DNA from: a virus
Taxonomy: Duplodnaviria > Caudoviricetes
Virus record (IMG/VR): IMGVR_UViG_3300025121_000014
Coordinates: 1-64,000 of that record
Length of the DNA stretch: 64,000 nucleotides
Direction: 5' to 3' (one strand)
Shown: piece after piece, positions 1 to 64,000 of the stretch
Layout of the letters: each line of letters begins with the position of its first letter
How positions within the stretch are numbered: position 1 is the first letter of the stretch
Notes under the pieces: model-generated
What the model was told of the DNA's origin: nothing
Databases searched by the model: none
The model's input: the letters and a program-made list of their open reading frames with translations, nothing else
Made by a program: the position numbers and the translations under genes

Positions 1-1
1 T

Positions 2-1651
2 TTAGCCAAATATTATACAGATACATTAGAAAATATCAACCAATATATTATTGAAAATAATCTTACTGATTTACCATTTAAACAACAAGTTTATCACTGG
101 TTAAATGAAATAAATCATATTATTAAATGTAAAGAATGTGATAAAAAAGTAAAATTTAAAAATAGTACAATTGGGTATTATACATTTTGTTCAAAAAAAT
201 GTATGAATAAATCTAATATAACAAAGAATAAAAGAATAAACACAAATATAAAAAATTTTGGAACAAAAACCCCATCTGAATCAGAAATAATTAAAAATAA
301 AATAATACAAACCAATATTAAAAAATATGGACATAATTGTTCTTTACAAAACAAAAAAGTTAATGAAAAATCAAAAAATACATTAAAGAAAAATTATAAT
401 GTTGATAATCCATTAAAATCAAAAATAATTCTTGATAAATTAAAAAATACTAATTTAAAAAAATATCAAGTAGATAATGTTTTAAAAAGTGATAAAATTA
501 AAAAAAAGATACAAAATACACTTATTGAAAGATACGGTGTTAATCATGCTATGAAAAATAAAAAAATTGCTAATAAAATGATTAATACATTATATGATAC
601 ACTTAATGAAAAATTACTTAAACATTATAAAGAATATAATATTTTAAATATTAATAATACTGATAGAATTTATACAATGGAATGTAAAGCAAAACACAAA
701 TTTGATATTACATACATATTATTAAATTCAAGAAGAAAAACAAATACTGAAATATGTACAATATGTAATCCTATTAATAAATCTATATCCGGATTACAAA
801 TACAATTATTGAATTTTATAAAAGAAAATTATAATAAAGAAATTATCATAAACGATAGAAATATAATTAAAATAGAATTAGATATTTACTTACCTGATTT
901 AAAATTAGCATTCGAATTTAATGGATTATATTGGCATAATGAATTATATAAATCAAAAAATTATCATAAAAATAAAACAGATTTATGTGAAGAAAATGAT
1001 ATTCAATTAATTCATATTTATGAAGACGATTGGATTTATAAACAAGATATAGTTAAATCAATGATATTAAATAAATTAGGTAAAACACCAAATAAAATTT
1101 ATGCTAGAAAAACAGAAATAAGAGAAATAACTGATAATAAATTAGTTAGAGAATTTTTAAATAGAAATCATATTCAAGGATTTGTTGGTTCAAAAGTTAA
1201 AATAGGATTATTTTATAAAGATGAATTGGTTAATTTAATAGTATTCGGTAAAAATAGAAGAATGATGTCTAATGGGGATAATAATGTAGAACTATTAAGA
1301 TTTTGTAATAAGTTAAACACTAATGTAATAGGTGGTGCTTCAAAATTATTTAAATATTTTATTAAAAAATATGATTTTAAAAATATAATTACTTATGCAG
1401 ATAGAAACCATTCAAATGGAAAATTATATGAAATTTTAGGGTTTGATTTTATACATAAAACTAAACCAAATTATTATTATATAGTCGATAAAATTAAACA
1501 ATATAGATTTAATTTTAGAAAAGACATTTTAGTTAAAAAAGGATTTAATAAAAATAAATCAGAACATGAAATTATGTTAGAAAGAGGAATTTATAGAATT
1601 TATAATTCTGGTAATATAAAATATAATTATTTAAAAAACATTCAAAAATAG
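2..1651 (+). CDS. Free-standing homing endonuclease, Hef-like (5' partial; frame open from position 2)
   Basis: Frame is open upstream of the ORF-track Met (CKEC...FCSKKC zinc motif). KYG/V-xN repeats, a PD-(D/E)xK core (ELDIYLPDLKLAFEFNG...WH) and a C-terminal IYARK...FLNRNHIQG domain. Confidence 0.7.
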   Translation, partial: LAKYYTDTLENINQYIIENNLTDLPFKQQVYHWLNEINHIIKCKECDKKVKFKNSTIGYYTFCSKKCMNKSNITKNKRINTNIKNFGTKTPSESEIIKNKIIQTNIKKYGHNCSLQNKKVNEKSKNTLKKNYNVDNPLKSKIILDKLKNTNLKKYQVDNVLKSDKIKKKIQNTLIERYGVNHAMKNKKIANKMINTLYDTLNEKLLKHYKEYNILNINNTDRIYTMECKAKHKFDITYILLNSRRKTNTEICTICNPINKSISGLQIQLLNFIKENYNKEIIINDRNIIKIELDIYLPDLKLAFEFNGLYWHNELYKSKNYHKNKTDLCEENDIQLIHIYEDDWIYKQDIVKSMILNKLGKTPNKIYARKTEIREITDNKLVREFLNRNHIQGFVGSKVKIGLFYKDELVNLIVFGKNRRMMSNGDNNVELLRFCNKLNTNVIGGASKLFKYFIKKYDFKNIITYADRNHSNGKLYEILGFDFIHKTKPNYYYIVDKIKQYRFNFRKDILVKKGFNKNKSEHEIMLERGIYRIYNSGNIKYNYLKNIQK

Positions 1652-1745
1652 TGGTTTTTTTTAGTTTATTTAATTTAATATATAATATTAACTTTTATAA
1701 AAAAAATTTTTTATATATAGTAATAGAAAAAATAATTTAAAAAAA

Positions 1746-2306
1746 ATGGCATTACCACATTTTACAAATATTGACAGTCATAATAAAAACTGGGAACCAG
1801 TTTGGAAAAATTTATTTGAAGTAGAAATATTTCTTCCTCAAATTATTGCTGATAAACACCCTCTCGGTAAAGACTTATTATTGGAAAATACTACATCAGT
1901 TAGTTTACCTATTTATCCAACATTAGGTATAAAAGATCAAAGATTTAAATATTCTACTAGACTATTTGTCGGATTACCTGATACTACTTCTATTAATGAT
2001 TTAGGTCTTACTTTTAATATTAACCAAAACGACTCAAATCAAATGTTTACTTTTAGAATGATTAAAGACTGGTATGATCTTGCTTGGAATAATGAAGATG
2101 GTTCTTCTAACTACAAGAAAAATATGCTAGGTGAAATTATCCTTTATCAACACGATAGAGAAGGACTTATTATTAGAAGAATATCTTATCATAATTGCCA
2201 AATTTTTAAATTCGCTGCTGACGAAGGACTTGATTGGTCTACTAATGATATTGCAAAATTAACTGCATCCTGGGCTGTTGATTACTGGGAAGATTACTAT
2301 TTCTAA
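1746..2306 (+). CDS. Tail tube protein, T4 gp19-like
   Basis: MALPHF...EP..KNLFEV N-terminus, WYDL...G..NYKK and terminal W.VDYW pattern typical of jumbo-phage tube proteins; late-type promoter upstream. Confidence 0.72.
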   Translation: MALPHFTNIDSHNKNWEPVWKNLFEVEIFLPQIIADKHPLGKDLLLENTTSVSLPIYPTLGIKDQRFKYSTRLFVGLPDTTSINDLGLTFNINQNDSNQMFTFRMIKDWYDLAWNNEDGSSNYKKNMLGEIILYQHDREGLIIRRISYHNCQIFKFAADEGLDWSTNDIAKLTASWAVDYWEDYYF

Positions 2307-2335
2307 AATATCTAATAATTAAGTAGTTATAATAG

Positions 2336-2364
2336 AACCTTATCTTAGTGATGAGGTTTTTTTT
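2336..2364 (+). terminator. Rho-independent terminator
   Basis: AACCTTATC/GATGAGGTT stem followed by a T-run after the tube gene. Confidence 0.5.
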
Positions 2365-2433
2365 AATATTATAAAAAGATTTTTGGGAAAACTTTAACAA
2401 AAAGATGTGTTACATTTAATATATTAAAACATT

Positions 2434-3102
2434 ATGGTAGAAATTAAAATTTGTAATAAATGTAAAGAAGAAAAAAATATATCAGATTTTTCTAAAAAAT
2501 ATAAAACAAAAGAAGGGATACAAAAATATCAACCTATTTGTAAAGTATGTTTTAATTTAGATAGTGATGTAAGAAGAAATTTACCAGGTGCAAAAGAAAA
2601 AAGAGATGCTTATGATAAAGAATTTTATATAAAAAATAGAAAAAAAATATTAGAATATAAAAAACAACATCATATAGATAATCAAAAAGAAATATTAAAA
2701 AAGAAAAAAATATACAGAGATAATAATAAAGATAAAATATTAAAATATAGGAAAAATAATAAAGAAATATATGCTAATAGTTCAAGAAGATATAGACAAA
2801 AACATCCTCATATTGTGGCTTGGCGTAATATCTTACATAGAACATTAAAATATTTAGAAATAGGTAAGAAAGGTGATACAAAAGAAATGTTAGGATATAG
2901 CGCAGCTACGTTGAAGCATCATATTGAAAAACAATTTACTGATGGAATGACCTGGGAAAATCATGGTGAATGGCATATTGATCATATATTTCCATTAACA
3001 AAATTTCCAAAAGATACTGATGTTAGTGAAGTAAATGCATTAAATAACCTACAACCATTATGGAAAGATCAAAATTGGTGTAAATCCAATAAAATATTTT
3101 AA
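2434..3102 (+). CDS. HNH homing endonuclease
   Basis: N-terminal CxxC...CxxC, basic helical linker, C-terminal WENHGEWHIDH...NNLQPLW...N HNH motif. Confidence 0.8.
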   Translation: MVEIKICNKCKEEKNISDFSKKYKTKEGIQKYQPICKVCFNLDSDVRRNLPGAKEKRDAYDKEFYIKNRKKILEYKKQHHIDNQKEILKKKKIYRDNNKDKILKYRKNNKEIYANSSRRYRQKHPHIVAWRNILHRTLKYLEIGKKGDTKEMLGYSAATLKHHIEKQFTDGMTWENHGEWHIDHIFPLTKFPKDTDVSEVNALNNLQPLWKDQNWCKSNKIF

Positions 3103-3227
3103 TATATAAATTATTATATAAATATATCAACAAATTAAAAAACTCAAATTTAATAAATTAAATGACTATTATTATATGTTATTGCCCATACTATAATAAT
3201 ATATAATTAAAAAACAATCAGTTTTAA

Positions 3228-4193
3228 ATGACAAAGAAAGATGAAAATATAAAGAAAAACCAAGATTATTTGGAAAGTTTACTAGGAAATACAAGTAGTA
3301 CAGTATCTGGTGTAAAACAACCCACACCAAAACCAATAATAGATAAAACATATGATGCACCGAGTATAGAGTATACTAGTATTAATATAGATATTTTACC
3401 AGCCGGAAGATATTATAAACGAGGCACAAAAATAATGATTAGAGGTGCTAAAGTAAGTGAGATACAAGCATATAGTATGGTAAGTGATAATTATGTAGAT
3501 ATTACAGAAAAGATGAATGAATTGTTATCTAGAAATATACGTTTTTATCATCCAGATGGTACACAAGGGAATTATAAGAATGTAAAAGATTCTGATAGAA
3601 TATTTTTAATATTTATGATAAGGGAATTAACTTTTCAAGGTGGTAATACATTAACACATTCAGTAAGTTGTGAACATTGTAAAAATGATTTTGTAATACC
3701 ATTTAGATCAACCCCTGGTAATGAAACACCAAGTACATTTAATTTACATGAACCTAATGAATTAATTGAAGATTTTTATAATAAACAAGAACAATGTTAT
3801 GAAATAATTCATAACGGAGCATCGTGGAAATTAGGACCACCAACAATTGGAATACAAGAGGATTTTTATGAAGAAATAAAAAGGAATGTACAATCAGATA
3901 AAAAACCTGATGTAGCATTTATGAAAATAATTCCATTTTTATTATATGATAGATCAAGTATAACAGATGAAGGATTAAAGGCAAAACAAAAGGAATTTCA
4001 AAATATGAATGATTTAGAATTATTTCAAGGATTAGATGAAATAATAAATAATATGAAAGTCGGCATAAAAGGATTAAAAATGAAATGTCCTGAGTGTAGT
4101 ATGGAGGTCTGCACCGACTTAACATTTCAAGGTGGGGCATCTTCCTTATTTAAACTCCCTGGCATCTTGGACAAGTTTAGAAGAAGAAAATAA
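3228..4193 (+). CDS. Baseplate hub assembly protein, T4 gp26-like
   Basis: LP..G.YY, RIFLIFMIR, two CxxC zinc motifs (CEHC, CPEC); position in the tail module. Confidence 0.55.
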   Translation: MTKKDENIKKNQDYLESLLGNTSSTVSGVKQPTPKPIIDKTYDAPSIEYTSINIDILPAGRYYKRGTKIMIRGAKVSEIQAYSMVSDNYVDITEKMNELLSRNIRFYHPDGTQGNYKNVKDSDRIFLIFMIRELTFQGGNTLTHSVSCEHCKNDFVIPFRSTPGNETPSTFNLHEPNELIEDFYNKQEQCYEIIHNGASWKLGPPTIGIQEDFYEEIKRNVQSDKKPDVAFMKIIPFLLYDRSSITDEGLKAKQKEFQNMNDLELFQGLDEIINNMKVGIKGLKMKCPECSMEVCTDLTFQGGASSLFKLPGILDKFRRRK

Positions 4194-4266
4194 TAAAATA
4201 ATAGGTAGAATATTTTCATTATTTCAAACCCCAATAGAAGACATATTAAAGAATAAATTTCAATTA

Positions 4267-4512
4267 ATGATACAAGATACAAAATGTCCAACAACAGTAT
4301 CAAATACGTGGTATTATTGGGAATATGAAGAGTATATCAAATTACTTAATGAAAAGAATAAAGAAGAAACTGAACAACAAAAGAAACAACAGGAAAATCA
4401 ATCATCACAGATGAATTCTAGTAAATTTAATCCATCAAGTGTAATGAAACAATACAATCCTTCGACCTTTATGAATAATTTTGGAAATAATACATCGTTT
4501 CCTAGAATATAA
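4267..4512 (+). CDS. Small baseplate assembly partner, gp51-like (ORF track starts at 4132; likely start 4267)
   Basis: W..WEYEEYIKLLNEK motif typical of the small gene that follows gp26-like genes. Confidence 0.5.
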   Translation: MIQDTKCPTTVSNTWYYWEYEEYIKLLNEKNKEETEQQKKQQENQSSQMNSSKFNPSSVMKQYNPSTFMNNFGNNTSFPRI

Positions 4513-4513
4513 T

Positions 4514-5014
4514 TTATCCTTTTTCTTCGGATTTTTCTTTATTTTTATATTTTAAATATATTTCTTTTAATTTTTGTTTTTTGCTTGATGGTCCACTAAC
4601 ATTTGTAATGGTATTTTTTATATAATTTATGTCAGCTCCTAAAATTAATAGATATTCAAATGCATCTGGATTTACTTCTTCAATTGCTTTTTCTAATGAA
4701 AAATTTAAATATTTTTGTCTTATAATTTCATCTTTCATTGGTAAGATATATATATCAATGAACATTTTTACATATTTCATATCGTGATGTAAAATTTCAA
4801 AAAATAGTTCATTTAAATTTCCTTTTTCCTTTATCATATTATAAAATTCTTCATCAGTTGGTAAAAAATGTTCAGGAACATCAAATTTTCTAATTGCACG
4901 AAATATATCTGCTGTTGATTTATTTAAAAATATTTTTTTAATTTCTTCATCAGATTTAGGTTTAAGATGACCTATTACATTACTTTCGTTTATGAATTGT
5001 TTAAAAGTTTTCAT
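4514..5014 (-). CDS. Capsid-targeting-sequence (CTS) module protein with ankyrin-like C-terminus
   Basis: MKTFKQFINE start, LKPKSDEEI module, LEKAI...FEYLLILGADIN ankyrin-like end. Confidence 0.55.
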   Translation of the reverse strand: MKTFKQFINESNVIGHLKPKSDEEIKKIFLNKSTADIFRAIRKFDVPEHFLPTDEEFYNMIKEKGNLNELFFEILHHDMKYVKMFIDIYILPMKDEIIRQKYLNFSLEKAIEEVNPDAFEYLLILGADINYIKNTITNVSGPSSKKQKLKEIYLKYKNKEKSEEKG

Positions 5015-5016
5015 AT

Positions 5017-5934
5017 ATGGTATATATTAAATTTATATATAGTATATTAAAAAATATATTTTTAAGTATGAAAAAAACAATTCACTTTTTTGATTTAGAT
5101 GGAACATTATGGAGAATAAAAACTAATGCTTGGATTATTGAAAAAGCAAGACCTGGAAAACCACTTTTTAAATTATCACATATAGAGTTAAATAATATAT
5201 TATCAGGTGCATATAAAAAAGATGATATTATATTAGAATTTAATGGTAATCAATATTGGATAAGTGAAAAAATGTTTAATAGAATTAAAAGAAAAAGAAA
5301 AGATATTGAAGAAAAAGATTTAGGAATTTCTTTTATTGAAAAAACTGATCCAGATTATTATAATGATATAATTATTTATAAAGAGAATGTTAGACATTTA
5401 ATAAATAATAACGATTATGATTTTGGTATTTTAAGTGCAAGATATAATGAAGATAACGATGCTAAGATATTAAAAAAATTAAGAGAAGAATTAGAGAATA
5501 TAGGAATACATATTGATAAATCATATTATGTATCTGAAACTTATAATCAATTAAATAATGATAGTATAGGATATAAAAAATCTGATGTATTATTAGAACA
5601 TTTAATCGGGTTTAAAATTTCAAAAGATAAGTTTATTCCTATTAAACAAGATAAATACGATACTGTATATTTTTATGATGATGAATATCAAAATATCAAT
5701 ATTGCAAATACAATTCAAGATATATTAGAAAATTATTTAAGAAATACTGATGATGAAGTTTATGATCGTATTATTAAACGAATAAAAAACAATAATTTAG
5801 TATTATTTAATAATTTAGTAAGTAGTAATAATATTAAAAAATATGAAACTACAAAAATAGAATTAATAGAACCTATAAAGTATCCTATAAGAATTGATGA
5901 AAAGAAAATATATAGATTTAAAGATTACAAATAA
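5017..5934 (+). CDS. HAD-superfamily phosphatase-like protein (likely start 5068)
   Basis: FFDLDGTLW motif I, ILSAR motif II, FYDD motif IV. Confidence 0.6.
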   Translation: MVYIKFIYSILKNIFLSMKKTIHFFDLDGTLWRIKTNAWIIEKARPGKPLFKLSHIELNNILSGAYKKDDIILEFNGNQYWISEKMFNRIKRKRKDIEEKDLGISFIEKTDPDYYNDIIIYKENVRHLINNNDYDFGILSARYNEDNDAKILKKLREELENIGIHIDKSYYVSETYNQLNNDSIGYKKSDVLLEHLIGFKISKDKFIPIKQDKYDTVYFYDDEYQNINIANTIQDILENYLRNTDDEVYDRIIKRIKNNNLVLFNNLVSSNNIKKYETTKIELIEPIKYPIRIDEKKIYRFKDYK

Positions 5935-7523
5935 TGAGTCAAATAGCACAAAATTTTGAGACAGTAGGTATATCTGATACAGCATCTGTATCTATTGATG
6001 TAGATGCAATGGTTAGAAAGGCTATGATTAAATTATTTGAATTGAAAGATGCAAATGGTAATCAAATGAATGAATATGATAATGCATATTTTGATGCAGG
6101 ATTGCCAACTACTGATGAACCAGGTATGCCATCTTTAACAAAAAGTTTTATTATATTTGAAACAGAAACATTAAGTTTTTTATTTCAGCAAGTATTATAT
6201 ATTTTAACTCCTATAAAAACAGCTTTAGAATTACCTCAATTATTAACAAATCCAAAAGCTCTTATAGAAAAAATAAAAGAAATTATAGATAATGTTAAAA
6301 AAATGATTGATGATGTAACTACTTTTTTAACAGATACTAAACAATGGTTCATAGATACATTATTAGGAGGTTTAGCCGATATTAATATTCCAATACCAGA
6401 GATAACCATAACTATACTTGGAGTTGATATAACATTACCTAAAATTGATAAGAAAGGTCTTTTTGATACAGATACATATAAAGAAAAATTAGACGGTAAA
6501 GCAGGTGAATTAAAAACAAAAATAACTGATTTAAAAAAAGAACTAAGTCAAATTAAAGATAAGGCTAATGAAAATATAAGCAAATTACAAGATAATGTAT
6601 TAGTATCTTTACAAGAATTAAAAACACAATTAAATGCAATATTATATCAAATTGTATATGAATATTATGAACTATCTTACCAATTACATGAAAAAATATT
6701 AGAAAAAGAAAATTTAGCTGTTATTTATATGAATAATAATAATATTGGATATATATCAACGGATATTGTAAATAGAACAAATGATATATTATTAATAAAA
6801 ACAGAATTAGATAATATCACAAATAAAGATGGATTAAAAATATTTAATGATACAATTGTAAGATTAATAGAAATACCATCTGATTTAACATCTATATTGA
6901 CTAATGAAATAGAATCATTAACTACGTTAATAACAAATAAAAATATAGTATTAGTTACAACAGAAATTGATGATACTATTGAAACTTTAAAAAATAGTAT
7001 AAGTGAAAAGTTAACTGAAATGATACAACCACAAGACGATTTAATTAAAAATCAAGAAGGTATAGACAAAATATTAGCATCTGTAAAAAATTTTACAGGT
7101 AATTTAACTTTAAGAAAAAAACAAATTGAAGATAAAATAAAAGAAACATATGATGAATTAGTAAATTTAAGTCCTGCTACAGCCTGGATACAAAAAATGA
7201 TAGATTTATTTTTAAATATAATAAAAGCACCAATAGATTTTATTATAGCATTAATAACTAAATTAATGGAAGGAGTAATAGAATTTTTAAAAGAATTACC
7301 ATTACCTACATTCACAAAATTTAAAGAATTTTTTTCTGATTTATTAGGGTTAGCAAATGTATCAAAAATGTCTGATTTTGTAAATAGTCTTTTAGAATCT
7401 TTAGCTCCATTGGCTAATCCGGATTTAATAGCAAAAATTTCTGAATTTTTACCAGATTTAATAGTTACAATAGGTGTTAAATTCATAACGTCAATAGTAG
7501 AACCATTACCGATTCCAATTTAA
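5934..7523 (+). CDS. Hypothetical coiled-coil protein, probably virion-associated
   Basis: 529-aa ORF, long heptad region flanked by related IP.P segments. Confidence 0.4.
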   Translation: MSQIAQNFETVGISDTASVSIDVDAMVRKAMIKLFELKDANGNQMNEYDNAYFDAGLPTTDEPGMPSLTKSFIIFETETLSFLFQQVLYILTPIKTALELPQLLTNPKALIEKIKEIIDNVKKMIDDVTTFLTDTKQWFIDTLLGGLADINIPIPEITITILGVDITLPKIDKKGLFDTDTYKEKLDGKAGELKTKITDLKKELSQIKDKANENISKLQDNVLVSLQELKTQLNAILYQIVYEYYELSYQLHEKILEKENLAVIYMNNNNIGYISTDIVNRTNDILLIKTELDNITNKDGLKIFNDTIVRLIEIPSDLTSILTNEIESLTTLITNKNIVLVTTEIDDTIETLKNSISEKLTEMIQPQDDLIKNQEGIDKILASVKNFTGNLTLRKKQIEDKIKETYDELVNLSPATAWIQKMIDLFLNIIKAPIDFIIALITKLMEGVIEFLKELPLPTFTKFKEFFSDLLGLANVSKMSDFVNSLLESLAPLANPDLIAKISEFLPDLIVTIGVKFITSIVEPLPIPI

Positions 7524-7837
7524 CCAATATCTTCTATTTTTTCTATTTCTGATATTTTTTTAACAGTTTCTAATTTCTTTTGATTATCTTCTGATTTAAG
7601 TTCAGATGATTTTTGTTTTTGTTGCATAAATAATACACTACCAAAAATAGTTGCAGAACCAGTAAAAAATGCACCCATTGCGCCCCAAGTTCCGGCATCA
7701 ATACCATCTCCTTTTATAGCACGTATTAAAATATATAATCCAACACAAAATAATACAAAACAAACAGTATAAATTATTGTTGTTACATTTTTTCTCATTG
7801 AACTCAAATTTCCAGAATTATCATGCATTGCGCCCAT
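7520..7837 (-). CDS. Holin-like two-TM membrane protein
   Basis: DNSGNLSSMR N-motif, two hydrophobic helices, charged C-tail. Confidence 0.5.
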   Translation of the reverse strand: MGAMHDNSGNLSSMRKNVTTIIYTVCFVLFCVGLYILIRAIKGDGIDAGTWGAMGAFFTGSATIFGSVLFMQQKQKSSELKSEDNQKKLETVKKISEIEKIEDIG

Positions 7838-7885
7838 TTTATTATATTTATTTTTTAATATATATTAAAAAATAAATATAATAAA

Positions 7886-8782
7886 ATGATAATTAAATAT
7901 AATCAATATGTAAATGAAGAGCTAAATCTTTTTGGTGCATTAAAAAATATGTTTGGTAAGTTATTACAAAACATATCAGATGAATTAAAAAAACCAGTAG
8001 AAGATTTAACTGCTAAACTTGCTAAATCTAAAAAAGAAGATATGAAAAAGATTATGACAGATTATTTAAAAATTCATAATGAAACATTAAATAAAGAATT
8101 AGCAAAAGTTACTACTTTACCAGATTTATATAAAATAATTAAAGATAATTTAAAAGCTATATATGCATCCATTAAAGCAGTTGATACATCATTAGGGGAT
8201 GGTAAATTTTCATTACAGAATATTTTTATAGATTCGAATGATAGAATTAAAAAATTATTTGATAAAGATGAAAAAAAATTTGAAGCAAATGTTAATACAT
8301 TTGCATATAATACATTAATAATGTTCGCTAAATCTAAGTATAATGAAAAAGAAATCAAAGAATTATTACCAGAAAAATTAATAAATGAAAGTGTTCTTAA
8401 TGAAATACAAAATCCTAATGTTCAAGTACAAACTAATCAATCAACAGGTAATCAAAAAGATAATCCTATTAAAAAAGATGAAGCTGAAATTAAAAATGTT
8501 CAACAAGATGAAAAAATAAAAATAATATCAGACCAAATAAAAAAATGGTTTAGTGACGCAATTTATAAAAAATTAAATATTAAATTAAAAACAGATACAA
8601 ACGATGTAAACCAAAAAGGACAAATTGCATTTAATACTAATAATATTACAGGTGCTAAAAAAATAATTAGCACAATTCAAACATTAGATAAGACTGAGTT
8701 TGCTGCTGTTAGAGATTTATTAATTAAATTAGGTAAAGGAGAAAAAAATGATTATGGTACTTTTGGTGATCCAGAAAATTAA
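7886..8782 (+). CDS. CTS-bearing hypothetical virion protein
   Basis: MIIKYNQYVNEE start; TAATATATA promoter at 7856-7864. Confidence 0.5.
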   Translation: MIIKYNQYVNEELNLFGALKNMFGKLLQNISDELKKPVEDLTAKLAKSKKEDMKKIMTDYLKIHNETLNKELAKVTTLPDLYKIIKDNLKAIYASIKAVDTSLGDGKFSLQNIFIDSNDRIKKLFDKDEKKFEANVNTFAYNTLIMFAKSKYNEKEIKELLPEKLINESVLNEIQNPNVQVQTNQSTGNQKDNPIKKDEAEIKNVQQDEKIKIISDQIKKWFSDAIYKKLNIKLKTDTNDVNQKGQIAFNTNNITGAKKIISTIQTLDKTEFAAVRDLLIKLGKGEKNDYGTFGDPEN

Positions 8783-8953
8783 AACCTCATATCTTAAAAC
8801 CTAATATATCAAGGATTTTTAACAATATCCTATTTTAACTATTATCCAAAGGTGTTAATTTTAAAAAATAATATGCTAAATTTTTTAAGTCTTTTTAATA
8901 ATTATTGTATATAAACTTTAATATTTAAAAACAAACTAAAAATAAGCAAATAA

Positions 8954-9742
8954 ATGAAAGATTTTATATTAAACACAGAAAAAACAGAGTTATTCAATAC
9001 AGATTTATTCAGTACAGATTTATTTAATATTCTCAAATCTAATGGTAGAAGTAAACACCCAGAGGATACAAATTTATTATATCTTTATTATCAAGCATAT
9101 AATAAACAACCTCAATTATTTCAACCGTACTCAAAAAATAACAATTATTACGATTGGAATATAGTAGTAAACGGATTAAAAAAATATTATAAAAATCCAA
9201 AAATAATTTATGCTAATACATATTATGATATCGAAAAACAAATAAAATATAGTAAAAATGAAATTTGGGAATTAGATAATGAATTAATGGTTAGTATAGA
9301 AGGTGGACTAACAGATGATTTTTATTTAGTAAATCATAATGTTGAAGATATTAAAAGAATATGTTCAAATAGTATATTTTTTCATAATGGTAATTTTAAT
9401 GATGAAGAAGTTATAAGTAAAATATTTGCCAATGCTCAAATAGTTGAGAATAAAACAGTAACTATTGGAATGGTATCTATCGATGATGGAACATTCTATG
9501 TTAAAGATTTTGATATAATGAAAAATCTTATAGAATTAAATCATTTAGATTTACATTATGGTGATGGTTTTGAAGATTTTATGGAAGAATTATTAGTAAG
9601 ATTAAAAAGAGAAAATAAAGGATTAACTTTATTTCATGGTGAACCAGGAACAGGCAAATGTGTAAAAGGTAATACTCAAATTAAAATAAGAAACAAAAAA
9701 ACAGGACTAATAGAATATATAGATATCGAAAAACTTTTATAG
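8954..9742 (+). CDS. AAA+ ATPase N-extein fused to a 27-aa split-intein N-fragment
   Basis: Walker A GEPGTGK directly followed by CVKGNTQIKI... (intein block A, Cys at 9659), then TAG. Confidence 0.85.
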   Translation: MKDFILNTEKTELFNTDLFSTDLFNILKSNGRSKHPEDTNLLYLYYQAYNKQPQLFQPYSKNNNYYDWNIVVNGLKKYYKNPKIIYANTYYDIEKQIKYSKNEIWELDNELMVSIEGGLTDDFYLVNHNVEDIKRICSNSIFFHNGNFNDEEVISKIFANAQIVENKTVTIGMVSIDDGTFYVKDFDIMKNLIELNHLDLHYGDGFEDFMEELLVRLKRENKGLTLFHGEPGTGKCVKGNTQIKIRNKKTGLIEYIDIEKLL

Positions 9743-9871
9743 TTTTTCCCTTTCCTGGTTATTATTTTTATATTAGGATATGATATATTAATAATATGGC
9801 AACAAGATGTATTAAATGACAAACAAAAAATGATAAACAAATGTATTAATTTTATTAAAAAATAAAAAAAA

Positions 9872-10753
9872 ATGATGAATAATAAAAAATTTATAGAAAC
9901 AAAAAAAATTAACGATTATGAAGTATTTACTGATAATGGTTGGATAGATATTGACGCAATTCATAAAACTATTAAATATGATATATGGATAGTAAAAACA
10001 AAAGACTATATTTTAGAATGTGCAGATAAACATATACTATTTAACGAAAATTTAGAAGAAATATTTGTTGAAAATTTAAAAGTAGGTGATGGTATATTAA
10101 CTGAAAAAGGTATTCAATATATTATAAATATTGAAAAAACAAACGAAAAATGTAATATGTTTGATTTACAGTTAAATGAAGATTCAGATAAAAGATATTT
10201 TACAAATGGTATATTAAGTCATAATACAACAATTATTCGTCATTTAATTAAGAAAATTAAACAAGATGATAATAAAAATAATGTTTTATATTTTCCTCCA
10301 ACTATGGTAGATTCTATTACCGAACCAAGTTTTATAAATTTTATATCAGAATGGGTTGCTGATAGTGAAGGAAAGAATTATTTATTAATAGAAGATGCTG
10401 AACCTTTATTGGAATCAAGAGATAGTTCAAGAAATATAGGTATAACTAATTTATTAAATATTACTGATGGTTTATTAAATGATATATTAAATATTCAAAT
10501 TATAGCTACTTTTAATACATCTTTAAAAAATATCGATAAAGCATTATTAAGACCAGAAAGATTAATTGCTAGAAAAGAATTTAATAATCTTAGTATAGAA
10601 AATGCAAAAGTTTTATGTGATAAAATTGGTATAAATTCTGAATTAATAGATAAAGAAGTTTCATTAGCTGATTTATATGCTATGAAAAAAGAATCTAAAC
10701 CTATTATACACGGATTTCAAAAGAAAATTAAAGTAGGATTTCAAAGAGTTTAA
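9872..10753 (+). CDS. Split-intein C-fragment (118 aa) fused to AAA+ ATPase C-extein
   Basis: CADKH (block B), FDL...YFTNGILSHN/T junction at 10225/10226, then Walker B LLIEDAE and DKALLRPERL. Confidence 0.85.
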   Translation: MMNNKKFIETKKINDYEVFTDNGWIDIDAIHKTIKYDIWIVKTKDYILECADKHILFNENLEEIFVENLKVGDGILTEKGIQYIINIEKTNEKCNMFDLQLNEDSDKRYFTNGILSHNTTIIRHLIKKIKQDDNKNNVLYFPPTMVDSITEPSFINFISEWVADSEGKNYLLIEDAEPLLESRDSSRNIGITNLLNITDGLLNDILNIQIIATFNTSLKNIDKALLRPERLIARKEFNNLSIENAKVLCDKIGINSELIDKEVSLADLYAMKKESKPIIHGFQKKIKVGFQRV

Positions 10754-10916
10754 AATAAAAAATAGAAAAAAATAGGTTTTTTGATTTTAATATATAAATA
10801 TAGACTTGATTCACCCATTAACATAAGATATAAAATATTTATATATCTTTAAAAATAAGTAATTTAGTCCACAGTTTACACTCTATATATCCAGGGAAAA
10901 TGTTTTCCCTCTAATT

Positions 10917-10952
10917 AAAAATAAACCATCTAATTTAGATGGTTTATTTTTT
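10917..10952. terminator. Bidirectional terminator
   Basis: ATAAACCATCTAA-T-TTAGATGGTTTAT hairpin flanked by A- and T-runs between convergent units. Confidence 0.7.
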
Positions 10953-10983
10953 AATATTTTTATCAAATTATTGAACAATATTT

Positions 10984-11253
10984 TTAGGAATAAGTAATAG
11001 ATGTTACAATTCGTCTATATCCAAATTCAGTTTTCCATGTATTACCAGACAAATTAGCATCATATTCATAATATTGGTAAGCTATCCCACCATCATTTGA
11101 AAAACGTTGATCTTCTAAAACGTAGCTAGTTGTTCCTGTTGGTAAACCATTATCTATTAAATATTGTGCTACTGATGTATCATCTCCTGCAATATAAACA
11201 TCTTTTACATTATAATGTAGTACGTTATTGGTTGGGTAAGTAATTGTTGGCAT
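10984..11253 (-). CDS. Hypothetical protein (late-promoter-driven)
   Basis: 89-aa ORF; two minus-strand TTTAATATATA motifs upstream. Confidence 0.55.
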   Translation of the reverse strand: MPTITYPTNNVLHYNVKDVYIAGDDTSVAQYLIDNGLPTGTTSYVLEDQRFSNDGGIAYQYYEYDANLSGNTWKTEFGYRRIVTSITYS

Positions 11254-11319
11254 ATTTTTATAATTCTTTTTTTCTTTATATATTAAATTTATATATTAAA
11301 ATTTAAATATCTAAAATAA

Positions 11320-11366
11320 CTATTAACTAAATATATTAATTTTTTGCTAATATATTTAGTTAATAG
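11320..11366. repeat. Perfect 19-bp inverted repeat with 9-nt loop
   Basis: CTATTAACTAAATATATTA / TAATATATTTAGTTAATAG. Confidence 0.8.
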
Positions 11367-11426
11367 AAGTAATATGATTTCCAAACCACTTTTAAACTAT
11401 AAAATTTAAGGATTTTCTTTAAAAAA

Positions 11427-12470
11427 TTATAAATCTTTACAAATAGTTTTAATAATTTTTCTAGTTACTCTATAAGGGTCAATATTAGCTGCAGGTCTTC
11501 TATCTTCAAAATACCCTTTTTTATTTAAATGAACTTGCCAAGGAATTCTAATACTTGCTCCTCTATCAGATACACCATATTTAAACTCATTTATAGAACA
11601 AGTTTCATGTTCACCAGTCAATCTATATTCATTATCTTCTCCATAAAATAAAATATGATTATCATGTCTTTCTTCTAATTTTTGAATACCTTTTATTATA
11701 GCATCATAATTATTTCTCATTTCTTCTGTTGAAAAATTAACATGTGCTCCTGCACCATTCCAATCACCTCTTACTGGTTTAGGATCTAATGTAGCACTAA
11801 CATTATATTTAGCTGCAACTCTATATAACATATATCTACCAATCCATAAATCATCTGATACTGTTAAAGGATCTCCTGTACCAATTTGAAATTCCCATTG
11901 ACCAGGCATTACTTCGGCATTAATTCCTTCAAATAATAAATTCATTTCTAAACATACATCCATATGTTCTTCAACTATTTCTCTACCAAATACTTCATCC
12001 GCACCTACTCCACAATAATATTTTCCTTGTGGTGCTGGATATCCACCTTCTGGAAATCCTAATGGTCTTAATCCAACCATAAAAGTGTATTCTTGTTCTA
12101 TACCAAATAAAGGTTTAAAATCTTTATATTGTTTATAAGCTTCTCTTAATTTAAATCTTTTATTTGTTTCGTGTGGTGTTCCATCAACATTATAAACTTC
12201 ACATAAAACAATATACCCATTTTTTCTTAAAGGATCGTTATAAAGTTTTACTGGTTTTAAAACACAATCTGAATTATCACCTGTTGCTTGATTAGTAGAC
12301 GAACCATCAAATCCCCACATAGGAACTTTAATTTCGTTCTGATTTTCTAATGAAAGAGGAAGAATTTCTTTTGGTAATTCTAAATTTTGTACAATTTTTG
12401 TTTTACTTCTTAATTTTGCAGTTGGTATTTGACCATCTAACCAAACGTATTCTAATGTAGTTTTATTCAT
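11427..12470 (-). CDS. glnII: Glutamine synthetase type II
   Basis: EYVWLDG, LRSKTK, FDGSST, GIEQEY, GINAEVMPGQWEFQIG, WNGAGAHVNFS, RLTG.HET, DRGASIRIP, YFEDRRPAANIDPY. Confidence 0.95.
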   Translation of the reverse strand: MNKTTLEYVWLDGQIPTAKLRSKTKIVQNLELPKEILPLSLENQNEIKVPMWGFDGSSTNQATGDNSDCVLKPVKLYNDPLRKNGYIVLCEVYNVDGTPHETNKRFKLREAYKQYKDFKPLFGIEQEYTFMVGLRPLGFPEGGYPAPQGKYYCGVGADEVFGREIVEEHMDVCLEMNLLFEGINAEVMPGQWEFQIGTGDPLTVSDDLWIGRYMLYRVAAKYNVSATLDPKPVRGDWNGAGAHVNFSTEEMRNNYDAIIKGIQKLEERHDNHILFYGEDNEYRLTGEHETCSINEFKYGVSDRGASIRIPWQVHLNKKGYFEDRRPAANIDPYRVTRKIIKTICKDL

Positions 12471-12548
12471 GCATAAAAATTATTTTTTATCTTATAGTAC
12501 TAAAAATAAAAAATGTTTTTAAACATAAAAAAAACTTAGTTTAAATAA

Positions 12549-12758
12549 CTAAGTTTGTTTTGGTTTATTTTTACTGCCTTTTGGGCGACCTTTCTTTTTT
12601 TCATATGGATTAGTCATTACTAAATCCTGTAAATGAATGCATTCATAACAATGTAATGAACTATATCCAACTCTTTGACACCAAGCTACTTCATCGGGTT
12701 GCTTAGATTGTAAACAACTCTCACATACTGGTAATTCTTTAACTGTTTTCTTTGCCAT
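12549..12758 (-). CDS. Small Zn-binding protein with AT-hook
   Basis: CESC...HCYEC and KKGRPKGSKNK. Confidence 0.5.
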   Translation of the reverse strand: MAKKTVKELPVCESCLQSKQPDEVAWCQRVGYSSLHCYECIHLQDLVMTNPYEKKKGRPKGSKNKPKQT

Positions 12759-12810
12759 TTTTTATTCTTTTAATATTTTTATATTCATAAAATGATTTGT
12801 TTAATTAATA

Positions 12811-13290
12811 TTATTCTAATTCATCATCATCTAATTCTTCTCCATCTATACTAACTTTAACATTATGTGCATGAAATCTATTAGGTATATTAAATCTATT
12901 AGGTATAGTATCTATATTAAAAAATTTTTTTAATAACCATCTTTTAAATAAAACAATAATTGGTAAAATTATTTCAAATATTGTTAAATAAAAAATACTA
13001 AGAATAAAACTACTACTAAATAATATTATCCAATCATTAGTTCTTTCTATTATCGCATTATTTCCTGTTAATAATATAATAATGGTTAATGCAAATGTCA
13101 CCATTATATAAAGTGATACTAATTTTATAACTGGATATACAATAAAGATAAATATTTTATCTTCTTCTCCTTTTTTTAAAGATTTATATATTTCACCCAA
13201 TATGCATTTTTCGGGTATATCATTAAAATATTTTGATAAATATTTTCCACCTTTTAATAATATCTTCAAAATTTTTTTTAAAATTTTCAT
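12811..13290 (-). CDS. Hypothetical membrane protein
   Basis: Two long hydrophobic segments. Confidence 0.5.
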   Translation of the reverse strand: MKILKKILKILLKGGKYLSKYFNDIPEKCILGEIYKSLKKGEEDKIFIFIVYPVIKLVSLYIMVTFALTIIILLTGNNAIIERTNDWIILFSSSFILSIFYLTIFEIILPIIVLFKRWLLKKFFNIDTIPNRFNIPNRFHAHNVKVSIDGEELDDDELE

Positions 13291-13305
13291 TATTATACGT
13301 TTTAA

Positions 13306-13692
13306 TTATAAAATCCAATAATCCCCATTGAAATTACACGTTACTTTTGATTTATCATTTTTAAATATGTCACATTCATTACCCCACTCTAATAATCCTT
13401 TATATAATCTACTTAACCATTCTTTTCTTAAAGTATCATTAGCAAAATTTTTTATAATTGAACTAGATTTATAATTACTTTTAGTAGGAAGTCTTAAAGA
13501 TATAGGAGTTATTGCTAATGTTTTTCTAGAATAAATATAAAAATTTGTAACTTTTGATTTAAAATATAAAAATCTTCCATTAGGAATAGATTGAAATCTA
13601 TTATCTAGATATACTAATGTAAGTCTTAAATTCGTATCTCCAAATAGTTCTATCTTTAATACTATTTTATTTAAATTTTTTGTATGCTCCAT
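13306..13692 (-). CDS. Hypothetical protein
   Basis: 128-aa ORF directly downstream of a host-type promoter. Confidence 0.55.
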   Translation of the reverse strand: MEHTKNLNKIVLKIELFGDTNLRLTLVYLDNRFQSIPNGRFLYFKSKVTNFYIYSRKTLAITPISLRLPTKSNYKSSSIIKNFANDTLRKEWLSRLYKGLLEWGNECDIFKNDKSKVTCNFNGDYWIL

Positions 13693-13708
13693 TTTTATAT
13701 AATTTGTA

Positions 13709-13740
13709 CAAATATAAGCAAAATTAAATATTATACCAAA
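13709..13740 (-). promoter_or_regulatory. Bacteroidota-type housekeeping promoter
   Basis: Minus strand reads TTTG-N20-TATATTTG, matching the TTTG/TAnnTTTG consensus. Confidence 0.7.
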
Positions 13741-14088
13741 TTATTGTACAATTTTTTCATTTATGTGTATCCAAATATTAGGTTGGTATTTTAATAATTT
13801 ACGATTAACTTTTTCAATTCCAAATAATAATTTAACAACATCGTAATGTTCATTCTTTAAAGCTAGTCTTATAGCTTTATTACTATCATCTGATGCATCT
13901 ACTCTTTTATCTTTTAATAATTCTTTTATAATATCTAATTGATTATCTCTACTAGATACTATTATAGCATAATTATTTTGTTCTGATGGATCAACTAAAT
14001 TACTTTCTAATAGATATTTTATAGATGCTACATTTCCACTTAAACAATTATTTAAAAATCTTTTATATAAAGTAATTGGCGCTGCCAT
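13741..14088 (-). CDS. Ankyrin-repeat protein
   Basis: DPSEQNNYAI...IIKELLKDKRVD repeats. Confidence 0.8.
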   Translation of the reverse strand: MAAPITLYKRFLNNCLSGNVASIKYLLESNLVDPSEQNNYAIIVSSRDNQLDIIKELLKDKRVDASDDSNKAIRLALKNEHYDVVKLLFGIEKVNRKLLKYQPNIWIHINEKIVQ

Positions 14089-14131
14089 TTATTGATGATA
14101 ATTTTAGATATATATAAAATATGATGAGGTA

Positions 14132-14596
14132 TTATTTTTTATAGATTTTTAAAATCTTTTTTTTTCTAAAAGTAGTATTTATTTTATCATATAAATTTAA
14201 ATTATATTTCTTTAAATTATTTTTTAATATATCTATTTCAAATAAAAAATCAACAATATCATAATGTTTATTTGTATAAGCAAATTCAATAGATTCATAA
14301 TTATTATCTAAATCTAATCTTTTATCGGATAAAAGTATTTTAAGAATTTTAATATAACCATTACCTGCTGCTTGACTAAAAGCATAATTATTATAATCAG
14401 ATGGATTGACTTCTGGAAAATTTAAAATAAATTTTACTAAATCTAAATTACCATGTTCACAAGCTAAACCAATAGGATAATTTTGTTTTATATTTACTAA
14501 AGAATTATTTTTGTTAATTAAATCTTTTATTTCGTTAACTTGATTTTTATCAAATAAACTAATAAAATCTATAATATGGTTTTCTTCAAATAGCAT
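14132..14596 (-). CDS. Ankyrin-repeat protein with C-terminal RxxK tag
   Basis: LACEHGNLDLVKFIL, QAAGNGYIKILKILL; ends FRKKKILKI. Confidence 0.8.
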   Translation of the reverse strand: MLFEENHIIDFISLFDKNQVNEIKDLINKNNSLVNIKQNYPIGLACEHGNLDLVKFILNFPEVNPSDYNNYAFSQAAGNGYIKILKILLSDKRLDLDNNYESIEFAYTNKHYDIVDFLFEIDILKNNLKKYNLNLYDKINTTFRKKKILKIYKK

Positions 14597-14613
14597 GTAT
14601 TAAAAATTAAAAA

Positions 14614-15711
14614 TTATTTAAAATCTCGCTTATCAACAGACCATCTAAAATCTTCATATTTGAAATGTTTTTCATATGCTGCCATAATACCTTCAAATGT
14701 TATATCGTTTAATATAGGTTCTATATTCCACTTTTCTGGTGATATTAAATGACCTATTTTACTATATCTATTTATTTCATTTTTTCTAAATAACACAGTA
14801 TAAAAATCTTTCATTATATTAAATCTTTCTTCTGTTAAGTATACACTAGGATTTGTTAATATTTCTTTATAAACATTTAATACTTCATCAACATTTTCAT
14901 TATCTGTTACTAAACTTGTTGATAATAATCCTTGATTTGCGGATATAGAATTTATAAAAGTAGATACACCATAAGTCAATCCTCTTTTTTCTCGCAATTC
15001 ATTATAAAACGGTGATTTTAATGACCCACTTAATATAGCAATAATAAATTTTATATAACAAAAATCTTCTACAATTAATTTATATCCTATAATAGATGAT
15101 TTATCAAAATCTGCTCTTTTTTCTATTATTATTTTTGTATCTGAAGTTTTATAATTATTATTATTAAGTTTAGCAAAATCTGTATATCCACTGAATTCAG
15201 AATACTTAGATACATTAATTATTATACTTGGTTTTTTCATATAAATATTATAAAATTTTAACATATTAGTATATGTTAAATTATTTAATGATTCATATTT
15301 ACCAATTGGTCCATAATGACCCAAATAATATCTCATTACATTTGAATAATGTGCATCACCTTGATCTTGAAAATGATCAATATATTCTTGTAAAATTATA
15401 TTTTTCTCAGTATTAAATTGTTCTTCAGTTATATTAAATTGTAATAATGAATTTAATAACTTATCTTTATACATATTAATGTATTCATCTAATCCTGTCA
15501 TATGAAATACAACGTTATTATTTGACGTAAATGCATTCCAATTTATTCCAAATCTATCGAAGTCATCATAAAGATCTTCAAATTGTTTGCAAAGCAAATG
15601 TTCAATTATATGCGACACCCCAAACGACTTAGGTGTTTCATTAAGAACCGCACCATTAAATACTATGTAAAAACCTGAGAAATCATTTTGTGATTTTAAA
15701 TTATATATCAT
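14614..15711 (-). CDS. M16-family zinc peptidase (single half)
   Basis: GVSHIIEH inverted HxxEH, NAFTS, EKNIILQE, ELREKRGLTY. Confidence 0.88.
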   Translation of the reverse strand: MIYNLKSQNDFSGFYIVFNGAVLNETPKSFGVSHIIEHLLCKQFEDLYDDFDRFGINWNAFTSNNNVVFHMTGLDEYINMYKDKLLNSLLQFNITEEQFNTEKNIILQEYIDHFQDQGDAHYSNVMRYYLGHYGPIGKYESLNNLTYTNMLKFYNIYMKKPSIIINVSKYSEFSGYTDFAKLNNNNYKTSDTKIIIEKRADFDKSSIIGYKLIVEDFCYIKFIIAILSGSLKSPFYNELREKRGLTYGVSTFINSISANQGLLSTSLVTDNENVDEVLNVYKEILTNPSVYLTEERFNIMKDFYTVLFRKNEINRYSKIGHLISPEKWNIEPILNDITFEGIMAAYEKHFKYEDFRWSVDKRDFK

Positions 15712-15889
15712 ATTTTTTATCTTTTTTTGTTTAATTATATATTAAATAGATTATTTAATTTATTTATTTTTTTAGTCTATTTAATAATAAAAGTCTTTGT
15801 TTATTTCTTTCAATCATTTCATTCATTATTACTATTACTTCTGCATAATTAGTAGCATTAAATGTTTTCATCATATTTTCCATCATTTT

Positions 15890-16315
15890 TTAATCATTAT
15901 TATTTTGGTTCATCTTTTTTAAAATATTAGATATCTTTTTTGATCTTAATTCTAATTTTTCCATAAAGTTAAATTTCCAATCAAAATCTGTAATATTTAA
16001 ATTTATTTTATCATTATTGGTATAATTAAAATTTTTATAATTTAAAACTGGTTTAAAATCTATGAATTGTATAATTTTATTTAATTTAGATGAATCTAAA
16101 GTAGATTCAAAATTCGCAGTAAGTTCATAATTTTTTTCATTATATTTTATATCAGTAATAGTTATGAAAAAATTATTTTTTGGAAAATCTGAAATATAAT
16201 TATATCGTGTTCCAACTAATATACGTTCTATTTTAATTTCTATATTATATTCATTTTTTAATTCATCGATATTAATATTATAATATTCATTAAATTTTTG
16301 GATTAATGCTTTCAA
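15890..16315 (-). CDS. RxxK-tagged protein; degenerate prohead-protease-like fold
   Basis: ITITDIKYNEKNYELTANFEST...FKP aligns by eye with 17462-17917; ends LRSKKISNI. Confidence 0.4.
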   Translation of the reverse strand: MKALIQKFNEYYNINIDELKNEYNIEIKIERILVGTRYNYISDFPKNNFFITITDIKYNEKNYELTANFESTLDSSKLNKIIQFIDFKPVLNYKNFNYTNNDKINLNITDFDWKFNFMEKLELRSKKISNILKKMNQNNND

Positions 16316-16856
16316 TGCTATTCATTATTTTTTCTACTTTTAAATATCTTAATTTTAACAAAGGTAAATATTTACAACTGAAATTAAATTTAAATCCACT
16401 AAAATCTTCTATTTGTATACAATTATAATAAAACTTGTCTATATTAATTCCACCATATTTTTCAATAATATTATTAATAGATATGGACATTTGTTCTATA
16501 ATAGTATGTTCTATATGTTGTTGTAACGAAAAATATGCTATATTCATTTCTTGCAAATGTTCGTGTGATAAACTGATAGATGTTGTAATTTTTTGGCAAT
16601 TTATAGTATCATTTTTTATAAAATCTATAAAATTTACATTATCTAAATTATTCAATTTATTTAATGTTATTAAATTCATTGATAACATATTAAAATCATA
16701 TATAGTGTTATTTTGATTACTATGTTCATTAAGAAAATAATCTGACATTCTTTCACAATATTTTGCAATTTTTATATAATTTTTAGGATTTATATTAGTT
16801 AAATTACCAAATATAGGTATCCATTTTTGCAATAATCTACTATCACTACTATTCAT
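16290..16856 (-). CDS. RxxK-tagged protein; weak major-capsid-like segments
   Basis: LLQKWIPI...KYCE...LNE resembles a capsid propeptide; SLSHEHLQEM...EQMS..IN resembles a gp23 core segment; ends LRYLKVEKI. Confidence 0.35.
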   Translation of the reverse strand: MNSSDSRLLQKWIPIFGNLTNINPKNYIKIAKYCERMSDYFLNEHSNQNNTIYDFNMLSMNLITLNKLNNLDNVNFIDFIKNDTINCQKITTSISLSHEHLQEMNIAYFSLQQHIEHTIIEQMSISINNIIEKYGGINIDKFYYNCIQIEDFSGFKFNFSCKYLPLLKLRYLKVEKIMNSIESINPKI

Positions 16857-17094
16857 AATTTTTAATTATTTTATTTAATTTTAATTTTCTAAGTTTAACA
16901 TTTTCTTCTTTAATAATTTTTAAAGTGTATTTTTCCCAAAAAATTTCATTTTCATTTATAAAATTGGGTGTTACTTGTTTAATTATTTGTTTATCATTAG
17001 CAAATTTAAATATTATCATTACTTTTTCTCCACCGTCATATACACTACTAATAGATAATATTCCATGTTGTTCTAAAAAAATTTCACTTATCAT
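16849..17094 (-). CDS. RxxK-tagged hypothetical protein
   Basis: Ends LRKLKLNKI. Confidence 0.55.
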   Translation of the reverse strand: MISEIFLEQHGILSISSVYDGGEKVMIIFKFANDKQIIKQVTPNFINENEIFWEKYTLKIIKEENVKLRKLKLNKIIKNYE

Positions 17095-17095
17095 T

Positions 17096-17461
17096 TCACT
17101 TATTAATTATTTTATTTAATTTTAACAATCTTAAATATACAACATATTTATCCATATCTATATCTATATTACCAATTGGCAAATTAATAACTTTACGAAC
17201 GAATATATTAAATCTATTTGTTATAGTTATAGTTATCATGATAATACCTTGATCTATTATATCAGGTGGGTTATTAGTTTCATCACATTTAACCCAAAAA
17301 TCTTTTGAATAAATATTTTTATTTAAAATTCTTTTTGTTAAATCGTATTTTAATTTATTTCTAGTATCTTGTGTATTAAATTTATAATCATAATAATGAA
17401 ATAGTTCAAAATATGATGTATAAATAGCGGCATCAATTAATTTATCCGAATCGATTATCAT
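17096..17461 (-). CDS. RxxK-tagged miniature tail-sheath C-terminal domain
   Basis: FNTQDTR...DFWVKCDETNNPPDIID matches the gp18 C-terminal F.N...TR...V.CD.TNNTP.VID pattern; ends LRLLKLNKI. Confidence 0.7.
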   Translation of the reverse strand: MIIDSDKLIDAAIYTSYFELFHYYDYKFNTQDTRNKLKYDLTKRILNKNIYSKDFWVKCDETNNPPDIIDQGIIMITITITNRFNIFVRKVINLPIGNIDIDMDKYVVYLRLLKLNKIINK

Positions 17462-17917
17462 TTAATTTTTTATATTGTTTAATATATTTAATATTTTTTT
17501 TGATCTTAATTTTAATATATTAGTGTATTCTTTAAATGAATCTTCTTCAACTGGAATTGCATCAAACGTAATTAAATTTGTTAATATAGTATAACCATTT
17601 TCATCAACATTTCCAATTCCGCGTGGACGAAATACTATTGTATTTGTATTAAGTAAATCATTTAATATATTACCATTTGGTGTATTTAATATTTCTACTT
17701 CACCCATTAAATAATTATTTTTTAATTCTATATTTGTTATTAAATGGGATACCCTAGATAAAGATATATCCATTTCACCCATACCTAATTCACCATATAA
17801 TCTTCCATTATCTATTTTTTCTTTTAATTTATTAAAATCAATTGATTCTTTTGTATAAATCCTATTATTTAAATTTTTAAATCCAAATGGTATTAAATTA
17901 ACTTTTATCTTTTTCAT
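17462..17917 (-). CDS. RxxK-tagged prohead protease (gp21-like) paralog, predicted inactive
   Basis: NNRIY, LYGELG, VSHLIT, GEVEILNTPNG, RG.G and FDA present; GELxHP His and SSRG Ser replaced (GELGMG, FRPRG). Confidence 0.8.
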   Translation of the reverse strand: MKKIKVNLIPFGFKNLNNRIYTKESIDFNKLKEKIDNGRLYGELGMGEMDISLSRVSHLITNIELKNNYLMGEVEILNTPNGNILNDLLNTNTIVFRPRGIGNVDENGYTILTNLITFDAIPVEEDSFKEYTNILKLRSKKILNILNNIKN

Positions 17918-18266
17918 ATTTTATAATTTCCTTTTTTATTTTATCACATTCAATATAATCTTCTATTTCTAATGCTTTTACAAAATTTACATATAAAAGA
18001 AACAATTCTTTATTACCTAAAACTTCTATCAAATCTATTTGTATTTGCATAATATTAATAAGATTATCATGATTATTTATAAATAAATCAATTATTTCTG
18101 TTTGTAAATTAATTAAATATTCTAATTTATCTATATCTTTATTTAAAATATCAGACGATTTTGTAATATTTTTACTCTGTAATTCTTTTAATGTATTAGA
18201 ACTATCATCAAATTCACTCATTAATTCAAGAAATTCTTTTATTATGTTAATATTTTCTTCATCCAT
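17898..18266 (-). CDS. Coiled-coil protein with UVR-like C-terminus
   Basis: ALEIEDYIECDKIKKEI. Confidence 0.45.
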   Translation of the reverse strand: MDEENINIIKEFLELMSEFDDSSNTLKELQSKNITKSSDILNKDIDKLEYLINLQTEIIDLFINNHDNLINIMQIQIDLIEVLGNKELFLLYVNFVKALEIEDYIECDKIKKEIIKYEKDKS

Positions 18267-18291
18267 TTCTTATTTAATTATTTTTAATATT

Positions 18292-18307
18292 TGTTCCACG
18301 TGGAACA
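18292..18307. promoter_or_regulatory. parS-type palindrome
   Basis: Perfect intergenic TGTTCCACGTGGAACA; identical core at 55600-55615. Confidence 0.85.
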
Positions 18308-18313
18308 TTATAT

Positions 18314-18556
18314 TTATATTTTTGTAATTAATCTATTTAGTTTATATCTTCGTAATTGTTTAGTATCTAAAAAATATTTTTTCCATCCACCCCTTACAGC
18401 ATGAATTTTTTTATTTTCATCTATTAAACAATAACCATCTAAATCAACATCAACTATTCTATAATATTTTCCTTTTATAAAATCTATTTTTTCAGAATCA
18501 GAATCATAAGGTTCTTTCATATATAATGTATATTTACAATATAAATATTTTAACAT
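18314..18556 (-). CDS. RxxK-tagged small protein (paralog of 18550-18786)
   Basis: FIKGKYY...WKKYFLDTKQLRRYKLNRL. Confidence 0.6.
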   Translation of the reverse strand: MLKYLYCKYTLYMKEPYDSDSEKIDFIKGKYYRIVDVDLDGYCLIDENKKIHAVRGGWKKYFLDTKQLRRYKLNRLITKI

Positions 18557-18786
18557 TTCATTAATTTTTTAATTTTTAATCTTCTTAATTGTATAGTATC
18601 TAAAAAATATTGCTTCCAAGAATATGGTCCATTAGATAATTTTTCTTTATTATTTAATTCATTTGTGACTATAACACTATTTTTTGAATTATTCATATTA
18701 TAATCTTGTTTATAATATTTACCTTTTATGAAACGTATTTCATTTTTAAATCCTAAATTTTTAGTACAATACAAATAATTATTCAT
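18550..18786 (-). CDS. RxxK-tagged small protein
   Basis: FIKGKYY...WKQYFLDTIQLRRLKIKKL. Confidence 0.6.
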   Translation of the reverse strand: MNNYLYCTKNLGFKNEIRFIKGKYYKQDYNMNNSKNSVIVTNELNNKEKLSNGPYSWKQYFLDTIQLRRLKIKKLMKC

Positions 18787-19420
18787 TTTTAATTAATTTT
18801 AATATTTTATCTCGTCTATCGTGTCTTTCCCATATTATTCTTTTATCTAATATATCAACACTAATTATATTTTCATGGTCATCTATATCTTTTAAAATTA
18901 TATTTTTTAAATATGGAAATTTAACACTTTTCCACCAATTATTTAGTTGTTCTTTTTTACAATCTGGTTTAACATAAATTTTACCTGAATCATTATATCC
19001 ACTAATTATACTTGGCATTCCTTTAAAATATATCTTTTTATACTTTAATTTAGAAAAATTTGTTAATTTTAATTTATCCATTAATTCGTCTAATTCATAT
19101 ATAATACTTCGTGCTTTATTAAAAGCATAATCTAAATCTTTTGCATAACATTCATAAATGATAGTTTTATTTAAATTAATTGTAATATTACTAAATCCTT
19201 TTACAAATGAATTTTTAATAATATTACCTTGTTTAATATCTATATCCCAGCATCTTTTATTAATATTTTTTTCGGTATAAGGAACATATTTTTCTTCTTT
19301 ACTAAAAAGATTATTATCCATTTTTATCCATAATGTACCATTATCATGTTCTTTATCTGGAATATCTACAACAGTATATATTGCACCTCTAATCAAGATA
19401 TCATTTACAATATTTTTCAT
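18779..19420 (-). CDS. RxxK-tagged hypothetical protein
   Basis: Ends DRRDKILKL. Confidence 0.6.
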   Translation of the reverse strand: MKNIVNDILIRGAIYTVVDIPDKEHDNGTLWIKMDNNLFSKEEKYVPYTEKNINKRCWDIDIKQGNIIKNSFVKGFSNITINLNKTIIYECYAKDLDYAFNKARSIIYELDELMDKLKLTNFSKLKYKKIYFKGMPSIISGYNDSGKIYVKPDCKKEQLNNWWKSVKFPYLKNIILKDIDDHENIISVDILDKRIIWERHDRRDKILKLIKNE

Positions 19421-19523
19421 TTATTATATTATTCATTATTTTTTTAATCTTTTCCCTTCTGATATAATCATTATAACGAATAGATTTTCCTGTTTTCTTA
19501 CTAGTTATCCAATTTTCGTCCAT
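19401..19523 (-). CDS. 40-aa RxxK-tagged micro-protein (not in ORF track)
   Basis: MDENWITSKKTGKSIRYNDYIRREKIKKIMNNIINEKYCK; overlaps both neighbours in operon fashion. Confidence 0.5.
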   Translation of the reverse strand: MDENWITSKKTGKSIRYNDYIRREKIKKIMNNIINEKYCK

Positions 19524-19740
19524 TTATATAATTCATTATTTTTTTTATCTTTCTTTTTCTTAAATTGTGTATTTCATATTCACTATAACTTATATTATGT
19601 GATATACGTTCAGCAATATATTCTGAATAACTTATACCATGTGATATACGTTCAGCAAGATGTTCTGAATAACTTATATTTATATTATGTGATATATGTT
19701 CAGCAAGATATTCTGAACAACTTGTATTTATATTAATCAT
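19501..19740 (-). CDS. RxxK-tagged protein made of SYSEY[LI]AE repeats (scaffold-like)
   Basis: Four ISYSE(Y/H)(L/I)AE(R/H)ISH-type units, also visible as DNA repeats; ends LRKRKIKKI. Confidence 0.55.
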   Translation of the reverse strand: MININTSCSEYLAEHISHNINISYSEHLAERISHGISYSEYIAERISHNISYSEYEIHNLRKRKIKKIMNYINGRKLDN

Positions 19741-19937
19741 AATGTATTTATTATTTTTTCTAATTTTTGTTTTCTTTTTTTTAATATATCTTTATCAATT
19801 AACCATTCAGTATATCTTATTATATCTTCTTTTGTTACCCCACCAGGTAAATCAACTAATTTAACCATAGTTATAGCTAAATCATAATATCCGTCTTCTA
19901 TTATTGTTTCTATTGATTTACTCATAATCCATTTCAA
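19737..19937 (-). CDS. RxxK-tagged small protein
   Basis: Ends KRKQKLEKI. Confidence 0.55.
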   Translation of the reverse strand: MKWIMSKSIETIIEDGYYDLAITMVKLVDLPGGVTKEDIIRYTEWLIDKDILKKRKQKLEKIINTL

Positions 19938-20316
19938 CTATATTTTGTAATATCCGATTTAATTTTATTCTTCTTAAAAGTAAAAACTCATTTTCTTGTC
20001 CAATATATGCATATCTAATTATATATTCACCTGTATGCATATCCTTTTTAAAAAAGCATTTTTCTTCTAAAGGTATGTATATAACAACCTTATATTGTAA
20101 TTGTTTAATAACATTTATGAAATGATTTAAATTTTTAAATTTAGTATACTTAACACTTACATTTTGATTTATTACTCTAGGTTCACCGTTTATTTTTTTA
20201 ACATAATAATTTACAAATACTGGAATGAAAACATATTTTATTTTTGATATATCTACATCTAATCCTTCAAATAACATATTATTTATTTTTTCTAATTCTT
20301 TGGTTATTGTTGACAC
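19918..20316 (-). CDS. RxxK-tagged protein (weak capsid C-terminus-like YIPL...IRYA)
   Basis: Ends LRRIKLNRI. Confidence 0.5.
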   Translation of the reverse strand: MSTITKELEKINNMLFEGLDVDISKIKYVFIPVFVNYYVKKINGEPRVINQNVSVKYTKFKNLNHFINVIKQLQYKVVIYIPLEEKCFFKKDMHTGEYIIRYAYIGQENEFLLLRRIKLNRILQNIVEMDYE

Positions 20317-20696
20317 TTCATTAATCTTTCAATTTTATATTTTCTAATATATTCCATAGTATGTATTTGTATTATGGAATAATCTACATTGAATTCTATT
20401 AGAATAATATTATCATCATCATAGATATAATCTTTAATGAATATACCATGTAAAATAAGTGATTTAGTATCATCAAAAATTTTTATTTTACTACATTTAT
20501 GTCTATGTTCATCCTGCATATATTTTATTAAATTAAATAAATTATAATCATCTTTTCTATTTGGTAGTAATTTACATTCTAAAATATAATCCAATTCAAC
20601 AATATCGTGATTGATATCTTCTGAATATTTAAATTTTGAATTAAAAAAATCAAATATTTTATCTTCTATTTTTATTAAAAATCCATTAAATATCAT
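20304..20696 (-). CDS. RxxK-tagged protein (weak tube-like beta pattern)
   Basis: IKIFD...LHG.F...IEFNVDY; ends IRKYKIERL. Confidence 0.5.
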   Translation of the reverse strand: MIFNGFLIKIEDKIFDFFNSKFKYSEDINHDIVELDYILECKLLPNRKDDYNLFNLIKYMQDEHRHKCSKIKIFDDTKSLILHGIFIKDYIYDDDNIILIEFNVDYSIIQIHTMEYIRKYKIERLMKCQQ

Positions 20697-20895
20697 TTAT
20701 TAATCTCTTTAATTTTTTATATCTAGCCCACATATTTACTAATACCATATTTACCATCATATAATTTTTACTTGTATATGGTTTATATGTTATATAAACC
20801 AAATTTTCAGTAAATGGTGGTTTAGTCATATATGTATAATCAGTTATTCCTTTTTCTGTTTCTAGATAAATATCTAATAATTGTTTATTGAACAT
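20686..20895 (-). CDS. RxxK-tagged small protein
   Basis: Ends ARYKKLKRL. Confidence 0.55.
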   Translation of the reverse strand: MFNKQLLDIYLETEKGITDYTYMTKPPFTENLVYITYKPYTSKNYMMVNMVLVNMWARYKKLKRLINDI

Positions 20896-21118
20896 TTAAT
20901 TTCTTTATTTTTTTACTTCTTAACCATTTAATATAACCAGATTTATCTAATCCAAAACCTTTTGTATCTCTATTATTTAATTTTACATAATCATCTAATA
21001 TTCTAATTATTATCGATTTATCTATTACTTTTATTGTTTCGATCATTTTATCGGTATATTGTGTGTTACTACACCAATAATTTAAATATTCAATTATAAG
21101 TTTATTATCGTATTCCAT
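20885..21118 (-). CDS. RxxK-tagged small protein
   Basis: Ends LRSKKIKKL. Confidence 0.55.
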   Translation of the reverse strand: MEYDNKLIIEYLNYWCSNTQYTDKMIETIKVIDKSIIIRILDDYVKLNNRDTKGFGLDKSGYIKWLRSKKIKKLNVQ

Positions 21119-21336
21119 TTAATATTTTGTTTAATTTTTTACTTCTTAACCATAAATCAAAATCTTCTTTTTTTACAAATTTATCGGCAATTTTATTTTT
21201 TTTTATAATAATTGTTAGAAAAATTAACATATATGAAATTCCATTTATCTAATTTTATTAAATTCGGTCTTATTTTAGAAATATCATTTATTTGCACATT
21301 TAAATATTTTGATATAATATTTTTATTTAATTCCAT
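21105..21336 (-). pseudogene. RxxK-tagged gene frameshifted at an A9 tract (21196-21204)
   Basis: MELNKNIISKYLN...NNYYKKK* in one frame; ...KIADKFVKKEDFDLWLRSKKLNKILNGIR* in the adjacent frame. Span is 77 codons + 1 nt; paralog of 21323-21556. Confidence 0.65.
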
Positions 21337-21556
21337 TTAATATTTTTTCTAATTTTTTACTTCTTTCCCAAATATGATAATCATTATATCTTATTATTTC
21401 ATTAAATGTTTTAATTTTTATACCATATTCATTAGTAAAATAAACTAAAAAATAAATCAATTTAAATTTAAATATTAATATTCTATCAATATCATCAACA
21501 TTAATATTTAAATATTCAGCTACACTTTCTTTACTTGGTTCTATCAGTTTTATCAT
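21323..21556 (-). CDS. RxxK-tagged small protein
   Basis: Ends ERSKKLEKILNGIK. Confidence 0.6.
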   Translation of the reverse strand: MIKLIEPSKESVAEYLNINVDDIDRILIFKFKLIYFLVYFTNEYGIKIKTFNEIIRYNDYHIWERSKKLEKILNGIK

Positions 21557-21633
21557 ATTTTTTAGAAAAAGTTTTCCAATACTTAAGGTAGTAAATATTA
21601 TTCTTTAAAACAAATTTTTAATATATAAAATGT

Positions 21634-23301
21634 ATGAAAACTTTTAAAGAATTTATAAATGAAAATATTAAAGATTTACTTCAAGGTAGATCAGAAGATG
21701 ATATAGAAAAAAGATTAGAAGGATTAGATGATATAGAAAAAATTAAAATGGTACTTCAATATGATTTACCAGAAAAATATTTACCCCAAAAATATTACGA
21801 TATAGTAAACGAATACATTACAAGTATTAAAAATAGTGTTAAAGAATTAAAAAATATATTAAATAAACCTGTAATTAACGTGGAAAGTTATATTGAAATA
21901 TTTAATACAATAATATTAGCATATACACATTTTTCTAATGTTGAAGATCAATATGATGATTTAGAAGTAGATGAAATTATTCATGAAATTTCTGAATTAG
22001 ACGAAGATAGAATAAAAATTATAGTTTGGTATAATTATACAGATGATTATGAAACGTTTTATACAACATATGATAAACTTAATTTTTTTGATTTAGATAT
22101 GCTCGATAAAAAATTAAAAAAAGCGATTAAAACTTTTAATTCTATTAATGAAAATATTAAAGATTTACTTCAACCAAAATCTGATGATGAAATAATTAAA
22201 GCATTAGAAGGTTTATCTGATTCAGATAAGATAAAACAAATAATTATAAATCAATTAGATTTTAATTTATTACCTCGAAATAAAGATGGAATATGTTTAT
22301 ATGATGATTGGTTAATAATATCTAAATCGAATATAACAGAATTACCAGATAATTTATTAGTAAAAGGTTGGGTATTATGTGATCATAATAAATTATCTAA
22401 ATTACCAAAAGGTTTAACTGTTTTAGGATCACTTTATTGTCAACATAATTTATTAACAGAAATACCAAATGACATTTATGTTAAAGGAAAGTTATTATGT
22501 TACGATAATGCAAAAGTATTAGAATTGCCCGATGGAGCTGAAGTTGGAGAATTCCAAAACATTGAAGTTATAGAATCAATGTATGAAAGTGTAAAAGATT
22601 TGCTTCAACCAAAATCTTATGATGAAATTAAAAAGAATTTAAATTATTTAAATGCATTTGACAAAACAAATATGATTATAAAATATCAATTAGATAGTAA
22701 ATTAATGCCGTCAAAAGATGATATGATTAAATCATTAGATGTTGTAAACACATTAGATAAAATAAGATATATTTATAGATTTGATTTACCAAAAAAATAT
22801 TTACCTTCGGATAAAGATATAAAAGAAGCATTAAAAAATGTTTCTGTTCCTAGTATAATATCATGGGTAAGAACATTTAAATTATCTGAAAAATTATTAC
22901 CAATTTTAAATAAAATAAAAGAACATATTAAAAAATTAGATAATAATGATCAAATAATGTTCATATTTGAAAATGGACTACCCTATGATTTATTACCTAG
23001 AACTAAAGATGGTATATGTAAATTTTATAAATATTATAATACTGATTTAAATATTCAAAATATTGGTTTAACTAAATTACCAGATAATTTAACAGTATAT
23101 AATAATTTAGATTGTAGTAATAATAATTTAAAAGAATTACCAAAAGGCTTAAAGGTTTATAAACATTTATTTTGTGATAGTAATTTATTAACTGAATTAC
23201 CTGATGACTTATATGTGATGGGTGATGTATATTGTGGTAATAATAAAGCAAAACTAAAATTACCAAAAGGCGCTGTTGTTATAGGAGAAATTATTAATTA
23301 A
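21634..23301 (+). CDS. CTS-bearing modular polyprotein with three DLL-KS modules and LRR-like solenoids
   Basis: MKTFKEFINE; ENIKDLLQGRS, ENIKDLLQPKS, ESVKDLLQPKS; two LPDNL.V.G.L.C..N.L repeat blocks. Confidence 0.7.
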   Translation: MKTFKEFINENIKDLLQGRSEDDIEKRLEGLDDIEKIKMVLQYDLPEKYLPQKYYDIVNEYITSIKNSVKELKNILNKPVINVESYIEIFNTIILAYTHFSNVEDQYDDLEVDEIIHEISELDEDRIKIIVWYNYTDDYETFYTTYDKLNFFDLDMLDKKLKKAIKTFNSINENIKDLLQPKSDDEIIKALEGLSDSDKIKQIIINQLDFNLLPRNKDGICLYDDWLIISKSNITELPDNLLVKGWVLCDHNKLSKLPKGLTVLGSLYCQHNLLTEIPNDIYVKGKLLCYDNAKVLELPDGAEVGEFQNIEVIESMYESVKDLLQPKSYDEIKKNLNYLNAFDKTNMIIKYQLDSKLMPSKDDMIKSLDVVNTLDKIRYIYRFDLPKKYLPSDKDIKEALKNVSVPSIISWVRTFKLSEKLLPILNKIKEHIKKLDNNDQIMFIFENGLPYDLLPRTKDGICKFYKYYNTDLNIQNIGLTKLPDNLTVYNNLDCSNNNLKELPKGLKVYKHLFCDSNLLTELPDDLYVMGDVYCGNNKAKLKLPKGAVVIGEIIN

Positions 23302-23314
23302 TATATAACTATAT

Positions 23315-23650
23315 ATGAAAACATTTAAACAATTTAATGAAAGTATAAGAGATTTACTTAAAGGGAAATCAAAAGATGATATTGAAAATGTATTAAGTAA
23401 TATGGATATTCCTAGTAGATTAATTAATATTAGTAAGTATGATTTAGATACAGAATATATGCCAACAAAAAAAGAATTAGAAGAATATATTAAAACATTA
23501 ACAACACCCGGGAAAATGTCATACATTATAAATTACAAATTAGATAAAGAATTTTTACCAAGTAATGAAGAAATTAAAGAATACATTAAAAAATTTAGTA
23601 ATGACCAACAAATAGAATATATTATTGAAAATGAACTACACATTAAATAA
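23315..23650 (+). CDS. CTS/DLL-KS module protein with helical repeats
   Basis: MKTFKQFNESIRDLLKGKSKDDI; Y.L..E(Y/F)(M/L)P..EE repeats. Confidence 0.65.
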   Translation: MKTFKQFNESIRDLLKGKSKDDIENVLSNMDIPSRLINISKYDLDTEYMPTKKELEEYIKTLTTPGKMSYIINYKLDKEFLPSNEEIKEYIKKFSNDQQIEYIIENELHIK

Positions 23651-23657
23651 ATATTAA

Positions 23658-24978
23658 TGTGTTTCCAGAACTTAAACAAGTTCCTTCTCTTTAAACGCTT
23701 CATTGCTTATGCCATCAAATGATGGTCTTATTTTGGCTCTGCGTTTGTAATCGGAAGTCCCTCCCGATATATTTTTTCTATATCCTTCATTAAAGATATT
23801 GATTGCTGCATTTACATCTCTATCATGAACTTCACTACATTCAGGGCAAGTCCAAGTTCTATCTTTCAAATGTAATGGTTGATTGATATAACCACATTTA
23901 TGACAGGTTTTACTTGAAGGAAAAAATCTATCTATATGTATTATTTCCTTTTCATTCCACTCTGCTTTGTATGTAAGAATATCAATGAATTTACCCCAAC
24001 TAACATCACCAATGGCTTTTGCTAATTTATGGTTTTTCATCATTCCTTTTACATTCAAATCTTCAAGATAGATTTTATCGTATTGATTTACAAGGTTTAA
24101 TGTAGTTTTATGAATTAAATCCATTCTTGAATTAGTTATTTTTTCATGAATTTTTGCTACTTTAATCCTTTGTTTTTCACACCTTGATGAACCTTTTGTT
24201 TTTCTTGATAGATATTTTTGATTTTTGGTTAAAAGTTTTTCATAGTGTTTAAGAAATCTATGGTTCTTGATTTTCGTTCCATTAGATAACACTAAAAAAT
24301 CTTTTATTCCTAAATCTATTCCTACTGATTGGTTTGTTTTAACTAAAGGTGTATATTCCTTTTCAGTTAGAATTGAAACAAAGTATTTACTAGTAGGGGT
24401 TTTACTTAATGTTGCTTTTTTAATTATTCCTTTAATTTCTCGTTCCATTATCATTTTAATTCCTTCTTGAAATTTTGGTATGAAAAGTAATACATCTTCA
24501 TTTCTAACAAATTGAGGACAAGTAAATGAGTTTTTTGATTTTTTTGACTTAAAACGAGGAAATTGAGTTCTTTTATTAAAGAAATTTTGGTATGCCTGAT
24601 CTAAACATTTCAATGAATATTGAAGTGATTGACTATTAACTTCTTTTAACCAATCTGTTTCATTTTCTTGCTTTAATTGTGTTAAACATTTTGATTGTTT
24701 GTTATAAGTTATTGATTTTTTACTATTTAAATATTCTTCTTTTCTTTGATTAAGAAAATAATTATATGACCACCTAACTGAACCAAAATGTTTATTTAAA
24801 AGAACTTCTTGTTCCTTTGTTGGTTTCAGTCTAAATTTATACGTATATTTAATTATTTTCACTTAAACAAAATTGTTTTTTTTGTATAAGTATATATTAA
24901 ACAAAAAAAGTCACATTTTTCCATTTTTGAAAGTCAAATTCATCCATTAAACTGAAGATTTAACGGTTTTCTTTGACA
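23658..24978 (-). mobile_element. IS200/IS605-family (IS1341-like) tnpB-only element, right end apparently truncated
   Basis: Left-end hairpin GTCAAAGAAAACCGTTAAATCTTCAGTTTAATGGATGAATTTGAC near-identical to that at 46475; no tnpA. Confidence 0.75.
23672..24862 (-). CDS. tnpB: TnpB RNA-guided nuclease
   Basis: YKFRLKPT HTH, GIDLG, LEDL, CHKCG...CPEC, DRDVNAAIN. Confidence 0.92.
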   Translation of the reverse strand: MKIIKYTYKFRLKPTKEQEVLLNKHFGSVRWSYNYFLNQRKEEYLNSKKSITYNKQSKCLTQLKQENETDWLKEVNSQSLQYSLKCLDQAYQNFFNKRTQFPRFKSKKSKNSFTCPQFVRNEDVLLFIPKFQEGIKMIMEREIKGIIKKATLSKTPTSKYFVSILTEKEYTPLVKTNQSVGIDLGIKDFLVLSNGTKIKNHRFLKHYEKLLTKNQKYLSRKTKGSSRCEKQRIKVAKIHEKITNSRMDLIHKTTLNLVNQYDKIYLEDLNVKGMMKNHKLAKAIGDVSWGKFIDILTYKAEWNEKEIIHIDRFFPSSKTCHKCGYINQPLHLKDRTWTCPECSEVHDRDVNAAINIFNEGYRKNISGGTSDYKRRAKIRPSFDGISNEAFKEKELV

Positions 24979-25001
24979 GATTAAATAAATTTCAATTATT
25001 T

Positions 25002-28000
25002 TTACATTTTTAGACTTGATATTCCATATTCATCCTTTTCAACTGTAATTAAGTAATCGTAATTAATAGTTTTATCGTGTTCAATTATGATAAGTTTATC
25101 TACTTGGTTTTTAATACTATCTAATAGGTCTATAAATTTTTCAACACTCGAATCAACGAGTTTTGACATTATCTCGTCTAACATTAACATAGAACATTTT
25201 GATTTTGAATTAACAGATCTTAACGCTATTTTTAAACTAACAGCAGCAAAAGTTCTTTCCATACCACTTGATTGTTCTATTCCTTGACATACATCCAACC
25301 GATTATCATTCGATAATTTTAAATTTAATTCTTCATCAAAATAAATTGTATAATCTACATCAGTTAAAATATTATTTAATTCTTGATTAATTATTGATAT
25401 TGACTTCTTTAATAAATAAGTTGGAATTCCATCTCTATGAACACACTTTAAATATACAGTTAAAATTTCATCTCGTTTTTGTTGTTCTTTAAATTTAATT
25501 AAAATTTTATCTAATTCTTCTAACTTACTATTAATCAACATCATATTAGCATCTATATTAGATTTTTCATTAGATTTTTCATTAATTTGAATATCTAATT
25601 CATCCAGTAATATATTTAAATCATTAATTTTAATTAAAAGATCTTTATTGTGTTGAATTTTATGTAATTCATTATTATAAGTTTCAATTTCTTTTTCAAG
25701 ATTAAGTATTTCTGATTTACATTTTATAATATCTAAATTTATTTTATCTTCTAAAGCAATTGCTTCTTTTTTCTTTTGGTATTTAACTTCTTCTTCTTCT
25801 AAAATAATAATATCTATTTTTATTGTTTCCAAACTACTTTTCTTAATAGAAATATGATTAATTAATTTTTCTTTTTCTTTTTCTATATTATTTATTTTAT
25901 CAATAGTATATTCTTTTTGTTCATATGATGATTTTAATTTTAATCTTAAATTATTTGATAAATTATCATCCTTAATTAAAGTAATGTTTTTATTAATTTC
26001 TTCATTATTATTTTTATAATTAGAAATTTTATTTAAAACATCATAGTAAGATTCTTTTAAATCATTATCAAAATTATAATCTTTTTCAGATATTTTTATT
26101 AATATACTTTCTTTATTTTTTATTGATTCATTCAAATTATTATATTCTATTTTTAATAATTTAACTTCTTCCATTATGTTTAACATCCTGGATTTATTTT
26201 TTTCTATTTTTTCACCAATAATAATAATATCTTTTTCTTCTAATGGTCTATGGCAAGTTATGCAAATTTTACTATGTTCTAAATCATTATTCTCTACTTT
26301 TAACAATTTGCCATCATTCATTAAATTATCAATTTTTGTTTGAACATTATTTTGCTGTAATGTTATTTTATGAACATTTTCTTTGATATCAGATTTTAAT
26401 TTAATTATTTTATCATTAAAATCTGTTTTTAATTTAGATATTTCATTATCATTTGTTTCTATTTCTTTTTCAAGTGTTCTAATATGTTGATCGATGATAT
26501 TTTTAATATCCATATTGATAGTTTTTATATCAGATGATAGTTTACCTATCTCAATATCAAAGTCCTTGGATTGTATGTTTAAATCGTTTATTTCGTCTTT
26601 TAAATTATTTAATTTATCTCTTTTTTCAATTAATTCTACATTATTATAATTTTTAATTTCTTCTTTTAATTGTTCAATTTTAGTTAATTGTTCTTCTCTT
26701 TTTTCAATAGTTAATTTAACTACTTCTATTTTATCTTTAACATTAATTAAATCGAAATTTTCTAATGATTTATCTATTTGATGCATCTGACTTAAATATC
26801 CATCTTTTTCTTTAATAAGAGGTTTCTTTTTTTCTTCAACAACTTTTATTTCCATAATTTTATTAACAAACTTAGATTCTAATAACATCATATTTTCGTT
26901 ATGAATTTTTTTATTTTCTTCATATTGTGTTAAATCGAAATCTATTCTGCTACTATTTAATTCTTTTTTATATATTTTGAATTCTTCTAATTTTTTTTCA
27001 AAAATATCATAACCAGCATATCTAATAACAGAATCAATAAATACTGATCTATCCATAGAAATTAAATCATTTAAATTATCTGCTGTAGTTAATACTAATC
27101 TTATAAAATCAGTAAAATCTCCAATAGTATTTTCTATAATTTTTTGAGTATCTTTCTTTTGTTCATCAGTTAAATTAGCATCATCTATTATATCACGACC
27201 TATGTAATAATTAACAGAAGTAGAACAAGAAGTTATTTCTGTTTTATTTCTATTCCATTTTCTTTCTGTTCTTCTTAAAATAGTATATTCTTGTTCATTA
27301 ATAGAAATTATTGCACCACCATTACAATAATCTAAATCTCTTTTGTTATTTATATATCGATTGTCTGAATTTTTTTCTCTTTTTAAAGTAGTTAATGTTT
27401 TCCCATAAATAATATAACAAATTGCATCAAGAATAGTTGTTTTTCCTTGCTGATTAATTCCAGTTAATTGATAAATTCCATTATTACTTTCCCAATCTAT
27501 AATAGTTTCATCACCATACGATTTAAAATTTTCAAACCAAAATTTATTTATACTCCAATTAACACCGATAGTGTTTTTAGATTGATCCATTCTATCATTA
27601 ATAATAGTATCAATATCTAATATTTCATTGATAAAATCTTTTTTATACCCATTCAATTTAAGAAATTCAATAAATATTTCTTTTTGAACATCTATATTTG
27701 TTAAATCGATTGATTCATTAATCATTTCAACCCCAGACATATCAGTATAAATAGCTTCTCTTTTGACTTTAATTTTAGGTAAATTATATTTATCTTTAAA
27801 ATATTGTCTTATTTTAATTTCATTTTCATTATTAACATTAGCGCTGATATCTTGCCATTTAACTTTAACTTCTGATTGTTCAGTTAAATGTTTAGATGTT
27901 AAATTAAGATTATTATAATCAGTATTAGTAGGAATTGTGAAATTTATATAATTATGTTCATTATGGATATGATGAAATATAGATTTAAATTCATCTTTGG

Positions 28001-28691
28001 ATTCAATTTGCCACTCTATAAACCCGTGATTTTCAACACTTTCCCCAAAATTTTGCTGAATTAAACTTGAACTATAAGCCATAGATTTATTTTCCCTAAA
28101 ATATTGCAATTTGTGAATATCATTTAAAAAGCAGTAATAGTTTTTGTCAAAAAATGCTACATTTTTATATTTTTTATCCGTAAATTTCATTCCTAAATCT
28201 GTAACAGAATTATTTATTGGGTCGTGAAAAAGTCCGATATAAATTTTATCATTATTTTTTGTATGTGGAATATCAATCCAAGGAATTATATGTTTTTCTA
28301 TATGTGAATAATTTACCCATATTATATCACCATCTTCATAAAAACCAGATTTTTCTAAATATAATATATTAGGATTATTAAGTAATTTGACTATTGGTCT
28401 GATTGAATTGACACGATTTTTGTTCTTGGACATAATGTCGTGATTACCCGGAATCACTATAGTCTTAGCGATATTAGCAAGTTCAGTTAAGAATTCTCCT
28501 GCTAATTCTTCCGCTTCATTAGATATAGCAACAAAATTATCAAACAAATCTCCACCGATTACAATCCGATCGGGCTTCAACTCATTTAATTTGTCATAAA
28601 ATTTTTGAAATTGGATTCTATATTCTTCATGTCTTTGTAAATTGAAAATATGTATATCTCCGCAGTGGGCTATTATAATAGGATTAGACAT
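25002..28691 (-). CDS. Fused SbcD(Mre11/gp47)-SbcC(Rad50/gp46) nuclease-ATPase
   Basis: N-terminal DIH, GGDLFD, GNHD and DIH phosphoesterase motifs; Walker A GINQQGKT, CITC hook, SGME, LMLDE, IIEH. Confidence 0.9.
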   Translation of the reverse strand: MSNPIIIAHCGDIHIFNLQRHEEYRIQFQKFYDKLNELKPDRIVIGGDLFDNFVAISNEAEELAGEFLTELANIAKTIVIPGNHDIMSKNKNRVNSIRPIVKLLNNPNILYLEKSGFYEDGDIIWVNYSHIEKHIIPWIDIPHTKNNDKIYIGLFHDPINNSVTDLGMKFTDKKYKNVAFFDKNYYCFLNDIHKLQYFRENKSMAYSSSLIQQNFGESVENHGFIEWQIESKDEFKSIFHHIHNEHNYINFTIPTNTDYNNLNLTSKHLTEQSEVKVKWQDISANVNNENEIKIRQYFKDKYNLPKIKVKREAIYTDMSGVEMINESIDLTNIDVQKEIFIEFLKLNGYKKDFINEILDIDTIINDRMDQSKNTIGVNWSINKFWFENFKSYGDETIIDWESNNGIYQLTGINQQGKTTILDAICYIIYGKTLTTLKREKNSDNRYINNKRDLDYCNGGAIISINEQEYTILRRTERKWNRNKTEITSCSTSVNYYIGRDIIDDANLTDEQKKDTQKIIENTIGDFTDFIRLVLTTADNLNDLISMDRSVFIDSVIRYAGYDIFEKKLEEFKIYKKELNSSRIDFDLTQYEENKKIHNENMMLLESKFVNKIMEIKVVEEKKKPLIKEKDGYLSQMHQIDKSLENFDLINVKDKIEVVKLTIEKREEQLTKIEQLKEEIKNYNNVELIEKRDKLNNLKDEINDLNIQSKDFDIEIGKLSSDIKTINMDIKNIIDQHIRTLEKEIETNDNEISKLKTDFNDKIIKLKSDIKENVHKITLQQNNVQTKIDNLMNDGKLLKVENNDLEHSKICITCHRPLEEKDIIIIGEKIEKNKSRMLNIMEEVKLLKIEYNNLNESIKNKESILIKISEKDYNFDNDLKESYYDVLNKISNYKNNNEEINKNITLIKDDNLSNNLRLKLKSSYEQKEYTIDKINNIEKEKEKLINHISIKKSSLETIKIDIIILEEEEVKYQKKKEAIALEDKINLDIIKCKSEILNLEKEIETYNNELHKIQHNKDLLIKINDLNILLDELDIQINEKSNEKSNIDANMMLINSKLEELDKILIKFKEQQKRDEILTVYLKCVHRDGIPTYLLKKSISIINQELNNILTDVDYTIYFDEELNLKLSNDNRLDVCQGIEQSSGMERTFAAVSLKIALRSVNSKSKCSMLMLDEIMSKLVDSSVEKFIDLLDSIKNQVDKLIIIEHDKTINYDYLITVEKDEYGISSLKM

Positions 28692-28710
28692 TAATTGTTT
28701 TGATTATTTT

Positions 28711-29238
28711 TTAAAATGGTTGTATAATATCTTTAATAATAACATTTAAATCTTTATTTAAATGTTCTTTATTTTCACCTTTATTTTTTATATATGACAA
28801 TAATATATCTTTAACCGATGGTGGATAAGTTCCATATTTTTTAGTACTAAAAGGCAAAAAATAATTATAATTTAAATTATTTTGATTTATTTTTTGAATT
28901 AAATCAGATTCTTTAAATCTTATTTGAATTTTATTATCATCACATAAAACTATAACACTATATTTTATATTTACTTTATTTGACAATATCATTCCTAGTT
29001 CTTTAGACAATCTATTTAAAGTTGTATCAAATTTTGGATCTAAATCAATGCTTAAATCTATTTTATTTTCGTATTTTTCAAAATAAGACTTAATTATTAT
29101 TTCATCAGGAATATTAGACATTTTAAATATCCATTTTGATATTGAATTAAAATATTTTTTATCATAAAAATATATACCAATTTTTGTAATATTACGTCTA
29201 AATATAGATGAAATAAGCCAAATTAAAATTTCTTTCAT
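28711..29238 (-). CDS. Hypothetical protein
   Basis: 175-aa ORF translationally coupled (ATGA) to the upstream RHH gene. Confidence 0.5.
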   Translation of the reverse strand: MKEILIWLISSIFRRNITKIGIYFYDKKYFNSISKWIFKMSNIPDEIIIKSYFEKYENKIDLSIDLDPKFDTTLNRLSKELGMILSNKVNIKYSVIVLCDDNKIQIRFKESDLIQKINQNNLNYNYFLPFSTKKYGTYPPSVKDILLSYIKNKGENKEHLNKDLNVIIKDIIQPF

Positions 29239-29393
29239 TTTTCCTTATTATTTTTTTCAAAGTGTTCATTCAACACTTTTTCTATAAATTGTGATTTATT
29301 TTTTACATCACCATCTTTAATCATTTTTTCAATTATTTCGTTTATCTGTTCATTTATAGTAAATGACACTTTAATCTTATTTTCCTTCTTCAT
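29235..29393 (-). CDS. Ribbon-helix-helix DNA-binding protein (52 aa, not in ORF track)
   Basis: MKKENKIKVSFTINEQINEIIE...NKSQFIEKVLNEHF. Confidence 0.65.
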   Translation of the reverse strand: MKKENKIKVSFTINEQINEIIEKMIKDGDVKNKSQFIEKVLNEHFEKNNKEK

Positions 29394-29538
29394 ATAAATT
29401 ATTTCATTTTAATTATTATATAAAAAAATAGTAATTATGTTTATTTTAATTATTTAGAATGATTATGAATTAAAAAATAGTAGTACAAAACACTACTTTT
29501 GACTTTCAATATTTTATATATAAAAATAAAGGAAAGTT

Positions 29539-29700
29539 ATGAAAAAGAGAAAAATAAAGACTAAAATTTCAGTATCAATTAATAAAGACATTATAGATAT
29601 ATTAGATGATTTAACATCAAATCGTTCTAATTATTTAGATAGGGCATTATTAGAATATCTTAAAAATACTGGAATAGATATATCAAAAATTAAATTATAA
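29539..29700 (+). CDS. Ribbon-helix-helix DNA-binding protein (53 aa, not in ORF track)
   Basis: KTKISVSINKDIIDILD...NRSNYLDRALLEYL. Confidence 0.7.
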   Translation: MKKRKIKTKISVSINKDIIDILDDLTSNRSNYLDRALLEYLKNTGIDISKIKL

Positions 29701-29702
29701 CT

Positions 29703-30749
29703 ATGCGAAAACCAAATGGTTATTGGACAAAAGAAAGATGCCACGAAGAAGCATTAAAATATACTAAAAGGAATAATTTTATAAAAAATTCAAATAATGC
29801 ATATGAAATTGCAAGAAGAAATAATTGGTTAAATGATATATGCCATCATATGATAAATAAAGTATATAAACAAAAAGGATATTGGACTAAAGAAAAATGT
29901 AAAGAAGAAGCATTAAAATATTATACCAGAACAACCTTTGAAAACAATTCACATAGTGCATATCGTATTTCATTAAGATGTGGTTGGTTAGATGATATAT
30001 GTTATCATATGGAACTACAACATAAGCCGAATAATTACTGGACAAAAGAAAGATGTCATAAAGAAGCACTAAAATATAACACAAGAACAGATTTTCAAAA
30101 AGAATCAAATGGTGCATATGATTCAGCATTAAGAAATTTATGGTTAGATGAAATATGTTATCATATAATAAAAAAAGGAAATTATAAAAAAAGATGTATT
30201 TATGTATATGAATTTAATGATAATAGTGCATATGTTGGATTAACATATTATATAGAAAATAGACATAATAGACACTTAAATGATAAAAATAGCCAAGTAT
30301 ATAAACATATTAATAAAACGAAAAATTATAAACTTATTAAATTAACTGATTATATTAATGTTAATAATGCTATAAAATTAGAAAAAGAATATGTTAATTT
30401 ATATAAAAACAATGGTTGGAATATATTGAATAAAGCAAAAACTGGATCAATAGGAGGAAATATTTTAAAATGGACATATGATAAATGTAAGAAAGAAGCA
30501 TTAAAATATAACACAAAAAGTGAATTTATAAAAAATAATGGTAATGGTGCATATTCATCTGCTAGTAAAAATAAATGGTTAGGTGAAATATGTAGTCATA
30601 TGAAATCAAAAATTATTAAATGGACTAAAGAAGATGAACTATTTCTATTAGAAAATTATAAAAATAAAGGTGTAAATTTTTGTATGGAAAAATTAAATAG
30701 AAATAAAAACGCAATACGAAGTAGATATTATAAAATACAAATTAAATAA
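29703..30749 (+). CDS. GIY-YIG-type homing endonuclease with WTKE.C..EALKY repeats
   Basis: IYVYEF...YVGLT...R...H, LE...W..LN core plus four helical DNA-binding repeats. Confidence 0.7.
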   Translation: MRKPNGYWTKERCHEEALKYTKRNNFIKNSNNAYEIARRNNWLNDICHHMINKVYKQKGYWTKEKCKEEALKYYTRTTFENNSHSAYRISLRCGWLDDICYHMELQHKPNNYWTKERCHKEALKYNTRTDFQKESNGAYDSALRNLWLDEICYHIIKKGNYKKRCIYVYEFNDNSAYVGLTYYIENRHNRHLNDKNSQVYKHINKTKNYKLIKLTDYINVNNAIKLEKEYVNLYKNNGWNILNKAKTGSIGGNILKWTYDKCKKEALKYNTKSEFIKNNGNGAYSSASKNKWLGEICSHMKSKIIKWTKEDELFLLENYKNKGVNFCMEKLNRNKNAIRSRYYKIQIK

Positions 30750-30826
30750 ACATAAAATACAAATTAAATAAACAAAAATGACATTATATTCTATATTAAT
30801 AGAACTAAAAAATAATCAAATTATGA

Positions 30827-31843
30827 ATGAATAAAGTGAAATATGGACAATTTTATACTAAAAATTCTCATTATATTGTTGGAGATTTAATAAATATTAT
30901 TCCTAATGATAAAATAGTTGTGGATCCTTTTGTTGGATATGGAGATTTAATAAAATTATTACAAAATGAAAAAGAAATTTATGATATTGATCCTAAAATA
31001 GATAATACTATAAAGCAAGATACATTATTAAATCCATTAAATTATATTAATAAATGGATTATAACTAATCCACCTTATTTAGCAAGAAATAAAAATAAAG
31101 ATAAAACTCTTTATGATAAGTATGATTTAAATGATTTATATAAAATAGCATTAAAAACAATAATGGGTTGTGAAGGTGGTGTAATTATAATACCATTAAA
31201 TTTTTTTTCAGGACAAGATGATAAAATAAGAAAAGAATTTTTATCACAATATAAAATAACAAAATTAAAAATATTTGAAGAACAAGTATTCGATGATACA
31301 TCATATACTGTTTGTGCATTTTCTTTTATAAAAGAAAATAATGATAGACAAATAATAAATACTATATTTTTACCATCTGAAGAAATTAAAAATATAGAAT
31401 TAACATTATCTAATAATTATATGTTTGGTGAAAATTTTTTTAAAATAATAAATCATGAAAATCCATTAAAAATTACAAGATTAGTAAATTATAATGTTAT
31501 AAAACCAAATACATATTTATATTTAAGAGCTACTGATACTGGAACAGATGATGGTAGGATTAGTTTAACTATAAATAAAAATCATTTTTATGGTAAAAAT
31601 ACAGATAGAACATTTGCTACAATAATATTATCAGATGATTTTAGTAATATAGATATAAATCAACAACAAAATATATGTAATATTTTTAATTTTTTATTGG
31701 AAAAATATAGATTAGAATATAATTCATTATTTTTAAATAATTATAGAAATTCTACAAAATCATATTCAAGAAAAAGAATTAGTTTTAATATGGCTTATAA
31801 ACTAATATCATATATTATTAAAAATGAAAAATGGGATGTTTAA
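30827..31843 (+). CDS. Type II N6-adenine DNA methyltransferase
   Basis: GQFYT, DPFVGYG (motif I), TNPPY (motif IV). Confidence 0.88.
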   Translation: MNKVKYGQFYTKNSHYIVGDLINIIPNDKIVVDPFVGYGDLIKLLQNEKEIYDIDPKIDNTIKQDTLLNPLNYINKWIITNPPYLARNKNKDKTLYDKYDLNDLYKIALKTIMGCEGGVIIIPLNFFSGQDDKIRKEFLSQYKITKLKIFEEQVFDDTSYTVCAFSFIKENNDRQIINTIFLPSEEIKNIELTLSNNYMFGENFFKIINHENPLKITRLVNYNVIKPNTYLYLRATDTGTDDGRISLTINKNHFYGKNTDRTFATIILSDDFSNIDINQQQNICNIFNFLLEKYRLEYNSLFLNNYRNSTKSYSRKRISFNMAYKLISYIIKNEKWDV

Positions 31844-32603
31844 ACATTCCATTTTTTTAATATATTAAATATAGATTCTATATTGCATACATATGTAAAA
31901 TCACTATTATATTTAGATAAGTAATCCCATCTTTTTTTATAATATTCACCATCTAATAATGATATATATCTTATATTTTCATTTGCACATTGAATAGCTT
32001 GTTTAGCAAAATCAACAGCATCTTTATATTGGTTTGCTTGCGCACCGCCTTCTTCTTCTGTTGTTTTATCATAAATATATATGATTTTATTATTACCAGA
32101 AATTTTAAAATCTATAGATTTTGTTGATAATGATTTATCATAATTAAGGTTATTAATATACATCAATTTACCATCACATAAATATAAAGCATCATTTCCT
32201 TTATCTGGTAATTTTACAATATTATAACCGTTATATTCTATAAATGATTTTTTAAAACTTTCACAAGTGTTTTGCTTTTTAGTGTTTTTAATTAAAATTG
32301 ACATTATAATTTCATCAGCTTCAGTTAAATCATCTATTCTATCGTATGAAATTATTCTATCTATAAAATTATTACATTTAATTTCAATGTTATCTTTATC
32401 TAGACCACTATTATATAATATACTATCTAATTTTTGAATATATTCACTTTTATTTTTTTCTTTTGTATTGATTTAAAAACTATTTTTAATTTATCTTGTA
32501 ATTTTTCTACAGATAAATATCTTACTACCTTATTTAATTCTAATGGTATTTCACCATTTATTATACTTTCATTAACTTTATCAAAATTGATATTATTCGT
32601 CAT
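31840..32603 (-). pseudogene. Restriction-endonuclease-like gene split by a -1 frameshift (A7 tract 32453-32459); ORF track shows only 31840-32304
   Basis: IDFK, GGAQANQYKD, LLDGEYY motifs. Frame is open upstream of the annotated Met; the 5' part (MTNNINF...) lies in the adjacent frame; 764 nt = 255 codons - 1. Confidence 0.6.
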
Positions 32604-32755
32604 CTCCGAATCACATATTATTTTTTAATCCTTTTTAACGGATTAATACTTATATATGATTTACTAAAATTAGTTTGTTTTTTTATTTTAGATTTCATAT
32701 TTTTATTTTTCTATAAAATATAGTTTAAATCAAACAAATTGTTTAAAATTAATAT

Positions 32756-32795
32756 ATGAACTATCCACTAAACTGAAGAATTAACTGTTTTCTTT
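32756..32795 (-). mobile_element. Orphan IS200/IS605-type end hairpin
   Basis: Minus strand AAAGAAAACAGTTAATTCTTCAGTTTAGTGGATAGTTCAT; shares the TCTTCAGTTT core and AGTTCAT terminus with the tnpB element ends. Confidence 0.65.
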
Positions 32796-32881
32796 TATAT
32801 GTCATATAAAAAATTCATAATGAAGAAAACATTAAATGAATTTAAAAATTAATATATAGTTTTAAAAATAATATTAATCAA

Positions 32882-33688
32882 ATGATAATAAAGTTTAATG
32901 AATATATATTGGAAGCAAAATTAACAGAAGGTTATGATGATTATATACGTCAATTTAATAGTATATATTCTTTAATTAAAGACATTGGTGGTACAGTTAA
33001 TCCAATTGAGTTGAAAGCTAAAAAATCTTTTTTAAAAAAAGATATAGATGCTTTTATAGAAAGAATAACAGAAGATAATATATCATCGACTGATATAGAT
33101 AAAATTCAACAATATATTAAAGATAAAAAGAAATTACTACATAAAAAATTATTTAATTTATTTGAAAATTTAGATAATATTAAAAGAGATATTAAAAGAA
33201 AAAAATTAAGAAAAACACAAGAAAGATTTGTCGAAGATAATCCAATAATTAATGGATTAAATAAAATAGATACATTAGAAAGTTTTTATAATAACATAGA
33301 GACTTTATTAAAAGATAATAGTAAAACTGATGTTCTATTTTTCTTATATGGTTTATTAGCATACTTCAATAATAATTCATTAAGTCGTGTAGATTTATTT
33401 AGTTTTATTTCTATGCATGATGATGAAATGACAGGAAATCTTATTAGAAATTTGAATTGGGAAATGGCAACATGGGATGATAAAAAATATGACCAATGGC
33501 ATTATATTGGTGGAGTTATGAATCAATTATTTAGGGGAACTGATAAATTTACAGATACAGATTTAAAAGAAGAAAATCCATATACTGATAGAGAAAATGC
33601 TATTTATGAAATATCAGATGAATTCTATTCATATATAAAATCAGTCTTAGTAAAATTTGTGGAAACTGGACAATTTGATTTAATTTAA
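32882..33688 (+). CDS. CTS-bearing hypothetical protein
   Basis: MIIKFNEYILE start; late promoter at 32850-32858. Confidence 0.55.
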   Translation: MIIKFNEYILEAKLTEGYDDYIRQFNSIYSLIKDIGGTVNPIELKAKKSFLKKDIDAFIERITEDNISSTDIDKIQQYIKDKKKLLHKKLFNLFENLDNIKRDIKRKKLRKTQERFVEDNPIINGLNKIDTLESFYNNIETLLKDNSKTDVLFFLYGLLAYFNNNSLSRVDLFSFISMHDDEMTGNLIRNLNWEMATWDDKKYDQWHYIGGVMNQLFRGTDKFTDTDLKEENPYTDRENAIYEISDEFYSYIKSVLVKFVETGQFDLI

Positions 33689-33695
33689 ATTATTA

Positions 33696-34325
33696 GTTGT
33701 ATCTACCTATCATTCCAAGGTTATATCCAACATTGGTAGTATAAATAGGGATGATTGTTATGTTGTATCTACCTATCATTCCAAGGTTATATCCAACGAA
33801 ACAAGTTTTTTCTGAATTACAGACACTGTTGTATCTACCTATCATTCCAAGGTTATATCCAACTAATTATAAAAATGAAAAGATAATGTAAGGGTTGTAT
33901 CTACCTATCATTCCAAGGTTATATCCAACACTGAATATTTATGGTATTCCGTCTGAAGCGTTGTATCTACCTATCATTCCAAGGTTATATCCAACTCGAT
34001 GGTAAATGCCTTAAACGGTATTAGAGTTGTATCTACCTATCATTCCAAGGTTATATCCAACCATAATCTAATAATGGAATATTACTCCCTCGTTGTATCT
34101 ACCTATCATTCCAAGGTTATATCCAACATATTGGGAAGGTGAACTATTAGCAGGTTCGTTGTATCTACCTATCATTCCAAGGTTATATCCAACGTATTAT
34201 GTGATACTTTTTGTTCTTTATCAGTTGTATCTACCTATCATTCCAAGGTTATATCCAACAAATGATATTTTTAATATACCTATGAACTTGTTGTATCTAC
34301 CTATCATTCCAAGGTTATATCCAAC
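33696..34325. CRISPR. CRISPR array: 10 identical 36-nt repeats, 9 spacers of 30 nt
   Basis: Repeat GTTGTATCTACCTATCATTCCAAGGTTATATCCAAC at 33696, 33762, 33828, 33894, 33960, 34026, 34092, 34158, 34224 and 34290. Confidence 0.99.
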
Positions 34326-34476
34326 CTATGACCATTTAAATACTTAGTTTAAAGATAGTTAGTGAGTGCTTACTGAAATTAAAATATATAATAAAAATAC
34401 AAATGAAACATAAGTCTCTTTATTTTTTAATTTCTACCTCACCGTAAGGGCATACAATTGCCCCATCTAAATATTA
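34326..34476 (-). ncRNA. Leader / candidate tracrRNA-like region between cas12f and the array
   Basis: GGGCA-N6-TGCCC hairpin (34448-34463); short partial repeat matches at 34354-34362 and 34433-34439; AT-rich middle. Confidence 0.4.
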
Positions 34477-35739
34477 TCAAAGAACTTTTTCTTTATTTTT
34501 TAATTTATAATATTGTGTATTTTCATATTTATCAACATATAATTTTGATTTGGCAATATTATATGCTGCATTATAATCAGAATCTATATTTTCATTGTGT
34601 ATTTTACACTTATCATTTTGACATATAAATGTATCCCCATTTCTTTCCCCTATTTCCCCACATATAGAACATATTTGACTAGTATGATAAGGATCGACAA
34701 ATTTCAAGTTTATTCCATAAGAATCTACTTTATATTTTAACTTGTCTATAAAATTAGAAATTGGCCAATATCTAGAAAAAAATGAATTCTTATCAATATT
34801 TCTATTTAATAATTCCATATTAATCTGTTCTACTTTATACTTTATACAAAAATCAATAACCTGTTTACTTAATTTATGTAAAGCAGTATTAGTAAAATTA
34901 ATTTCTTTTTTTCTGATAGTGTCTAAATATTTTAATTTTCTATTTCTACCGTGTCCACCTTTTGCCATAACCATAGATTTCTGGTATTCTCTTCTTTTCT
35001 TATTAATATCCATCTTTACACGGATTAAATCATCAGAATGAATTGATTTTTGTACATGTATATTATCATTTAATCTTATTGATACAAATCGTCTAACACC
35101 TAAATCGATGCCACATACTCTACCTTTTACTTTTTCGTAATCTTCAGATTCTGTTTCATATGTAAATATTATATAATAATGTTTGTCTCTTTTATTGTAT
35201 GTTACGTTAAAAACTCTATTAATATTTAGTGATTTATCATTTTTATCCATTAATCTTTCTAATAGTTTTTTGTTACCACTTTTATCTTTACCAAATAATA
35301 GTTTAAAATCTAATCCATTTTTTATTCTTAATATGATATCATCATTTACATTATGAAAATTTGGATTAATCCCACCACTATTAAATTGGTATATAATAGG
35401 TGCTCCATATTTATATAATCTAGGTGTTCGTTTACCTTTAAATAATCCGTTTTTTATGTCATTAGAAAAATCTTTCTTAACCCTATGACATATATTAGAT
35501 AATATAGCTGTTGGGAATGTTGGATGCAAATCTCTTACAGAGTGATATACTTTTGTTGTTTTTGCAGATTTTACTGGAATAATACTTTCTGACAATTTTT
35601 GTTTTATAAATACCCATTCGTGTGAATATGCATCATTATATATTTTATTTGTTTGATACATTAAATTATTTATATAATCAAATGTATTTTTATTTAATGG
35701 CACTATTCTTATTTTTACTGCGGATATGTATTTATTCAT
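34477..35739 (-). CDS. cas12f: Compact type V effector, Cas12f-like (TnpB-derived), RuvC intact
   Basis: GIDLG (RuvC-I), GHGRNRKL helix, NMEL (RuvC-II), WP...DKLKYK...G...VDP.HTSQ.CS.CG, DSDYNAA (RuvC-III); 420 aa; adjacent array. Confidence 0.82.
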   Translation of the reverse strand: MNKYISAVKIRIVPLNKNTFDYINNLMYQTNKIYNDAYSHEWVFIKQKLSESIIPVKSAKTTKVYHSVRDLHPTFPTAILSNICHRVKKDFSNDIKNGLFKGKRTPRLYKYGAPIIYQFNSGGINPNFHNVNDDIILRIKNGLDFKLLFGKDKSGNKKLLERLMDKNDKSLNINRVFNVTYNKRDKHYYIIFTYETESEDYEKVKGRVCGIDLGVRRFVSIRLNDNIHVQKSIHSDDLIRVKMDINKKRREYQKSMVMAKGGHGRNRKLKYLDTIRKKEINFTNTALHKLSKQVIDFCIKYKVEQINMELLNRNIDKNSFFSRYWPISNFIDKLKYKVDSYGINLKFVDPYHTSQICSICGEIGERNGDTFICQNDKCKIHNENIDSDYNAAYNIAKSKLYVDKYENTQYYKLKNKEKVL

Positions 35740-35837
35740 ATTATTGTTTCTTTAATTATAAAGATAAACTAAAAAATAATAAAAACCAAATATTTTATAA
35801 AATATTTTATATATAGATGTAAAAATAAAAACATTAA

Positions 35838-38800
35838 ATGTTAGACTTTAAATTATTCGAAAATGTTGCTCAGGCTAAGTCTTTTTTAAGACAAAATAAT
35901 ATTCCTGAAACCGATTCATTATACCAATTAGTAAGAAAATCATTTAAAGGTAAAGAAGGTTATGTCGGTTGGATTACTAAATTAATATATCGTATGTTAG
36001 CTTTTGAATCTAACGGAAAATATTTGGCACTTGATAAAAATTCTTTGATTGATAGTACAGTTAATAGTAGTAATATTATTAATAATACTTTAAATCGCGC
36101 TAAAAGACAGTTTGATATATTACTTGATTATTTATCTGAAAAAGAAGTTATAGATAAATTAGAAAAACCTGTAATTGAATATGAAACATTCGAACAATTT
36201 GTTGATGCCTTTATAATTGCTGAAGATAAACTTAAAGCTAAAAGAATTTATGATGAATTTCCTGCTGAGCAAAAGAAATTAATTAATATAAACATTGATT
36301 ATAAATTATTAAAACAATTACATGATAAAAAAAATAAAAAAATATTTATTAAAAAAATATCATCGTATCATGATAGAAAAAATTTAATATCTAGAATAAC
36401 TGCATTTATTAATGAAGTAATCGATGATAATTTTAATAATAAAATAAAATATTTAAAAAATAATAAATTAGAAATTGTTCACCAGAGTGAAAAAGATAAT
36501 ATTATTATTGCTAAAATATTTAACTACCAACAATGTTCAATAGTAGGTGCTGAAACATCTTGGTGTATAGCAAGAGATTCTAATACTTATAGTAATTATA
36601 TAAAGAACGATTTAGATAGACAATATATTATTTATTTAACTGATAAACCACCAACAGATAATGAAAGTATTATTGGTGTTACTTTTAAATTAAATTCTTA
36701 TTATACTGCACATTATAAAGATGATGCATATTTAACTGAATCAAAACTTAATGAATTGTTTGAACAAAGAAAAGTTGATAAAAAAATATTTAAAATTAAA
36801 AAAAGTGAAATAAATGAACATAATATTAAAAATGTTAATCCATATGGTTTATTTAAATTAGGATTTACAAAAGATGAAATTATAAATAAAAAAGGTAAAG
36901 AATATTTAACTGGAATGCAAATTTTATTATTAAAAGAAATGGGGTTTACAAAAGATGAAATTAAAGAATATTCTCATTTTAGAGATCCATTAGAAGATAT
37001 AAAAAAAGTTGGATTTACAGAAGAAGAAATAGAAGAGTTGGTACCTAATTTAAAACAAAAAAATATTGAAGAATTTATAGAAGCTAAATTATCAAAAGAA
37101 TTTATAATGAAATATATAAATTTCGATACTTTATATGTTCATAGTTTATTACATATGTTTACAAAAGAAGAAATTTTAAATAATAAACAAGTATATGTTG
37201 AATCAGAATTAGATAGTTTTAATCAAGAACAAATAAAAAAATATGATTTAAATAATAAAGTAAGATTAGATGGTTATACAATTAGTGTAGATGAATTAAA
37301 AAAATATATTAAAACTGGTGAAATTTATAAAATTATAAATAGATTAGAACCAAAATCAATATATTTATTTAAATTAATTAATGCTGGTTTAAATTTAAAC
37401 GATTTACAACAAATAAAGAATCTTTATGAAAAATTAATTGATATTGATCGAGATTTTTATAAAAAACATTGTTATAAACCAAAAGAAGAAACGAAAACGA
37501 ACGAATATAGAATATATAGTTCGAATACATTTTATTTAGATCATACTATAAAAAAATTAAAAATATATAATATTACACCAGATGATATATCATTAGAAAA
37601 ATTAGAATATGTGTTAAATGGAATATCACATTTGGCGGTTCCAAGAGTTGTTAACTTTTTAATAGAACAAGAATATTCTTATACTGAACAAGAAATTAAA
37701 AATTTTTTACTTAAAATTATACATATTAATGTTGATAAAAAAGAACTATTTAAAAGTGGCATAGAAGCTGGTATAAATTTTTATCCAGAATTAATGATAT
37801 TTTATCTTGAAAATAACGATGTAATTGATCCACGTGAATTTGATACCGCTAAAAATCTTCTAAGCGAAAAATACCCAGATAAATGGGAAATTATTGAAGA
37901 TAAACAAAAAAAAGCTATATTTATTAAACATACATTACGTCAAGCAGGATATTTGGCTATAGGTTCACAATATGATGATTTTGGTGATTGGGATACTGAA
38001 CGCAAAGATTATGCATTAAACTTAAATTGGAAAAATGAAATGAAAGGTGAAAATGAATATTTAGCATATGTAGCAACAATAATAATTTTAGCATTAAATG
38101 ATGATTGGGAAAGTTTATATAAATTACCACAATGGGATTGGGGAGATAATACAACTAATGTTGGTGATAGTTTAGATAATTATAAAGTATATTTATCTTA
38201 TTTAGTTAGAACTATATTAGGTGCAAATGTTACAAAATCATATTCAAAATTTAGAGAAACAGACGAATTAACAAAAAATCAAATAAGTAAAATATATACT
38301 TGGATAATGAATTATGTATGGCCAACTATTGAAAATAAAGAACAACAAGAACCAGAATTACAATTAGCTTATTATCTTCTTGATAAAAAAAGATGGAATG
38401 ATTATTTACAAAGAACTAAAAAGAAAAAAATGAATTATTTTCGTAAAGATAGTTATTGGATATCATACTCTGATAAAAAAATCGGAACAAAAGAAATAAA
38501 AATGACATATAGATTTTATAACATTGCACAAGTTGTAGAATATTTATGTAATGATAGAAAATATATAAATTCACCATATTATAAAAGTATTCCTAAAACA
38601 AATATGGAATTAGATAAATTATTATTTGAATTCACAGATGGAATAACAATGGGTAAAAAAGAATTAAAAAAAACAATATCAACATTATATCGAATAAATA
38701 TTTGGAATGATAATAAAGATAGAACAAAAATAATAAATGATATATTTAATAAATATATTCCTATAATAAATGAAAGTATAATGACCAATTATGATAACTT

Positions 38801-38846
38801 TATATATAATTTAAAATTTAATAATCCTAAGAATGTTAGACTTTAA
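35838..38846 (+). CDS. Large CTS-bearing protein with SWCI-motif domain and helical repeats
   Basis: MLDFKLFE start, TSWCIAR, YYTAHY..D, LGFTK(D/E)EI repeats. Confidence 0.55.
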   Translation: MLDFKLFENVAQAKSFLRQNNIPETDSLYQLVRKSFKGKEGYVGWITKLIYRMLAFESNGKYLALDKNSLIDSTVNSSNIINNTLNRAKRQFDILLDYLSEKEVIDKLEKPVIEYETFEQFVDAFIIAEDKLKAKRIYDEFPAEQKKLININIDYKLLKQLHDKKNKKIFIKKISSYHDRKNLISRITAFINEVIDDNFNNKIKYLKNNKLEIVHQSEKDNIIIAKIFNYQQCSIVGAETSWCIARDSNTYSNYIKNDLDRQYIIYLTDKPPTDNESIIGVTFKLNSYYTAHYKDDAYLTESKLNELFEQRKVDKKIFKIKKSEINEHNIKNVNPYGLFKLGFTKDEIINKKGKEYLTGMQILLLKEMGFTKDEIKEYSHFRDPLEDIKKVGFTEEEIEELVPNLKQKNIEEFIEAKLSKEFIMKYINFDTLYVHSLLHMFTKEEILNNKQVYVESELDSFNQEQIKKYDLNNKVRLDGYTISVDELKKYIKTGEIYKIINRLEPKSIYLFKLINAGLNLNDLQQIKNLYEKLIDIDRDFYKKHCYKPKEETKTNEYRIYSSNTFYLDHTIKKLKIYNITPDDISLEKLEYVLNGISHLAVPRVVNFLIEQEYSYTEQEIKNFLLKIIHINVDKKELFKSGIEAGINFYPELMIFYLENNDVIDPREFDTAKNLLSEKYPDKWEIIEDKQKKAIFIKHTLRQAGYLAIGSQYDDFGDWDTERKDYALNLNWKNEMKGENEYLAYVATIIILALNDDWESLYKLPQWDWGDNTTNVGDSLDNYKVYLSYLVRTILGANVTKSYSKFRETDELTKNQISKIYTWIMNYVWPTIENKEQQEPELQLAYYLLDKKRWNDYLQRTKKKKMNYFRKDSYWISYSDKKIGTKEIKMTYRFYNIAQVVEYLCNDRKYINSPYYKSIPKTNMELDKLLFEFTDGITMGKKELKKTISTLYRINIWNDNKDRTKIINDIFNKYIPIINESIMTNYDNFIYNLKFNNPKNVRL

Positions 38847-38997
38847 ATTATTAGAATATTTAAATGCTTATAAAATAGATTATATTAATGATAATGATAG
38901 AAAAAGAAAACTTAAAAATATAGTTAATAATATATTCCAATTAAAAGAAAATACTATATCTAATTTTAATTTATTTAAGCATAAATTATTGATTTAA
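38833..38997 (+). CDS. 54-aa ORF sharing its first 20 nt with the 35838 gene
   Basis: MLDFKLLEYLNAYKIDYINDNDRKRKLKNIV... Confidence 0.35.
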   Translation: MLDFKLLEYLNAYKIDYINDNDRKRKLKNIVNNIFQLKENTISNFNLFKHKLLI

Positions 38998-39324
38998 TTT
39001 TTTTCTTGGTATATAAGATGGTTCTTTTATACCATATTCTATAATTGATTTATATATCGGATTATTAAATTTATATAAAGTATTATCAGTATCAAATTTA
39101 GTTGTAATATATTTTTGTATATATACAAAATCTCTTTGAATATATGTTAATCTTTTATAATTTAAACTTATAAATATACATACAGGATAGTAAGAATTTG
39201 CTCTATTTCCGGAAAAACCAAGCCAATAAAAACCCTTATTAATAAGATATTTTTGTAGTTCATAATATTCATATTCATTAAAACACACAACTGCAATTGA
39301 TCCATATTCATATTTATATATCAT
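38986..39324 (-). CDS. PxYxPR-tailed paralog 1
   Basis: Ends YGIKEPSYIPRKKL. Confidence 0.6.
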   Translation of the reverse strand: MIYKYEYGSIAVVCFNEYEYYELQKYLINKGFYWLGFSGNRANSYYPVCIFISLNYKRLTYIQRDFVYIQKYITTKFDTDNTLYKFNNPIYKSIIEYGIKEPSYIPRKKLNQ

Positions 39325-39662
39325 ATCTTATATCTTGGTATATAATTTGGTACTTCAGTACCATATTTCAATATATGTTTAAGAATATTAATATTATTTT
39401 TATCATATATAAAAGTATTTATAAAATAATTATTATTTCTATTTCTGAAATTTATATATTCTCCTATATTTTTAAAAGAACTACCTTGCATGACGTGATA
39501 TGTAACAACTTTTTTATTTAAATAAATTAATAAATAAATTGGAAGTACATATGGAGTACTTAACATAACTGATATATTATTATCTACGAGAATGTTTTTA
39601 ATATAATTATAATCGATTATATCTATAACATTATATACTATAACATCATATTTAAATTTCAT
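39321..39662 (-). CDS. PxYxPR-tailed paralog 2
   Basis: Ends YGTEVPNYIPRYKI. Confidence 0.6.
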   Translation of the reverse strand: MKFKYDVIVYNVIDIIDYNYIKNILVDNNISVMLSTPYVLPIYLLIYLNKKVVTYHVMQGSSFKNIGEYINFRNRNNNYFINTFIYDKNNINILKHILKYGTEVPNYIPRYKI

Positions 39663-40036
39663 TTTCTTTTACTTCTTGGTCTATAATCAGGAGTAGCAAT
39701 TTTAATACCTAAATTTATTATGTTTTTTAAAATGCTTAAATTATTTTTTTTATTAATTTTTTTATAAACAGTAGGATCTATATTATAATATATAATATTT
39801 CCATGTTCGTCATTAAATGTTGAAATTTTATTATTTCGTAAAAAATATCCATATATTGGATAATATATCGATATTTTTTTAACTATTTTAATTTGTAAAA
39901 AAATTACTAAATAATCATTATTAGATTCATAATTAGAAGTAAAACGATATCCTTTATTTATAAGATACGTTTTAATATCTTGAAAATCATCGTAATCTCT
40001 TGGTTTATAAATTACTACATTGTACTTATATTTCAT
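39659..40036 (-). CDS. PxYxPR-tailed paralog 3
   Basis: Ends LGIKIATPDYRPRSKRK. Confidence 0.6.
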   Translation of the reverse strand: MKYKYNVVIYKPRDYDDFQDIKTYLINKGYRFTSNYESNNDYLVIFLQIKIVKKISIYYPIYGYFLRNNKISTFNDEHGNIIYYNIDPTVYKKINKKNNLSILKNIINLGIKIATPDYRPRSKRK

Positions 40037-40088
40037 TCTTTCTTTTTTGACTTATGTGATGGTATCATAATATTATATTTATATATTG

Positions 40089-40119
40089 CAAAGATAGTAA
40101 AAAATAATAAGCATACAAA
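40089..40119 (-). promoter_or_regulatory. Bacteroidota-type housekeeping promoter
   Basis: Minus strand TTTG-N19-TATCTTTG(CA). Confidence 0.75.
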
Positions 40120-40137
40120 ATTGTTTATATTTAACTA

Positions 40138-41037
40138 TCATTTTAATCTATATCCTTTTTTAGTTTTTTCTAATATATTACAAATTGGTGCATTATTTTT
40201 AGCAAATTCATATCCATCTTTCCATAATTTAGTCATTTCTTTTTTATTAAAATTTAATGAATTTAAATTTGGAATATATGGAATACGATAAATATTTAAT
40301 TGTATATTTCTTTGTGTTCCTTCTAATTTACTTATTGATATATCATTGTTATTTATTTCAAAATTCATTAATGATATTGTTTTACTTGCAATATCAAATA
40401 TATTTTTAGATTTTTTGGTATCTTCTCTATATTCTGATGATAAAATAAAAATGTCGATTACATCACATTTTTCATCTATTGCTTTTTGAACTGGTATAGG
40501 TTCTAATATCCCACCATCTAAATATTCACATTCATTTTTTACAACAATATCAAAAGCAATAGGAACACTTGCTGATGCTAACATCCATTCACAAAAATCA
40601 AAATATGTTTCACGTCCTAATTTTTTATATTCTACTATCGATTTAGTCATATTAGATACCGTAATAAACACATCTTTACTATTTAAACTATAATAATCTT
40701 TTACGGTTAATATTTTTTTTATTTCTTTTAATAAATTAGATGCATCACCTAATGATGTTTTACCTAAAATTATTCTTTTTATTGCATTGAAAACTTTTAA
40801 TTTACCTTTTGAATTGTAAGGCACTACACTAAAAATATCACTATTAGTAACATTTGTATATTTATCTTTTAATTCATCTATTTTTCCAAGTGATATAAGA
40901 GGAATTAATAACGCTCCCGTACTTGTCCCAACCAATACATCCCAATCCATATTTTTTTCTTTCATAAGATATTCTACACAACCACCTGCAAATGAACCTT
41001 TTACCCCTCCCCCTGAGATTACTAATCCTCTTTTCAT
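40138..41037 (-). CDS. Patatin-like phospholipase
   Basis: SGGGVKG, GTSTG nucleophile elbow, ASASVP, YLDGG. Confidence 0.92.
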   Translation of the reverse strand: MKRGLVISGGGVKGSFAGGCVEYLMKEKNMDWDVLVGTSTGALLIPLISLGKIDELKDKYTNVTNSDIFSVVPYNSKGKLKVFNAIKRIILGKTSLGDASNLLKEIKKILTVKDYYSLNSKDVFITVSNMTKSIVEYKKLGRETYFDFCEWMLASASVPIAFDIVVKNECEYLDGGILEPIPVQKAIDEKCDVIDIFILSSEYREDTKKSKNIFDIASKTISLMNFEINNNDISISKLEGTQRNIQLNIYRIPYIPNLNSLNFNKKEMTKLWKDGYEFAKNNAPICNILEKTKKGYRLK

Positions 41038-41276
41038 ATTAATATTATTATTTTAATATTATATATTAAATTAAAAAACTTTATATTATTTTGATAATAT
41101 AAAATTTAATTATTTAAATGCGATAATTTCAATCCAAATAATTTAAAAAAAGATAACTTCAATATGAAAACAATTAACAAAGTCAACTTAAACACAACAA
41201 AAAATCCTTTAATCTTTTAATAGAAGATATAAACAATTACTTAGAATTAAAATTCAAAACTTATAATAATCCATCA

Positions 41277-41933
41277 ATGTTCAATTCAATACATTGGTAT
41301 GATATGTTACAAACAATGAGTGCTATATTAGATAGATACTACAATATAGAAGATGTTATAGATGATTTTTATTATAATTCAGCAGTAACATATAGTGGGG
41401 GGTTTGTAGCATTATCTGATAAATATAAAGAAAGATTTATAAAAGATGTATATGAAGTATATATTATAACTTCATATCCACAGAGGATAAATAAATTGAT
41501 AAAGGAAAATAAATTATGGTTTAGTGATAAAAAATTAAAATATATTTATCATATATTATATGAACACACTAATTATGGTATATTAAGAAAATTATTTATT
41601 AATTATACTTATGGTTTAATAATATCTAAAAAATCAAAAATATATTCAAATATAGATTTAGGATTAGAAGTATCTGATTATTATAATAAATTATTCAAAA
41701 AAATTAGTGAAGAAGTTGATTATATCTATATCGATACTGATACTTTTTATGTAAAAGAAAGTGAAGTAGAAAAAATTATAAATCTTTTTTTAGATAATGA
41801 TATTATTAATTACGAATCAGATGGACCTTATAATTATATATTTTTTAGGAAAAAATCATATATTAAATTTGATAGATATACTATTCTTAGAAAATGTGGA
41901 ATAGAAGAAAAAGAAAATCCCCGTTATTATTAA
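41277..41933 (+). CDS. Miniature, degenerate family-B DNA polymerase palm domain
   Basis: YSGGFV, TSYPQRI (motif A lacking Asp), RKLFINYTYG (motif B), YIDTDT (motif C), KKSYI. Confidence 0.65.
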   Translation: MFNSIHWYDMLQTMSAILDRYYNIEDVIDDFYYNSAVTYSGGFVALSDKYKERFIKDVYEVYIITSYPQRINKLIKENKLWFSDKKLKYIYHILYEHTNYGILRKLFINYTYGLIISKKSKIYSNIDLGLEVSDYYNKLFKKISEEVDYIYIDTDTFYVKESEVEKIINLFLDNDIINYESDGPYNYIFFRKKSYIKFDRYTILRKCGIEEKENPRYY

Positions 41934-41947
41934 AGAGGATTTTTTAA

Positions 41948-42652
41948 TTATTTTTCTAATTCTTTTAACATTTTTATTAATTCAGGTTGTGGATGGCAAT
42001 CTGATTTATCTGATCTGTAAGAAGTATGTCCCCAAACACCAGATTTTCCTAAAAGAGCATCTCTTGAAATATCCCACATATCATCATTATAAGTTAAAGG
42101 AATATTAAATTTATCTTTCCAAAACAATAATAATTGTCTTGTAGTTTCAATTTGTTCATCTGTATATTTTTCAAAATATTTAAAACCTCTAAATGGTTTA
42201 TCATATATTTGAATATTATTAATATCTTTATATTCTTTATTATATGCATCATAATATTTACCATCATCTTTTAATACAAGTGGTCCTAATGAATCTAATT
42301 CAACACCAATAGATGCTTGATTAAGTATTTCATTATTAGCAATATACTGTCTTCCGTTACTATTTGTTTTAAATATAAAATCAATATCATTAGCTTGAAA
42401 TACAGGAACTTTTACACCTAAATGATGAGCCCATGCCGAATTTGTAGAATAACATTGGTATGGAATACCTTTCCAATCAATAATAATATGTGTTGATACT
42501 CTAGCATCATCACTTAACCACCAATTTATATCACCTTGTACTCCTCTATAACTAACCGTATGATGCAAAACAATTTGTTTTTTTTCTGTTCTTTCTTTAT
42601 AATATTGTTCTTCAGGATAATCCACACTTACAATTTTATCTAATATGCTCAT
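41948..42652 (-). CDS. N-acetylmuramoyl-L-alanine amidase (Amidase_2) endolysin
   Basis: IVLHHT, STHIII, SIGVEL, GHTSYRSDKSDCHP. Confidence 0.88.
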   Translation of the reverse strand: MSILDKIVSVDYPEEQYYKERTEKKQIVLHHTVSYRGVQGDINWWLSDDARVSTHIIIDWKGIPYQCYSTNSAWAHHLGVKVPVFQANDIDFIFKTNSNGRQYIANNEILNQASIGVELDSLGPLVLKDDGKYYDAYNKEYKDINNIQIYDKPFRGFKYFEKYTDEQIETTRQLLLFWKDKFNIPLTYNDDMWDISRDALLGKSGVWGHTSYRSDKSDCHPQPELIKMLKELEK

Positions 42653-42669
42653 TATATTTTAATTATTTT

Positions 42670-43182
42670 TTATATTATCTTAAATTTAGATAATTTTTCT
42701 TTTATATTTTCATTATATTTAATTCTAATTAATTTAATATTATTATCTTTACAAAAATTATTTTTAATATTATCTAATTTTTTTCTATATTTAAAATCTT
42801 TTTGACCTCCCCAATGTTTTATAGGTTTAAAATGTTGTTCTCCGTCAAATTCTATACACAAATTATCTTTTGGTAAATAAAAATCAAACGGTAATATTCT
42901 TTTATATTTACATTTACCAAATTTTTTTTGTGTTTCAAATAGAATGTTATTATTATTTAATAAATTTTTTATTTCTCTTTCTCCCTTACTTTCATTACAT
43001 ATAGGGCATCCTGATCTATTTAAATGACTATTTGGAGTTTGTTCAAATTCTCCATGTTCTTTACATATAATTTTAATTTTAGTTTCGTTATTTTTATAAT
43101 TTACTAATGAGTAATCATATTTATTACTATGTATATTTTTAGCTCTTTCTACAATTTCTTTTGTAGTTAATTTTTTTGACAC
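42670..43182 (-). CDS. PD-(D/E)xK (DUF559/Vsr-like) homing endonuclease
   Basis: KYDYSLVNY...IICKEHGEF repeat; LPFDFYLP...CIEFDGEQH. Confidence 0.75.
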   Translation of the reverse strand: MSKKLTTKEIVERAKNIHSNKYDYSLVNYKNNETKIKIICKEHGEFEQTPNSHLNRSGCPICNESKGEREIKNLLNNNNILFETQKKFGKCKYKRILPFDFYLPKDNLCIEFDGEQHFKPIKHWGGQKDFKYRKKLDNIKNNFCKDNNIKLIRIKYNENIKEKLSKFKII

Positions 43183-43189
43183 TTAATTT

Positions 43190-43714
43190 TTAATTATTTT
43201 TTTGTAAGAATTTCTTTTTTATTTGTTTACGATATTCTTCTCTTGATAATGTTTGATCAATAGAATATCTTTTGCCATTATTTTTTTCATCAGTAGCAAT
43301 CCAATTTTCTTCATTTTTTAATTGTTCGTTAATAATATTTTGATTTTTGTCTTCTGTTTGTTTTTCTTCAGTTTCAAAGTCATCTATTTTTCTAAGAGTT
43401 TCTAAGATATAATTTTTTAAATCCACAATATCTTCTTTTTTAAAAGTAATTTCATAAATATCATCATCTTTAAATATAATATATGAATCATTTTCCATTC
43501 TTACATCTTCATAAAAATTTATTCTATCTCCTATTCTACCGAATTTTAATATATCACGATTAAATAATCTTTTATATTTAATTGTGAAATCGTCTAATTT
43601 CCTAAACTCGTCTTTTGTGGATCCTACTATTTTTCGGGATTTACCAAAATCTAATGTAAAGAAATCCAATCCACGAAGATTTCTCAGAAAGTAAGTACTT
43701 GATACTATTATCAT
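43190..43714 (-). CDS. Hypothetical protein
   Basis: 174-aa ORF in a minus-strand operon. Confidence 0.55.
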   Translation of the reverse strand: MIIVSSTYFLRNLRGLDFFTLDFGKSRKIVGSTKDEFRKLDDFTIKYKRLFNRDILKFGRIGDRINFYEDVRMENDSYIIFKDDDIYEITFKKEDIVDLKNYILETLRKIDDFETEEKQTEDKNQNIINEQLKNEENWIATDEKNNGKRYSIDQTLSREEYRKQIKKKFLQKNN

Positions 43715-43732
43715 ATGTAATTTATTATATTT

Positions 43733-44212
43733 TTAAAATGTTGATGAGTCTTCTAAATCACTATCAGAATCTGGTAATGTTTTAGCTGTTGCTTCCTCAC
43801 TTGTTTCTGAGTCTAATTCAGAAAATAATTCAAGAATTTTATCTTCGTTTATATCTTTTACATTAACATCTTTTCCTAGTGTTCTATAAAGATTTCCATC
43901 GCTATCATATTTTTTAACTTTAATGTAGCAATCTGTTAATTGGTCTTGTGCTACATCTTTTAATGAAATAATTATATATACTTGATAATGAAATTGATCA
44001 TCATCAAAATCAAACACTAAATTTTTATCTGGTTCATTTAAATTACTAATATTAATATCCCCTAGTGTAGCTCCATTAAGTGATAATGATCCATTTATAA
44101 ACCAATCATTAATATTTTTCGTTAATTCTTTAAAGAAAGATTGAATCATATAATCAGGTGTTTCAATATATTTCTCATTAAGGAATTCAGAATATTTTTT
44201 TATATTTTTCAT
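43733..44212 (-). CDS. CTS-bearing hypothetical protein
   Basis: MKNIKKYSEFLNE start. Confidence 0.6.
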   Translation of the reverse strand: MKNIKKYSEFLNEKYIETPDYMIQSFFKELTKNINDWFINGSLSLNGATLGDINISNLNEPDKNLVFDFDDDQFHYQVYIIISLKDVAQDQLTDCYIKVKKYDSDGNLYRTLGKDVNVKDINEDKILELFSELDSETSEEATAKTLPDSDSDLEDSSTF

Positions 44213-44302
44213 TTATTAATATTTTTGTTTGATTATATATATAAAATTGTATTTCATTAATTTATATATAAAAAAAATAGACTTAAAAAAAATAATATTT
44301 TT

Positions 44303-44506
44303 ATGAAAAAACAAGAAAGAAAGAAAGTAGAACATTATAGCATACTTAAAATGATATTACGAATTTTAACACTTGCAATTGCAATTTGGGCATTAGTCAT
44401 AGCATATCAAGCTAAACAAACAGCCGAATGGGTGAATATTAAACAAGATAATGTTATTGAACAATTATTATTTAATAATAATTCACCAATAATTAAAAAA
44501 AATTAA
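44303..44506 (+). CDS. Small single-TM membrane protein
   Basis: ILRILTLAIAIWALVIAY hydrophobic helix. Confidence 0.55.
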   Translation: MKKQERKKVEHYSILKMILRILTLAIAIWALVIAYQAKQTAEWVNIKQDNVIEQLLFNNNSPIIKKN

Positions 44507-44519
44507 GTTTATAATAATT

Positions 44520-44885
44520 ATGAAAAATATAAAACAATTTGAACAATTTATTAATGATAATTTTAATAACCCGTTTAAAAGAAAAAACATAATTAGAATA
44601 ATTGAAAATCCACCAAAAGGTTCAATATATTCTGAACCACGAGAAAACGAGTTAGAATTTATTAAGTTAACTAATTTAGATAATGGTAGATGGAAAATAG
44701 AATTTAAAGATTATACTATGGAATATGGTTGGGGATTTTTTATTTATAATCAATTAGATAATGAAATTGAAGATATTGAAAGATATGGCTATGAACAACA
44801 ACAAATACCACATTATTTAGAACCAACAGAAGATACAATTATAGATATTAAAAAGATTATTCAAAAAAATAAAAAGAAGGTATGA
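44520..44885 (+). CDS. CTS-bearing hypothetical protein
   Basis: MKNIKQFEQFIND start. Confidence 0.55.
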   Translation: MKNIKQFEQFINDNFNNPFKRKNIIRIIENPPKGSIYSEPRENELEFIKLTNLDNGRWKIEFKDYTMEYGWGFFIYNQLDNEIEDIERYGYEQQQIPHYLEPTEDTIIDIKKIIQKNKKKV

Positions 44886-45352
44886 AAAATATAAAAGGTT
44901 TTAATCAATTTTTAAATGAAGATGGTTCCACAACTGCTGTTGTAGGATCAGGAACTGCCGTAAGTGGTCCATCTTTTTCAAGTGTATCTGTTGCAGGAGT
45001 TAGCATAGACGGTGGGCATTCAACACAAGGGAGTAGTGGTGTATCTACATTAGGCAATGTATCTGGTATGGGAGATGTTGTTTCTGCTCAACCATCTGAT
45101 ACACCAGGTGATGTTGCTGGTAGTACTAAAGGATCAGGTGATATTGGACAAACTTTAAAACCATTTACTAAATCATTTCCTAATACAAGAAAGAAGAAAA
45201 AAGAAAAAAAGAAAAAAACTAATTCTGAAAAAGGAGCACAAATAGATAAATTTTACACTTCTAAATATTCAGAAAAATATATAAAATCTGGAAATGTAAT
45301 TCAAGATTGGAAAACATTTAATAAAGAAAAAAATGGTAATAAAAAAGTTTAA
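44882..45352 (+). CDS. CTS-bearing Gly/Ser-rich, probably disordered head protein
   Basis: MKNIKGFNQFLNEDG; G/S/T-rich; basic stretch; C-terminal IQDWKTF. Confidence 0.6.
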   Translation: MKNIKGFNQFLNEDGSTTAVVGSGTAVSGPSFSSVSVAGVSIDGGHSTQGSSGVSTLGNVSGMGDVVSAQPSDTPGDVAGSTKGSGDIGQTLKPFTKSFPNTRKKKKEKKKKTNSEKGAQIDKFYTSKYSEKYIKSGNVIQDWKTFNKEKNGNKKV

Positions 45353-46562
45353 TATTTTTATAAATGAAAATATAACTAGTTTACTTAAAGGAAAATCTAA
45401 TGATGAAATGATTAAAGCATTAGAAGGTTTATCAAATAATAAGAAAATAGAATATATAATTGCATATCAATTAGATTATGATTTATTACCAAGAGATAAA
45501 AATGGTAGATGTATTTATCATAATAATGAAGATGAATATGGTGCTTATAGTTGTAATCTAACTGGTTATGGGATAAAAAAATTACCTGATAATTTAACAG
45601 TTCATGGTAATCTGATTTGTAATAATAACCCAGAATTAACTGAATTGCCTAAAGGATTAATCGTTAATGGTGATATGTATTTTTTTGATTATCCTAAAGA
45701 ATTAAAATTACCACATGATATACAATTAAGTGGAAAATATTATCATAGTATTAAAGGTAAAAAATTAATAATAGAAAATATAAAAGATTTACTTAAAGGT
45801 AAATCAGATGATGAAATTGAAAAAAAATTAAAAGTAAGTTCTGACGAAAATATAGCTCGTGGTGTGTTTAGTTATAATTTACCACTTAAATATTTACCTA
45901 AAAATTATGATAAATTAGTAAAAGATATTATTAAAGAAATAAAAGAACTTGTTAAAGAATATGGTGGTAATATTACTGTATATGATTTGGGTGTAGAAAG
46001 TATTGATTATGAAGGTGAAACACATTATTATGCAATATCTGTATTAACTACTGATTATGTATGGGTAGAGGAATATCTATTAACTGATTTTACTAAAAAT
46101 AGAACATATGAAGCACCATATGAAGAATTAAATTATTATCAATTAAGTGAAATAAAAGAAACAATAGAATGGGCAATTGGATCAGGAAATTTAGAACATA
46201 AATTATATGAAAGTGTTAAAGATTTATTAAAAGCAAAATCATATGAAGATGTTGAAAAACAATTAATTGGTTTATCGGATTTAGAAAGAATTATAAAAAT
46301 AGAAGAACACGATTTACCAAAAGAATATTTACCAAATAATTATAACGATATTAAAAAAATACTTATAAATGGTATTAAAAGCAAATTAAAACAGTTTAAT
46401 AATGTTTTAAATTTTTTAAATGATTTTGATTTACAAGACGAATTATATTTATACCCATATATTTTATACATCTTGTCAAAGAAAACCACCAAATCTTCAG
46501 TTTGGTGGATGAATTTGACTTCCAAAAACGGAAAAAACAGACTTTTAACTTTTAATATATAA
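45333..46562 (+). CDS. CTS-bearing modular polyprotein (three DLL-KS modules), 3' end interrupted by IS
   Basis: ENITSLLKGKS, ENIKDLLKGKS, ESVKDLLKAKS; LRR-like block; last ~29 codons are read through the IS left end. Confidence 0.7.
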   Translation: MVIKKFNIFINENITSLLKGKSNDEMIKALEGLSNNKKIEYIIAYQLDYDLLPRDKNGRCIYHNNEDEYGAYSCNLTGYGIKKLPDNLTVHGNLICNNNPELTELPKGLIVNGDMYFFDYPKELKLPHDIQLSGKYYHSIKGKKLIIENIKDLLKGKSDDEIEKKLKVSSDENIARGVFSYNLPLKYLPKNYDKLVKDIIKEIKELVKEYGGNITVYDLGVESIDYEGETHYYAISVLTTDYVWVEEYLLTDFTKNRTYEAPYEELNYYQLSEIKETIEWAIGSGNLEHKLYESVKDLLKAKSYEDVEKQLIGLSDLERIIKIEEHDLPKEYLPNNYNDIKKILINGIKSKLKQFNNVLNFLNDFDLQDELYLYPYILYILSKKTTKSSVWWMNLTSKNGKNRLLTFNI

Positions 46563-47763
46563 TTTAAAGGAAAAATAAAATATCTTTAAAAATGTTAAAA
46601 TCATATAAATACAGAATATACCCAAATCAAGCCCAAAAAGAACTTCTTTCAAAGATTTTTGGTCAAGTAAGATTTGTATATAATCTTGGTTTAGAAACTA
46701 AAATAACAGCATATACAGGAAACAAAAAAAATATTGATGTGTTTGATTTAAATAAGCAAATTAAAGAATTAAAAGATAATGAATGTGAATGGTTAAAAGA
46801 AAGCCCATCACAAGCACTTCAAATGAGTATGTCTAATCTAGATAATGCTTATACAAATTTCTTTAGAGGAAAAGGTTTTCCAAAATTTAAGAATAAATAT
46901 TCAAAACAATCATTTCAACTACCACAAGGTGTTTGGTTATCAGATAATAATAAACAAATTTTTATACCGAAATTAAAATTCACCGATATAGATTTACATC
47001 GTGAATTTAAAGGCGATATTAAAACTGTAACAGTAAGTAAATCAATAACTAATAAATATTATATATCAATTTTAACAGATAATTTACAACCTAAACCAGA
47101 AAAAAAACCAATTAAGTTAAATACAACAATTGGAATTGATTTAGGGATTAAAGATTTTGCTATCACTTCAGATGGAAAGAAATTCAAGAACCACGATTTC
47201 TTTAAATCTGCTTTAAGAGAACTAAGGGTTGAACAGCGATCTCTTAGTAGGAAAAAGAAAGGATCAAACCATTACAATCAACAAAAAATGAAAGTCGCTT
47301 TAATACACGAACACATTAAAAATCAAAGAGAAGATTATTTACATAAAATCAGTAAATATTTAGTTGATAATTATGACACTATATGTATTGAAAATCTTGG
47401 TGTATCTAATATGATTAAAAATCATAAATTATCTAAAGCAATATCAGATATGGGATGGAATAAATTTAAATCTATGCTTGATTATAAATGTGAATGGTAT
47501 GGTAAAAATTTAAGTGTGATTGGTAGATTTGATCCGTCAAGTAAATCATGTAGTTCTTGTGGGACAATAAATAAAGAATTAACATTAAAAGATAGAGAAT
47601 GGGTTTGTAAAGAGTGTGGTGTTAAACACGATAGGGATATTAATGCTGCAATAAATATAAGAAATTTTGGGTTGAGGAACCAACCTAGCGTCACACAAAG
47701 TGAATGGTTGCATTGTGCTTGTGGCGTAGAAACACACAAATCTTCAGTTTGTGTGTAGTTCAT
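46474..47763 (+). mobile_element. IS200/IS605-family tnpB-only element with both ends
   Basis: Left end GTCAAAGAAAACCACCAAATCTTCAGTTTGGTGGATGAATTTGAC; right end GAAACACACAAATCTTCAGTTTGTGTGTAGTTCAT. Confidence 0.8.
46592..47758 (+). CDS. tnpB: TnpB RNA-guided nuclease
   Basis: YKYRIYPN, GIDLG, IENL, CSSCG...CKECG, DRDINAAIN. Confidence 0.92.
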   Translation: MLKSYKYRIYPNQAQKELLSKIFGQVRFVYNLGLETKITAYTGNKKNIDVFDLNKQIKELKDNECEWLKESPSQALQMSMSNLDNAYTNFFRGKGFPKFKNKYSKQSFQLPQGVWLSDNNKQIFIPKLKFTDIDLHREFKGDIKTVTVSKSITNKYYISILTDNLQPKPEKKPIKLNTTIGIDLGIKDFAITSDGKKFKNHDFFKSALRELRVEQRSLSRKKKGSNHYNQQKMKVALIHEHIKNQREDYLHKISKYLVDNYDTICIENLGVSNMIKNHKLSKAISDMGWNKFKSMLDYKCEWYGKNLSVIGRFDPSSKSCSSCGTINKELTLKDREWVCKECGVKHDRDINAAINIRNFGLRNQPSVTQSEWLHCACGVETHKSSVCV

Positions 47764-48308
47764 CTACTATAAGTAAAATTGTTAAAATAAAACAATATGG
47801 TTTAGATAAAAAATATATGCCATCAAAAGATGAAATTAAAAAAGAATTTGATAATTGGGGTAATAGTATACATAGTACAGATTTAAAAATTTATCATATA
47901 ATTATATTAGAATTACCATTTGATTTATTACCTATAAGAAAAGAACCGAGTAAATTAAAAACAATTTATAAAGGGAATAAAAATAAAATTATTTGTAGTA
48001 CAGAGTTAGATGTAAGTTATAAAAATATAACTAAATTGCCAGATAATTTAGTTATTTATGGTGATTTGAATTGTAGTAGTAATCAATTAACTGAATTACC
48101 AAAAGGATTAGAAGTATTTGGAAATTTAAAAGCAAGTTATAATAATTTAACCGAATTTCCAGATGATACAATAGTACACGGATATTTAGATATAACTGGT
48201 ACTAAAATAACTAAAATACCTAAAACAGCAGTAATTTGGGAAGCTATATATTCTGATTATAAGTTAAATTATTTTAACCCAAAATCTGATGAAGAACATA
48301 TATTATAG
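47751..48308 (+). pseudogene. Headless remainder of a module/LRR-like gene downstream of the IS
   Basis: Begins mid-module (KIVKIKQYGLDKKYMPSKDEI); ATG lies inside the IS right end; LPDNL...LTELPKGL repeats. Confidence 0.55.
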
Positions 48309-48311
48309 AAT

Positions 48312-49016
48312 ATGAAAACATTTAAACAATTTATTAATGAAAATGTAAAAGATTTACTAACAGGAAAATCTGATGATGTTATTAGTAAAGAATTAGATAA
48401 ATTAAAAATACAAGATAAATTAAGATATATTCAAAAATATGATTTATCTGATAAATTTATGCCATCTGATAAGGAAATTAAAAATTATTTAAATAAATTC
48501 AGCACATATCAAATTATTGATAAAATACATTATTTAAATTTACCTAAAAAATTTATGCCAACTGATGAAGAAATTAAAAAATTAAAACCTTCGAAATTAT
48601 TAGAATTTATATCAAGAGGATGTATTTCTAAAAAATTTGAACCTACAAAAAAAGATTTAAATACATTTATGGAAAATATACCTAATGATATTAAAAATAT
48701 ATTGCAAATATATATTGATGCTGACGATAATTATGAATCAACAGGATTTTTTTTAAATTTTATTGATCAATTTACTACTTGTAAAAATTATTATAAATAT
48801 ATAATAGATATTGTTAATACTCACATAGAAGATTATTCTGACCATGAACCTAATCCATATTCACATATTAAATCTGATCAAGAAAAACTAAATTTTATGG
48901 ATTCTGATTTACTAATAGAATTTGTTGGTAATGGTATTTTTTATATTGATAGTAACACATATAATCATTTTATAGAAGATTTGAAAAAAACTAGTTGGAA
49001 TGATATAGTGGAATAG
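48312..49016 (+). CDS. CTS/DLL-KS module protein
   Basis: MKTFKQFINENVKDLLTGKSDD. Confidence 0.65.
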   Translation: MKTFKQFINENVKDLLTGKSDDVISKELDKLKIQDKLRYIQKYDLSDKFMPSDKEIKNYLNKFSTYQIIDKIHYLNLPKKFMPTDEEIKKLKPSKLLEFISRGCISKKFEPTKKDLNTFMENIPNDIKNILQIYIDADDNYESTGFFLNFIDQFTTCKNYYKYIIDIVNTHIEDYSDHEPNPYSHIKSDQEKLNFMDSDLLIEFVGNGIFYIDSNTYNHFIEDLKKTSWNDIVE

Positions 49017-49053
49017 ATTTAACAAGTTAACGAAAATATTTATTAATTTTTTT

Positions 49054-49091
49054 AAAAATCTATTTTTAATATATATTAAAAATAGATTTTT
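49054..49091. repeat. Perfect 38-bp palindrome centred on the late-promoter motif
   Basis: AAAAATCTATTTTTAATATATATTAAAAATAGATTTTT. Confidence 0.85.
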
Positions 49092-49095
49092 TGCA

Positions 49096-49539
49096 ATGAT
49101 TTATAAATTTAGTGAATTTGAAAGATTAAATGAGGAAACAAAACCAAGTAAAATATATAAAAATGTTATGTTTGATGATTACGAAATTAGAATTGGTCGT
49201 AATAGTCAGGTCAATGATATATTAACATTTGAATATGCTAATGATAATGATTTATGGTTTCATGTTAGTGGATACCCTGGTTCACATGTTGTAATAAAAG
49301 TTAAGGAAAATCAAGAAACACCAAACAAAGTTATTTTAGAAGCTTCTAGATTAGCTATTTATAATTCTAAGGCAAAAGGAAAAGGATTAGTTAAAGTAGT
49401 CTATACAGAAAGAAAAAACGTTACTAAGACCGATAAACATAATCCAGGGCAAGTTAGTGTTGATTATAGTAAATCAAAATTTATAAAAATAGAAGTTTTA
49501 AAAAAATATAATATAAATGAAACATATAAAAATATTTAA
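49096..49539 (+). CDS. NFACT-R (DUF814) RNA-binding domain protein with CTS
   Basis: IGRNSQVNDILT, DLWFHV...PGSHVV, A...S, V.YT..KNV.K, PGQV. Confidence 0.85.
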   Translation: MIYKFSEFERLNEETKPSKIYKNVMFDDYEIRIGRNSQVNDILTFEYANDNDLWFHVSGYPGSHVVIKVKENQETPNKVILEASRLAIYNSKAKGKGLVKVVYTERKNVTKTDKHNPGQVSVDYSKSKFIKIEVLKKYNINETYKNI

Positions 49540-50050
49540 AGAATTTTTTGATAAAGAAAAATTAGATAAAATACCAAATCAATATTTAAATACAATTAAT
49601 GAAAATGTAAAAAATGTTCTTCTACCTAAATCAGATGATGAAATTAAAAAAGAATTATCTAAATTAGATGTATACGATAGAATAGAAGTTATTACTAAAA
49701 ATAATTTATCACCAGAATATTTACCATCAAAAGAAGAAATTGCAAAAGCACATGAAGAAAAATATAATTCATATAGCGATAAATGGTCAAAAGGATATTT
49801 TAATACTGAAACACTTAAAGTTAAAACACCATATTGGAATATTTATATTCCAAAATGTAAAAGTTGTGATGAAGTTACCGAATTAAAAAATTGTTTTATA
49901 GACAGACAAATGATAGGAAATGTTTATCAAACATTATGTAATTGTAGTAAATGTAATAAATATATATTACTTGACGAAGACAAATATGATGATTTAATGA
50001 GATATATAGAAAATAATAAAGAAGTAAAAGGAAATAATGATAAACTATAA
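49517..50050 (+). CDS. CTS/module protein with Zn-ribbon cargo
   Basis: ENVKNVLLPKSDDEI; CKSC...CNCSKC. Confidence 0.6.
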   Translation: MKHIKIFKEFFDKEKLDKIPNQYLNTINENVKNVLLPKSDDEIKKELSKLDVYDRIEVITKNNLSPEYLPSKEEIAKAHEEKYNSYSDKWSKGYFNTETLKVKTPYWNIYIPKCKSCDEVTELKNCFIDRQMIGNVYQTLCNCSKCNKYILLDEDKYDDLMRYIENNKEVKGNNDKL

Positions 50051-50084
50051 AAGGTTTAAATAAATTAAAATATTAGTATAGTTA

Positions 50085-51140
50085 ATGAATACATTTAAAC
50101 AATTTAATGAAAATATAAGAGATGTTCTTTTACCTAAAAGTAAAGAAGAAATTGGTAAAGCATTACAAAGATTTACAAATAATGATGATTTAATAAGATA
50201 TATAATAAAATATAAATTGCCATATGAATTTTTACCTAGAAATGAAGAAGGTAGATGTGTTATTAATAAAAATCTTTATTATGCTTCTTCAAATATTGAA
50301 ATATTACCGGATAATTTTACTGTTAATGGTATGTTAGATATATCATATTCTTCAATAAAAGAATTACCAGATGGTTTAATAGTTAGAGATGATTTATGGT
50401 GTTTAGATACAGATATAACTAAATTAAAAGATGATACAATAATTGGAGGTAAAACATTCTTTAAAACAACTTATAAAGTATATGAAAGTGTAAAAAATGT
50501 TCTTCTACCTAAATCAATTGATAAAATTAAAGATGCAATGAAAGGTAAAAATATTTATTCTAAAATATATACAATTAAAAATACACCAGATTTAGAAAAA
50601 ATTTTTAGATATCCATCTAAAAAAAAATTATATGATGTAATAAATAAACCATTTGAAAATTATGAACAAGTTTATAAAGATATAATAGATGATAAAAAAA
50701 TCAAATTTAGTAAAGTAAGAATGAATGATGTAGAATATTTTCAGTTATATCAATTAATAGTTGATTATATTAAAGTAATATGTAACACCGAAAAAAAAAT
50801 ATTTGAATTTGCACCTAATACACATGTTATTAGAGTTTTTGGTGTAATTTTAAATCATTTGGAATCTGAATATATATTTAAACCTGTTTATAAGGAAAAC
50901 GGATTTGATATTTTTAAATTAGCAAAAAAAATTTTTAATAGAGATTTATTATTGCAAAACGGTCATATAGAAGTAAATGATGCCTATAAAAAATATACAA
51001 AAAGTCAAATTAGAATAGATATTAATTCAATTAACTATAAATTTAGTGATATAACTTCACCATATTGGTCAAATTTACATGGTTGGGAGATAGAAAGAAA
51101 ATATGTTAAGAAACACGAAAGAAAATTCGGTAAAACATAA
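50085..51140 (+). CDS. CTS-bearing two-module polyprotein with LRR-like block
   Basis: ENIRDVLLPKS and ESVKNVLLPKS. Confidence 0.65.
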   Translation: MNTFKQFNENIRDVLLPKSKEEIGKALQRFTNNDDLIRYIIKYKLPYEFLPRNEEGRCVINKNLYYASSNIEILPDNFTVNGMLDISYSSIKELPDGLIVRDDLWCLDTDITKLKDDTIIGGKTFFKTTYKVYESVKNVLLPKSIDKIKDAMKGKNIYSKIYTIKNTPDLEKIFRYPSKKKLYDVINKPFENYEQVYKDIIDDKKIKFSKVRMNDVEYFQLYQLIVDYIKVICNTEKKIFEFAPNTHVIRVFGVILNHLESEYIFKPVYKENGFDIFKLAKKIFNRDLLLQNGHIEVNDAYKKYTKSQIRIDINSINYKFSDITSPYWSNLHGWEIERKYVKKHERKFGKT

Positions 51141-51172
51141 TTAATATATAAATAAAAAATAATTGTGTTTTA

Positions 51173-51565
51173 ATGAAAAATATCAAAAACTTTGACAAAT
51201 TTATAAGTGAAAGTATTACTAATTTATTAACGTCTAAACCAAACGATGAAATCATTAAAAAACCTATAGGATATATGACATATAGAATATTAAAATTCGT
51301 TAGTGAACATCCAGAAGGTATTAGACGTAAAGATTTAATAAAAATGATATTTGATATAAAATACGAAGACACTTTAATAACTTATGATACAAGTAAACAT
51401 TCTAGGTTTTATAGTAGTTTCTTTTCTAATACTAATTTATTAAATAAAACAGGTAAAGGAAATAATGCTAAATGGTATATAAACGCAAATGGTTTAGATA
51501 AATTAAAATATTATGAAAAAAAATTTAAAGATTATGATATTGAAAAAATTAAAAAAATAATTTAA
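51173..51565 (+). CDS. CTS/module protein with winged-helix-like cargo
   Basis: ESITNLLTSKP; RILKFVSEHPEGIRRKDLIKMIF. Confidence 0.55.
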   Translation: MKNIKNFDKFISESITNLLTSKPNDEIIKKPIGYMTYRILKFVSEHPEGIRRKDLIKMIFDIKYEDTLITYDTSKHSRFYSSFFSNTNLLNKTGKGNNAKWYINANGLDKLKYYEKKFKDYDIEKIKKII

Positions 51566-51570
51566 ATATT

Positions 51571-53079
51571 ATGTTACTTAAAAAATATAATGATTTTATG
51601 ATTGACAAATTACTTTTAGAATCATTAAATGAATTTAAATTTATTTTATCAGGTCGTTTAAAAAATATATTAAAAAATATAAATAGTGAAATATCTGATG
51701 CATTACTAGCATTACATAATGATGATGATTATAAAAGTAAAAAAACGTTTATAGATATTAATGAAAGAGATGATGAAACTTTAACATTAATTCAAGCAAA
51801 TAAAGCTACTGAAATATTAAAAATAGATAATCAAGAATATTTAGATAATAATCCTTATTCAATACAGCGATATAAAAAATTAAAATCTGATCATGATGTA
51901 TATAATAAACATAGAATATCCGTAAGAGTAGGTCGTTTAATTAATTATTTATTTCCTAATAGATTTCCTAGTGCTTCACCAACAGATATTACCAAAAAAT
52001 CAAAAGATATTGAAAATTTTGTTAGAATGTATAAATCTATTGTTTTTCAAAACGAAAGATTTAAATTATTAGATTTGGTAAATGGTGATAATATATCATA
52101 CTGGTATGATTGTAATAATTATGATAGTAGTGATTCTGGATCATTAGGTAGTTCTTGTATGGCAAGTGTATATGAAGAATATTTTGAAATATATGTTAAT
52201 AATCCAAATACTATACAATTATTAATATTATATTCTGATAATTCTAAATCATATATATCTGGAAGAGCCTTAGTTTGGACATTATATGAACCAGAAAATG
52301 GTAGAAAATATATGGATAGAATTTATACAAATGATAGTTCAGATGAACAAGTATTTATTGATTATGCTAAAGAAAATGGTTGGTTATTTAGATCATCACA
52401 AGGTTGGAATAATACTGATATTGTTGATTCATTAACAAATCAAACTATTAATACGAATTTAATGGTTCGTACAACTAAAGACGATTATAGTTATTATCCT
52501 TGGATGGATACTATGTGTTATTATAGTCCGGAACTTGGAATTTTATCTAATAAATCAAATAATTTACGACTATATCTGCAATCACAAGATGGTTCAAGTT
52601 CAACAAATAGTGATTATTATGAAAATGAAGATGATACTTATATATTTAGTAAATATGAAGGGGAAGATATACTTCGAAGAACCGCAGTATATTGTTATTA
52701 TGGAGATGATTGGGTTCATACATCAGTAGCCAAAAGAGTATTTAATGCGGGATTAGTAACAAATCCAGATGGGACTAATAGAATTTATTCTATTCCTGTA
52801 CATCCTGATGTTGTTAGATCATATATTCCTGATATTAATTATGATAAACATTTTCCAAAGAAAAAATGTATTTGGTCAATTTATTTAAATGCTTGGATTT
52901 TTAAAGATAGTAAAGTAAAAATATATCTAGATGTAAATAGAGAAAAATTTGGATATGACCACAAAAAACGTAAAGATATAAATTTTGGAAAAGTAGGTAG
53001 AGTTCATTATGTAATTGAATTACTTGAAAAAAATGAAAATGATCAATGGAAATTAAAAAAAGAAAATGAAAAAGTTTAA
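51571..53079 (+). CDS. CTS-bearing conserved phage protein (SCM...GRALVW...MDRIY family)
   Basis: LLESLNE; GSLGSSCM, GRALVW, YMDRIYT, YPWMDT. Confidence 0.6.
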   Translation: MLLKKYNDFMIDKLLLESLNEFKFILSGRLKNILKNINSEISDALLALHNDDDYKSKKTFIDINERDDETLTLIQANKATEILKIDNQEYLDNNPYSIQRYKKLKSDHDVYNKHRISVRVGRLINYLFPNRFPSASPTDITKKSKDIENFVRMYKSIVFQNERFKLLDLVNGDNISYWYDCNNYDSSDSGSLGSSCMASVYEEYFEIYVNNPNTIQLLILYSDNSKSYISGRALVWTLYEPENGRKYMDRIYTNDSSDEQVFIDYAKENGWLFRSSQGWNNTDIVDSLTNQTINTNLMVRTTKDDYSYYPWMDTMCYYSPELGILSNKSNNLRLYLQSQDGSSSTNSDYYENEDDTYIFSKYEGEDILRRTAVYCYYGDDWVHTSVAKRVFNAGLVTNPDGTNRIYSIPVHPDVVRSYIPDINYDKHFPKKKCIWSIYLNAWIFKDSKVKIYLDVNREKFGYDHKKRKDINFGKVGRVHYVIELLEKNENDQWKLKKENEKV

Positions 53080-53098
53080 ATAATTTATAAATGAAAAT
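53066..53098 (+). pseudogene. Decayed copy of the CTS-coding cassette
   Basis: ATGAAAAAGTTTAAATAATTTATAAATGAAAAT vs ATGAAAAAGTTTAAACAATTCATAAATGAAAAT at 53404 (CAA to TAA). Confidence 0.65.
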
Positions 53099-53140
53099 TT
53101 AAAATATAATAAGTATAACTTAAAAATAAATGAAAAATAA

Positions 53141-53395
53141 ATGAAAAGCATAAAAAAATTTAATAATTTCTTAAATGAAGGATTAAGCACAAGTAATAAA
53201 TTAGAAATAAAATATGTTAATATACATGGTGAAGAAATGATATTAAAATATGATGGAGTAGAAAGTACATTTTTTCATAGTGACATAACTGACATACCTA
53301 TTCCCTTACGATCTACTACTTTAGATGATTTTATTTTAAATAATGAAGAACAAAAAGTAATTGATTGTTTTTTATCTTTAGTGGATATAAATTAA
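53141..53395 (+). CDS. CTS-bearing small protein
   Basis: MKSIKKFNNFLNEG. Confidence 0.6.
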   Translation: MKSIKKFNNFLNEGLSTSNKLEIKYVNIHGEEMILKYDGVESTFFHSDITDIPIPLRSTTLDDFILNNEEQKVIDCFLSLVDIN

Positions 53396-53403
53396 AAAAG
53401 AAA

Positions 53404-53934
53404 ATGAAAAAGTTTAAACAATTCATAAATGAAAATATTAAAGATTTACTTAAAGGTAAAACAGAAGAAGAAATAAATAAAAATATAATTAATTTAAGTT
53501 CTTATGAAAAATTAAAATTAGCAAAAAAATATGAATTTAAATTATCAGATGTCGATGAAAAAGATGCTATTAAATCTGCGCTTATATATAATCCTGAAGA
53601 ATTAATTTTAGATTTAAAATATGATTATGATGATTTATCTAAAATAGTTTCTGATGAAGAAATTAAAAAAGGATTAAAAAGTATTACAAAACGTTTATTT
53701 AACATTATGAAAGGTAATAACAGAGAAAATGCATTTGAAGAATTAGAAAAAGTAGTATTTTATCTTTTTAAAAATGGATATCTATATGATAACACAGATA
53801 CACTTGGTAATTTATGGTTTAAACATAAAACATATGATAAATATAAAGGTGGTAGCACTACTTGGAATGGATATAATACATTAAGTGATGCGATAGATTA
53901 TGTTACTAGGATGCAAAAATTAAATAATTCATAA
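53404..53934 (+). CDS. CTS/DLL-KS module protein (true start 53404; ORF track 53365)
   Basis: MKKFKQFINENIKDLLKGKTEEEI. Confidence 0.65.
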   Translation: MKKFKQFINENIKDLLKGKTEEEINKNIINLSSYEKLKLAKKYEFKLSDVDEKDAIKSALIYNPEELILDLKYDYDDLSKIVSDEEIKKGLKSITKRLFNIMKGNNRENAFEELEKVVFYLFKNGYLYDNTDTLGNLWFKHKTYDKYKGGSTTWNGYNTLSDAIDYVTRMQKLNNS

Positions 53935-53981
53935 ACGATAATATTAATAATTCATTTAATCTACATTTTTTAATATATAAT

Positions 53982-54104
53982 AATAAAAAATATTGTAAAG
54001 ATAATAATATAAATCTTTTAAGAATTAAATATGATGAAAATATAAAAGAAAAATTAAATATTGTTTTAAAAACAAAAAAAACAAAAAAGATAAAAAATGA
54101 GTAA
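53982..54104 (+). pseudogene. 3' relic of a DUF559-type homing endonuclease
   Basis: KYCKDNNINLLRIKYDENIKEKL matches the C-termini of 42670-43182 and 58887-59858; no start or core. Confidence 0.65.
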
Positions 54105-55413
54105 AATGATTAAATTAGATAACAAAATAACAGAAGAAGAATTTATACAAAGTTTATCTGATAAAGAACTTATCATCTATGAAGATATCCAGGGATCGAA
54201 AGTTTACGTGAAGTTTGATGGAGATAGATTTATTATAAAACCACGAAGTTTTAAAAATGAAGAATTAAATTTTGTAGATTTAGCAGTACAACGCTATTAT
54301 AATATGATTTTCGCGTTCTTCCATTCACTTCCACGATATATTACAGATATTATAAATAGAAACTGGTGGTTCTGCTTTCAGTATCTTTACGATGAATCTG
54401 GAAGCCATACTAAATATAATAAAATACCTAAAAATAATTTAATATTAACATCAATAGTAAAAGGTAGTAAACATAAATTTAATTATGATGAAATAGTAGA
54501 ATATTCTAATTTATTTGATGTTGAACCATTACCTGTAATTTTTAAAGGTGAACTATTACCAAAACAATTAGAAGTTATTGCATTATTTTTAAAATCAAGT
54601 GTAGAAGATTTAAAATTTGTATTTGGTGATGATAATTTTGCAAAATTTTTCTATAATATTTTAAATGTTAAAATAGAAAATTCTTTTTTAATGGATAATA
54701 ATTTTAATGATAATTTAGAAAAAATTATTATTAGAATTGACGGTGATGATAGATTTTCATTTGAAATATTGAACCCGTTATTTAAGAAAAATTTAAGTGA
54801 TAATGCAACTGAATATGCACAAATATTTAGTTTAATTATTGTTAACTTTTTAGAATTTTTACAATTAAAAAATATTAAAAAATATAAACCAAAAGGATTA
54901 ACAAAAGATGAAATGTATATTAATTTAATATCTATAATTTTTAATGAATATATGGATAATATTAAAGATGATATTAAAGATTGGGAAATATCTATTCCTA
55001 AATTTATTAAAGATGATAAATTTAAATTAAATACAAATTTAATTAGAAATAAAATAACAAAAGAATATGTTCAATCTAGTGAAAAAATAGAATATCTTTT
55101 TAAAATAATTCTTGGAAATTTTAATAGGTATCGTAATGAGAATAAGATTATGGGTGTCTTTACAGAAAAAACTGTTGAATTACTTAACAAAAAAGTTGAA
55201 GAAATTAATAAATATTTAGAAGAACAACTTAAAATATACAGAGATTACCGCTTCCAACAGATTGATTTGCTGAACTTTAGGGATTACTTTGATTTAAAAT
55301 TTGATAAAGATGCTTCGGGAACCATATATCCAGATATTTCGGTCGAATTTGAAGATGAACAAGAAACTGAAACAAGTAAAAAGGGAAAGAAAGGTAAGTG
55401 GGAAAAAAAATGA
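54097..55413 (+). CDS. RNA-ligase(Rnl2)-like fold protein lacking the adenylated Lys
   Basis: YEDIQGS in place of EKxxG; LP.IFKG, EKIIIRI, FEILNP.F. Confidence 0.4.
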   Translation: MSKMIKLDNKITEEEFIQSLSDKELIIYEDIQGSKVYVKFDGDRFIIKPRSFKNEELNFVDLAVQRYYNMIFAFFHSLPRYITDIINRNWWFCFQYLYDESGSHTKYNKIPKNNLILTSIVKGSKHKFNYDEIVEYSNLFDVEPLPVIFKGELLPKQLEVIALFLKSSVEDLKFVFGDDNFAKFFYNILNVKIENSFLMDNNFNDNLEKIIIRIDGDDRFSFEILNPLFKKNLSDNATEYAQIFSLIIVNFLEFLQLKNIKKYKPKGLTKDEMYINLISIIFNEYMDNIKDDIKDWEISIPKFIKDDKFKLNTNLIRNKITKEYVQSSEKIEYLFKIILGNFNRYRNENKIMGVFTEKTVELLNKKVEEINKYLEEQLKIYRDYRFQQIDLLNFRDYFDLKFDKDASGTIYPDISVEFEDEQETETSKKGKKGKWEKK

Positions 55414-55595
55414 TAATTTTAAAAATTATCTTTTAAGTTAATACCCCTTTTAATCAAATCATCTTTTATTAAATTTTCAATATATTTTGATTTAGTACTA
55501 TAATACCCATTTAGATAATATTAATGTATATACGATAGAAAACATTTGTAAATTAACAGATGAAGAAGAATTTATAAGTTATAAAAATTTTATTT

Positions 55596-55619
55596 AAATT
55601 GTTCCACGTGGAACAATTT
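55596..55619. promoter_or_regulatory. parS-type palindrome (24-bp perfect)
   Basis: AAATTGTTCCACGTGGAACAATTT, intergenic. Confidence 0.85.
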
Positions 55620-55620
55620 T

Positions 55621-55650
55621 AAAAAGGTCAGTTCAATTCTGACCTTTTTT
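55621..55650. terminator. Rho-independent (bidirectional) terminator
   Basis: AAAAAGGTCAG-N7-CTGACCTTTTT. Confidence 0.8.
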
Positions 55651-55702
55651 GTTTATGCTAATTTTAAATTTAATATATAGAAATAAATTTAAAATATTTT
55701 AA

Positions 55703-57100
55703 ATGTCAAATCAAACAATTAGGATAGCAGAGATACTTAAAAACCTTAATTTATCAAATGTAAATATACCATATGATTCATATTCTTTAACAAAGTTGAA
55801 ATTAAATACAACTACAACAACAAGAACTATAAAATATGGATTTTTAGGTGATGATATAACATTCTTATTATTAAAAATTACTTATGATGATCAAAATCCG
55901 TTTTCCATAATTGAAGAAAATCAAAATATAGAATATTGGTTTGAAGATGAACCAACAATAATAAGAAAAGCACATAAACTATTACTTTTTACAGGAAATT
56001 CAACACATAGAATTCCACAAATTTATTTAAAAAATACTAGTGGATTAAAAGTTGATATTGATATTTTAATGGCTAATTTATCACAATCAGATATAGATAT
56101 TTTAACATTCCCTAATAAAATTATTACATATTCAGGATTATATTATAATTCCATTCGTTCAAATACATATTGGAATGCAACCGCAAATGTTAGTGGATCG
56201 TCACAATTTGAAATATATGATTTAGATGATGTTAGATTATTATCATTACCTTATTTAGATTTACCAACATTCAATTTAAGTGGTAAAAAAATTACTATAA
56301 TATTAACAGGTACAACATATATTTTAGATTTTGTTAATGAATTTGAAATGTATCAAGCAAATAGTAGAATGTTATGGGTTATGGAAGAAGAATATATTAG
56401 ATATTTATCTAAAACTAATCCTACATTAGATATTATTGAACCTACATTTATTTTAAATAATAATATAACTCCATTAGATTTAACTGGTAATACATATATT
56501 TATCAATATATTACAGGAACTACAATAATTAAAGACGATATATTATTCCACTTTATAAGCGGAATTATAGATAATAGAGATGGTATTATAAATATAAGTG
56601 GATGTACTGTTGAAATTTATGATAGTAATATGGTTTCATTAACTGGCATTACAGAAAGTGGTGATTATAATATTATAATTTATATAAAAGATAATGCTAA
56701 TAATATCATATTAGTAAATTATATTTTAAAAGTAGGTGCATATGTTATTATTGTAGAAAACGAAACATATATATTACCTACTGAAAATACTGAATTAAGT
56801 GTTATATATAGTGGTAGTGAAAATACAACATCTAATTTAGTTATAAGTGGAACAACAATAATAATATCTAATTCTGGTGGTAGTTTTGTTTGGGATTTAG
56901 GTGGTATTGATCAACATATATTTACATATATCGGAGAAACTATAATAGTTACTATTTCTAGTATAAACTATACTATTACTTGGAATGGATATGGTAGTTT
57001 AGTATTTAATTTAAAAATGATTACTGACTGGTTATTGAGTTCTGGTTATTGGGATAGTTCTAAAATTTGGGATAGTGACGAATATTGGATTAGTGCTTAA
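55703..57100 (+). CDS. Virion structural protein, paralog of 59847-61565
   Basis: Shared FLLLKITYD, HKLLLFTGNSTHRIPQIYL, EFEMYQA.SR.LWV, GI.DNRDG, NSGGSFVWDLGG; late promoter. Confidence 0.6.
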   Translation: MSNQTIRIAEILKNLNLSNVNIPYDSYSLTKLKLNTTTTTRTIKYGFLGDDITFLLLKITYDDQNPFSIIEENQNIEYWFEDEPTIIRKAHKLLLFTGNSTHRIPQIYLKNTSGLKVDIDILMANLSQSDIDILTFPNKIITYSGLYYNSIRSNTYWNATANVSGSSQFEIYDLDDVRLLSLPYLDLPTFNLSGKKITIILTGTTYILDFVNEFEMYQANSRMLWVMEEEYIRYLSKTNPTLDIIEPTFILNNNITPLDLTGNTYIYQYITGTTIIKDDILFHFISGIIDNRDGIINISGCTVEIYDSNMVSLTGITESGDYNIIIYIKDNANNIILVNYILKVGAYVIIVENETYILPTENTELSVIYSGSENTTSNLVISGTTIIISNSGGSFVWDLGGIDQHIFTYIGETIIVTISSINYTITWNGYGSLVFNLKMITDWLLSSGYWDSSKIWDSDEYWISA

Positions 57101-57143
57101 ACTACAACCAAATTAAAAATAATATAAAAAAAAATAAAATAAA

Positions 57144-58661
57144 ATGGCAAAAATAAATCAATTCGTAGATGGTGAAATAGGTTCATCTATATTATCTAAA
57201 ATAAATGAAGCAATGAAAACTGTCGAAATATCTGGTGATGTTTTATCAGGAGATGGGACTAGTGGAAATACACTTACGGCGGATTCTTATACAAAATCTT
57301 ATATAGATAATGTATTAACTGTATCTGGCGGAACAACATATACTAGTGGAAATGGAATTACAGTAACAGGAACAACTATTAATTTGGGTGGCACATTAGA
57401 TGAAGGATCAACATATATATTAGGACAATCTTTTAATAGTTCTTTAATTATAGGTGATGAAATAAATGCAAGTCAAAGGTTAAGTTATTTTAATGTAATT
57501 ACTGATCAAAATGATATTAGTTATCAAAAATTAACTCTAGATGAATCTGGTGTTAAATTAACAGATATAGATTTATCTAGTGATGAATATAGTCGGTTAA
57601 CAGTTAAAGATCACGGAATTTATGCAAATACATCTAAAATAATAGGAATTAAACCTAATTTTCAAATTGGTGAGTCTTCATCTAGCACTAGATTTAGAAA
57701 TTTTAATTTTTATGGAACTTTAGTTGGTGGTGATTTATATGTTGATTTTGGAACAGATGAAAATGCTGAATCATTTTATGTTAAATCTGGAAATAATATA
57801 AATTTTAATGATAAAAAATCTAGCTTGGAAATGCTAATTGATGAATTAACATTATCAGTAAGTAATTTAACATCAGAAAATAGAGTTACTTTAGCTTTTC
57901 ATGAAACTAGTCTAGATATATATACTAATAGTGGTACTACATTCGGTGGTATAAAATATCTATATGATTATTCTGATAATTATACAAACAGATCTTTAGT
58001 AGATAAATCTTATGTAGATACTGCTATTTTTAATTCTGGTGGAACTTCATATACTAGTGGAAATGGAATTACAGTAACAGGAACAACTATTAATTTGGGT
58101 GGTGATTTAACAGCAAATACTATAATAGAATTAACGGGAAATGAGTATACATTAATAATACATACTATAGTAGATCAGTATTATACCAAGTTTAGAGCTG
58201 GTGAAATTGATGTATCGTCTGATGATGAATCACTTAAAGCAGTACATAATATATTAGGATTTTATGTACAAAGTAATAATTATAATATTCAAATAAACAA
58301 TAACCAGATACAATTTGGTAATAATTATACTAGTTATTTAACTACGAATATAAATTCTAGTTCTATTATTGTTAATAGTGGTAATCCTACTTTTTCGGGA
58401 TTGACGTATTCATCAGATTATTCTGCTAATTATACAAATAGAAGTTTAGTAGATAAATCTTATGTAGATAGTTATTATATATCTGGATTTACAGATGATA
58501 TTCCAACAAATGCAGAAATAGTAGCAGTATTAGGAACAGCTTCATCTAAAGGTGCAGGTTTTAAAGCAACTCTTAAAGATAATACAGGTACATCATTGAC
58601 ATATTTTGTTGTATCTGATGGTACTGATTGGTATTATTATACAGGAACAAAAGCGGTATAA
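57144..58661 (+). CDS. Tail-fibre-like protein with duplicated modules
   Basis: S/T/G-rich; two YTSGNGITVTGTTINLGG and two YS.NYTNRSLVDKSYVD units. Confidence 0.6.
   Translation: MAKINQFVDGEIGSSILSKINEAMKTVEISGDVLSGDGTSGNTLTADSYTKSYIDNVLTVSGGTTYTSGNGITVTGTTINLGGTLDEGSTYILGQSFNSSLIIGDEINASQRLSYFNVITDQNDISYQKLTLDESGVKLTDIDLSSDEYSRLTVKDHGIYANTSKIIGIKPNFQIGESSSSTRFRNFNFYGTLVGGDLYVDFGTDENAESFYVKSGNNINFNDKKSSLEMLIDELTLSVSNLTSENRVTLAFHETSLDIYTNSGTTFGGIKYLYDYSDNYTNRSLVDKSYVDTAIFNSGGTSYTSGNGITVTGTTINLGGDLTANTIIELTGNEYTLIIHTIVDQYYTKFRAGEIDVSSDDESLKAVHNILGFYVQSNNYNIQINNNQIQFGNNYTSYLTTNINSSSIIVNSGNPTFSGLTYSSDYSANYTNRSLVDKSYVDSYYISGFTDDIPTNAEIVAVLGTASSKGAGFKATLKDNTGTSLTYFVVSDGTDWYYYTGTKAV
57337..58102 (+). 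repeat. 55-bp exact direct repeat (57337-57391 and 58048-58102)
   Basis: CATATACTAGTGGAAATGGAATTACAGTAACAGGAACAACTATTAATTTGGGTGG. Confidence 0.85.
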
Positions 58662-58886
58662 AATAAAAATTATAATATAATTATATTTAATATATAGAAT
58701 ATAAAAATACATATGTAAATATAAGTGATATTACAGATAATTTTTCAAATTAATGATGTATGGAATAATATTGAAGAAAATCCAAAAATTGATTTAAGAT
58801 TTACAAATATAAATCCTATATATTTAGTTAATCTTGGTGAAATGGTAGATGCCGATTTATTAACAGACACATTTAATAATAGTATT

Positions 58887-59858
58887 TTATAAAATAGAGA
58901 TTTTTGATAATTTATCTTTAATATTTTCATTATACCGGATTCTAATTAATTTAATATCATTATTTTTACAATAATCAGTTTTAATTTTATCATTTATTTT
59001 TAATTTCTTAAATGTTTTTAAACCACCAAAGAATTCTATAGGTTTGAAATGTTGTAATCCATCAAATTCTATACATAAATTATTTTCTGGTAAATAAAAA
59101 TCAAAAGGTAAAACATTTATATTTCTACAATTATTAAATGTTTTTTGAACTTCATACTTTATATTGTTTTTTTCTAATAATAATTTTATTTTTAATTCAC
59201 CTATAGATTTTTGACAATCTGGGCATCCATGATTATTTAAATGTTTTGTTGGTTTTTGTTCAAATTCACCGTGTTCTGGGCATATAATTTTAATTTTAGT
59301 TATAATATTTATGTAATTAACTAACGAATAGTCATATTTAAATCCTTGTTTTTCGTTAGCTTTTTTTATAAACGATTTAGTATCATATTTACCAACTCCA
59401 CCGCAATCAGGACAACCATTACCATTTAAATGTGAATTTGATATTTGTTCAAATATACCATGAATAGGACATATAATTTTAAGTTTGGTATGATTATTTT
59501 TATGTTCTTTTATTAATGAATAATCATATTTATTACCATGAATTTCTTTAGCTTTTTTTATAAATACTTTTTTAGTTAATGCTAATTTACTTGCTTTATA
59601 TTTTATTGCACATTTTGGACAACCTTGACCACCTATATGACATTGTGCTTTTTGTTCAAAACTTCCATGTATAGAACAAATAACAATTATTTTTGTTCTC
59701 ATATTAATATATTTTGTTAAATCATAATTGTATTTATTATTGTGGATCTTAGAACATTTGTAAATAAAATCTATTTCATTTAATCTTTTCATATATTGAA
59801 AATTAATTTTAATATATAAGTATATATTAAAAAATAAAATGTAAATATGTACATCCAA
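58887..59858 (-). CDS. PD-(D/E)xK homing endonuclease with three KYDYS..ICP.HG.F repeats
   Basis: Same family as 42670-43182; real start probably the internal MKRLNE. Confidence 0.75.
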   Translation of the reverse strand: MDVHIYILFFNIYLYIKINFQYMKRLNEIDFIYKCSKIHNNKYNYDLTKYINMRTKIIVICSIHGSFEQKAQCHIGGQGCPKCAIKYKASKLALTKKVFIKKAKEIHGNKYDYSLIKEHKNNHTKLKIICPIHGIFEQISNSHLNGNGCPDCGGVGKYDTKSFIKKANEKQGFKYDYSLVNYINIITKIKIICPEHGEFEQKPTKHLNNHGCPDCQKSIGELKIKLLLEKNNIKYEVQKTFNNCRNINVLPFDFYLPENNLCIEFDGLQHFKPIEFFGGLKTFKKLKINDKIKTDYCKNNDIKLIRIRYNENIKDKLSKISIL

Positions 59859-61565
59859 CCAAACAAAATGTTAAGTAATTCATCAAGAGTAATTAGACCA
59901 TTTAAATGTAGCTTTTTAGCAACAGAAGGACCAAACATTTTAGGAAAAATAGATTTAGCAAATATAAATATTTTATATGAATCTCAAGCAACTGCTAGAA
60001 TGATATTAAATCCACAATCTGTAAATCAACCAATTTTATATGGTAGTTTAGGAAATAATGTTACTTTTATATTATTAAAAATTACTTATGATGAAACTGA
60101 TCCAAAATGTCAAATTGAAGAAGAACAATATATTAGTTATTGGATGGAAGGTGAACCAAATATTATTAGATATGCACATAAATTATTATTATTAACTGGA
60201 AATTCTACAAATAGAGTTCCTCAAATATATTTAAATAACCCTTCTGACTATACTATTTATATAGATGTTCTAATGGCTAATTTAACACAATCTGATATTT
60301 CATTTGAAGATGTTACTAATGAAATTGTTAATATTACTGGACTTTATTTTAGTAATGTTATTTCAGATACATTTTGGAATACTGGAGAAAGTATTAGTGG
60401 TTCTACAATGTTTACAATTACTGATATTACTGATGAAATACAAGTTAGTATACCATATACTGATATTCTTACATATACATTAGATACTACTAATTTTGAT
60501 ATATTAATTACAACTACTGGTAAAACTATAACATTAGATTTCTTATCAGAATTTGAAATGTATCAAGCACATAGTAGAATATTATGGGTACAAGATAATC
60601 CAACAATTAGATATTTAACATCTACTGAACCTACATTGGATTTAATACCACCTGTATTTACTATGAATAGTGGTGCTACACCTACTACTCCTAGTGGAAG
60701 TACTTATGTATTTCCAGTAACTAGGGATGGTAGTGGTAATGTTAATATATCATCATCAACAGTATTATACTGGTTTATCAGTGGAATTACAGATAATAGA
60801 GATGGTATTTTAGCTATATCTGACGCAACAATACAAATAAGAGAATCTGGGTTGGTTTTACCATTAACTGAAATAATTGAAACTGGTACATATGATATAA
60901 TAGTTTATATAAGTGATAACGCAACAAATAAAACATTAGAAAATTATATAATTTTAGTAGATGATATTGGACCAATTATTACATTTACAAGTAAAGGTAG
61001 TGGTGTAACATTTGATATGACTATTCCAGATGATACACAAATACCAGCATCTGGTATAACTATTGATGATATTATTAGAGAAACAATTGATTCAGTATAT
61101 GATGCAGTAGATGGTACAATACCAAATTCTTCTGTTAGTATAATTATATCAGGTGATACAGGTATAACATATGTATTTGAACCTGGTCAATATAGTATAA
61201 ATTATTCTGTTACTGATGCTTCTAATAATACAACAACATATGATAAGACTATGGTAGTAACAGGTTCTATTGTAATAAATAGTGGAGAAACTTATACATT
61301 AGGTATGGCTATTACTGGTACGTCATTTATATTTAATGCACCTAATACTGGTGATACTGCTACTATAATAATAAGTGGAGAAACTAATGTAATTGCATCT
61401 AACTCTGGTGGAAGTTTTGTTTGGGATTTAGGTGGACTATATGAATATACATTTACTACAGAAACTGAATCTACAAGTGTTACAATCCAAGGTTCCGATT
61501 ATACTATTACATATGATGGATCAGGAGTTGATACATTATTATTTACAATTGATAAATTAACATAA
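59847..61565 (+). CDS. Virion structural protein with Ig-like repeats
   Basis: Paralog of 55703; P..T...D..DG...Y...DA..N Ig-like pattern. Confidence 0.6.
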   Translation: MYIQPNKMLSNSSRVIRPFKCSFLATEGPNILGKIDLANINILYESQATARMILNPQSVNQPILYGSLGNNVTFILLKITYDETDPKCQIEEEQYISYWMEGEPNIIRYAHKLLLLTGNSTNRVPQIYLNNPSDYTIYIDVLMANLTQSDISFEDVTNEIVNITGLYFSNVISDTFWNTGESISGSTMFTITDITDEIQVSIPYTDILTYTLDTTNFDILITTTGKTITLDFLSEFEMYQAHSRILWVQDNPTIRYLTSTEPTLDLIPPVFTMNSGATPTTPSGSTYVFPVTRDGSGNVNISSSTVLYWFISGITDNRDGILAISDATIQIRESGLVLPLTEIIETGTYDIIVYISDNATNKTLENYIILVDDIGPIITFTSKGSGVTFDMTIPDDTQIPASGITIDDIIRETIDSVYDAVDGTIPNSSVSIIISGDTGITYVFEPGQYSINYSVTDASNNTTTYDKTMVVTGSIVINSGETYTLGMAITGTSFIFNAPNTGDTATIIISGETNVIASNSGGSFVWDLGGLYEYTFTTETESTSVTIQGSDYTITYDGSGVDTLLFTIDKLT

Positions 61566-61672
61566 AAATAATTTTATTCTTATAAAATGTGTATTTTTTT
61601 AATAAAAGTACACTTTTTTTTATTTTAGACCACATTTATATAATATATAAATAAAAAACAAATTAAAAAATT

Positions 61673-62137
61673 ATGAAAAATAGAAATTTATACGAATATC
61701 TTGAAGCATTAAATTCTGTATCAGAATTAAAAGGGGTGAAATTCGCATTTACTGTTATTAAAAATAAAAAGAAATTGGAAGAGGAATTAAAAAATTTAGA
61801 AGAAGCAATTAAAGCATCAGAAGAATTTACATCATACGAAAATCAAAGAATTCAATTATGTAATGTACATAGTGAAAAAGATGATAATGGACAACCAATT
61901 ATAGAAAATAATAGATTTAAAATAATAGATTTAAATAAATTTGATGAAGAATTAAATTCATTAAAAGCAAATTATTTAGAAATTATTTCAGATAGAGAAA
62001 AACAAATTAATGAATATAATCAGTTATTAAATGAAGATTGTTCTTTAGTTTTATCTAAATTAAATTTTGAAGATTTACCACAAGAAATTACGACACAACA
62101 ATTAGAAACAATTGATTTCATGATTAATTTTGATTAA
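61673..62137 (+). CDS. Helical hypothetical protein in the tail-fibre module
   Basis: KFAFTVIKN...LEEE motif; late promoter and own terminator. Confidence 0.5.
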   Translation: MKNRNLYEYLEALNSVSELKGVKFAFTVIKNKKKLEEELKNLEEAIKASEEFTSYENQRIQLCNVHSEKDDNGQPIIENNRFKIIDLNKFDEELNSLKANYLEIISDREKQINEYNQLLNEDCSLVLSKLNFEDLPQEITTQQLETIDFMINFD

Positions 62138-62160
62138 CACCTATTTTGAAAAAATTTATA

Positions 62161-62194
62161 AAAAAGACTAATTTTAAAATTAGTCTTTTTTTTT
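62161..62194 (+). terminator. Rho-independent terminator
   Basis: AAAAAGACTAATTTT/AAAATTAGTCTTTTT plus T-run. Confidence 0.75.
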
Positions 62195-62246
62195 ATTTTT
62201 TAATTTGTAATTTTTAATATATAAAGAAAAATATATAATAATTACA

Positions 62247-63149
62247 ATGGGTAATTTATCAGCAACCGAACAACAAAAATTATCATATTTTCATGCATTA
62301 AGCAAAAGTTTAACAGAAGCTACGCAAAATGTATATGAAAGTAAATATAAATCATCACATAATGTTTCATTAAATGATGTATGGAATAGTTCTATTAATC
62401 CTGCATTTACTTATACAGATGCTATAACAGAAGCAAGTGCTAATTACGCAGTTACTGCTTTTGTTCAAGTAGAATTAGATATGATTTATGGATCAAATGG
62501 ACAAGCATATACTTATATATCTGGTGGTACATTTAAAGATAATTCTTATCCAGTTGAACAAAGAGGTCAAGTTACAACAGGTGGTAAATTTATTAGACCT
62601 TGGATTTCTCCAGTTGATGTACCAGAAGCATTAACAAATGAACCTAGTTATGGTTTTCAATTAAGATTATTTCAAGGGAATGGTACAGAAATATATCAAA
62701 CACAAGGTGCTTGGACAGTAGATTATTATTCTGGAATAATTCATTTTTCAGAAGGTTATACACCTACTAATATGGGATGGGGTAGTATTAAAGCTACTTT
62801 TTTCCAATATACAGGAAATTATGGTGTATCTGTTTTAAATGATGGAAAATTATCAGGTGCAAATATTGGAATGACAGCAAGAAATACATCAGTAGTAGCA
62901 CCAAAAGCAACTGATATAAAATTATTACAATCTAATGTAACAGGTTCAGCAGTAAATGTTTATGTTAATGGTGTACAAATGTTAATAGGAACAGATTGTT
63001 ATTTTTCAGCAGATGGATTTACAGAGAAAACACCTGGTCAAGAAGCAATAAATGATAGTTTATATTGGAAATATACTGGTTCTATTCCAAATGCAGGATT
63101 TGAATTAACAACTTCTGATAAAATTTCATTTGTTTATATTAATAAATAA
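62247..63149 (+). CDS. Putative virion structural protein
   Basis: S/T/G-rich, WTVDYYSGIIHF; late promoter at about 62215. Confidence 0.55.
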   Translation: MGNLSATEQQKLSYFHALSKSLTEATQNVYESKYKSSHNVSLNDVWNSSINPAFTYTDAITEASANYAVTAFVQVELDMIYGSNGQAYTYISGGTFKDNSYPVEQRGQVTTGGKFIRPWISPVDVPEALTNEPSYGFQLRLFQGNGTEIYQTQGAWTVDYYSGIIHFSEGYTPTNMGWGSIKATFFQYTGNYGVSVLNDGKLSGANIGMTARNTSVVAPKATDIKLLQSNVTGSAVNVYVNGVQMLIGTDCYFSADGFTEKTPGQEAINDSLYWKYTGSIPNAGFELTTSDKISFVYINK

Positions 63150-63206
63150 GAATTGAAATGAAATATTTATATATAATAAAAAAAGACAAAAAATAATTAA
63201 AACAAA

Positions 63207-64000
63207 ATGCCAAAAATTCAAGGAAAACAAATAGCAGATAAAACAATAGATCAAGCAAATATATTATTGACTACACCAACGATAACTGATACGTTATCAG
63301 CAGTAACAGTAGAATATGTAACTACTGCTATATCAGCAGTTACTAGTACAAGTGGTATACTTGGTATACCTACTGACGGTTCATATTCTGATGGTATATT
63401 TACTGATTGGACTAGTGGTACAACAGTTGCTAATATGGCTGATGCTGTTAACGAAATGCTTTTATTATTGGCACCTTCACCTCCTTTAACAAGTTGGGAT
63501 AATGTTTTTAGTAATTTAAATATTGGTGGTACTTTATACGAAAGTATGAAAATAGCTGGTGGAACAACAACAACAACATCTTCTATAACAACAAATACTA
63601 CACCCGATATATCAGTTAGTGTTATTAGTTTAACAGGATCAGCAGCAAGATCAAGAGATGGTGGTATTTTTACTCTAAGTGATACTGTTCATAGTACCAT
63701 AGAAACAGTAACTTTAACAACAAGTTCTGTTACTAAATCTAGTGGATGGATTAGATATACAATAGCTGATCCATATTATGGGATAGCAGGTCAAGCTGGT
63801 TTTTGGACGGGTGTTACCGCATTCAGTTTAACTGATAGTACAAGTGCATTTACACCAAGTGCTACTTTAAGAACACTAACTTTTGCTCATCCTGGTACAG
63901 ATACACCAGAAACAAAAAGTTTTTATGTAGATGAAGTTGCAAGTACAGTAGTAGTAACAACTAATAGTGAAACTATGCCTACTATGTCATCTTATATATC
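63207..64000 (+). CDS. Putative virion structural protein (3' partial)
   Basis: MPKIQGKQI... frame open to the window end; very S/T-rich. Confidence 0.65.
   Translation, partial: MPKIQGKQIADKTIDQANILLTTPTITDTLSAVTVEYVTTAISAVTSTSGILGIPTDGSYSDGIFTDWTSGTTVANMADAVNEMLLLLAPSPPLTSWDNVFSNLNIGGTLYESMKIAGGTTTTTSSITTNTTPDISVSVISLTGSAARSRDGGIFTLSDTVHSTIETVTLTTSSVTKSSGWIRYTIADPYYGIAGQAGFWTGVTAFSLTDSTSAFTPSATLRTLTFAHPGTDTPETKSFYVDEVASTVVVTTNSETMPTMSSYI

Follow-up and report, generated by a model that had tools for sequence, protein, structure and literature searches.

The N-terminal leader and the genes that carry it

The window, the whole 64,000-nucleotide stretch of DNA analyzed here, comes from an uncultivated groundwater huge phage and is very AT-rich. 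About 15 genes in these 64 kb begin with a short peptide that resembles the packaging tag of phage T4 (Table 1). The preliminary description listed eighteen; all 18 quoted starts are true ORF starts with the quoted peptides, but they are not equally convincing. Nine match a strict pattern, two are MIIK[YF]N.Y[VI].E variants and four differ by one change, so that 15 strict or close cases stand beside three weak ones. Since ten genes are paralogous (family A), the tagged set represents about eight independent cargo families rather than eighteen.

Table 1. Tagged genes and related features of the window (on the minus strand, a gene starts at its higher coordinate)
Feature	Coordinates	Strand	Leader or start	Grade	Remarks
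166-aa gene, family A	4514..5014	-	MKTFKQFINE	strict	
298-aa gene	7886..8782	+	MIIKYNQYVNE	MIIK[YF]N.Y[VI].E variant	5th best window match to 9-residue scaffold-repeat matrix
Inactive paralog of gp21 prohead protease	17462..17917	-			catalytic His and Ser positions substituted
79-aa scaffold-repeat protein	19501..19740	-			4-5 copies of 14-aa repeat SYSEY[IL]AE...
555-aa gene, family A	21634..23301	+	MKTFKEFINE	strict	two LRR-like blocks
111-aa gene, minimal family A member	23315..23650	+	MKTFKQFNE	one change (1 residue shorter)	three 32-aa helical hairpins after leader
268-aa gene	32882..33688	+	MIIKFNEYILE	MIIK[YF]N.Y[VI].E variant	best non-scaffold window match to scaffold-repeat matrix
1002-aa gene	35838..38846	+	MLDFKLFENV	weak	membership doubtful
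159-aa acidic protein	43733..44212	-	MKNIKKYSEFLNE	strict	homolog in LR756501
121-aa gene	44520..44885	+	MKNIKQFEQFIND	one change (E -> D)	
156-aa gene	44882..45352	+	MKNIKGFNQFLNE	strict	followed by Gly/Ser-rich stretch, basic tail
409-aa gene, family A	45333..46562	+	MVIKKFNIFINE	strict	module start recurs at aa 149 and 294
LRR-like paralog, family A	47817..48308	+			no leader
234-aa gene, family A	48312..49016	+	MKTFKQFINE (exact)	strict	
147-aa NFACT-R protein	49096..49539	+	MIYKFSEFERLNE	one change (2 residues longer)	leader outside folded domain
177-aa gene, family A	49517..50050	+	MKHIKIFKEFFDK	weak	Cys-rich C-terminus
351-aa gene, family A	50085..51140	+	MNTFKQFNE	one change (1 residue shorter)	internal module start at aa 135
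130-aa gene, family A	51173..51565	+	MKNIKNFDKFISE	strict	
502-aa gene	51571..53079	+	MLLKKYNDFMIDK	weak	LR756501 homolog starts MGVINYQQYLIKE
Decayed leader copy	53066..53095	+	MKKFK*FINE		in-frame stop; relic of gene turnover
84-aa gene	53141..53395	+	MKSIKKFNNFLNE	strict	
176-aa gene, family A	53404..53934	+	MKKFKQFINE	strict	

The strict pattern is the regular expression K.[FY]..[FY][ILV].E with the match beginning at residues 1-6; it is found at the N-terminus of 9 of the 82 window genes, whereas the 18,326 internal positions give no match (Fisher p = 5.3e-15). With the final residue unconstrained, Glu fills it in 11 of 15 N-terminal matches in the window but in only 1 of 23 internal ones, and the I, L or V two residues ahead of the leader-final Glu completes a putative cleavage motif of the (I/L)-x-E type used by gp21. 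The same expression yields three N-terminal matches and one internal match in T4, two and none in a T4-like contig (G001), and 18 and 12 in the 735-kb LR756501, the nearest complete relative; the control, AT-rich jumbo phage PTm1 (30% G+C), has none at N-termini and three internally.

At the DNA level, a degenerate pattern encoding MKTFKQFINE, with no more than 3 mismatches tolerated, matches the window five times versus 0.00 expected from 100 shuffles, one of the five being the decayed copy at 53066. Selection on the leader acts at the level of the peptide, not the DNA: two copies of the leader in the window differ by four synonymous and no non-synonymous codon changes, and the identical decapeptide is encoded by 13 different DNA versions in IMG/VR. 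A promoter-like motif, TTAATATATA, lies upstream of tagged, fibre-like and unrelated genes alike, and because it is not specific to tagged genes, it provides no evidence of their timing.

The ten members of family A, detectable as paralogs by BLASTP, have 60 to >200 residues in common. Their leader is longer (~17 residues) and predicted to be helical; Glu and the residues after it are conserved within this helix, which in a low-confidence prediction spans the putative cut site. The module start recurs inside the larger members: in gene 21634 it reappears at aa 174 and 319, each time preceded by x-x-E, and in gene 49517 a tag-like YLNTINE followed by a module start lies at aa 23-30. Glu precedes internal module starts in 45 of 47 cases; however, Thr is as frequent at position -3 as Ile, Leu or Val, so the conserved Glu could be structural rather than a cleavage site.

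What do these leaders precede? The cargos range from 84 to 555 aa and from pI 4.2 to 9.8, and most are not small and basic. Among the domains that had been proposed for them, NFACT-R holds, as the only named cargo domain that passes Pfam (66.7 bits, gene 49096). LRRs are visible in the sequence but fall under Pfam cut-offs; ankyrin goes undetected in the genes of the window itself, although 43 of 104 family A relatives have it; wHTH and Zn-ribbon assignments are sequence patterns alone. The leader is found on most of the 81 NFACT-R homolog clusters and is missing from three of the most distant (P0197, P0200, and P0201); in an AlphaFold model, residues 1-13 have pLDDT <50 and the domain >90. 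The sole homolog cluster of gene 32882 (67% identical) retains the leader. By contrast, the suggestion of C-terminal tags is not supported: the strings in question stop 1, 10, and 14 residues short of the protein ends, and a loose tag-like motif is at chance level there, occurring at 3 of 2050 positions within the last 25 residues versus 50 of 15948 in the interior.

The T4 tag and its relatives in other phages

In T4 records, IPII and IPIII start with MKTYQEFIAE, IPI with MKTFKEF, and gp61.1 with MKTFKEFIKE; the regular expression that identifies the window leaders also recovers IPII, IPIII, and gp61.1. The MKTFKEFINE of gene 21634 is identical to the gp61.1 start at 9 of 10 positions and to the IPI start at 7 of 7. 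Two papers, which cite Mullaney and Black 1996, report that MKTYQEFIAE targets internal as well as foreign proteins into T4 heads (PMC8442874, PMC3012670). As in T4 internal proteins, the window leader is ~10 residues long, sits at the extreme N-terminus, ends in [IL]-x-E, and precedes cargo that is unrelated and evolves fast; aromatic and aliphatic residues are spaced alike in the two. The resemblance to the capsid targeting sequence (CTS) of T4 claimed at the outset is real and quantitative, and it is backed by comparative ties to T4-type head modules.

There are also differences. T4 has three tagged genes, the window ~15 in 64 kb; the window cargos are larger and mostly not basic; and one family combines a ~17-residue leader with 32-aa helical hairpins in a cassette that is repeated internally. 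A phmmer comparison of the T4 proteome with the window returns no IP match; given this and the pI and length of the cargos, the genes are classed as bearing a CTS-type leader rather than as homologs of the IPs. The phage clade and its host are distant from T4, and what the leader does here is predicted from sequence. Packaging by such a tag would be on a larger scale here than in T4.

Exact MKTFKQFINE is found on unrelated proteins in 27 IMG/VR contigs (29-40% G+C), most of them T4-like, and 22 of the 27 have T4 core genes near the leader. Five contigs have a gp20-21-22-23 cluster in which the gene immediately after gp23 is tagged and variable, and the two largest exact-leader contigs encode Peptidase_S77 (132 and 125 bits). 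A 95-aa basic protein bears the leader in T4-like contigs but lacks it in T7-like podophages (Eistla gp45, HTVC168P gp31, and S-RIP1). In cyanomyoviruses, this cargo is the C-terminal part of larger proteins whose annotation reads virion or structural protein, and VNE|G, VSE|G or QNE|S stands ahead of it; cyanophage S-SCSM1 has a related module in a protein that is a virion protein by annotation only (PMC9602691).

The leader also appears in replication gene clusters. T4 gp61.1, a 54-aa hypothetical protein whose gene adjoins primase gene 61, has a Gly/Ser-rich stretch after the leader, as does gene 44882, whose make-up also resembles that of 60-67-aa MKTFKQFINE proteins encoded beside primase in T4-like contigs. 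These short proteins share T4-like IMG/VR loci with a gp61 primase homolog; at the one locus mapped (L003), the two are a few kb apart. Although it is the closest T4 match to the leader, gp61.1 is not known to be packaged or to be a virion protein.

Scaffold repeats and the prohead protease

No active gp21-type protease, portal or capsid gene is found within the window, which covers 64 kb of a 233-kb contig, but two of its ORFs relate to head assembly (Table 1). ORF 17462 corresponds to a 178-aa LR756501 protein, and ORF 19501 matches the LR756501 protease-scaffold protein at 1e-31 (phmmer). This protease-scaffold protein, 807 aa long, joins an intact gp21 domain to a scaffold, and its gene lies between those for a gp20-like portal and a gp23-like capsid protein. 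The fusion has 1608 homologs. The scaffold carries a median of 14 repeats (~13 in LR756501) of the consensus I-x-Y-S-E-Y-[IL]-A-E-N-L-D-K. In Mahaphage-type protease-scaffold fusions, the repeat I-x-Y-S-E-Y-I-A-E resembles YQEFIAE of T4 as well as IIKYNQYVNE and IIKFNEYILE of the window; these repeats are internal and in tandem in the scaffold, whereas the window leaders are single N-terminal copies on cargo.

A 9-residue matrix derived solely from scaffold repeats ranks the N-termini of IPII and IPIII first and second among 49,469 T4 positions, with the gp23 stretch FLTE|AEIGG, which we take to be the gp23 maturation cleavage site, ranking 5th. In the window, the next matches after the repeats of ORF 19501 are the leaders of 32882, 7886, and 43733, and with a 14-residue profile, eight tagged N-termini fall within the top 28 of 17,752 positions; the leaders of classes A and B score poorly on the strict 9-residue matrix. 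A partial parallel comes from giant phages of the phiKZ/SPN3US type, in which many internal head proteins are processed after x-x-E by a gp21-related protease (PMC5694885). Like the window, these phages have families of paralogs whose N-termini are conserved, as well as a protease paralog that has diverged, but the propeptides of their head and ejection proteins are mostly >100 residues long with an A/S/G-x-E motif (PMC5694885), in contrast to the short, T4-like window leader.

Probable head loading and competing interpretations

The shared N-terminus is probably a head-targeting leader, removable by a protease, of the same kind and probably of the same origin as the T4 CTS. Because it is nearly identical to the T4 head-loading tag, the genes that carry it probably encode head-packaged proteins. 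We infer targeting, cleavage, virion retention, and host delivery by the following route: (i) the amphipathic leader, with the core [MI]-K-x-[FY]-x-x-[FY]-[ILV]-x-E, would recruit the protein to the scaffold core as the prohead assembles; (ii) a gp21-type (Peptidase_S77) prohead protease would cleave after Glu; and (iii) the cargo (LRR-like repeat proteins, the NFACT-R protein, and several small proteins) would remain in the head along with the DNA.

Head-carried proteins otherwise come to light only when a phage is cultured and its virions are analyzed by proteomics. Provided that the leader acts as it does in T4, sequence alone would suffice to list the proteins loaded into the heads of uncultivated huge phages and probably delivered together with the DNA. 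The T4 loading signal would then be conserved across T4, marine T4-like phages, and the largest phages known, its mechanism might be mimicry of a scaffold repeat, and cargo families in the hundreds, ankyrin and LRR types among them, would become candidate early-acting host-takeover or anti-defence proteins; the peptide might double as a portable packaging tag.

A more specific version is possible but tentative: the leader would be a single copy of the 14-residue scaffold repeat, the cargo would slot into the repeat array of the fusion and be freed by the cut that dismantles the scaffold, and this would be the basis of a recombining effector arsenal in megaphages. Should this be true, each megaphage genome could encode effector cargos by the dozen, of ankyrin, LRR, and other types, including multi-module polyproteins cut at each module junction, and the cargos of uncultivated phages would be predictable from their genomes.

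But does a protein that enters the prohead stay there? T4 gp22, gp67, and gp68 are chopped up and expelled in maturation, and the leader might mark prohead-core proteins that are mostly assembly or scaffold accessories with the same fate, not effectors; the multi-module family A proteins would then be sacrificial core material. The similarity of the leader to the scaffold repeat unit, the helical, repetitive, charged nature of family A with x-x-E ahead of its module starts, and the scaffold-repeat mini-protein in the window are all in line with such a role. It is nonetheless unlikely: the cargos include folded domains of interaction or enzyme type (NFACT-R, LRR-like, and ankyrin in the family A relatives), [ILVM]-x-E sites number 0.6-4.0 per 100 residues in tagged proteins, on both sides of the background of 2.0, and in T4 the proteins with this exact type of leader are retained and injected.

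Head loading must also be weighed against functions outside the capsid, with the N-terminal helix acting as a docking peptide for some other phage machine, as a degron or chaperone signal, or simply as the first helix of widespread phage protein families. The long, predicted helical leader of family A and the presence of the leader on gp61.1 and its primase-adjacent counterparts fit such functions, which are nevertheless improbable in view of the head targeting reported for MKTYQEFIAE in T4 (PMC8442874, PMC3012670), the leaders on variable genes directly 3' of gp23, the leaderless podophage homologs of the same cargo, and the leader modeled as unstructured beside the NFACT-R domain. Finally, at 20% G+C no residues are cheaper than K, N, I, F, and E, and ten genes are paralogous, but an origin of the pattern in extreme AT content, in a translation start signal at the nucleotide level or in recent duplication is very improbable and already contradicted by the tests run: internal positions of the window and N-termini of PTm1 lack matches, the peptide stays constant under synonymous variation and in contigs of higher G+C, and the leader is borne by non-homologous proteins.

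Leader peptides in the window and in T4

About 15 genes of the window, spread over some eight cargo families, probably carry a cleavable leader of the T4 head-targeting type; that the cargos are also retained and injected is a further step, for which the chances are roughly even. In T4, internal as well as foreign proteins are guided to the scaffold core by the peptide MKTYQEFIAE, which gp21 cuts off (PMC8442874, PMC3012670, PMC5694885). IPII and IPIII begin with this decapeptide in the T4 record, IPI begins MKTFKEFTST..., and gp61.1, a hypothetical 54-aa protein encoded beside the primase gene (NC_000866 18966-19130(-)), begins MKTFKEFIKE; with such a capsid-targeting-type leader, gp61.1 may be an unrecognised T4 internal protein. 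A literature search found nothing on these peptides or on capsid targeting sequences of huge phages, and no paper describing the leader, the cargos or the scaffold-repeat likeness (below) for them; the huge-phage paper (PMC7162821) mentions neither internal proteins nor a prohead protease.

How many window genes carry the leader? The preliminary description counted eighteen and took them for a large injected cargo. Each of the 18 coordinates is an ORF start, and the quoted peptide is there: nine are strict matches, two have the MIIK form and four are one-change variants; the other three (35838, 49517 and 51571) are weak. The eighteen are not independent, since ten window genes, one of them without a leader, are paralogs (family A), which leaves about eight independent cargo families. 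When the leaders are aligned at the Glu, their common core is [MI]-K-x-[FY]-x-x-[FY]-[ILV]-x-E, and three forms can be told apart: MKTFKQFINE, MKNIKxFxxFLNE (three residues longer) and MIIK[YF]NxY[VI]xE. At 53066 there is a decayed copy that contains a stop codon. The regular expression K.[FY]..[FY][ILV].E, counted as N-terminal when it starts within residues 1-6, is N-terminal in 9 of 82 window genes and has no match at the 18,326 internal positions (Fisher p = 5e-15); with its last position left free, Glu fills it in 11/15 N-terminal vs 1/23 internal matches. The DNA pattern of the decapeptide has five matches in the window vs 0.00 in shuffles.

The same expression finds three N-termini (IPII, IPIII, gp61.1) and one internal site in T4, two and none in a complete T4-like IMG/VR contig (G001), and 18 and 12 among the 1008 genes of LR756501.1, an uncultured Mahaphage-clade phage of 735 kb (PMC7162821) and the nearest complete relative. 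The control, the cultured jumbo phage PTm1 (30% G+C), which has a Peptidase_S77 protease and a different scaffold repeat, yields no N-terminal match among 300 genes. This control suggests that leader counts co-vary with Peptidase_S77 and with the kind of scaffold repeat.

Two other signals were set aside. Tag-like strings had also been seen at some C-termini; they are no more frequent there than in protein interiors, and the idea of a C-terminal tag was dropped. The motif TTAATATATA occurs 24 times in the window vs 8.5 expected, and most copies placed on the gene map are intergenic, 10-40 nt upstream of a start codon and in the gene's orientation. It is a promoter-like element common to tagged, fibre-like and other genes; since it stands ahead of untagged genes as well as tagged ones, it was discarded as evidence on timing.

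Head machinery and scaffold repeats

In LR756501, the gene of an 807-aa protein adjoins those of a gp20-like portal on one side and a gp23-like capsid protein on the other. T4 gp21 aligns with the N-terminal domain of this 807-aa protein, in which the conserved His (GEFDHP) and Ser (FVSSRA) motifs are intact; the remainder of the protein is a scaffold-like region of about 13 tandem 14-residue repeats. There are 1608 homologs, and the 120 analysed have a median of 14 repeats with the consensus [NS]-I-x-Y-S-E-Y-[IL]-A-E-N-L-D-K, which resembles the YQEFIAE of the T4 tag. A log-odds matrix derived from the scaffold repeats alone, run over 49,469 T4 positions, gives its two best ranks to the N-termini of IPII and IPIII, in that order; fifth is FLTE/AEIGG of gp23, the maturation cleavage site of that protein. 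In the window, this matrix places the repeats of ORF 19501 on top, followed by the leaders of 32882, 7886 and 43733. Scores on this strict matrix are poor for the MKTFKQFINE and MKNIK forms; with a 14-residue substitution-matrix profile, eight tagged N-termini rank 28th or better among the 17,752 positions of the window. These comparisons moderately support one of two readings, namely that the leader is a mimic of a single scaffold repeat or that the same protease recognition shapes both. That many of the tagged proteins are sacrificial core proteins is the main rival to the reading of a head-targeting, cleavable leader, and an unlikely one.

No active gp21-type protease was found in the 64-kb window. 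An inactive gp21 paralog and ORF 19501 sit there in one operon of small genes (see the table); SPN3US-type phages likewise have a diverged protease paralog (PMC5694885).

Cargo families and leader-bearing loci

Most tagged window proteins have no match in Pfam or PHROGs. The NFACT-R protein (49096) does (Pfam, 66.7 bits), and most of its 81 homolog clusters begin with some length variant of the leader, which is missing in three of the most distant ones (P0197, P0200, P0201). Its AlphaFold model (59 sequences) gives pLDDT values above 90 for the domain and below 50 for the leader, residues 1-13. Gene 32882 has a single homolog cluster, 67% identical, in which the leader is kept.

Family A proteins run from the leader through 32-aa helical hairpins to LRR-like blocks, and in longer members the cassette start repeats internally about every 145 residues. 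A profile built on residues 1-70, searched against 1.84 billion representatives (E <= 1e-3), finds 561 clusters; most matches begin at residue 1-7, and relatives have up to 12 matched stretches per protein. The sole invariant column is the Glu, and 43 of 104 members contain ankyrin repeats. A 32-aa hairpin model has no Foldseek match in the PDB at E <= 0.001. The model of a 111-aa member has three confident hairpins from residue 20 and, at lower confidence, a leader helix (residues 4-14) predicted to span the putative cut site. For the leader helix of the tagged genes as a whole, some other role is less probable than the sacrificial-core reading.

Is it the peptide that is selected? A scan of IMG/VR with the back-translated MKTFKQFINE returns 27 contigs (29-40% G+C); in all 27 the peptide stands at an ORF start, with complete sequence divergence directly past the Glu. 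The same ten residues are written by 13 different DNA versions, and it is thus the peptide that is under selection; composition or nucleotide-level effects are in practice excluded. T4 core genes lie within the fetched flanks at 22 of the 27 loci, and the two longest contigs encode a Peptidase_S77. Five loci have a gp20-gp21-gp22-gp23 cluster with the tagged gene immediately after gp23, and the body of this gene varies between contigs (78, 135, 195 aa), as is expected of internal-protein genes; the 78-aa protein has no tblastn match among cultured phages. Four T4-like loci (L003, L007, L023, L026) encode 60-67-aa proteins beginning MKTFKQFINE and also hold a gp61 primase homolog.

In T4-like contigs, a 95-aa basic cargo protein comes with the leader; homologs from T7-like podophages are without it and begin MPAKK... 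or MACGKK.... This cargo is a natural experiment; it and the IMG/VR loci show a leader that is modular and linked to heads of the T4 type. Larger cyanomyovirus proteins, annotated as virion or structural, contain the module of this cargo as their C-terminal part, preceded by VNE/G, VSE/G or QNE/S. P-SSM2 gp114 (GU071092.1 107920-108735), S-P4 GC0119 and S-SCSM1_29, which share this conserved basic module of about 85 aa, look like polyproteins. Mass spectrometry of S-SCSM1 virions identified 45 proteins (PMC9602691); S-SCSM1_29 is annotated as a virion protein.

Genomic setting

The window (about 20-25% G+C) has no tRNA genes. It encodes a 1229-aa fused Mre11-Rad50 protein whose top match is in LR756501.1 (41% identity), and phmmer finds matches in that phage for 26 window proteins. 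Proteins identical to the window's occur on groundwater metagenome contigs, in assemblies ERZ909576, ERZ4902915 and ERZ28563774 and, on a piece of just 1.5 kb, in ERZ909591. Among contigs with window proteins, the longest measures 232,944 bp.

Coordinates of features in the window
Feature	Position (strand)	Description
gp21 paralog	17462-17917(-)	151 aa, catalytic His and Ser replaced; counterpart is a 178-aa LR756501 protein
ORF 19501	19501-19740(-)	79 aa, scaffold-type 14-aa repeats only
Operon of small genes	15890-21556(-)	
TnpB/OrfB_IS605-type genes (three)	23672-24862(-), 34477-35739(-), 46592-47758(+)	two share 51% identity
CRISPR-like array	33696-34346	at least 10 copies of a 36-nt repeat, 30-nt spacers, period 66
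Protein adjoining the array	34477-35739(-)	420 aa, OrfB_IS605 and Cas12f1-like TNB domains
Large paralogous proteins	55703-57100, 57144-58661, 59847-61565	48% identical over 340 aa; weak Ig-like matches
TTAATATATA (examples)	5021-5030, 7855-7864, 21618-21627, 55670-55679, 62214-62223	

One of the TnpB/OrfB_IS605-type genes splits a cluster of tagged genes. Another adjoins the CRISPR-like array; together, gene and array are a candidate for a miniature type V CRISPR-Cas system carried by a huge phage. Two proteins, encoded at 40138-41037(-) and 14614-15711(-), are without the leader: one begins MKRGLVISGGGVKGSFAGG, a patatin-like glycine motif by eye only, and the second resembles M16-family peptidases (Pfam Peptidase_M16 and M16_C). 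The large paralogs that start at 55703, 57144 and 59847 probably mark the beginning of a fibre gene block.

Follow-up and report, generated by a model that had tools for sequence, protein, structure and literature searches.

Why should nearly every gene in a run of small genes end in the same short peptide? The question is raised by an array that we analysed in a giant groundwater phage of very high AT content, a T4-like phage with N-terminal CTS tags; its tightly packed small genes occupy the minus strand from position 21556 to 14132 of the 64,000-nt stretch under study (the window), and nearly every one is tagged at the C-terminus. A preliminary description had listed 18 co-oriented genes sharing this tag, and all 18 strings were present at the genes named. 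In essence a short basic helix of the form L-R-x-x-K-I/L-x-K-I/L, the tag presented the motif [LI]-R-x-x-K-[ILV]-x-[KR]-[IL] at 11–19 codons before the stop in 18/18 listed genes; its core comprises a hydrophobic residue (−3), [LI] (−1), R (0), K (+3), [ILV] (+4), [KR] (+6), [IL] (+7), and [MIL] (+8), followed by 3–11 variable residues. Similar arrays were found in three related contigs with 20–27% GC (L005, L056, and L057), where 10–11 of 12, 13 of 13, and 6 of 9 ORFs, respectively, are tagged; among the 47 tags of the four arrays, Arg(0) never varies and 45 have K(+3).

Enrichment over composition-matched C-termini, which had been proposed as one test of the idea, was pronounced: when the 25 C-terminal residues of every one of the 22 array genes were shuffled (200,000 simulations), 0.44 matches were expected against the 18 seen, and the highest simulated count was 6. 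The 1,942 body residues of the array contained a single match. Scanned in all six frames, the 64-kb window yielded 33 regex matches, 18 of them the array tags, and no other match fell 8–22 codons ahead of a stop codon that closes an ORF of at least 30 aa; a relaxed regex added just two weak cases. C-terminal matches numbered 6 in approximately 270 kb of unrelated IMG/VR DNA (0.02 per kb), as compared to 2.4 per kb in the array. A 19th, degenerate copy (R-L-L-L-L-N-R-L), in which L replaces K, stands at the end of a 40-aa ORF (15764–15886). The observation is confirmed and is stronger than first described.

The array opens with a 77-aa gene (21323–21556; tag ERSKKLEKIL at 21338–21367), followed by a 47-aa ORF without tag (21193–21336) and a 41-aa ORF (21105–21230; LRSKKLNKIL at 21120–21149) that represent the 5′ and 3′ halves of one gene, interrupted by a frameshift at an A9 run; the unsplit orthologue (L005:419–691) encodes 90 aa. 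The next two genes encode proteins of 77 aa (20885–21118; LRSKKIKKLN at 20894–20923), with orthologues in three other contigs, and 69 aa (20686–20895; ARYKKLKRLI at 20698–20727). Downstream are genes encoding 130 aa (20304–20696; IRKYKIERLM at 20319–20348), 132 aa (19918–20316; LRRIKLNRIL at 19948–19977, with a CGG codon for the +6 Arg), 66 aa (19737–19937; KRKQKLEKII at 19749–19778; orthologue L005:1351–1554), and 79 aa with an internal SYSEY-type repeat (19501–19740; LRKRKIKKIM at 19534–19563). The remark that one 40-aa member is little more than the tag holds for 19401–19523, a genuine stand-alone ORF that consists of barely more than IRREKIKKIM (19434–19463) and whose position is taken in L005 by a 58-aa tagged ORF; it does not extend to 21105–21230, which is the frameshift fragment. 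The first block then continues with a 213-aa orphan (18779–19420; DRRDKILKLI at 18791–18820), 70% identical to its orthologue P0018, which keeps RRDKIINI, and ends with two paralogues of 78 aa (18550–18786; LRRLKIKKLM at 18559–18588) and 80 aa (18314–18556; LRRYKLNRLI at 18326–18355).

After the latter gene lies a 47-nt spacer with no overlapping gene, the sole sizeable spacer of the array, which contains a perfect palindrome or hairpin, TGTTCCACGTGGAACA (18292–18307), dividing the array into two blocks. The second block is opened by an untagged, acidic, and helix-rich 122-aa protein (17898–18266), followed by a 151-aa protein with a prohead-protease-like body of the T4 gp21 fold (17462–17917; LRSKKILNIL at 17480–17509), a 121-aa protein with a weak likeness to tail-sheath C-termini (17096–17461; LRLLKLNKII at 17105–17134), an 81-aa protein (16849–17094; LRKLKLNKII at 16864–16893), and orphans of 188 aa (16290–16856; LRYLKVEKIM at 16323–16352) and 141 aa (15890–16315; LRSKKISNIL at 15920–15949). 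Beyond the degenerate 40-aa ORF are an untagged 365-aa M16 (HxxEH) peptidase (14614–15711), conserved in distant megaphages without tag arrays, and a 154-aa ankyrin-repeat protein (14132–14596) with the tag FRKKKILKIY (14141–14170) on its terminal helix; an untagged ankyrin paralogue with 39% identity to the latter is located at 13741–14088.

The bodies carrying the tag had been called unrelated, which BLASTP bore out for the most part (the array and the three related contigs together hold 47 tags on 55 bodies, and these bodies form 46 BLAST clusters); the exceptions are the paralogue pair 18314–18556/18550–18786 and a diverged family of approximately 75 aa that includes 21323–21556, 20885–21118, 20686–20895, and relatives, with further members in other metagenomes. 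While many bodies are orphans, two have known and mutually unrelated folds: one consists of ankyrin repeats, and the other is a prohead protease of the T4 gp21 type that is catalytically dead. The body of 17462–17917 matched PHROG 207 at 1e-15, has homologues with PF03420, and aligned with 5JBL (T4 gp21 fold) with a TM of 0.60 and a probability of 1.00; G-M-G and R-P-R replace the G-H-P and S-S-R motifs, which we take to hold the catalytic His and Ser of the gp21 family, in this protein and likewise in homologues of 149–153 aa. Tag-free gp21-like bodies are represented by P0019, P0020, P0021, and LR756501, and the alignment of the ankyrin paralogues 13741–14088 and 14132–14596 ends right at the start of the latter's tag. 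Because homologues of both kinds exist without it, the tag is portable, and the initial view of a module placed on diverse cargo was upheld: it is a protein-level feature, joins distinct folds, is missing from some homologous bodies, and was kept despite heavy gene turnover. The sequences show or directly imply that it duplicated within a single hyperplastic tandem array and captured foreign bodies in frame, and that selection kept the tag while the bodies turned over.

Could the repeated element instead be a promoter, a signal for translation initiation or coupling, or a recombination cassette serving the next gene and merely read through as peptide? The next ATG lies 16–45 nt past the Arg codon in about 40 of the 47 cases, the overlapping ATG accounts for tag positions +9/+10 (N-G), and the phage presents no Shine-Dalgarno sites, preferring A-rich initiation regions at −19 to −11. 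However, all 18 copies are in a single reading frame, a DNA weight matrix detected no out-of-frame or intergenic copies in the 64 kb, and the information content shows a 3-base period, with changes that are conservative for amino acids rather than for bases. Over the 47 tags, R is encoded by AGA, AGG, or CGA, K by AAA or AAG, position +4 by ATA, TTA, ATT, CTA, GTA, TTG, or CTT, and position +6 by AAA, AGA, or AAG plus the one CGG; I/L and K/R are exchanged between orthologues. Tags are also kept where no gene closely follows (18314–18556, 15890–16315, and 14132–14596), and the overlapping ORF junction 18266/17917 works untagged. The motif, judged by these sequence patterns, acts at the protein level, and a nucleic-acid-level element is largely refuted and extremely improbable. 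The tag's lysine-rich positions do overlap the initiation region (A-rich, −19 to −11) of the gene that follows, so that the composition of the tag may be partly dual-coded.

AlphaFold models placed the tag in a single terminal helix, H129–150 in the 151-aa protein (pLDDT 56–68, as compared to approximately 90 for the body) and H133–153 in the ankyrin protein; the start of the next gene comes immediately after the helix. Positions −3, 0, +4, +7, and +8 form one helix seam with the Arg in its middle and the lysines along one flank, and over its 12-residue core the tag carries a net charge of about +4. Of the roles suggested at the outset, membrane targeting by an amphipathic helix of the MinD/FtsA type is disfavoured by a low mean helical hydrophobic moment (0.27, versus 0.36 for shuffles) and by the Arg in the apolar seam; an invariant Arg within a hydrophobic seam is more in keeping with a docking helix than with a membrane anchor. 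A degron read from the free C-terminus (ssrA/MuA type) is likewise disfavoured, given the 3–11 variable residues beyond the motif. A docking or localisation role, as the C-terminal counterpart of CTS, is plausible.

The tag is probably a docking helix for a shared partner, one that would tether all tagged small proteins to a common acidic pocket. This partner may be the assembling head, a possibility we advance tentatively, with its inner surface or core as the preferred site; the tag would then be a scaffold-like head-loading signal alongside the phage's N-terminal T4-type CTS. Taken whole, a portable docking helix that preferably loads cargo into the assembling head is our best explanation, although we place it somewhat short of an even chance. 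The link to the head is suggested by a T4-like phage with N-terminal CTS and by one tagged body of the prohead-protease family. CTS-like leaders are heavily used in the same genome; the gene divergent from the array (21634–23301), a CTS-type LRR gene, encodes a product beginning MKTFKEF. The C-terminal propeptide of the SPN3US protease has been proposed to target the enzyme into the prohead core (PMC7411985). Against the head stands the restriction of the tag to one array, in contrast to the dispersed CTS genes, a pattern that fits local evolutionary spread and is unexpected for a general address code. In addition, tiny orphan genes packed into tight arrays typically belong, in T4-like phages, to the early host-takeover set. 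Ahead of the tags there is no consistent [LI]-x-E cleavage site of the T4 type (I-W-E precedes the Arg in two genes only), and no protease, scaffold, or capsid protein of the phage's own was found in the 64-kb window, from which the capsid gene is absent.

Several known systems resemble the tag in part. In phage P22, the coat-binding helix of scaffold gp8 is a C-terminal, basic, and portable tag that loads cargo into procapsids, with R293 and K296 as key residues and 280–296 as the minimal capsid-binding region (PMC9962691). The gp8 C-terminus compared here, YRKLKAKLKGIR, shares with our tag the location, basic character, interspersed aliphatics, R-x-x-K spacing of key residues, and portability, and in two models the tag likewise forms a basic helix within approximately 20 residues of the C-terminus. 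However, at +4 and +7, where I/L/V is required in the tag, gp8 carries A and K, respectively; the P22 helix thus fails the tag's hydrophobic positions, making this a likeness of kind and not homology. Moreover, the P22 segment belongs to a helix-turn-helix of 36 residues in a single, dedicated scaffold protein, whereas the tag is a single helix on dozens of small proteins, and the 40-aa member is too short for a helix-turn-helix. The T4 CTS (IPI, IPII, IPIII, and Alt) is also a short peptide common to unrelated cargo, but it sits at the N-terminus, is acidic/aromatic (MKTYQEF-type), and is cleaved off by gp21 after [LI]-x-E, while the tag is C-terminal, basic, without cleavage site, and confined to one array. 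The tagged 17462–17917 shares the gp21 fold of S77-type prohead proteases (SPN3US gp245 and T4 gp21) but lacks their catalytic His and Ser motifs, and the C-termini of canonical gp21 homologues read F-x-x-F-L-S-K-I-[RK] or E-A-M-K-K-A-L instead of the tag; protease-scaffold fusions of distant megaphages end in I-[LM]-E-R-F-K-N-[IL], also unlike the tag. The T4 core protein gp68 does present a basic/aliphatic C-terminal tail like the tag. Encapsulin cargo-loading peptides are short C-terminal labels that send unrelated cargo into an HK97-fold shell; unlike the tag, they are Gly/Ser/Leu-rich and extended, and their genes lie beside an encapsulin shell gene, none of which was seen here.

The array layout itself, with dense, tiny, and overlapping orphan ORFs, fast turnover between relatives, and a conserved genome position, resembles the hyperplastic regions of T4-like phages, which raises the alternative that the helix docks to a partner outside the virion, either a host hub (chaperone, protease adaptor, RNA polymerase, or ribosome) or a phage regulator. 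What recurs in hyperplastic regions, however, is a non-coding cassette placed between genes, whereas the element here is a translated, selected peptide. With a partner outside the virion, the tagged proteins would be host-takeover or anti-defence proteins sharing one adaptor or timed-turnover signal, and it is in keeping with this that ankyrin repeats are typical host-protein binders and that basic/aliphatic C-terminal signals exist for ClpX (MuA-type RRKKAI class). The variable residues past the motif misfit such free-C-terminus signals, however, and the sole body of recognised family is a head-assembly protein; we regard a partner outside the virion as rather unlikely. A helix left over from one fast-diverging paralogue family and kept for self- or hetero-oligomerisation as a short coiled coil, rather than for addressing, appears improbable: the ~75-aa members do align end to end as one family, neighbouring tags are sometimes nearly identical in DNA, and the seam positions have heptad-like a/d spacing, but the ankyrin and gp21-fold bodies cannot derive from that family, and their untagged homologues show that the helix was added to them. 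Furthermore, an invariant Arg in the core disfavours homomeric packing, and the helix spans only about two to three heptads.

Nucleic-acid binding, for instance to the AT-rich phage DNA, would tether the proteins to genome or RNA, and the charge of the core, its invariant Arg, and the basic nature of T4 internal proteins and gp68 are compatible with this; the conserved aliphatics set among the charges point to a protein interface instead, and Pfam and PDB searches showed no resemblance to known nucleic-acid-binding motifs, leaving this reading quite improbable. The M16 peptidase, which is co-oriented, sits between tagged genes, and retains HxxEH and a downstream E-x-x-x-x-x-x-E, could read the tags as recognition or cleavage signals, as M16B enzymes recognise Arg-containing basic helices and mitochondrial processing peptidase reads basic presequences through Arg. 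This is very improbable, given that the enzyme is conserved (36–43% identity) in four distant megaphages with no tagged array near it, that a tag profile found no tag arrays and just scattered weak matches over five megaphage genomes, and that the L056 and L057 arrays include no M16 gene within their contigs.

If a docking helix directed at the head is correct, the tag would direct more than 40 unrelated small proteins, among them the dead prohead protease and the ankyrin protein, into the prohead and perhaps on into the host, and would itself be a ready-made portable encapsidation label of 10–12 residues. It is rather doubtful, but conceivable, that this very AT-rich huge-phage lineage has evolved a second, C-terminal head-loading code that is orthogonal to CTS, uncleaved, and mimics the coat-binding end of a scaffold. 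Three L005 genes are orthologous to array genes, and the L056 array is flanked by a homologue of the divergent CTS-LRR gene; the divergent intergenic region between that gene and the array (21557–21633) is conserved in L056.

The array comprises 22 closely packed and for the most part overlapping ORFs on the minus strand (21556 to 14132); R-x-x-K-[ILV]-x-x-[ILV] was found in 18 of these, 11–19 codons upstream of the stop, and inspection of the ORF ends returned the same strings in the same genes as had been listed in the preliminary description. A six-frame scan of the window yielded 33 matches to this expression, including the 18 array tags, and none of the remaining matches fell close to where a real ORF ends. 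The presumed enrichment over composition-matched C-termini was upheld, as shuffles of the last 25 residues of each array gene gave an expectation of 0.44 matches (simulated maximum 6) versus 18 observed; the bodies, i.e., the remainder of each protein, contained one match in 1,942 residues. C-terminal matches occurred at 2.4 per kb in the array, as compared to 0.02 per kb in ~270 kb of unrelated viral DNA; this background was the DNA from 33 chance IMG/VR matches to a tag 20-mer, none of which had a C-terminal tag. Alignment of 28 copies gave the consensus hydrophobic(−3), [LI](−1), R(0), K(+3), [IL](+4), [KR](+6), [IL](+7), [MIL](+8), [NK](+9), in which R(0) is invariant. The tag is a solid observation that extends to relatives; a total of 47 tags were counted in the window and three related contigs (L005, L056, and L057), whose 55 bodies fell into 46 BLASTP clusters (E < 1e-3). 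Pfam, PDB, and literature searches returned no described family, structure, or paper matching the motif, and the best match of the tag profile to PDB sequences had only E ~1. A tag-like D-R-K-R-K-L-K-N-I-V-N-N-I is encoded at 38899 in a 54-aa ORF just past a 1002-aa gene; this copy, the sole one of its kind outside the array, is 32 codons from the stop.

Two tagged bodies represent known and mutually unrelated folds. The protein encoded at 14132–14596 contains ankyrin repeats (Pfam 6e-17), and its alignment with an untagged ankyrin paralogue (13741–14088; 39% identity) ends where the tag begins. The gene at 17462–17917 encodes a miniature T4 gp21-type prohead protease (PHROG 207, 1e-15; homologues carry PF03420) with an AlphaFold model (pLDDT 87.5) that matches 5JBL at TM 0.60; the family's G-H-P and S-S-R are replaced by G-M-G and R-P-R, suggesting that this protein is probably inactive. 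Its nearest homologues in other phages (P0019, with 48% identity, P0020, and P0021) have no tag; P0019 terminates exactly where the tag would begin, and the C-terminus of the LR756501 homologue is DPYGEENW, an unrelated motif. Because the ankyrin and gp21-like bodies have untagged homologues, the helix was added onto pre-existing bodies, and the proposed portability across diverse bodies is borne out by these two folds. The description of the bodies as unrelated stands with two exceptions: the two folds and the 46 clusters agree with it, whereas the ~75-aa array members form one diverged paralogue family and 18314–18556 and 18550–18786 are paralogues. Pfam and PHROG searches of all bodies matched only the ankyrin protein, the gp21-like body, and, weakly, sheath; ESM Atlas gave low-confidence models and no usable neighbours for two orphan bodies. 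The ORFs at 21193–21336 and 21105–21230 together make up a single gene that a frameshift within an A9 run has divided; the orthologue at L005:419–691 is intact (90 aa). Since the A9 run is common to all identical assemblies, either the mutation is real or slippage corrects the gene. Gp21-fold miniatures of 149–178 aa accompany the true protease in several huge phages (17462–17917; P0019, P0020, and P0021; L001:7968–8504); the 149–153-aa forms are without G-H-P and S-S-R, and the 178-aa LR756501 form is without the His motif and retains a Ser. Phage proteases activate CBASS according to a 2026 preprint (PMC12991175), and these miniatures are therefore worth considering as protease decoys or regulators.

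The window has ~20% GC, and its proteins have their nearest phage relatives among the uncultured 600–735-kb "megaphages" LR7565xx and LR745206; several groundwater assemblies contain identical copies of the array. The 213-aa protein (18779–19420) has a single homologue (70% identical) on L005, a 2.9-kb contig with 20% GC that has three orthologous genes in common with the window and a similar array, in which 10–11 of 12 ORFs are tagged. A profile of the ~75-aa members identified three further members among 1.84 billion representatives, and contigs L056 and L057 (27% GC) carry arrays around such members, with tags on 13/13 and 6/9 small ORFs, respectively. The L056 array adjoins a divergent homologue of the LRR gene at 21634–23301, which is of the type with an N-terminal capsid targeting sequence (CTS), and the divergent intergenic region is strongly conserved between the two phages (window 21557–21633 and L056:3156–3230); the shared neighbour and intergenic region thus indicate that the array keeps its place in the genome while the genes within it turn over. 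A TATATA element, of a class that precedes many window genes, is located in this region immediately 5′ of the CTS gene. No tagged array was found beside the homologues of array genes in distant megaphages, the tag profile gave no more than scattered weak matches in five megaphage genomes, an IMG/VR protein search for near relatives found none close, and the 213-aa protein pair had no matches in a scan of JGI metagenomes. A copy from one assembly (L044, 1–3790), in which DNA of 30% GC that includes a PMT_2 glycosyltransferase gene joins the array precisely where the 213-aa gene begins, was set aside as probably an assembly chimera. Past the array of L057, the gene at 2427–4271 encodes at least 615 aa; its product begins in CTS-like fashion (MKHINNY...), contains a TPM-phosphatase domain, and has a tail rich in Gly, Ser, and Phe.

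At most junctions the next start codon is 25–45 nt downstream of the tag, which makes an embedded nucleic-acid signal the chief rival to a peptide signal. However, every copy is in frame with its ORF, and a weight matrix derived from the 33-nt tag sites found no out-of-frame and no intergenic copies in the 64 kb scanned; its information content is highest at codon positions 1 and 2. Several codons are used per residue among the 47 copies (ATA, TTA, ATT, CTA, GTA, TTG, and CTT at +4; AAA/AAG for Lys; AGA/AGG/CGA for Arg, with one +6 Arg as CGG), and Ile and Leu exchange between orthologues. Tags are also kept where there is no close downstream gene (18314–18556, 15890–16315, and 14132–14596), while the junction 18266/17917 overlaps yet has no tag. 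A nucleic-acid-level element is hence very improbable; the constant distance from tag to ATG is more simply explained by the next gene beginning where the helix ends, and the frequent N-G at +9/+10 by the overlapping ATG itself encoding these positions. An A-rich initiation region may account, through dual coding, for some of the abundance of lysine: positions −19 to −11 of the window's genes are 58–72% A, and Shine-Dalgarno-like sites precede only 3 of 57 larger genes, a Bacteroidota style of initiation that hints at the host group. Sigma-70-like sites, sought as per-gene promoters in the array, were no commoner than in shuffles.

AlphaFold placed the tag within a terminal helix in both the gp21-like protein (129–150; pLDDT 56–68 versus ~90 for the body) and the ankyrin protein (133–153). 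On a helical wheel, positions −3, 0, +4, +7, and +8 line up in a single seam centred on the invariant Arg, and K(+3) and K(+6) lie along one flank; because the Arg sits in the seam, the classical hydrophobic moment (0.27) is lower than in shuffles (0.36). This predicted arrangement favours a specific protein contact that buries a salt bridge and disfavours membrane targeting, one of the functions initially suggested; a degron-type signal read at the free C-terminus, another of these, fits poorly with the 3–11 unconserved residues that trail the core. Binding of the basic tag to nucleic acid appears improbable, and an origin as the oligomerization remnant of a paralogue family is unlikely, if somewhat less so. 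The tag could also be a substrate signal for the M16 peptidase embedded in the array, but this peptidase is conserved in megaphages without tags, so that we give this reading little more weight than the nucleic-acid-level element. Diverse small proteins encoded by a fixed, fast-evolving array carry the tag, a helical peptide that is portable and maintained by selection and is probably a docking helix for one shared partner. A partner outside the virion is possible, though rather doubtful.

Our preferred, still tentative candidate is the assembling head, onto which the helix would dock the diverse small array proteins. This phage is T4-like and already uses peptide tags to load proteins, and the sole tagged body of a recognized family is a prohead-core component. 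For the S77-type protease of SPN3US, a role of the C-terminal propeptide in directing the enzyme into the core has been proposed (PMC7411985). The best-studied coat-binding element, at the C-terminus of the P22 scaffold, is a basic helix; it relies most on R293 and K296, which have the R-x-x-K spacing of the tag, and loads fused cargo into procapsids (PMC9962691). Its likeness to the tag is in kind only. The T4 core protein gp68 likewise has a basic/aliphatic tail at its C-terminus. Against docking to the head, the tag is restricted to one array, no cleavage site was found 5′ of the tags, megaphage protease-scaffold fusions have other C-terminal ends, and small-gene arrays of this sort are usually early genes. 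A search for the phage's own protease-scaffold with the LR756502 homologue gave >4,000 close megaphage matches, with the target not among the 120 listed; complex prediction for the untagged acidic protein 17898–18266 with the 40-aa tagged ORF gave no support and no verdict.

To our knowledge, phages have few short portable address peptides. The T4 CTS, scaffold C-termini, and encapsulin loading peptides are the main examples, and each has been turned into a tool. The tag is conceptually a new form of such targeting peptides, and we found no earlier description of the motif itself. A single 10-residue helix labels 47 proteins with 46 sequence-distinct bodies on four contigs of uncultivated huge phages, proteins that are otherwise pure dark matter, and the array illustrates how tandem arrays can take up new domains in frame. 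With the head as partner, megaphages would package and eject a larger proteome and do so through two channels; with a host hub as partner, the array would be an effector library with one common adaptor. In both cases, the tag gives experimental access to dozens of orphan genes together.

In the only real spacer of the array, the stretch 18292–18318 includes a perfect 16-nt palindrome (18292–18307; core CACGTG); TATAAATA, which precedes the palindrome, overlaps the upstream gene's stop codon. These elements may represent a T4-late-like promoter for the array's second block, together with a terminator or operator; the 8-mer is common by chance in the AT-rich DNA of the window. The HxxEH M16 peptidase (14614–15711) belongs to a form of ~365–375 aa that is conserved at 36–43% identity in four megaphages (L039–L042), with a more distant homologue, gp2, in Bacillus phage G; it seems to be a core gene and perhaps clears propeptides. 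In the 735-kb megaphage LR756501.1 (loci L001 and L041), the hexapeptide D-P-Y-G-E-E has 109 encoded copies, mostly with x-W after them, versus 0 for the reversed control. This motif was rejected as an equivalent C-terminal tag because it occurs at N-terminal, internal, and C-terminal sites alike in many different proteins; it is a different phenomenon, apparently a junction or tag motif of LR756501.1's own that is spread over the genome.

Follow-up and report, generated by a model that had tools for sequence, protein, structure and literature searches.

The locus described here raises the question of why a phage should encode a row of small proteins that share one C-terminal tag and, in part, resemble pieces of virion proteins. 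The window, i.e., the whole 64,000-nucleotide stretch of DNA that was analysed, derives from a huge uncultured T4-like phage with a genome of 21% G+C. On its minus strand, an array of about 20 small co-oriented genes (14132-21556) shares the C-terminal helix L-R-x-x-K-I-x-K-[IL]-[ILM], and represents an accessory cassette region of this phage.

The common tag and the array genes

A pattern scan found R..K[ILVM].[KRNE][ILM][ILMN] within the final 28 residues of 16 consecutive minus-strand ORFs (16290-21556), with no other occurrence among the 186 window ORFs and no internal one, while near-variants end the genes at 15890 and 14132. The tag codons vary synonymously (AGA/CGA, TCA/AGT, TTA/CTT/CTA) and the distance from tag to stop varies from 9 to 21 codons, indicating that the tag, a basic amphipathic C-terminal helix, is conserved at the protein level. 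The array members other than the proposed virion-like ones, and the peptidase gene among them, are:

14132..14596, minus strand: ankyrin-repeat protein with the tag variant FRKKKILKIY (Ank Pfam match on the identical L004 gene); tag retained in the L009 orthologue
14614..15711, minus strand: M16 zinc peptidase with an HIIEH motif (Pfam M16 and M16_C)
15735..15745, minus strand: TTAATATATAA, a late-type promoter-like motif that precedes the M16 start by 24 nt
15764..15886, minus strand: 40-aa ORF with a shortened tag (…QRLLLLNRLKK); the L009 counterpart has 66 aa and a complete tag
16849..17094, minus strand: tagged 81-aa protein, no function assigned; 42% identical L009 orthologue
17898..18266, minus strand: untagged acidic 122-aa protein, overlapping the start of the gene at 17462; L009 has an orthologue of 62% identity in the corresponding position
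18314..18786, minus strand: a tagged pair of paralogues, 80 and 78 aa long (body similarity E 1.5e-4), with relatives in L009
18779..19523, minus strand: tagged proteins of 213 and 40 aa, no function assigned
19737..20316, minus strand: tagged proteins of 62-66 and 119-132 aa, including the one at 19918
20686..21556, minus strand: four further tagged small genes, a frameshifted paralogue lying at 21105-21336

Family searches returned no match for the 16849..17094 and 17898..18266 proteins, and PADLOC families matched neither the nine array proteins scanned nor the M16 peptidase. The latter gene has tagged genes on both sides, in the window and in L009 (79% identical), has relatives in LR756501-4 and LR745206 (36-44% identical), and its product is a possible reader of the tag.

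The first-pass annotation had described the array genes as being without the late motif, which agrees with the scan: TTAATATATAA was absent from the coding strand within the array, present directly upstream of the array-flanking genes, and found as exact copies ahead of many window gene starts, including those of genes with a T4-like capsid-targeting start. Any promoter timing drawn from this depends on a single motif, and the genome is AT-rich.

Virion-protein fragments within the array

That annotation had also taken the array for a set of virion-protein mimics, each ORF being one and each carrying an RxxK tag. The tag indeed occurs on about 20 genes, but the rest was overstated, as recognisable virion ancestry is missing in most of them and one is an ankyrin-repeat protein. 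Among the seven flagged bodies, four could be demonstrated, a fifth (20304) is suggestive, and 15890 and 19918 found no support. These genes, and the tail tube gene used as a reference, are:

1746..2306, plus strand: real tail tube gene of the phage, with a late-type motif ahead at 1675
15890..16315, minus strand: tagged 141-aa protein, fold unassigned; L009 orthologue of about 45-50% identity
16290..16856, minus strand: tagged mini major capsid protein (profile matches via LR756501)
17096..17461, minus strand: tagged stand-alone tail-sheath C-terminal domain, or mini-sheath (family profile vs gp18)
17462..17917, minus strand: tagged gp21/Peptidase_S77 pseudo-protease of an FRPR subfamily (PHROG 207 and profile match to T4 gp21)
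19501..19740, minus strand: tagged mini-scaffold of four tandem xSYSEY(I/L)AE units (scaffold repeat match in LR756501)
20304..20696, minus strand: tagged 130-aa protein, possible tail-tube/Hcp-like fold (ESM Atlas neighbours)

The protein at 17462, proposed to be a gp21-like protease without catalytic His and Ser, matched PHROG 207 (E 1e-15), and its family profile matched T4 gp21 (PDB 5JBL, 7e-25). It retains the gp21 framework (N-x-N-x-R-x-Y, GEL, VSH, ILNT and the FDA aspartate), while both catalytic residues are gone (GELGHP to GELGMG, SSRG to FRPRG), and the FRPR in the SSR position is kept in 6 of 7 members, L009 having FRSR. In contrast to gp21, it has only 151 aa, lacking the N-terminal propeptide as well as the greater part of the C-terminal extension, and is an extra copy located away from the head genes, the real protease being also present (shown in LR756501). 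Orthologues were found in L009 (55% identity), L015 (41%), L003 (44%) and LR756501 (35%).

The stop of the pseudo-protease gene abuts the start of 17096, which was confirmed as an isolated sheath C-terminal domain: its 26-sequence family profile matched T4 gp18 residues 568-644 (E 1e-15), and 7 of the 26 members matched PF17482. Like this gp18 domain it retains the N..TR … CDE.NNPP..ID core, whereas it forms a separate protein of about 100-120 aa with the other sheath domains missing, and its metagenomic family, comprising at least 24 clusters, is located among non-structural genes, the neighbours in other phages being replication genes. Its orthologues share 61% (L009), 34% (L015) and 37% (LR756501) identity.

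The scaffold-like repeat suspected at 19501 was likewise borne out, as its YSEYIAE repeats matched those of the real LR756501 protease, which has 13 in tandem within a C-terminal scaffold extension (blastp 5e-11); blastp and phmmer returned residues 303-509 of o73913 and a tagged 207-aa protein of the same phage. The gene also contains a recent internal duplication of 90 nt.

No direct Pfam match was obtained for 16290, and its capsid-like character was established through intermediates of LR756501. A profile built together with the L009 orthologue matched two mini-capsids of that phage, o276342 (3.9e-13) and o565330 (9.5e-7), covering the LR756501 mini-capsid over almost its full length, and matched the real gp23-type capsid protein o76415 (Pfam Gp23, 1.8e-25) in two collinear segments (2.2e-4); o276342 in turn aligned with the LR756501 capsid protein along three collinear segments (3e-18, 9e-8 and 1e-4). 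What 16290 retains of a gp23-type capsid protein is the propeptide region at the N-terminus, a single central segment and the strand at the C-terminus.

For 20304, previously noted as a weak tube-like protein, 7 of the 10 nearest ESM-Atlas structure clusters were tube, Hcp, TssD or tube-like baseplate families (TM 0.55-0.61), and this low-confidence model (pLDDT 0.55) makes a tube-like fold suggestive only; sequence comparison, including that with the phage's own tube protein, gave no support. The latter shares, along its entire length, 47% identity with the tube protein of LR756501, which matches tail-tube PHROG 45.

Two further proposals gained no support. A second, more decayed gp21 fold at 15890 received an hhalign probability of 0.1% against the gp21 profile, with no match in PDB or LR756501 and an AF2 model of pLDDT 40, and a capsid-like segment at 19918 was not detectable by family searches or comparison with LR756501. 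Confidence in the identities of the virion-fragment genes is high.

Relatives and selection

The 735-kb phage LR756501 carries the same four families as the window, i.e., pseudo-protease, mini-sheath, scaffold-repeat and mini-capsid. Its members of the first three bear another common tag, …DPYGEENW, indicating that tag and body are separable modules, and its closest mini-capsid relatives carry no tag. The portal, protease-scaffold, capsid and sheath genes of LR756501 also have 13 small fragment paralogues in that genome, and 13 of the 29 small-vs-large paralogue links fall on these genes (binomial p 9e-14). In the window, at least four tagged bodies each derive, as a single piece, from morphogenetic proteins of the phage's own lineage. 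In the close relative LR756502, only one sheath-domain and one protease match were found, each within a long frame. The mini-sheath query matched 2,355 T4-like phage records at one place each, which was a sheath or unannotated gene in all the matches listed; by these searches, the virion-fragment families appear absent from cultured T4-like phages. Literature searches returned no counterpart to tagged, separately encoded incomplete copies of virion proteins.

Orthologues with the tag kept were present in L009 and L015 (34-64% identity), and the fragment frames are open over 121-188 codons, which by chance would occur with a probability of 6e-6 to 7e-9 in a 21% G+C genome. The dN/dS check proposed earlier gave 0.01-0.35 when codon frequencies were considered, and near 1 by the counting method; non-synonymous divergence exceeded that of the adjacent M16 gene by a factor of 2-5. 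Judged from these comparisons, the fragment genes, intact and conserved in related metagenomic phages, appear to be under selection rather than in decay. Neither of the two outcomes set against the proposal, structural folds for at most one ORF or neutral decay, was what was found. The structural part of the proposal has fared better than expected, whereas its functional part, sensor decoys or dominant-negative poisons that the tag would route, is an inference.

Possible roles of the fragments

The fragments presumably cannot build particles and plausibly keep one surface of the parent protein, and so are read as competitive binders. Tentatively, they may act as competitors that do not assemble and that block the host's sensors for virion proteins, the most likely targets being immune sensors of these proteins or of head-protease activity. 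The accessory distribution, the absence of the late motif and the faster non-synonymous divergence speak for this reading. Production would precede that of the genuine late proteins: the dead protease would cover protease-sensitive activation loops, either by occupying or by shielding them, while capsid, sheath, tube and scaffold pieces would fill sensor pockets without the assembly that activates the sensor, and the common tag would give all fragments one partner or place. T4 gp21 activity turns on CBASS (bioRxiv 10.64898/2026.03.04.709575), and capsid, portal and tail tube proteins are recognised by STAND/Avs sensors (bioRxiv 10.64898/2026.01.04.697583), the latter preprint mentioning tail sheath solely as a target that might yet be discovered; no sheath-sensing defence was found described in the literature. 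Against sensor blocking, a sensor-bound fragment could trigger instead of block, most tagged genes are not recognisable virion fragments, and the array proteins scanned gave no PADLOC match. The four families are older than the split of the window lineage from LR756501, so a stable housekeeping role fits as well as an arms race. In poxvirus ankyrin/PRANC (F-box-like) proteins, variable binder bodies are joined to a conserved C-terminal helix, by which they all dock on one machine; the array similarly has variable bodies, including ankyrin repeats, on one conserved C-terminal helix, although without sequence relation and in another host domain of life, and the likeness is an analogy only.

It is less likely that the fragments are assembly regulators, which would cap capsid, scaffold, protease and sheath surfaces and prevent premature or aberrant polymerisation (polysheath, polyheads), the tag permitting timed removal, e.g., by the adjacent late-promoter M16 peptidase. 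The retained parts are interaction parts (capsid N-terminal region, scaffold repeat, sheath C-terminal domain), the four families are common to lineages as diverged as their M16 genes (35-41% vs 38-44% identity), and the peptidase gene lies among the tagged genes with its own late-type motif. However, the families were not found in LR756502, the mini-sheath query hit a single place per T4-like record, and the array, besides being without the late motif, evolves faster than its neighbours and has relatives elsewhere among replication and small early-type genes.

Improbable, too, is their use as weapons, in which dominant-negative subunits would poison the assembly of heads or tails in co-infecting relatives, in resident prophages or in tailocins, while the phage itself would be spared because the fragments have diverged from its own proteins. 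The patchy, accessory distribution and an identity of only 38-45% to the LR756501 parent proteins favour this, as does the use of capsid-related proteins by satellites to redirect helper capsids. The satellite capsid-remodelling proteins SaPI Ccm/CpmB and P4 Sid act on the helper phage and are likewise virion-related proteins interfering with capsid assembly, a role that is putative for the array. The array differs in that its fragments are paralogous to genes of the phage itself, extend over both head and tail proteins, and bear an address tag. Against the weapon reading, the families are not lineage-specific but old and shared, and self-poisoning would be hard to avoid since the mini-sheath keeps the most universal sheath motif.

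An equally improbable role is that of packaged cargo, the C-terminal helix being a head-core targeting signal related to the gp21 C-terminal propeptide, and the fragments co-assembling with the scaffold core and being injected into the next host. The T4 capsid-targeting sequence is YQEFIAE, which the 19501 unit YSEYIAE resembles, and T4 internal proteins with this N-terminal sequence likewise have a short common peptide on unrelated bodies. The array tag differs in being C-terminal, basic and helical, and when the tails were inspected by eye, no conserved (L/I)-x-E cleavage site was seen ahead of it. In favour of this role, protease, scaffold repeat and the N-terminal region of the capsid protein all contact the prohead core, the LR756501 tag is also repeated within long ORFs, and the tag of the pseudo-protease can be aligned with the helix that ends full-length gp21 relatives (…NFLNNIK vs …NILNNIK), gp21 and Alt being C-terminally processed and gp21 propeptides having been proposed to target the prohead (PMC9026906). 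But this likeness is short, tail-derived fragments are unfitting, and the phage already has a T4-type N-terminal targeting sequence on many genes with the late motif that the array lacks.

Functionless debris of duplicated or captured virion genes is a very improbable explanation, already largely refuted by the long open frames in an AT-rich genome, the conservation in three or four lineages, the near-complete span of the mini-capsid match, the new FRPR motif at the former active site and a codon-frequency-aware dN/dS of at most 0.35, against which stand one frameshifted member, one shortened tag and the counting-method dN/dS.

Tagged virion fragments of this kind may serve to obstruct either the sensors of the host or the assembly of rivals.

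A tagged array of small genes and its setting

The window has a G+C content of ~21%, several groundwater metagenome assemblies contain DNA identical to it, and its nearest public genomes are those of the uncultured phages LR756501-4 (630-735 kb). The following features were recognized by homology.

1746-2306, plus strand: real tail tube gene (tail-tube homology), preceded by TTAATATATAA
14614-15711, minus strand: short M16 zinc peptidase of 365 aa, with an intact HxxEH motif
Window: fused Mre11/Rad50-like protein, TnpB genes, and patatin and glutamine synthetase homologues

The motif TTAATATATAA, likely a late promoter element, stands before the M16 gene, before the tube gene and before genes with N-terminal targeting leaders. 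Exact copies were found at 1675, 3099, 15735(-), 21618, 23298, 41059(-), 46552, 51141, 53970, 59809 and 62214, among others, typically ~15-130 nt upstream of gene starts on the same strand; the many genes so preceded include one TnpB gene. A motif scan of the window did not find TTAATATATAA on the coding strand of the array of small minus-strand genes (14132-21556), in agreement with the earlier observation that these genes are without the late motif. A scan for sigma-70-type promoters gave a site count no higher than in shuffled sequence.

A pattern scan of the window ORFs, which are named here by their lower coordinate, showed that 16 consecutive minus-strand ORFs (16290-21556) carry the tag R-x-x-K-[ILVM]-x-[KRNE]-[ILM]-[ILMN] 9-21 residues before the C-terminus, with no match in the other ~170 window ORFs and no internal occurrences, confirming the RxxK tagging of the operon noted in the first-pass annotation. 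Variants were found on 15890 and on the ankyrin gene 14132, and the consensus pooled from the window and two relatives (n=39) was Φ-R-[KR]-x-K-I-x-K-[IL]-[ILM]-[KN]-N-I. By its sequence the tag would form a basic, amphipathic helix, and AF2 likewise predicts a helix there. Its synonymous codon variation and variable distance to the stop indicated that the peptide, not the DNA, is conserved, and the tag was therefore rejected as an element acting in DNA or RNA. It was also rejected as a leader of the T4 cleavage or targeting type, which would be N-terminal and end in (L/I)-x-E: it lies at the C-terminus, and inspection of the sequence before it showed no conserved Glu site. True N-terminal targeting leaders are present on other window genes. 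Apart from the tag, the bodies of all tagged proteins are mutually unrelated, two small paralogue pairs excepted. Two overlapping minus-strand ORFs, 21193-21336 and 21105-21230, together resemble a frameshifted copy of the 77-aa neighbours 21323-21556 and 20885-21118.

The M16 gene is flanked by tagged genes and has a late-type motif of its own; its product is 36-44% identical to homologues in the largest known phages and is a candidate enzyme for tag processing. In LR756502.1 (locus L021), small minus-strand ORFs at 4992-5243 and 16005-16157 end in the RxxK-type tails …RRINKIKKILG and …RDSKLNEILK, within ~3-7 kb of an M16 homologue. From these tails, the window's tag may also occur in the largest phages.

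Fragments of virion proteins within the array

The 17462 protein matches the head-maturation-protease family PHROG 207 (E 1e-15), its homologues bear PF03420 (Peptidase_S77), and its family profile matches T4 gp21 (PDB 5JBL) at 7e-25. The catalytic residues of T4 gp21 are His85 and Ser140 (bioRxiv 10.64898/2026.03.04.709575). Thus 17462 shares the protease-domain homology with T4 gp21 but not these two residues, whose loss had been read from the sequence at first pass; they are replaced, with GELGMG and FRPRG at the sites. Among seven relatives from different assemblies, F-R-P-R replaces S-S-R in six and F-R-S-R in one, and each of the seven subfamily members is without at least one of the two catalytic residues. 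Judged by its active-site residues, 17462 is a pseudo-enzyme, not a protease, and the FRPR proteins are by the same reading a conserved dead-protease subfamily rather than products of random decay. The pseudo-protease of one related locus (L003) is untagged and adjoins PcfJ-like and tRNA-synthetase-like genes; past its TGA and TAA stops, at L003:9715-9790, lies an in-frame basic helix-like stretch (…HLKILIKRKKQLFNIK), possibly the remnant of a tail, possibly chance.

The 121-aa mini-sheath 17096 belongs to a family for which an exhaustive profile search recovered 24 further clusters, mostly of 80-160 aa, plus one 1015-aa protein that is aligned through its C-terminus. The family shares the motif N..TR…CDE.NNPP..ID, its profile matches T4 gp18 residues 568-644 (E 1e-15), and seven of 26 members match PF17482 (Phage_sheath_1C), which upheld the assignment of 17096 as an isolated sheath C-terminal domain. 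Aligned to gp18 ~568-644 only, 17096 is without the N-terminal domains needed for polymerising; the real sheath of LR756501, in contrast, is a frame of ~1285 aa. The mini-sheath query matched 2,355 T4-like records at one place in each, and among the matches listed all fell under sheath or unannotated genes. Elsewhere, mini-sheath genes adjoin dUTPase, SMC/Rad50-like and UvrD-like genes.

For 16290, which had been called capsid-like, no direct Pfam or PHROG match was obtained. A profile of 16290 and its orthologue in the related locus L009, searched against the one-genome database of the 735-kb phage LR756501, reached two ~190-aa proteins (3.9e-13 and 9.5e-7) and the real gp23-type capsid protein (2.2e-4, in two collinear segments), a probable likeness that runs through LR756501 and not through a direct family match. 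The LR756501 mini-capsid o276342 matches that phage's own capsid protein (o76415) at 3e-18; the aligned pieces, residues 2-96, 345-385 and 534-559, are collinear. Pfam Gp23 (PF07068) is weak for this mini-capsid vs. 1.8e-25 for the real capsid protein. A complete capsid fold is therefore not represented, the alignment covering only three short collinear segments of the 583-aa capsid protein.

The mini-scaffold 19501 contains two strict and two near 14-aa YSEYIAE-type tandem units, compared with 13 in o73913, the protease-scaffold protein of LR756501, whose repeats it matches at 5e-11 in blastp, consistent with the scaffold-like repeat first proposed for it. Its xSYSEY(I/L)AE units also match a 207-aa tagged LR756501 protein. 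The o73913 gene (LR756501.1 73913-76336; L032:13913-16336) encodes 807 aa, a real prohead protease followed by 13 tandem 14-aa repeats (…KYSEYIAENLDKSI…). The 19501 unit is of the same heptad kind as the window's N-terminal capsid-targeting leaders, [FY]xx[FY][IL]xE, a pattern with 14 matches among window ORFs, 11 of them at protein positions 4-7. The heptad of the o73913 repeats is nearly identical to the T4 capsid-targeting sequence, YQEFIAE, which suggests that targeting leaders may be single copies of the scaffold repeat.

For 20304, seven of ten ESM Atlas neighbours were tube, Hcp, TssD or tube-like baseplate proteins (TM 0.55-0.61; model pLDDT 0.55); no Pfam, PHROG or PDB match was found, hhalign against the phage's own tube gave a probability of 0.5%, and the single-sequence AF2 model (pLDDT 34) was unusable. 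Two of the earlier assignments fell. The reading of 15890 as a second, decayed gp21-like fold was rejected after negative hhalign, HMM, PDB-profile and LR756501-proteome searches (its AF2 model from a two-row alignment, pLDDT 40, was also unusable), and the capsid-like reading of 19918 after negative Pfam, PHROG and LR756501 comparisons.

Fragment families and tags in related phages

LR756501 carries an FRPR pseudo-protease and a mini-sheath in addition to real sheath and real protease-scaffold genes, and four mini families are common to it and the window lineage. Its pseudo-protease, mini-sheath and small-array neighbours share another C-terminal peptide, …F-S-E-L-D-P-Y-G-E-E-N-W. DPYGEE-coding sequence occurs 109 times in LR756501, with none in the reversed control and none in LR756502, and ~41 LR756501 ORFs end in a tag of this type (…FSELDPYGEENW). 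Among 38 DPYGEE-tagged proteins, the only named families were head protease, tail sheath, Gp23 and DUF1660. Altogether ~92 LR756501 ORFs contain DP[YF]GE[ED] (loci L029-L065, e.g., L056:12409-16034); besides the C-terminally tagged ones, others have it close to their N-terminus, and four copies are present in some long ORFs (843 and 1179 aa). No mention of the peptide was found in the literature searched.

The tag differs between the two lineages on the pseudo-protease, the mini-sheath and the scaffold-repeat protein. These different tags on the same bodies are direct evidence that the peptides which huge phages repeatedly share are portable address modules. The LR756501 mini-capsids nearest 16290 are untagged, and two other capsid fragments there have the DPYGEE tag. 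In a comparison of every small ORF of LR756501 (≤260 aa) with every large one (≥350 aa), 13 of the 29 paralogue links fell on four genes (binomial p 9e-14), those for portal (PHROG 213, 1.7e-66), protease-scaffold, capsid and sheath. The portal, protease-scaffold and capsid genes at LR756501.1 71969-78166 have 12 small fragment paralogues scattered genome-wide: six of capsid (different segments), three of portal and three of protease-scaffold. LR756502 gave only a single match to the sheath domain and a single one to the protease, each within a long frame.

Closer to the window, the syntenic 11-kb locus L009 (21.6% G+C) has a same-tag small-gene array ending at M16 peptidase and ankyrin genes. 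Orthologues of 17898, 17462, 17096, 16849, 16290 and 15890 are 34-62% identical, and the remaining array genes have turned over; one small L009 ORF resembles a portal fragment. In L015 (26% G+C), a tagged pseudo-protease gene directly precedes a tagged mini-sheath gene, the two overlapping by 11 nt, and this adjacency is kept in three genomes. In one assembly (L005:1-3790), what adjoins the array's 213-aa gene is not the upstream array genes but unrelated genes on the minus strand, one of them for a PMT_2 glycosyltransferase; either the contig is chimeric or the junction marks a rearranged variant.

Open frames of 121-188 codons have a chance of 6e-6 to 7e-9 at the window's base composition, and non-synonymous divergence in the array is 2-5 times that of the M16 gene. 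The dN/dS values were method-dependent because dS was saturated or compressed: codon-frequency-aware estimates of 0.01-0.35 (dS saturated) speak against neutral decay of the fragment genes, and those of 0.5-1.2 from the counting method speak for it but are not trustworthy here, since AT bias compresses dS. Silent gene-conversion cassettes were ruled out, the copies being 38-45% identical to their parents in protein and having their own starts and tags.

Possible targets of the fragments

The fragments cannot assemble but retain parts that contact subunits, substrates or the scaffold core, which points to competitive binding. Avs/STAND sensors recognise capsid, portal and tail tube (bioRxiv 10.64898/2026.01.04.697583), and head-protease activity turns on CBASS (bioRxiv 10.64898/2026.03.04.709575). 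Based on the accessory distribution of the genes, their faster evolution, the missing late motif and the fit to these published sensed proteins, we tentatively propose that the fragments would act as competitive binders of host sensors of virion proteins, a reading held at well short of even confidence. PADLOC returned no match for the nine array proteins scanned or for the M16 peptidase.

That the fragments act on the phage's own assembly seems rather unlikely; in its favour are the age of the mini families and the neighbouring M16 peptidase gene with its late motif. Somewhat more doubtful still is an action on rival phages. Equally doubtful is that the proteins are packaged cargo whose tag is a gp21-derived head-targeting helix, for which the alignment of the tag with the C-terminus of gp21 relatives speaks, as does the published proposal that the gp21 propeptides direct the protein to the prohead (PMC9026906). 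A modular capture system is improbable: each body (virion mimic, ankyrin or other binder) would grip one host sensor or rival subunit, and the tag would dock them all for removal on one machine, e.g., the neighbouring M16 peptidase or a host AAA+ protease, with the docking tag exchanged between related phages (RxxKIxKLL vs. DPYGEENW) and the binders kept. That the array is debris is very hard to credit.

Neither the families nor the phenomenon came up in literature searches, which covered PF17482 and stand-alone sheath domains, prohead-protease paralogues without activity, capsid decoys and DPYGEE; the FRPR dead-protease family, the stand-alone sheath-domain family and the mini-capsids are absent from the literature searched, whatever their function. 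Non-assembling copies of sensed proteins, encoded by a phage, would amount to a counter-measure of a new class, or else to a new assembly control or inter-phage weapon, and each mini-protein would offer a testable pair with its parent and cognate sensor.

Follow-up and report, generated by a model that had tools for sequence, protein, structure and literature searches.

Partition sites are carried by the genomes of the phage-plasmids N15 (SopB/sopC-like repeats, which are dispersed) and P1 (parS), both of them temperate plasmid-prophages in which ParA and ParB are phage-encoded and the site sequences are private. Host-type parS sites were described in the virulent Bacillus phage phi29 and in its relative Nf (Meijer et al. 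2005, summarised in PMC2731898) and, according to that summary, the host ParB protein (Spo0J) was implicated in the segregation of phi29 DNA into the prespore (PMC2731898). The same summary places five parS sites along the phi29 genome (PMC2731898), which provides a precedent for dispersed phage copies of parS, considered unusual in an earlier note on the DNA studied here. Besides phi29, nothing relevant on chromosomal parS in jumbo or lytic phages was found in the literature searched.

In this work we analyzed a 64-kb window (the whole stretch of DNA under study) from the genome of a groundwater phage. It contains two copies of a 16-bp sequence, TGTTCCACGTGGAACA, which is that of the experimentally studied, ParB-bound sites parS2/parS3 of Pseudomonas aeruginosa and parS of P. 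putida (PMC4368675, PMC7022226), thus upholding the chromosomal parS identity that had been claimed. Judging from the sequence, our best explanation, to which we give about an even chance, is that both copies may be functional sites of the chromosomal type, kept so that the chromosomal ParB of the host, and not a protein encoded by the phage, would load onto phage DNA.

Sequence and position of the two parS sites

Exact matches to TGTTCCACGTGGAACA were confirmed at 18292-18307 (site 1) and 55600-55615 (site 2), and both agreed with the chromosomal parS consensus TGTTNCACGTGNAACA in 16/16 positions, as perfect palindromes. The two copies were located between genes, as previously claimed, with a spacing of 37.3 kb, and no third copy was present within 3 mismatches across the 64-kb window. 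The 16-mer has 50% GC vs. 22% GC for the window (A 40%, T 38%, G 11%, and C 11%), in agreement with its earlier description as a GC-rich site in an AT-rich genome, and no other perfect palindrome in the window combined ≥12 bp with ≥40% GC. The chance expectation had been put below 1e-5, which was sustained by a first-order Markov model giving 8.5e-7 16-mers per window; dinucleotide-preserving shuffles never contained two matches (0/100). The sites are thus far beyond random expectation. Four isolated half-sites (GTTCCAC/GTGGAAC), mostly in coding sequence, were found besides the two full sites vs. about 1.4 expected, a slight excess that is not considered meaningful.

Sequence homology between site 1 and site 2 was limited to 16 bp, the flanks being unrelated; the two copies are therefore neither the product of a segmental duplication nor the ends of a repeat element. 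The flanks around both sites were identical in contigs of independent assemblies, made from several groundwater samples, and, since these contigs keep the sites unchanged, an assembly artefact is discarded. We also rejected the sites as ends of IS200/605-TnpB elements, as the TnpB genes are at a distance of 5-20 kb and no repeat was seen in the flanks.

Genes and signals around the sites

Site 1 (18292-18307) is a perfect 16-bp palindrome in a 47-bp gap flanked by two minus-strand genes, 18314-18556 directly upstream (80 aa) and 17898-18266 directly downstream (122 aa), neither of them with a family match. Both belong to a long operon of small genes on the minus strand, and 25 nt separate the site from the ATG of gene 17898-18266 downstream. 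The octamer TATAAATA, which adjoins site 1, was uninformative, being present 47 times in the window.

At site 2 the 16-mer is extended by AAAT/ATTT to a perfect palindrome of 24 bp (55596-55619). It is located in a gap of 289 bp, where two blocks of plus-strand genes meet, between gene 54097-55413 (plus strand, 438 aa, without family match or IMG/VR relatives) and gene 55703-57100 (plus strand, 465 aa). The latter is the first of a paralogous set, whose members from this gene onward are probably fibre or structural genes. A terminator-like intrinsic hairpin with a T-run follows directly at 55621-55649 on the plus strand, separate from parS, and a recurrent upstream motif, TTTAATATATA, precedes gene 55703-57100 at 55669-55679 on the same strand; this motif, of which the window contains 21 copies, probably represents a phage promoter. 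Between site 2 and the TTTAATATATA copy downstream there are 54 nt, which include the terminator, and the site therefore does not overlap the putative promoter. Consistent support for the two sites as operators of adjacent promoters was not obtained, given that the terminator separates site 2 from the promoter motif.

Part of these data would also fit palindromes acting as nucleic-acid hairpins (a stem-loop at a transcript end or in a 5'-UTR, a terminator helper, or a target of recombination or of a nuclease), the parS identity being coincidental. Any palindrome can fold, that of site 2 is a 10-bp stem directly before the terminator, the 81-nt stretch including both site 2 hairpins folds at z = -5.7, and site 1 has a weak plus-strand terminator score. 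However, the genes at site 1 run along the minus strand, which has no T-run after the hairpin, the hairpin of this site is weak (-8 kcal/mol, z = -2.5), and other terminators in the window have different stems; moreover, the probability of a stem matching parS in 16/16 positions twice by chance is negligible. We regard hairpins as an extremely improbable explanation.

Host, relatives, and use of the parS spelling

The genome contig comprises 232,944 bp, in keeping with the jumbo phage proposed in the earlier note. Genes for a head maturation protease, tail sheath and tube, a baseplate protein, endonuclease VII, and an SbcCD-like fusion were identified in the window; the phage looks virulent and T4-like, and no lysogeny or plasmid-maintenance genes were noted in its genome. 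A 36-nt repeat of the phage is located at 33696-33731. Relatives of the protein encoded at 3228-4193 were found only in Prevotella Lak, Chryseobacterium, and Flavobacterium phages and in uncultured megaphages, and the SbcCD fusion was nearest to the same uncultured megaphages, with weaker matches in Tenacibaculum, Microcystis, and Sphingomonas phages. A Bacteroidota host is likely for this groundwater phage, because the relatives of protein 3228-4193 are restricted to huge or jumbo phages of Bacteroidota and to uncultured megaphages; such a host would probably be a member of this phylum whose own parS has the CC/GG spelling.

The 16-mer, whose CC/GG form is a genuine chromosomal parS spelling, was present, and often clustered, in genomes of many phyla. 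It had been presented as typical of Bacteroidota, a claim that was not maintained: this spelling was in the minority there (23/301 sampled genomes vs. 143/301 for TGTTTCACGTGAAACA), and Gammaproteobacteria, Acidobacteriota, and Verrucomicrobiota, among others, were equally at home with it. A reversed-sequence control gave 0 matches in the sampled Bacteroidota genomes. In Algibacter and Flavobacterium soli the 16-mer was found beside the origin-proximal gidA, and each of these genomes encodes one canonical ParB. To our knowledge, ParB is near-universal in hosts of the Bacteroidota type; the protein was positive in the Bacteroides control and in all 4 genomes tested.

As regards the tally of parS in the phage and its relatives, the two sites anticipated for the window stood, but no homologous site was found in the relatives. 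Neither the flanking genes nor the exact flanked site had a match in IMG/VR, and megablast of both site neighbourhoods against GenBank phages gave no match. Homologues of gene 55703-57100 in other phages, taken from a large protein collection (neighbourhoods L010-L015, 37-47% identity), had no parS nearby, and 0 sites were obtained in eight genomes of related huge or jumbo phages. The Chryseobacterium jumbo phages MA9V-1 and MA9V-2 carry one GTTTCACGTGAAAC core each, at a non-homologous place; the core of MA9V-2 was read as a full perfect TGTTTCACGTGAAACA in a phage without ParB_N. An unrelated complete IMG/VR phage of 116 kb contained six full 16-mers, TGTTCCACGTG[G/A]AACA, and no ParB_N. A scan of metagenomes for the site flanked by 10 A/T at either end yielded at least 119 loci, and no further copy or relative of the phage was detected by blastn or tblastn among the loci listed, nor among 15 IMG/VR contigs in which parS has the classical spelling.

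The lack of conservation in relatives would be expected if the sites were neutral passengers, that is, short pieces of host DNA or recombination by-products which are parS by accident and have not yet decayed. All database copies of the phage were identical to one another and, as a consequence of this absence of sequence variation, selection is not demonstrable, which also suits such an origin. Against it, both copies are perfect, of exactly 16 bp, and devoid of extra host-like flank, strong AT pressure should erase a 16-mer of 50% GC, and two independent neutral captures of the exact parS core would be very unlikely. We thus leave a decidedly slim chance to passengers.

Reading of the sites and comparison with known systems

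The absence of parA and parB from the window was corroborated at Pfam and PHROG sensitivity, no ParA, ParB, ParB-like, or HTH partition family being encoded in the 64 kb. A downstream walk by exact-protein look-ups brought the coverage to about 97 of the 233 kb of the genome; no ParB family was present among the precomputed gene annotations of contigs spanning ~33 kb downstream, and no more parS occurred within 3 mismatches between about 59 and 97 kb. These negative results for ParB genes and parS apply to ~97 kb of the 233 kb, and that for ParA to the 64-kb window. In addition, the ParB_N domain was absent in 6/6 distant relatives searched. Borrowing of the host ParB is probable, because the ~97 kb covered, out of 233 kb, yielded no ParB gene.

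The remaining ~136 kb (~58%) of the genome could encode a reader of the phage itself, either a ParB-family or another HTH protein, in which case the sites would belong to a control or partition module of its own, of the parS/ParB or KorB-like type. The fraction covered, about 97 of 233 kb, leaves room for it, and proteins with the ParB-CTPase fold are common in phages, where they are frequently fused to other domains (PMC12704722). ParBs owned by phages or plasmids, however, normally use private spellings, whereas the parS found here is chromosomal and letter-perfect, and no ParB appeared in the window or in the six distant relatives. A reader encoded by the phage seems to us unlikely.

The same sequence evidence that points to docking of host ParB is shared by a different, speculative proposal, in which the sites act as a ParB sink: as the phage replicates, its dozens to hundreds of genomes would draw ParB-CTP away from the host origin by titration, serving host takeover and not inheritance, and host chromosome segregation or ParB-dependent regulation would be disturbed. 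The virulent, T4-like appearance of the phage and the lack of noted lysogeny genes are in favor of this, but a block of segregation would bring little gain to a lytic phage in the course of a single infection cycle, a genome with two sites is a weak sink, and the literature searched offered no precedent; we consider a sink quite unlikely.

If host ParB docks on the phage genome, as we prefer, ParB-CTP clamps would load at both sites and spread over the neighbouring phage DNA, coupling it to the ParABS machinery of the host. Phage DNA in a non-lytic condition (candidate states being dormancy, a carrier state, or slow replication) could then be positioned or inherited by the daughter cells, in analogy with phi29, whose DNA, according to the summary cited above, is captured in the prespore in a Spo0J-dependent manner. 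This reading draws further on the unrelated flanks of the two copies, on the phi29 precedent, and on the independent recurrence of such sites in the 116-kb phage and in MA9V-1 and MA9V-2. It is weakened by the lack of the sites in the relatives found, by the identity of all database copies, which prevents a demonstration of purifying selection, by the absence of noted lysogeny or plasmid-maintenance genes, and by the fact that Bacteroidota do not form spores. Recruitment of host SMC through the phage sites is speculation. In a wider sense, jumbo T4-like phages of non-sporulating Bacteroidota might have their genomes partitioned by host ParABS, through orphan parS of host spelling, while in a carrier or pseudolysogenic state; we advance this generalization tentatively and hold it to be possible but doubtful.

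Loading of host ParB would give a phage in which no lysogeny genes were noted a route of carriage and inheritance in growing cells. It would also bear on the persistence of huge phages in slow-growing groundwater communities and on the carrier states, as yet unexplained, of Bacteroidota phages. Under the generalization above, and taken together with the 116-kb phage and with MA9V-1 and MA9V-2, phages classed as 'lytic' would generally persist by hijacking host ParB, beyond the single case of phi29. MA9V-1 and MA9V-2, cultured distant relatives with classical parS, offer a possible laboratory system. The principle is not new since, going by the summary of that work, phi29 established the use of host ParB in 2005.

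As compared with phi29, again within the scope of that summary, the groundwater phage is alike in being classed as lytic and in carrying dispersed copies of host-type chromosomal parS; phi29 has no ParB of its own, and none was found here in ~97 of 233 kb. In contrast, phi29 infects a spore-former and is a podovirus with a protein-primed genome of 19 kb, whose five sites have been studied by binding and genetics, whereas the phage described here is a T4-like jumbo phage of ~233 kb with a probably non-sporulating Bacteroidota host and two sites found in ~97 kb, and is known from its sequence alone. Bacteroidota do not sporulate, and the pay-off of spore entrapment therefore does not transfer directly from phi29. 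With chromosomal parS (P. aeruginosa parS2/parS3, P. putida, and the sites flanking gidA in Flavobacteriia) the phage shares the identical 16 bp; chromosomal sites, however, are found near the origin of replicons with ParA and ParB genes of their own, whereas those of the phage are 37 kb apart, beside genes without assigned function, and no ParA or ParB was found in the 64-kb window. Unlike the sites of N15 and P1, those of the groundwater phage are written in the host-type spelling of chromosomal parS.

Sequence and setting of the two palindromes

Two exact copies of the 16-mer TGTTCCACGTGGAACA were located by a scan of the window, at 18292-18307 (site 1) and 55600-55615 (site 2), and the gaps between genes confirmed the claim of the earlier note that both are intergenic. 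No further TGTTCCACGTGGAACA-like sequence with up to three mismatches was present in the 64-kb window, and two matches appeared in none of 100 dinucleotide-preserving shuffles of it. A first-order Markov model (window 22% GC) gave 8.5e-7 expected copies, in agreement with the previous estimate of well under 1e-5 per window. Among the 78 perfect palindromes of at least 12 bp in the window, only these two had a core of at least 40% GC, the remainder being AT-rich.

Site 1 lies inside a 47-bp gap with a small minus-strand gene on each side, within a long operon of small genes. Site 2 lies inside a 289-bp gap flanked by two plus-strand genes; there the 16-mer is the core of a palindrome extended to 24 bp. 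A canonical terminator comes directly after this palindrome, and next in line is one copy of the recurrent promoter-like motif TTTAATATATA. The sequence shared by the two sites was limited to 16 bp, with dissimilar flanks, so that neither a segmental duplication nor the end of a repeat element accounts for them. Contigs assembled separately from several groundwater samples contained both sites with the same flanks, which ruled out an assembly artefact; since the flanks were identical across all assemblies, there was no population variation for testing selection on the sites. The scaffold from one sample (L144 1-3791; ANAN16-1_SAMN03842451-S001 scaffold_7255) differed upstream of the gene for a 213-aa protein (window 18779-19420), where other genes were replaced by three unlike ones on the minus strand, including a PMT_2 glycosyltransferase-like gene. 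This scaffold is either chimeric or from a variant strain, and site 1 was kept in it despite the replacement.

The spelling matched in every letter parS2/parS3 of P. aeruginosa and parS of P. putida (PMC4368675, PMC7022226), which bears out its previous reading as the chromosomal ParB-binding palindrome. When one genome of each prokaryotic species was searched for exact matches, TGTTCCACGTGGAACA was found in many phyla among the matches listed, frequently as 2-5 clustered copies. Two copies bracket gidA (mnmG), a classic origin-proximal gene, in Algibacter, and Flavobacterium soli has one copy, placed between ybeY and gidA. One canonical ParB was present in each of four Bacteroidota genomes carrying the spelling; ParB and the parS site were on different contigs in all four, parS not being beside parAB. 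Identity to the Pseudomonas sites, the gidA-flanking copies and the ParB-bearing genomes together mark TGTTCCACGTGGAACA as an authentic centromere spelling, Bacteroidota included. The earlier interpretation thus stood as regards a real parS sequence and failed in calling the spelling typical of Bacteroidota: in an even sample of 301 genomes of this phylum it occurred in 23, vs. 143 for TGTTTCACGTGAAACA (reversed-sequence controls in the same sample, 0 and 1). Many Bacteroidota genomes carried two parS sites about 1.9 kb apart; loci inspected for parS placement in this phylum included G005:C45:19000-24500 (L305) and G001:C1:508500-513500 (L306).

The phage and its likely host

The window covers the first 64 kb of a 232,944-bp contig from aquifer metagenomes, and no near relative was found among GenBank phages or in IMG/VR. 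Its genes include those for a head maturation protease, tail sheath, tail tube, baseplate protein and endonuclease VII, numerous homing endonuclease genes and three of TnpB type. A 1229-aa SbcD-SbcC fusion (25002-28691, minus strand), joining an SbcD-like metallophosphoesterase and an SbcC/AAA_23 ATPase in one protein, had its nearest counterparts in the 735-kb uncultured megaphages LR756501 and LR756503 (41% identity), with weaker matches in Microcystis phage Mel-JY01, another uncultured megaphage, Tenacibaculum jumbo phages and Sphingomonas phage PAU. The protein at 3228-4193 had relatives only in these uncultured megaphages, Prevotella Lak phages, Chryseobacterium phages MA9V-1 and MA9V-2, and a Flavobacterium phage. 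The relatives of these two proteins make a host in Bacteroidota likely. The coordinates of ENA contig k141_477750 (156,681 bp), from the same phage, reach about 25 kb beyond the first base of the window, suggesting circular permutation or terminal redundancy of the genome.

Full-length TnpB genes (IS605 OrfB; phrog_506, about E 1e-130) lie at 23672-24862 (minus strand) and 46592-47758 (plus strand), and another copy was seen just past the window end (L137 9601-10818, in another assembly). A 36-nt repeat, GTTGTATCTACC...ATATCCAAC, occurs ten times with a period of 66 bp (33696-34305) beside a 420-aa TnpB/Cas12f-like gene (34477-35739, minus strand) with OrfB_IS605 and a Cas12f1-like TNB domain; repeats and gene form a phage-borne mini CRISPR-like locus, which could serve in host finding. 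Two AT-only perfect palindromes, of 54 bp (7835-7888, between the divergent genes 7520-7837, minus, and 7886-8782, plus) and 38 bp (49054-49091, between the plus-strand genes 48312-49016 and 49096-49539), are centred on TTTAATATATATTAAA, each consisting of the promoter-like motif twice, back to back, and are candidate bidirectional promoters. At about 72-97 kb of the genome, other assemblies (L297/L300) displayed a series of very large genes, of 3059, 2036 and >1460 aa, together with genes of 925, 842 and 563 aa; LRR, Laminin_G or DUF285 signals in their products were faint at best, and a fibre or adhesin role is probable.

Search for a ParB reader and recurrence of parS on phages

Pfam and PHROG searches with every plausible ORF of the window detected neither ParB_N nor a ParA-type ATPase nor any partition-type HTH family, so that the absence of parA/parB noticed previously holds. 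With the help of further assemblies of this phage, reading was extended to about 97 kb of the 232,944 bp; downstream of the window to that point there was no more parS with up to three mismatches, and the ParB family was absent from the gene tables of the contigs covering the window end to about 97 kb. A reader encoded by the phage itself would lie beyond the roughly 97 kb read, and was ranked below loading of host ParB. ParB_N was found in none of six distant relatives, namely five uncultured megaphages of 462-735 kb and MA9V-2.

GTTNCACGTGNAAC was absent from all eight related huge/jumbo phage genomes, and parS from the surroundings of homologues of the gene that follows site 2; the sites are therefore not a clade feature. 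The count in relatives was positive only for the cultured MA9V-1 and MA9V-2, with one GTTTCACGTGAAAC core each: a full perfect TGTTTCACGTGAAACA in MA9V-2 (OR513085.1 130721-130736; L277 1522-1537), inside the hypothetical CDS MA9V2_167, and a site known from the core alone in MA9V-1 (OR050627.1 around 89617). These phages offer a tractable system in which use of host ParB could be examined. IMGVR_UViG_3300025387_000013, an unrelated complete phage (116 kb, 31% GC), carried six full 16-mers TGTTCCACGTG[G/A]AACA at about 68.9, 86.8, 87.6, 87.7, 101.3 and 115.2 kb, three spelled CC/GG and three CC/GA, and no ParB_N was found in it or in MA9V-2. Host-type parS without an own ParB does recur on other phages, and the main value of these observations lies in the increasing number of ParB-less phages found to bear perfect host-type parS.

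Proposed use of the host partition system

The best-supported reading is that host ParB would load onto the phage DNA at sites 1 and 2. It is favoured because a 16-mer of 50% GC, identical to a known ParB site, has been kept perfect twice between unrelated flanks under extreme AT pressure, a strong argument from sequence, and the possibility that the sites are neutral passengers was ranked below it. The same holds for a hairpin role of the palindromes, for which fold data were considered, and for titration of ParB for host takeover. Through host ParB loading, coupling to the host ParABS system may, by analogy with phi29, allow non-lytic phage DNA to be positioned and inherited. Since Bacteroidota do not sporulate, the benefit in such a host would need to come from a carrier or pseudolysogenic state.

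The type of site is already known, and its phage setting has a published precedent in phi29. The two cases differ in that the target in phi29 is the prespore, whereas the likely Bacteroidota host here is non-sporulating. They are alike in carrying host-type parS on a phage: phi29 has five such sites, and the ParB-family protein Spo0J is implicated in phage DNA movement, namely genome entry into the prespore (PMC2731898).
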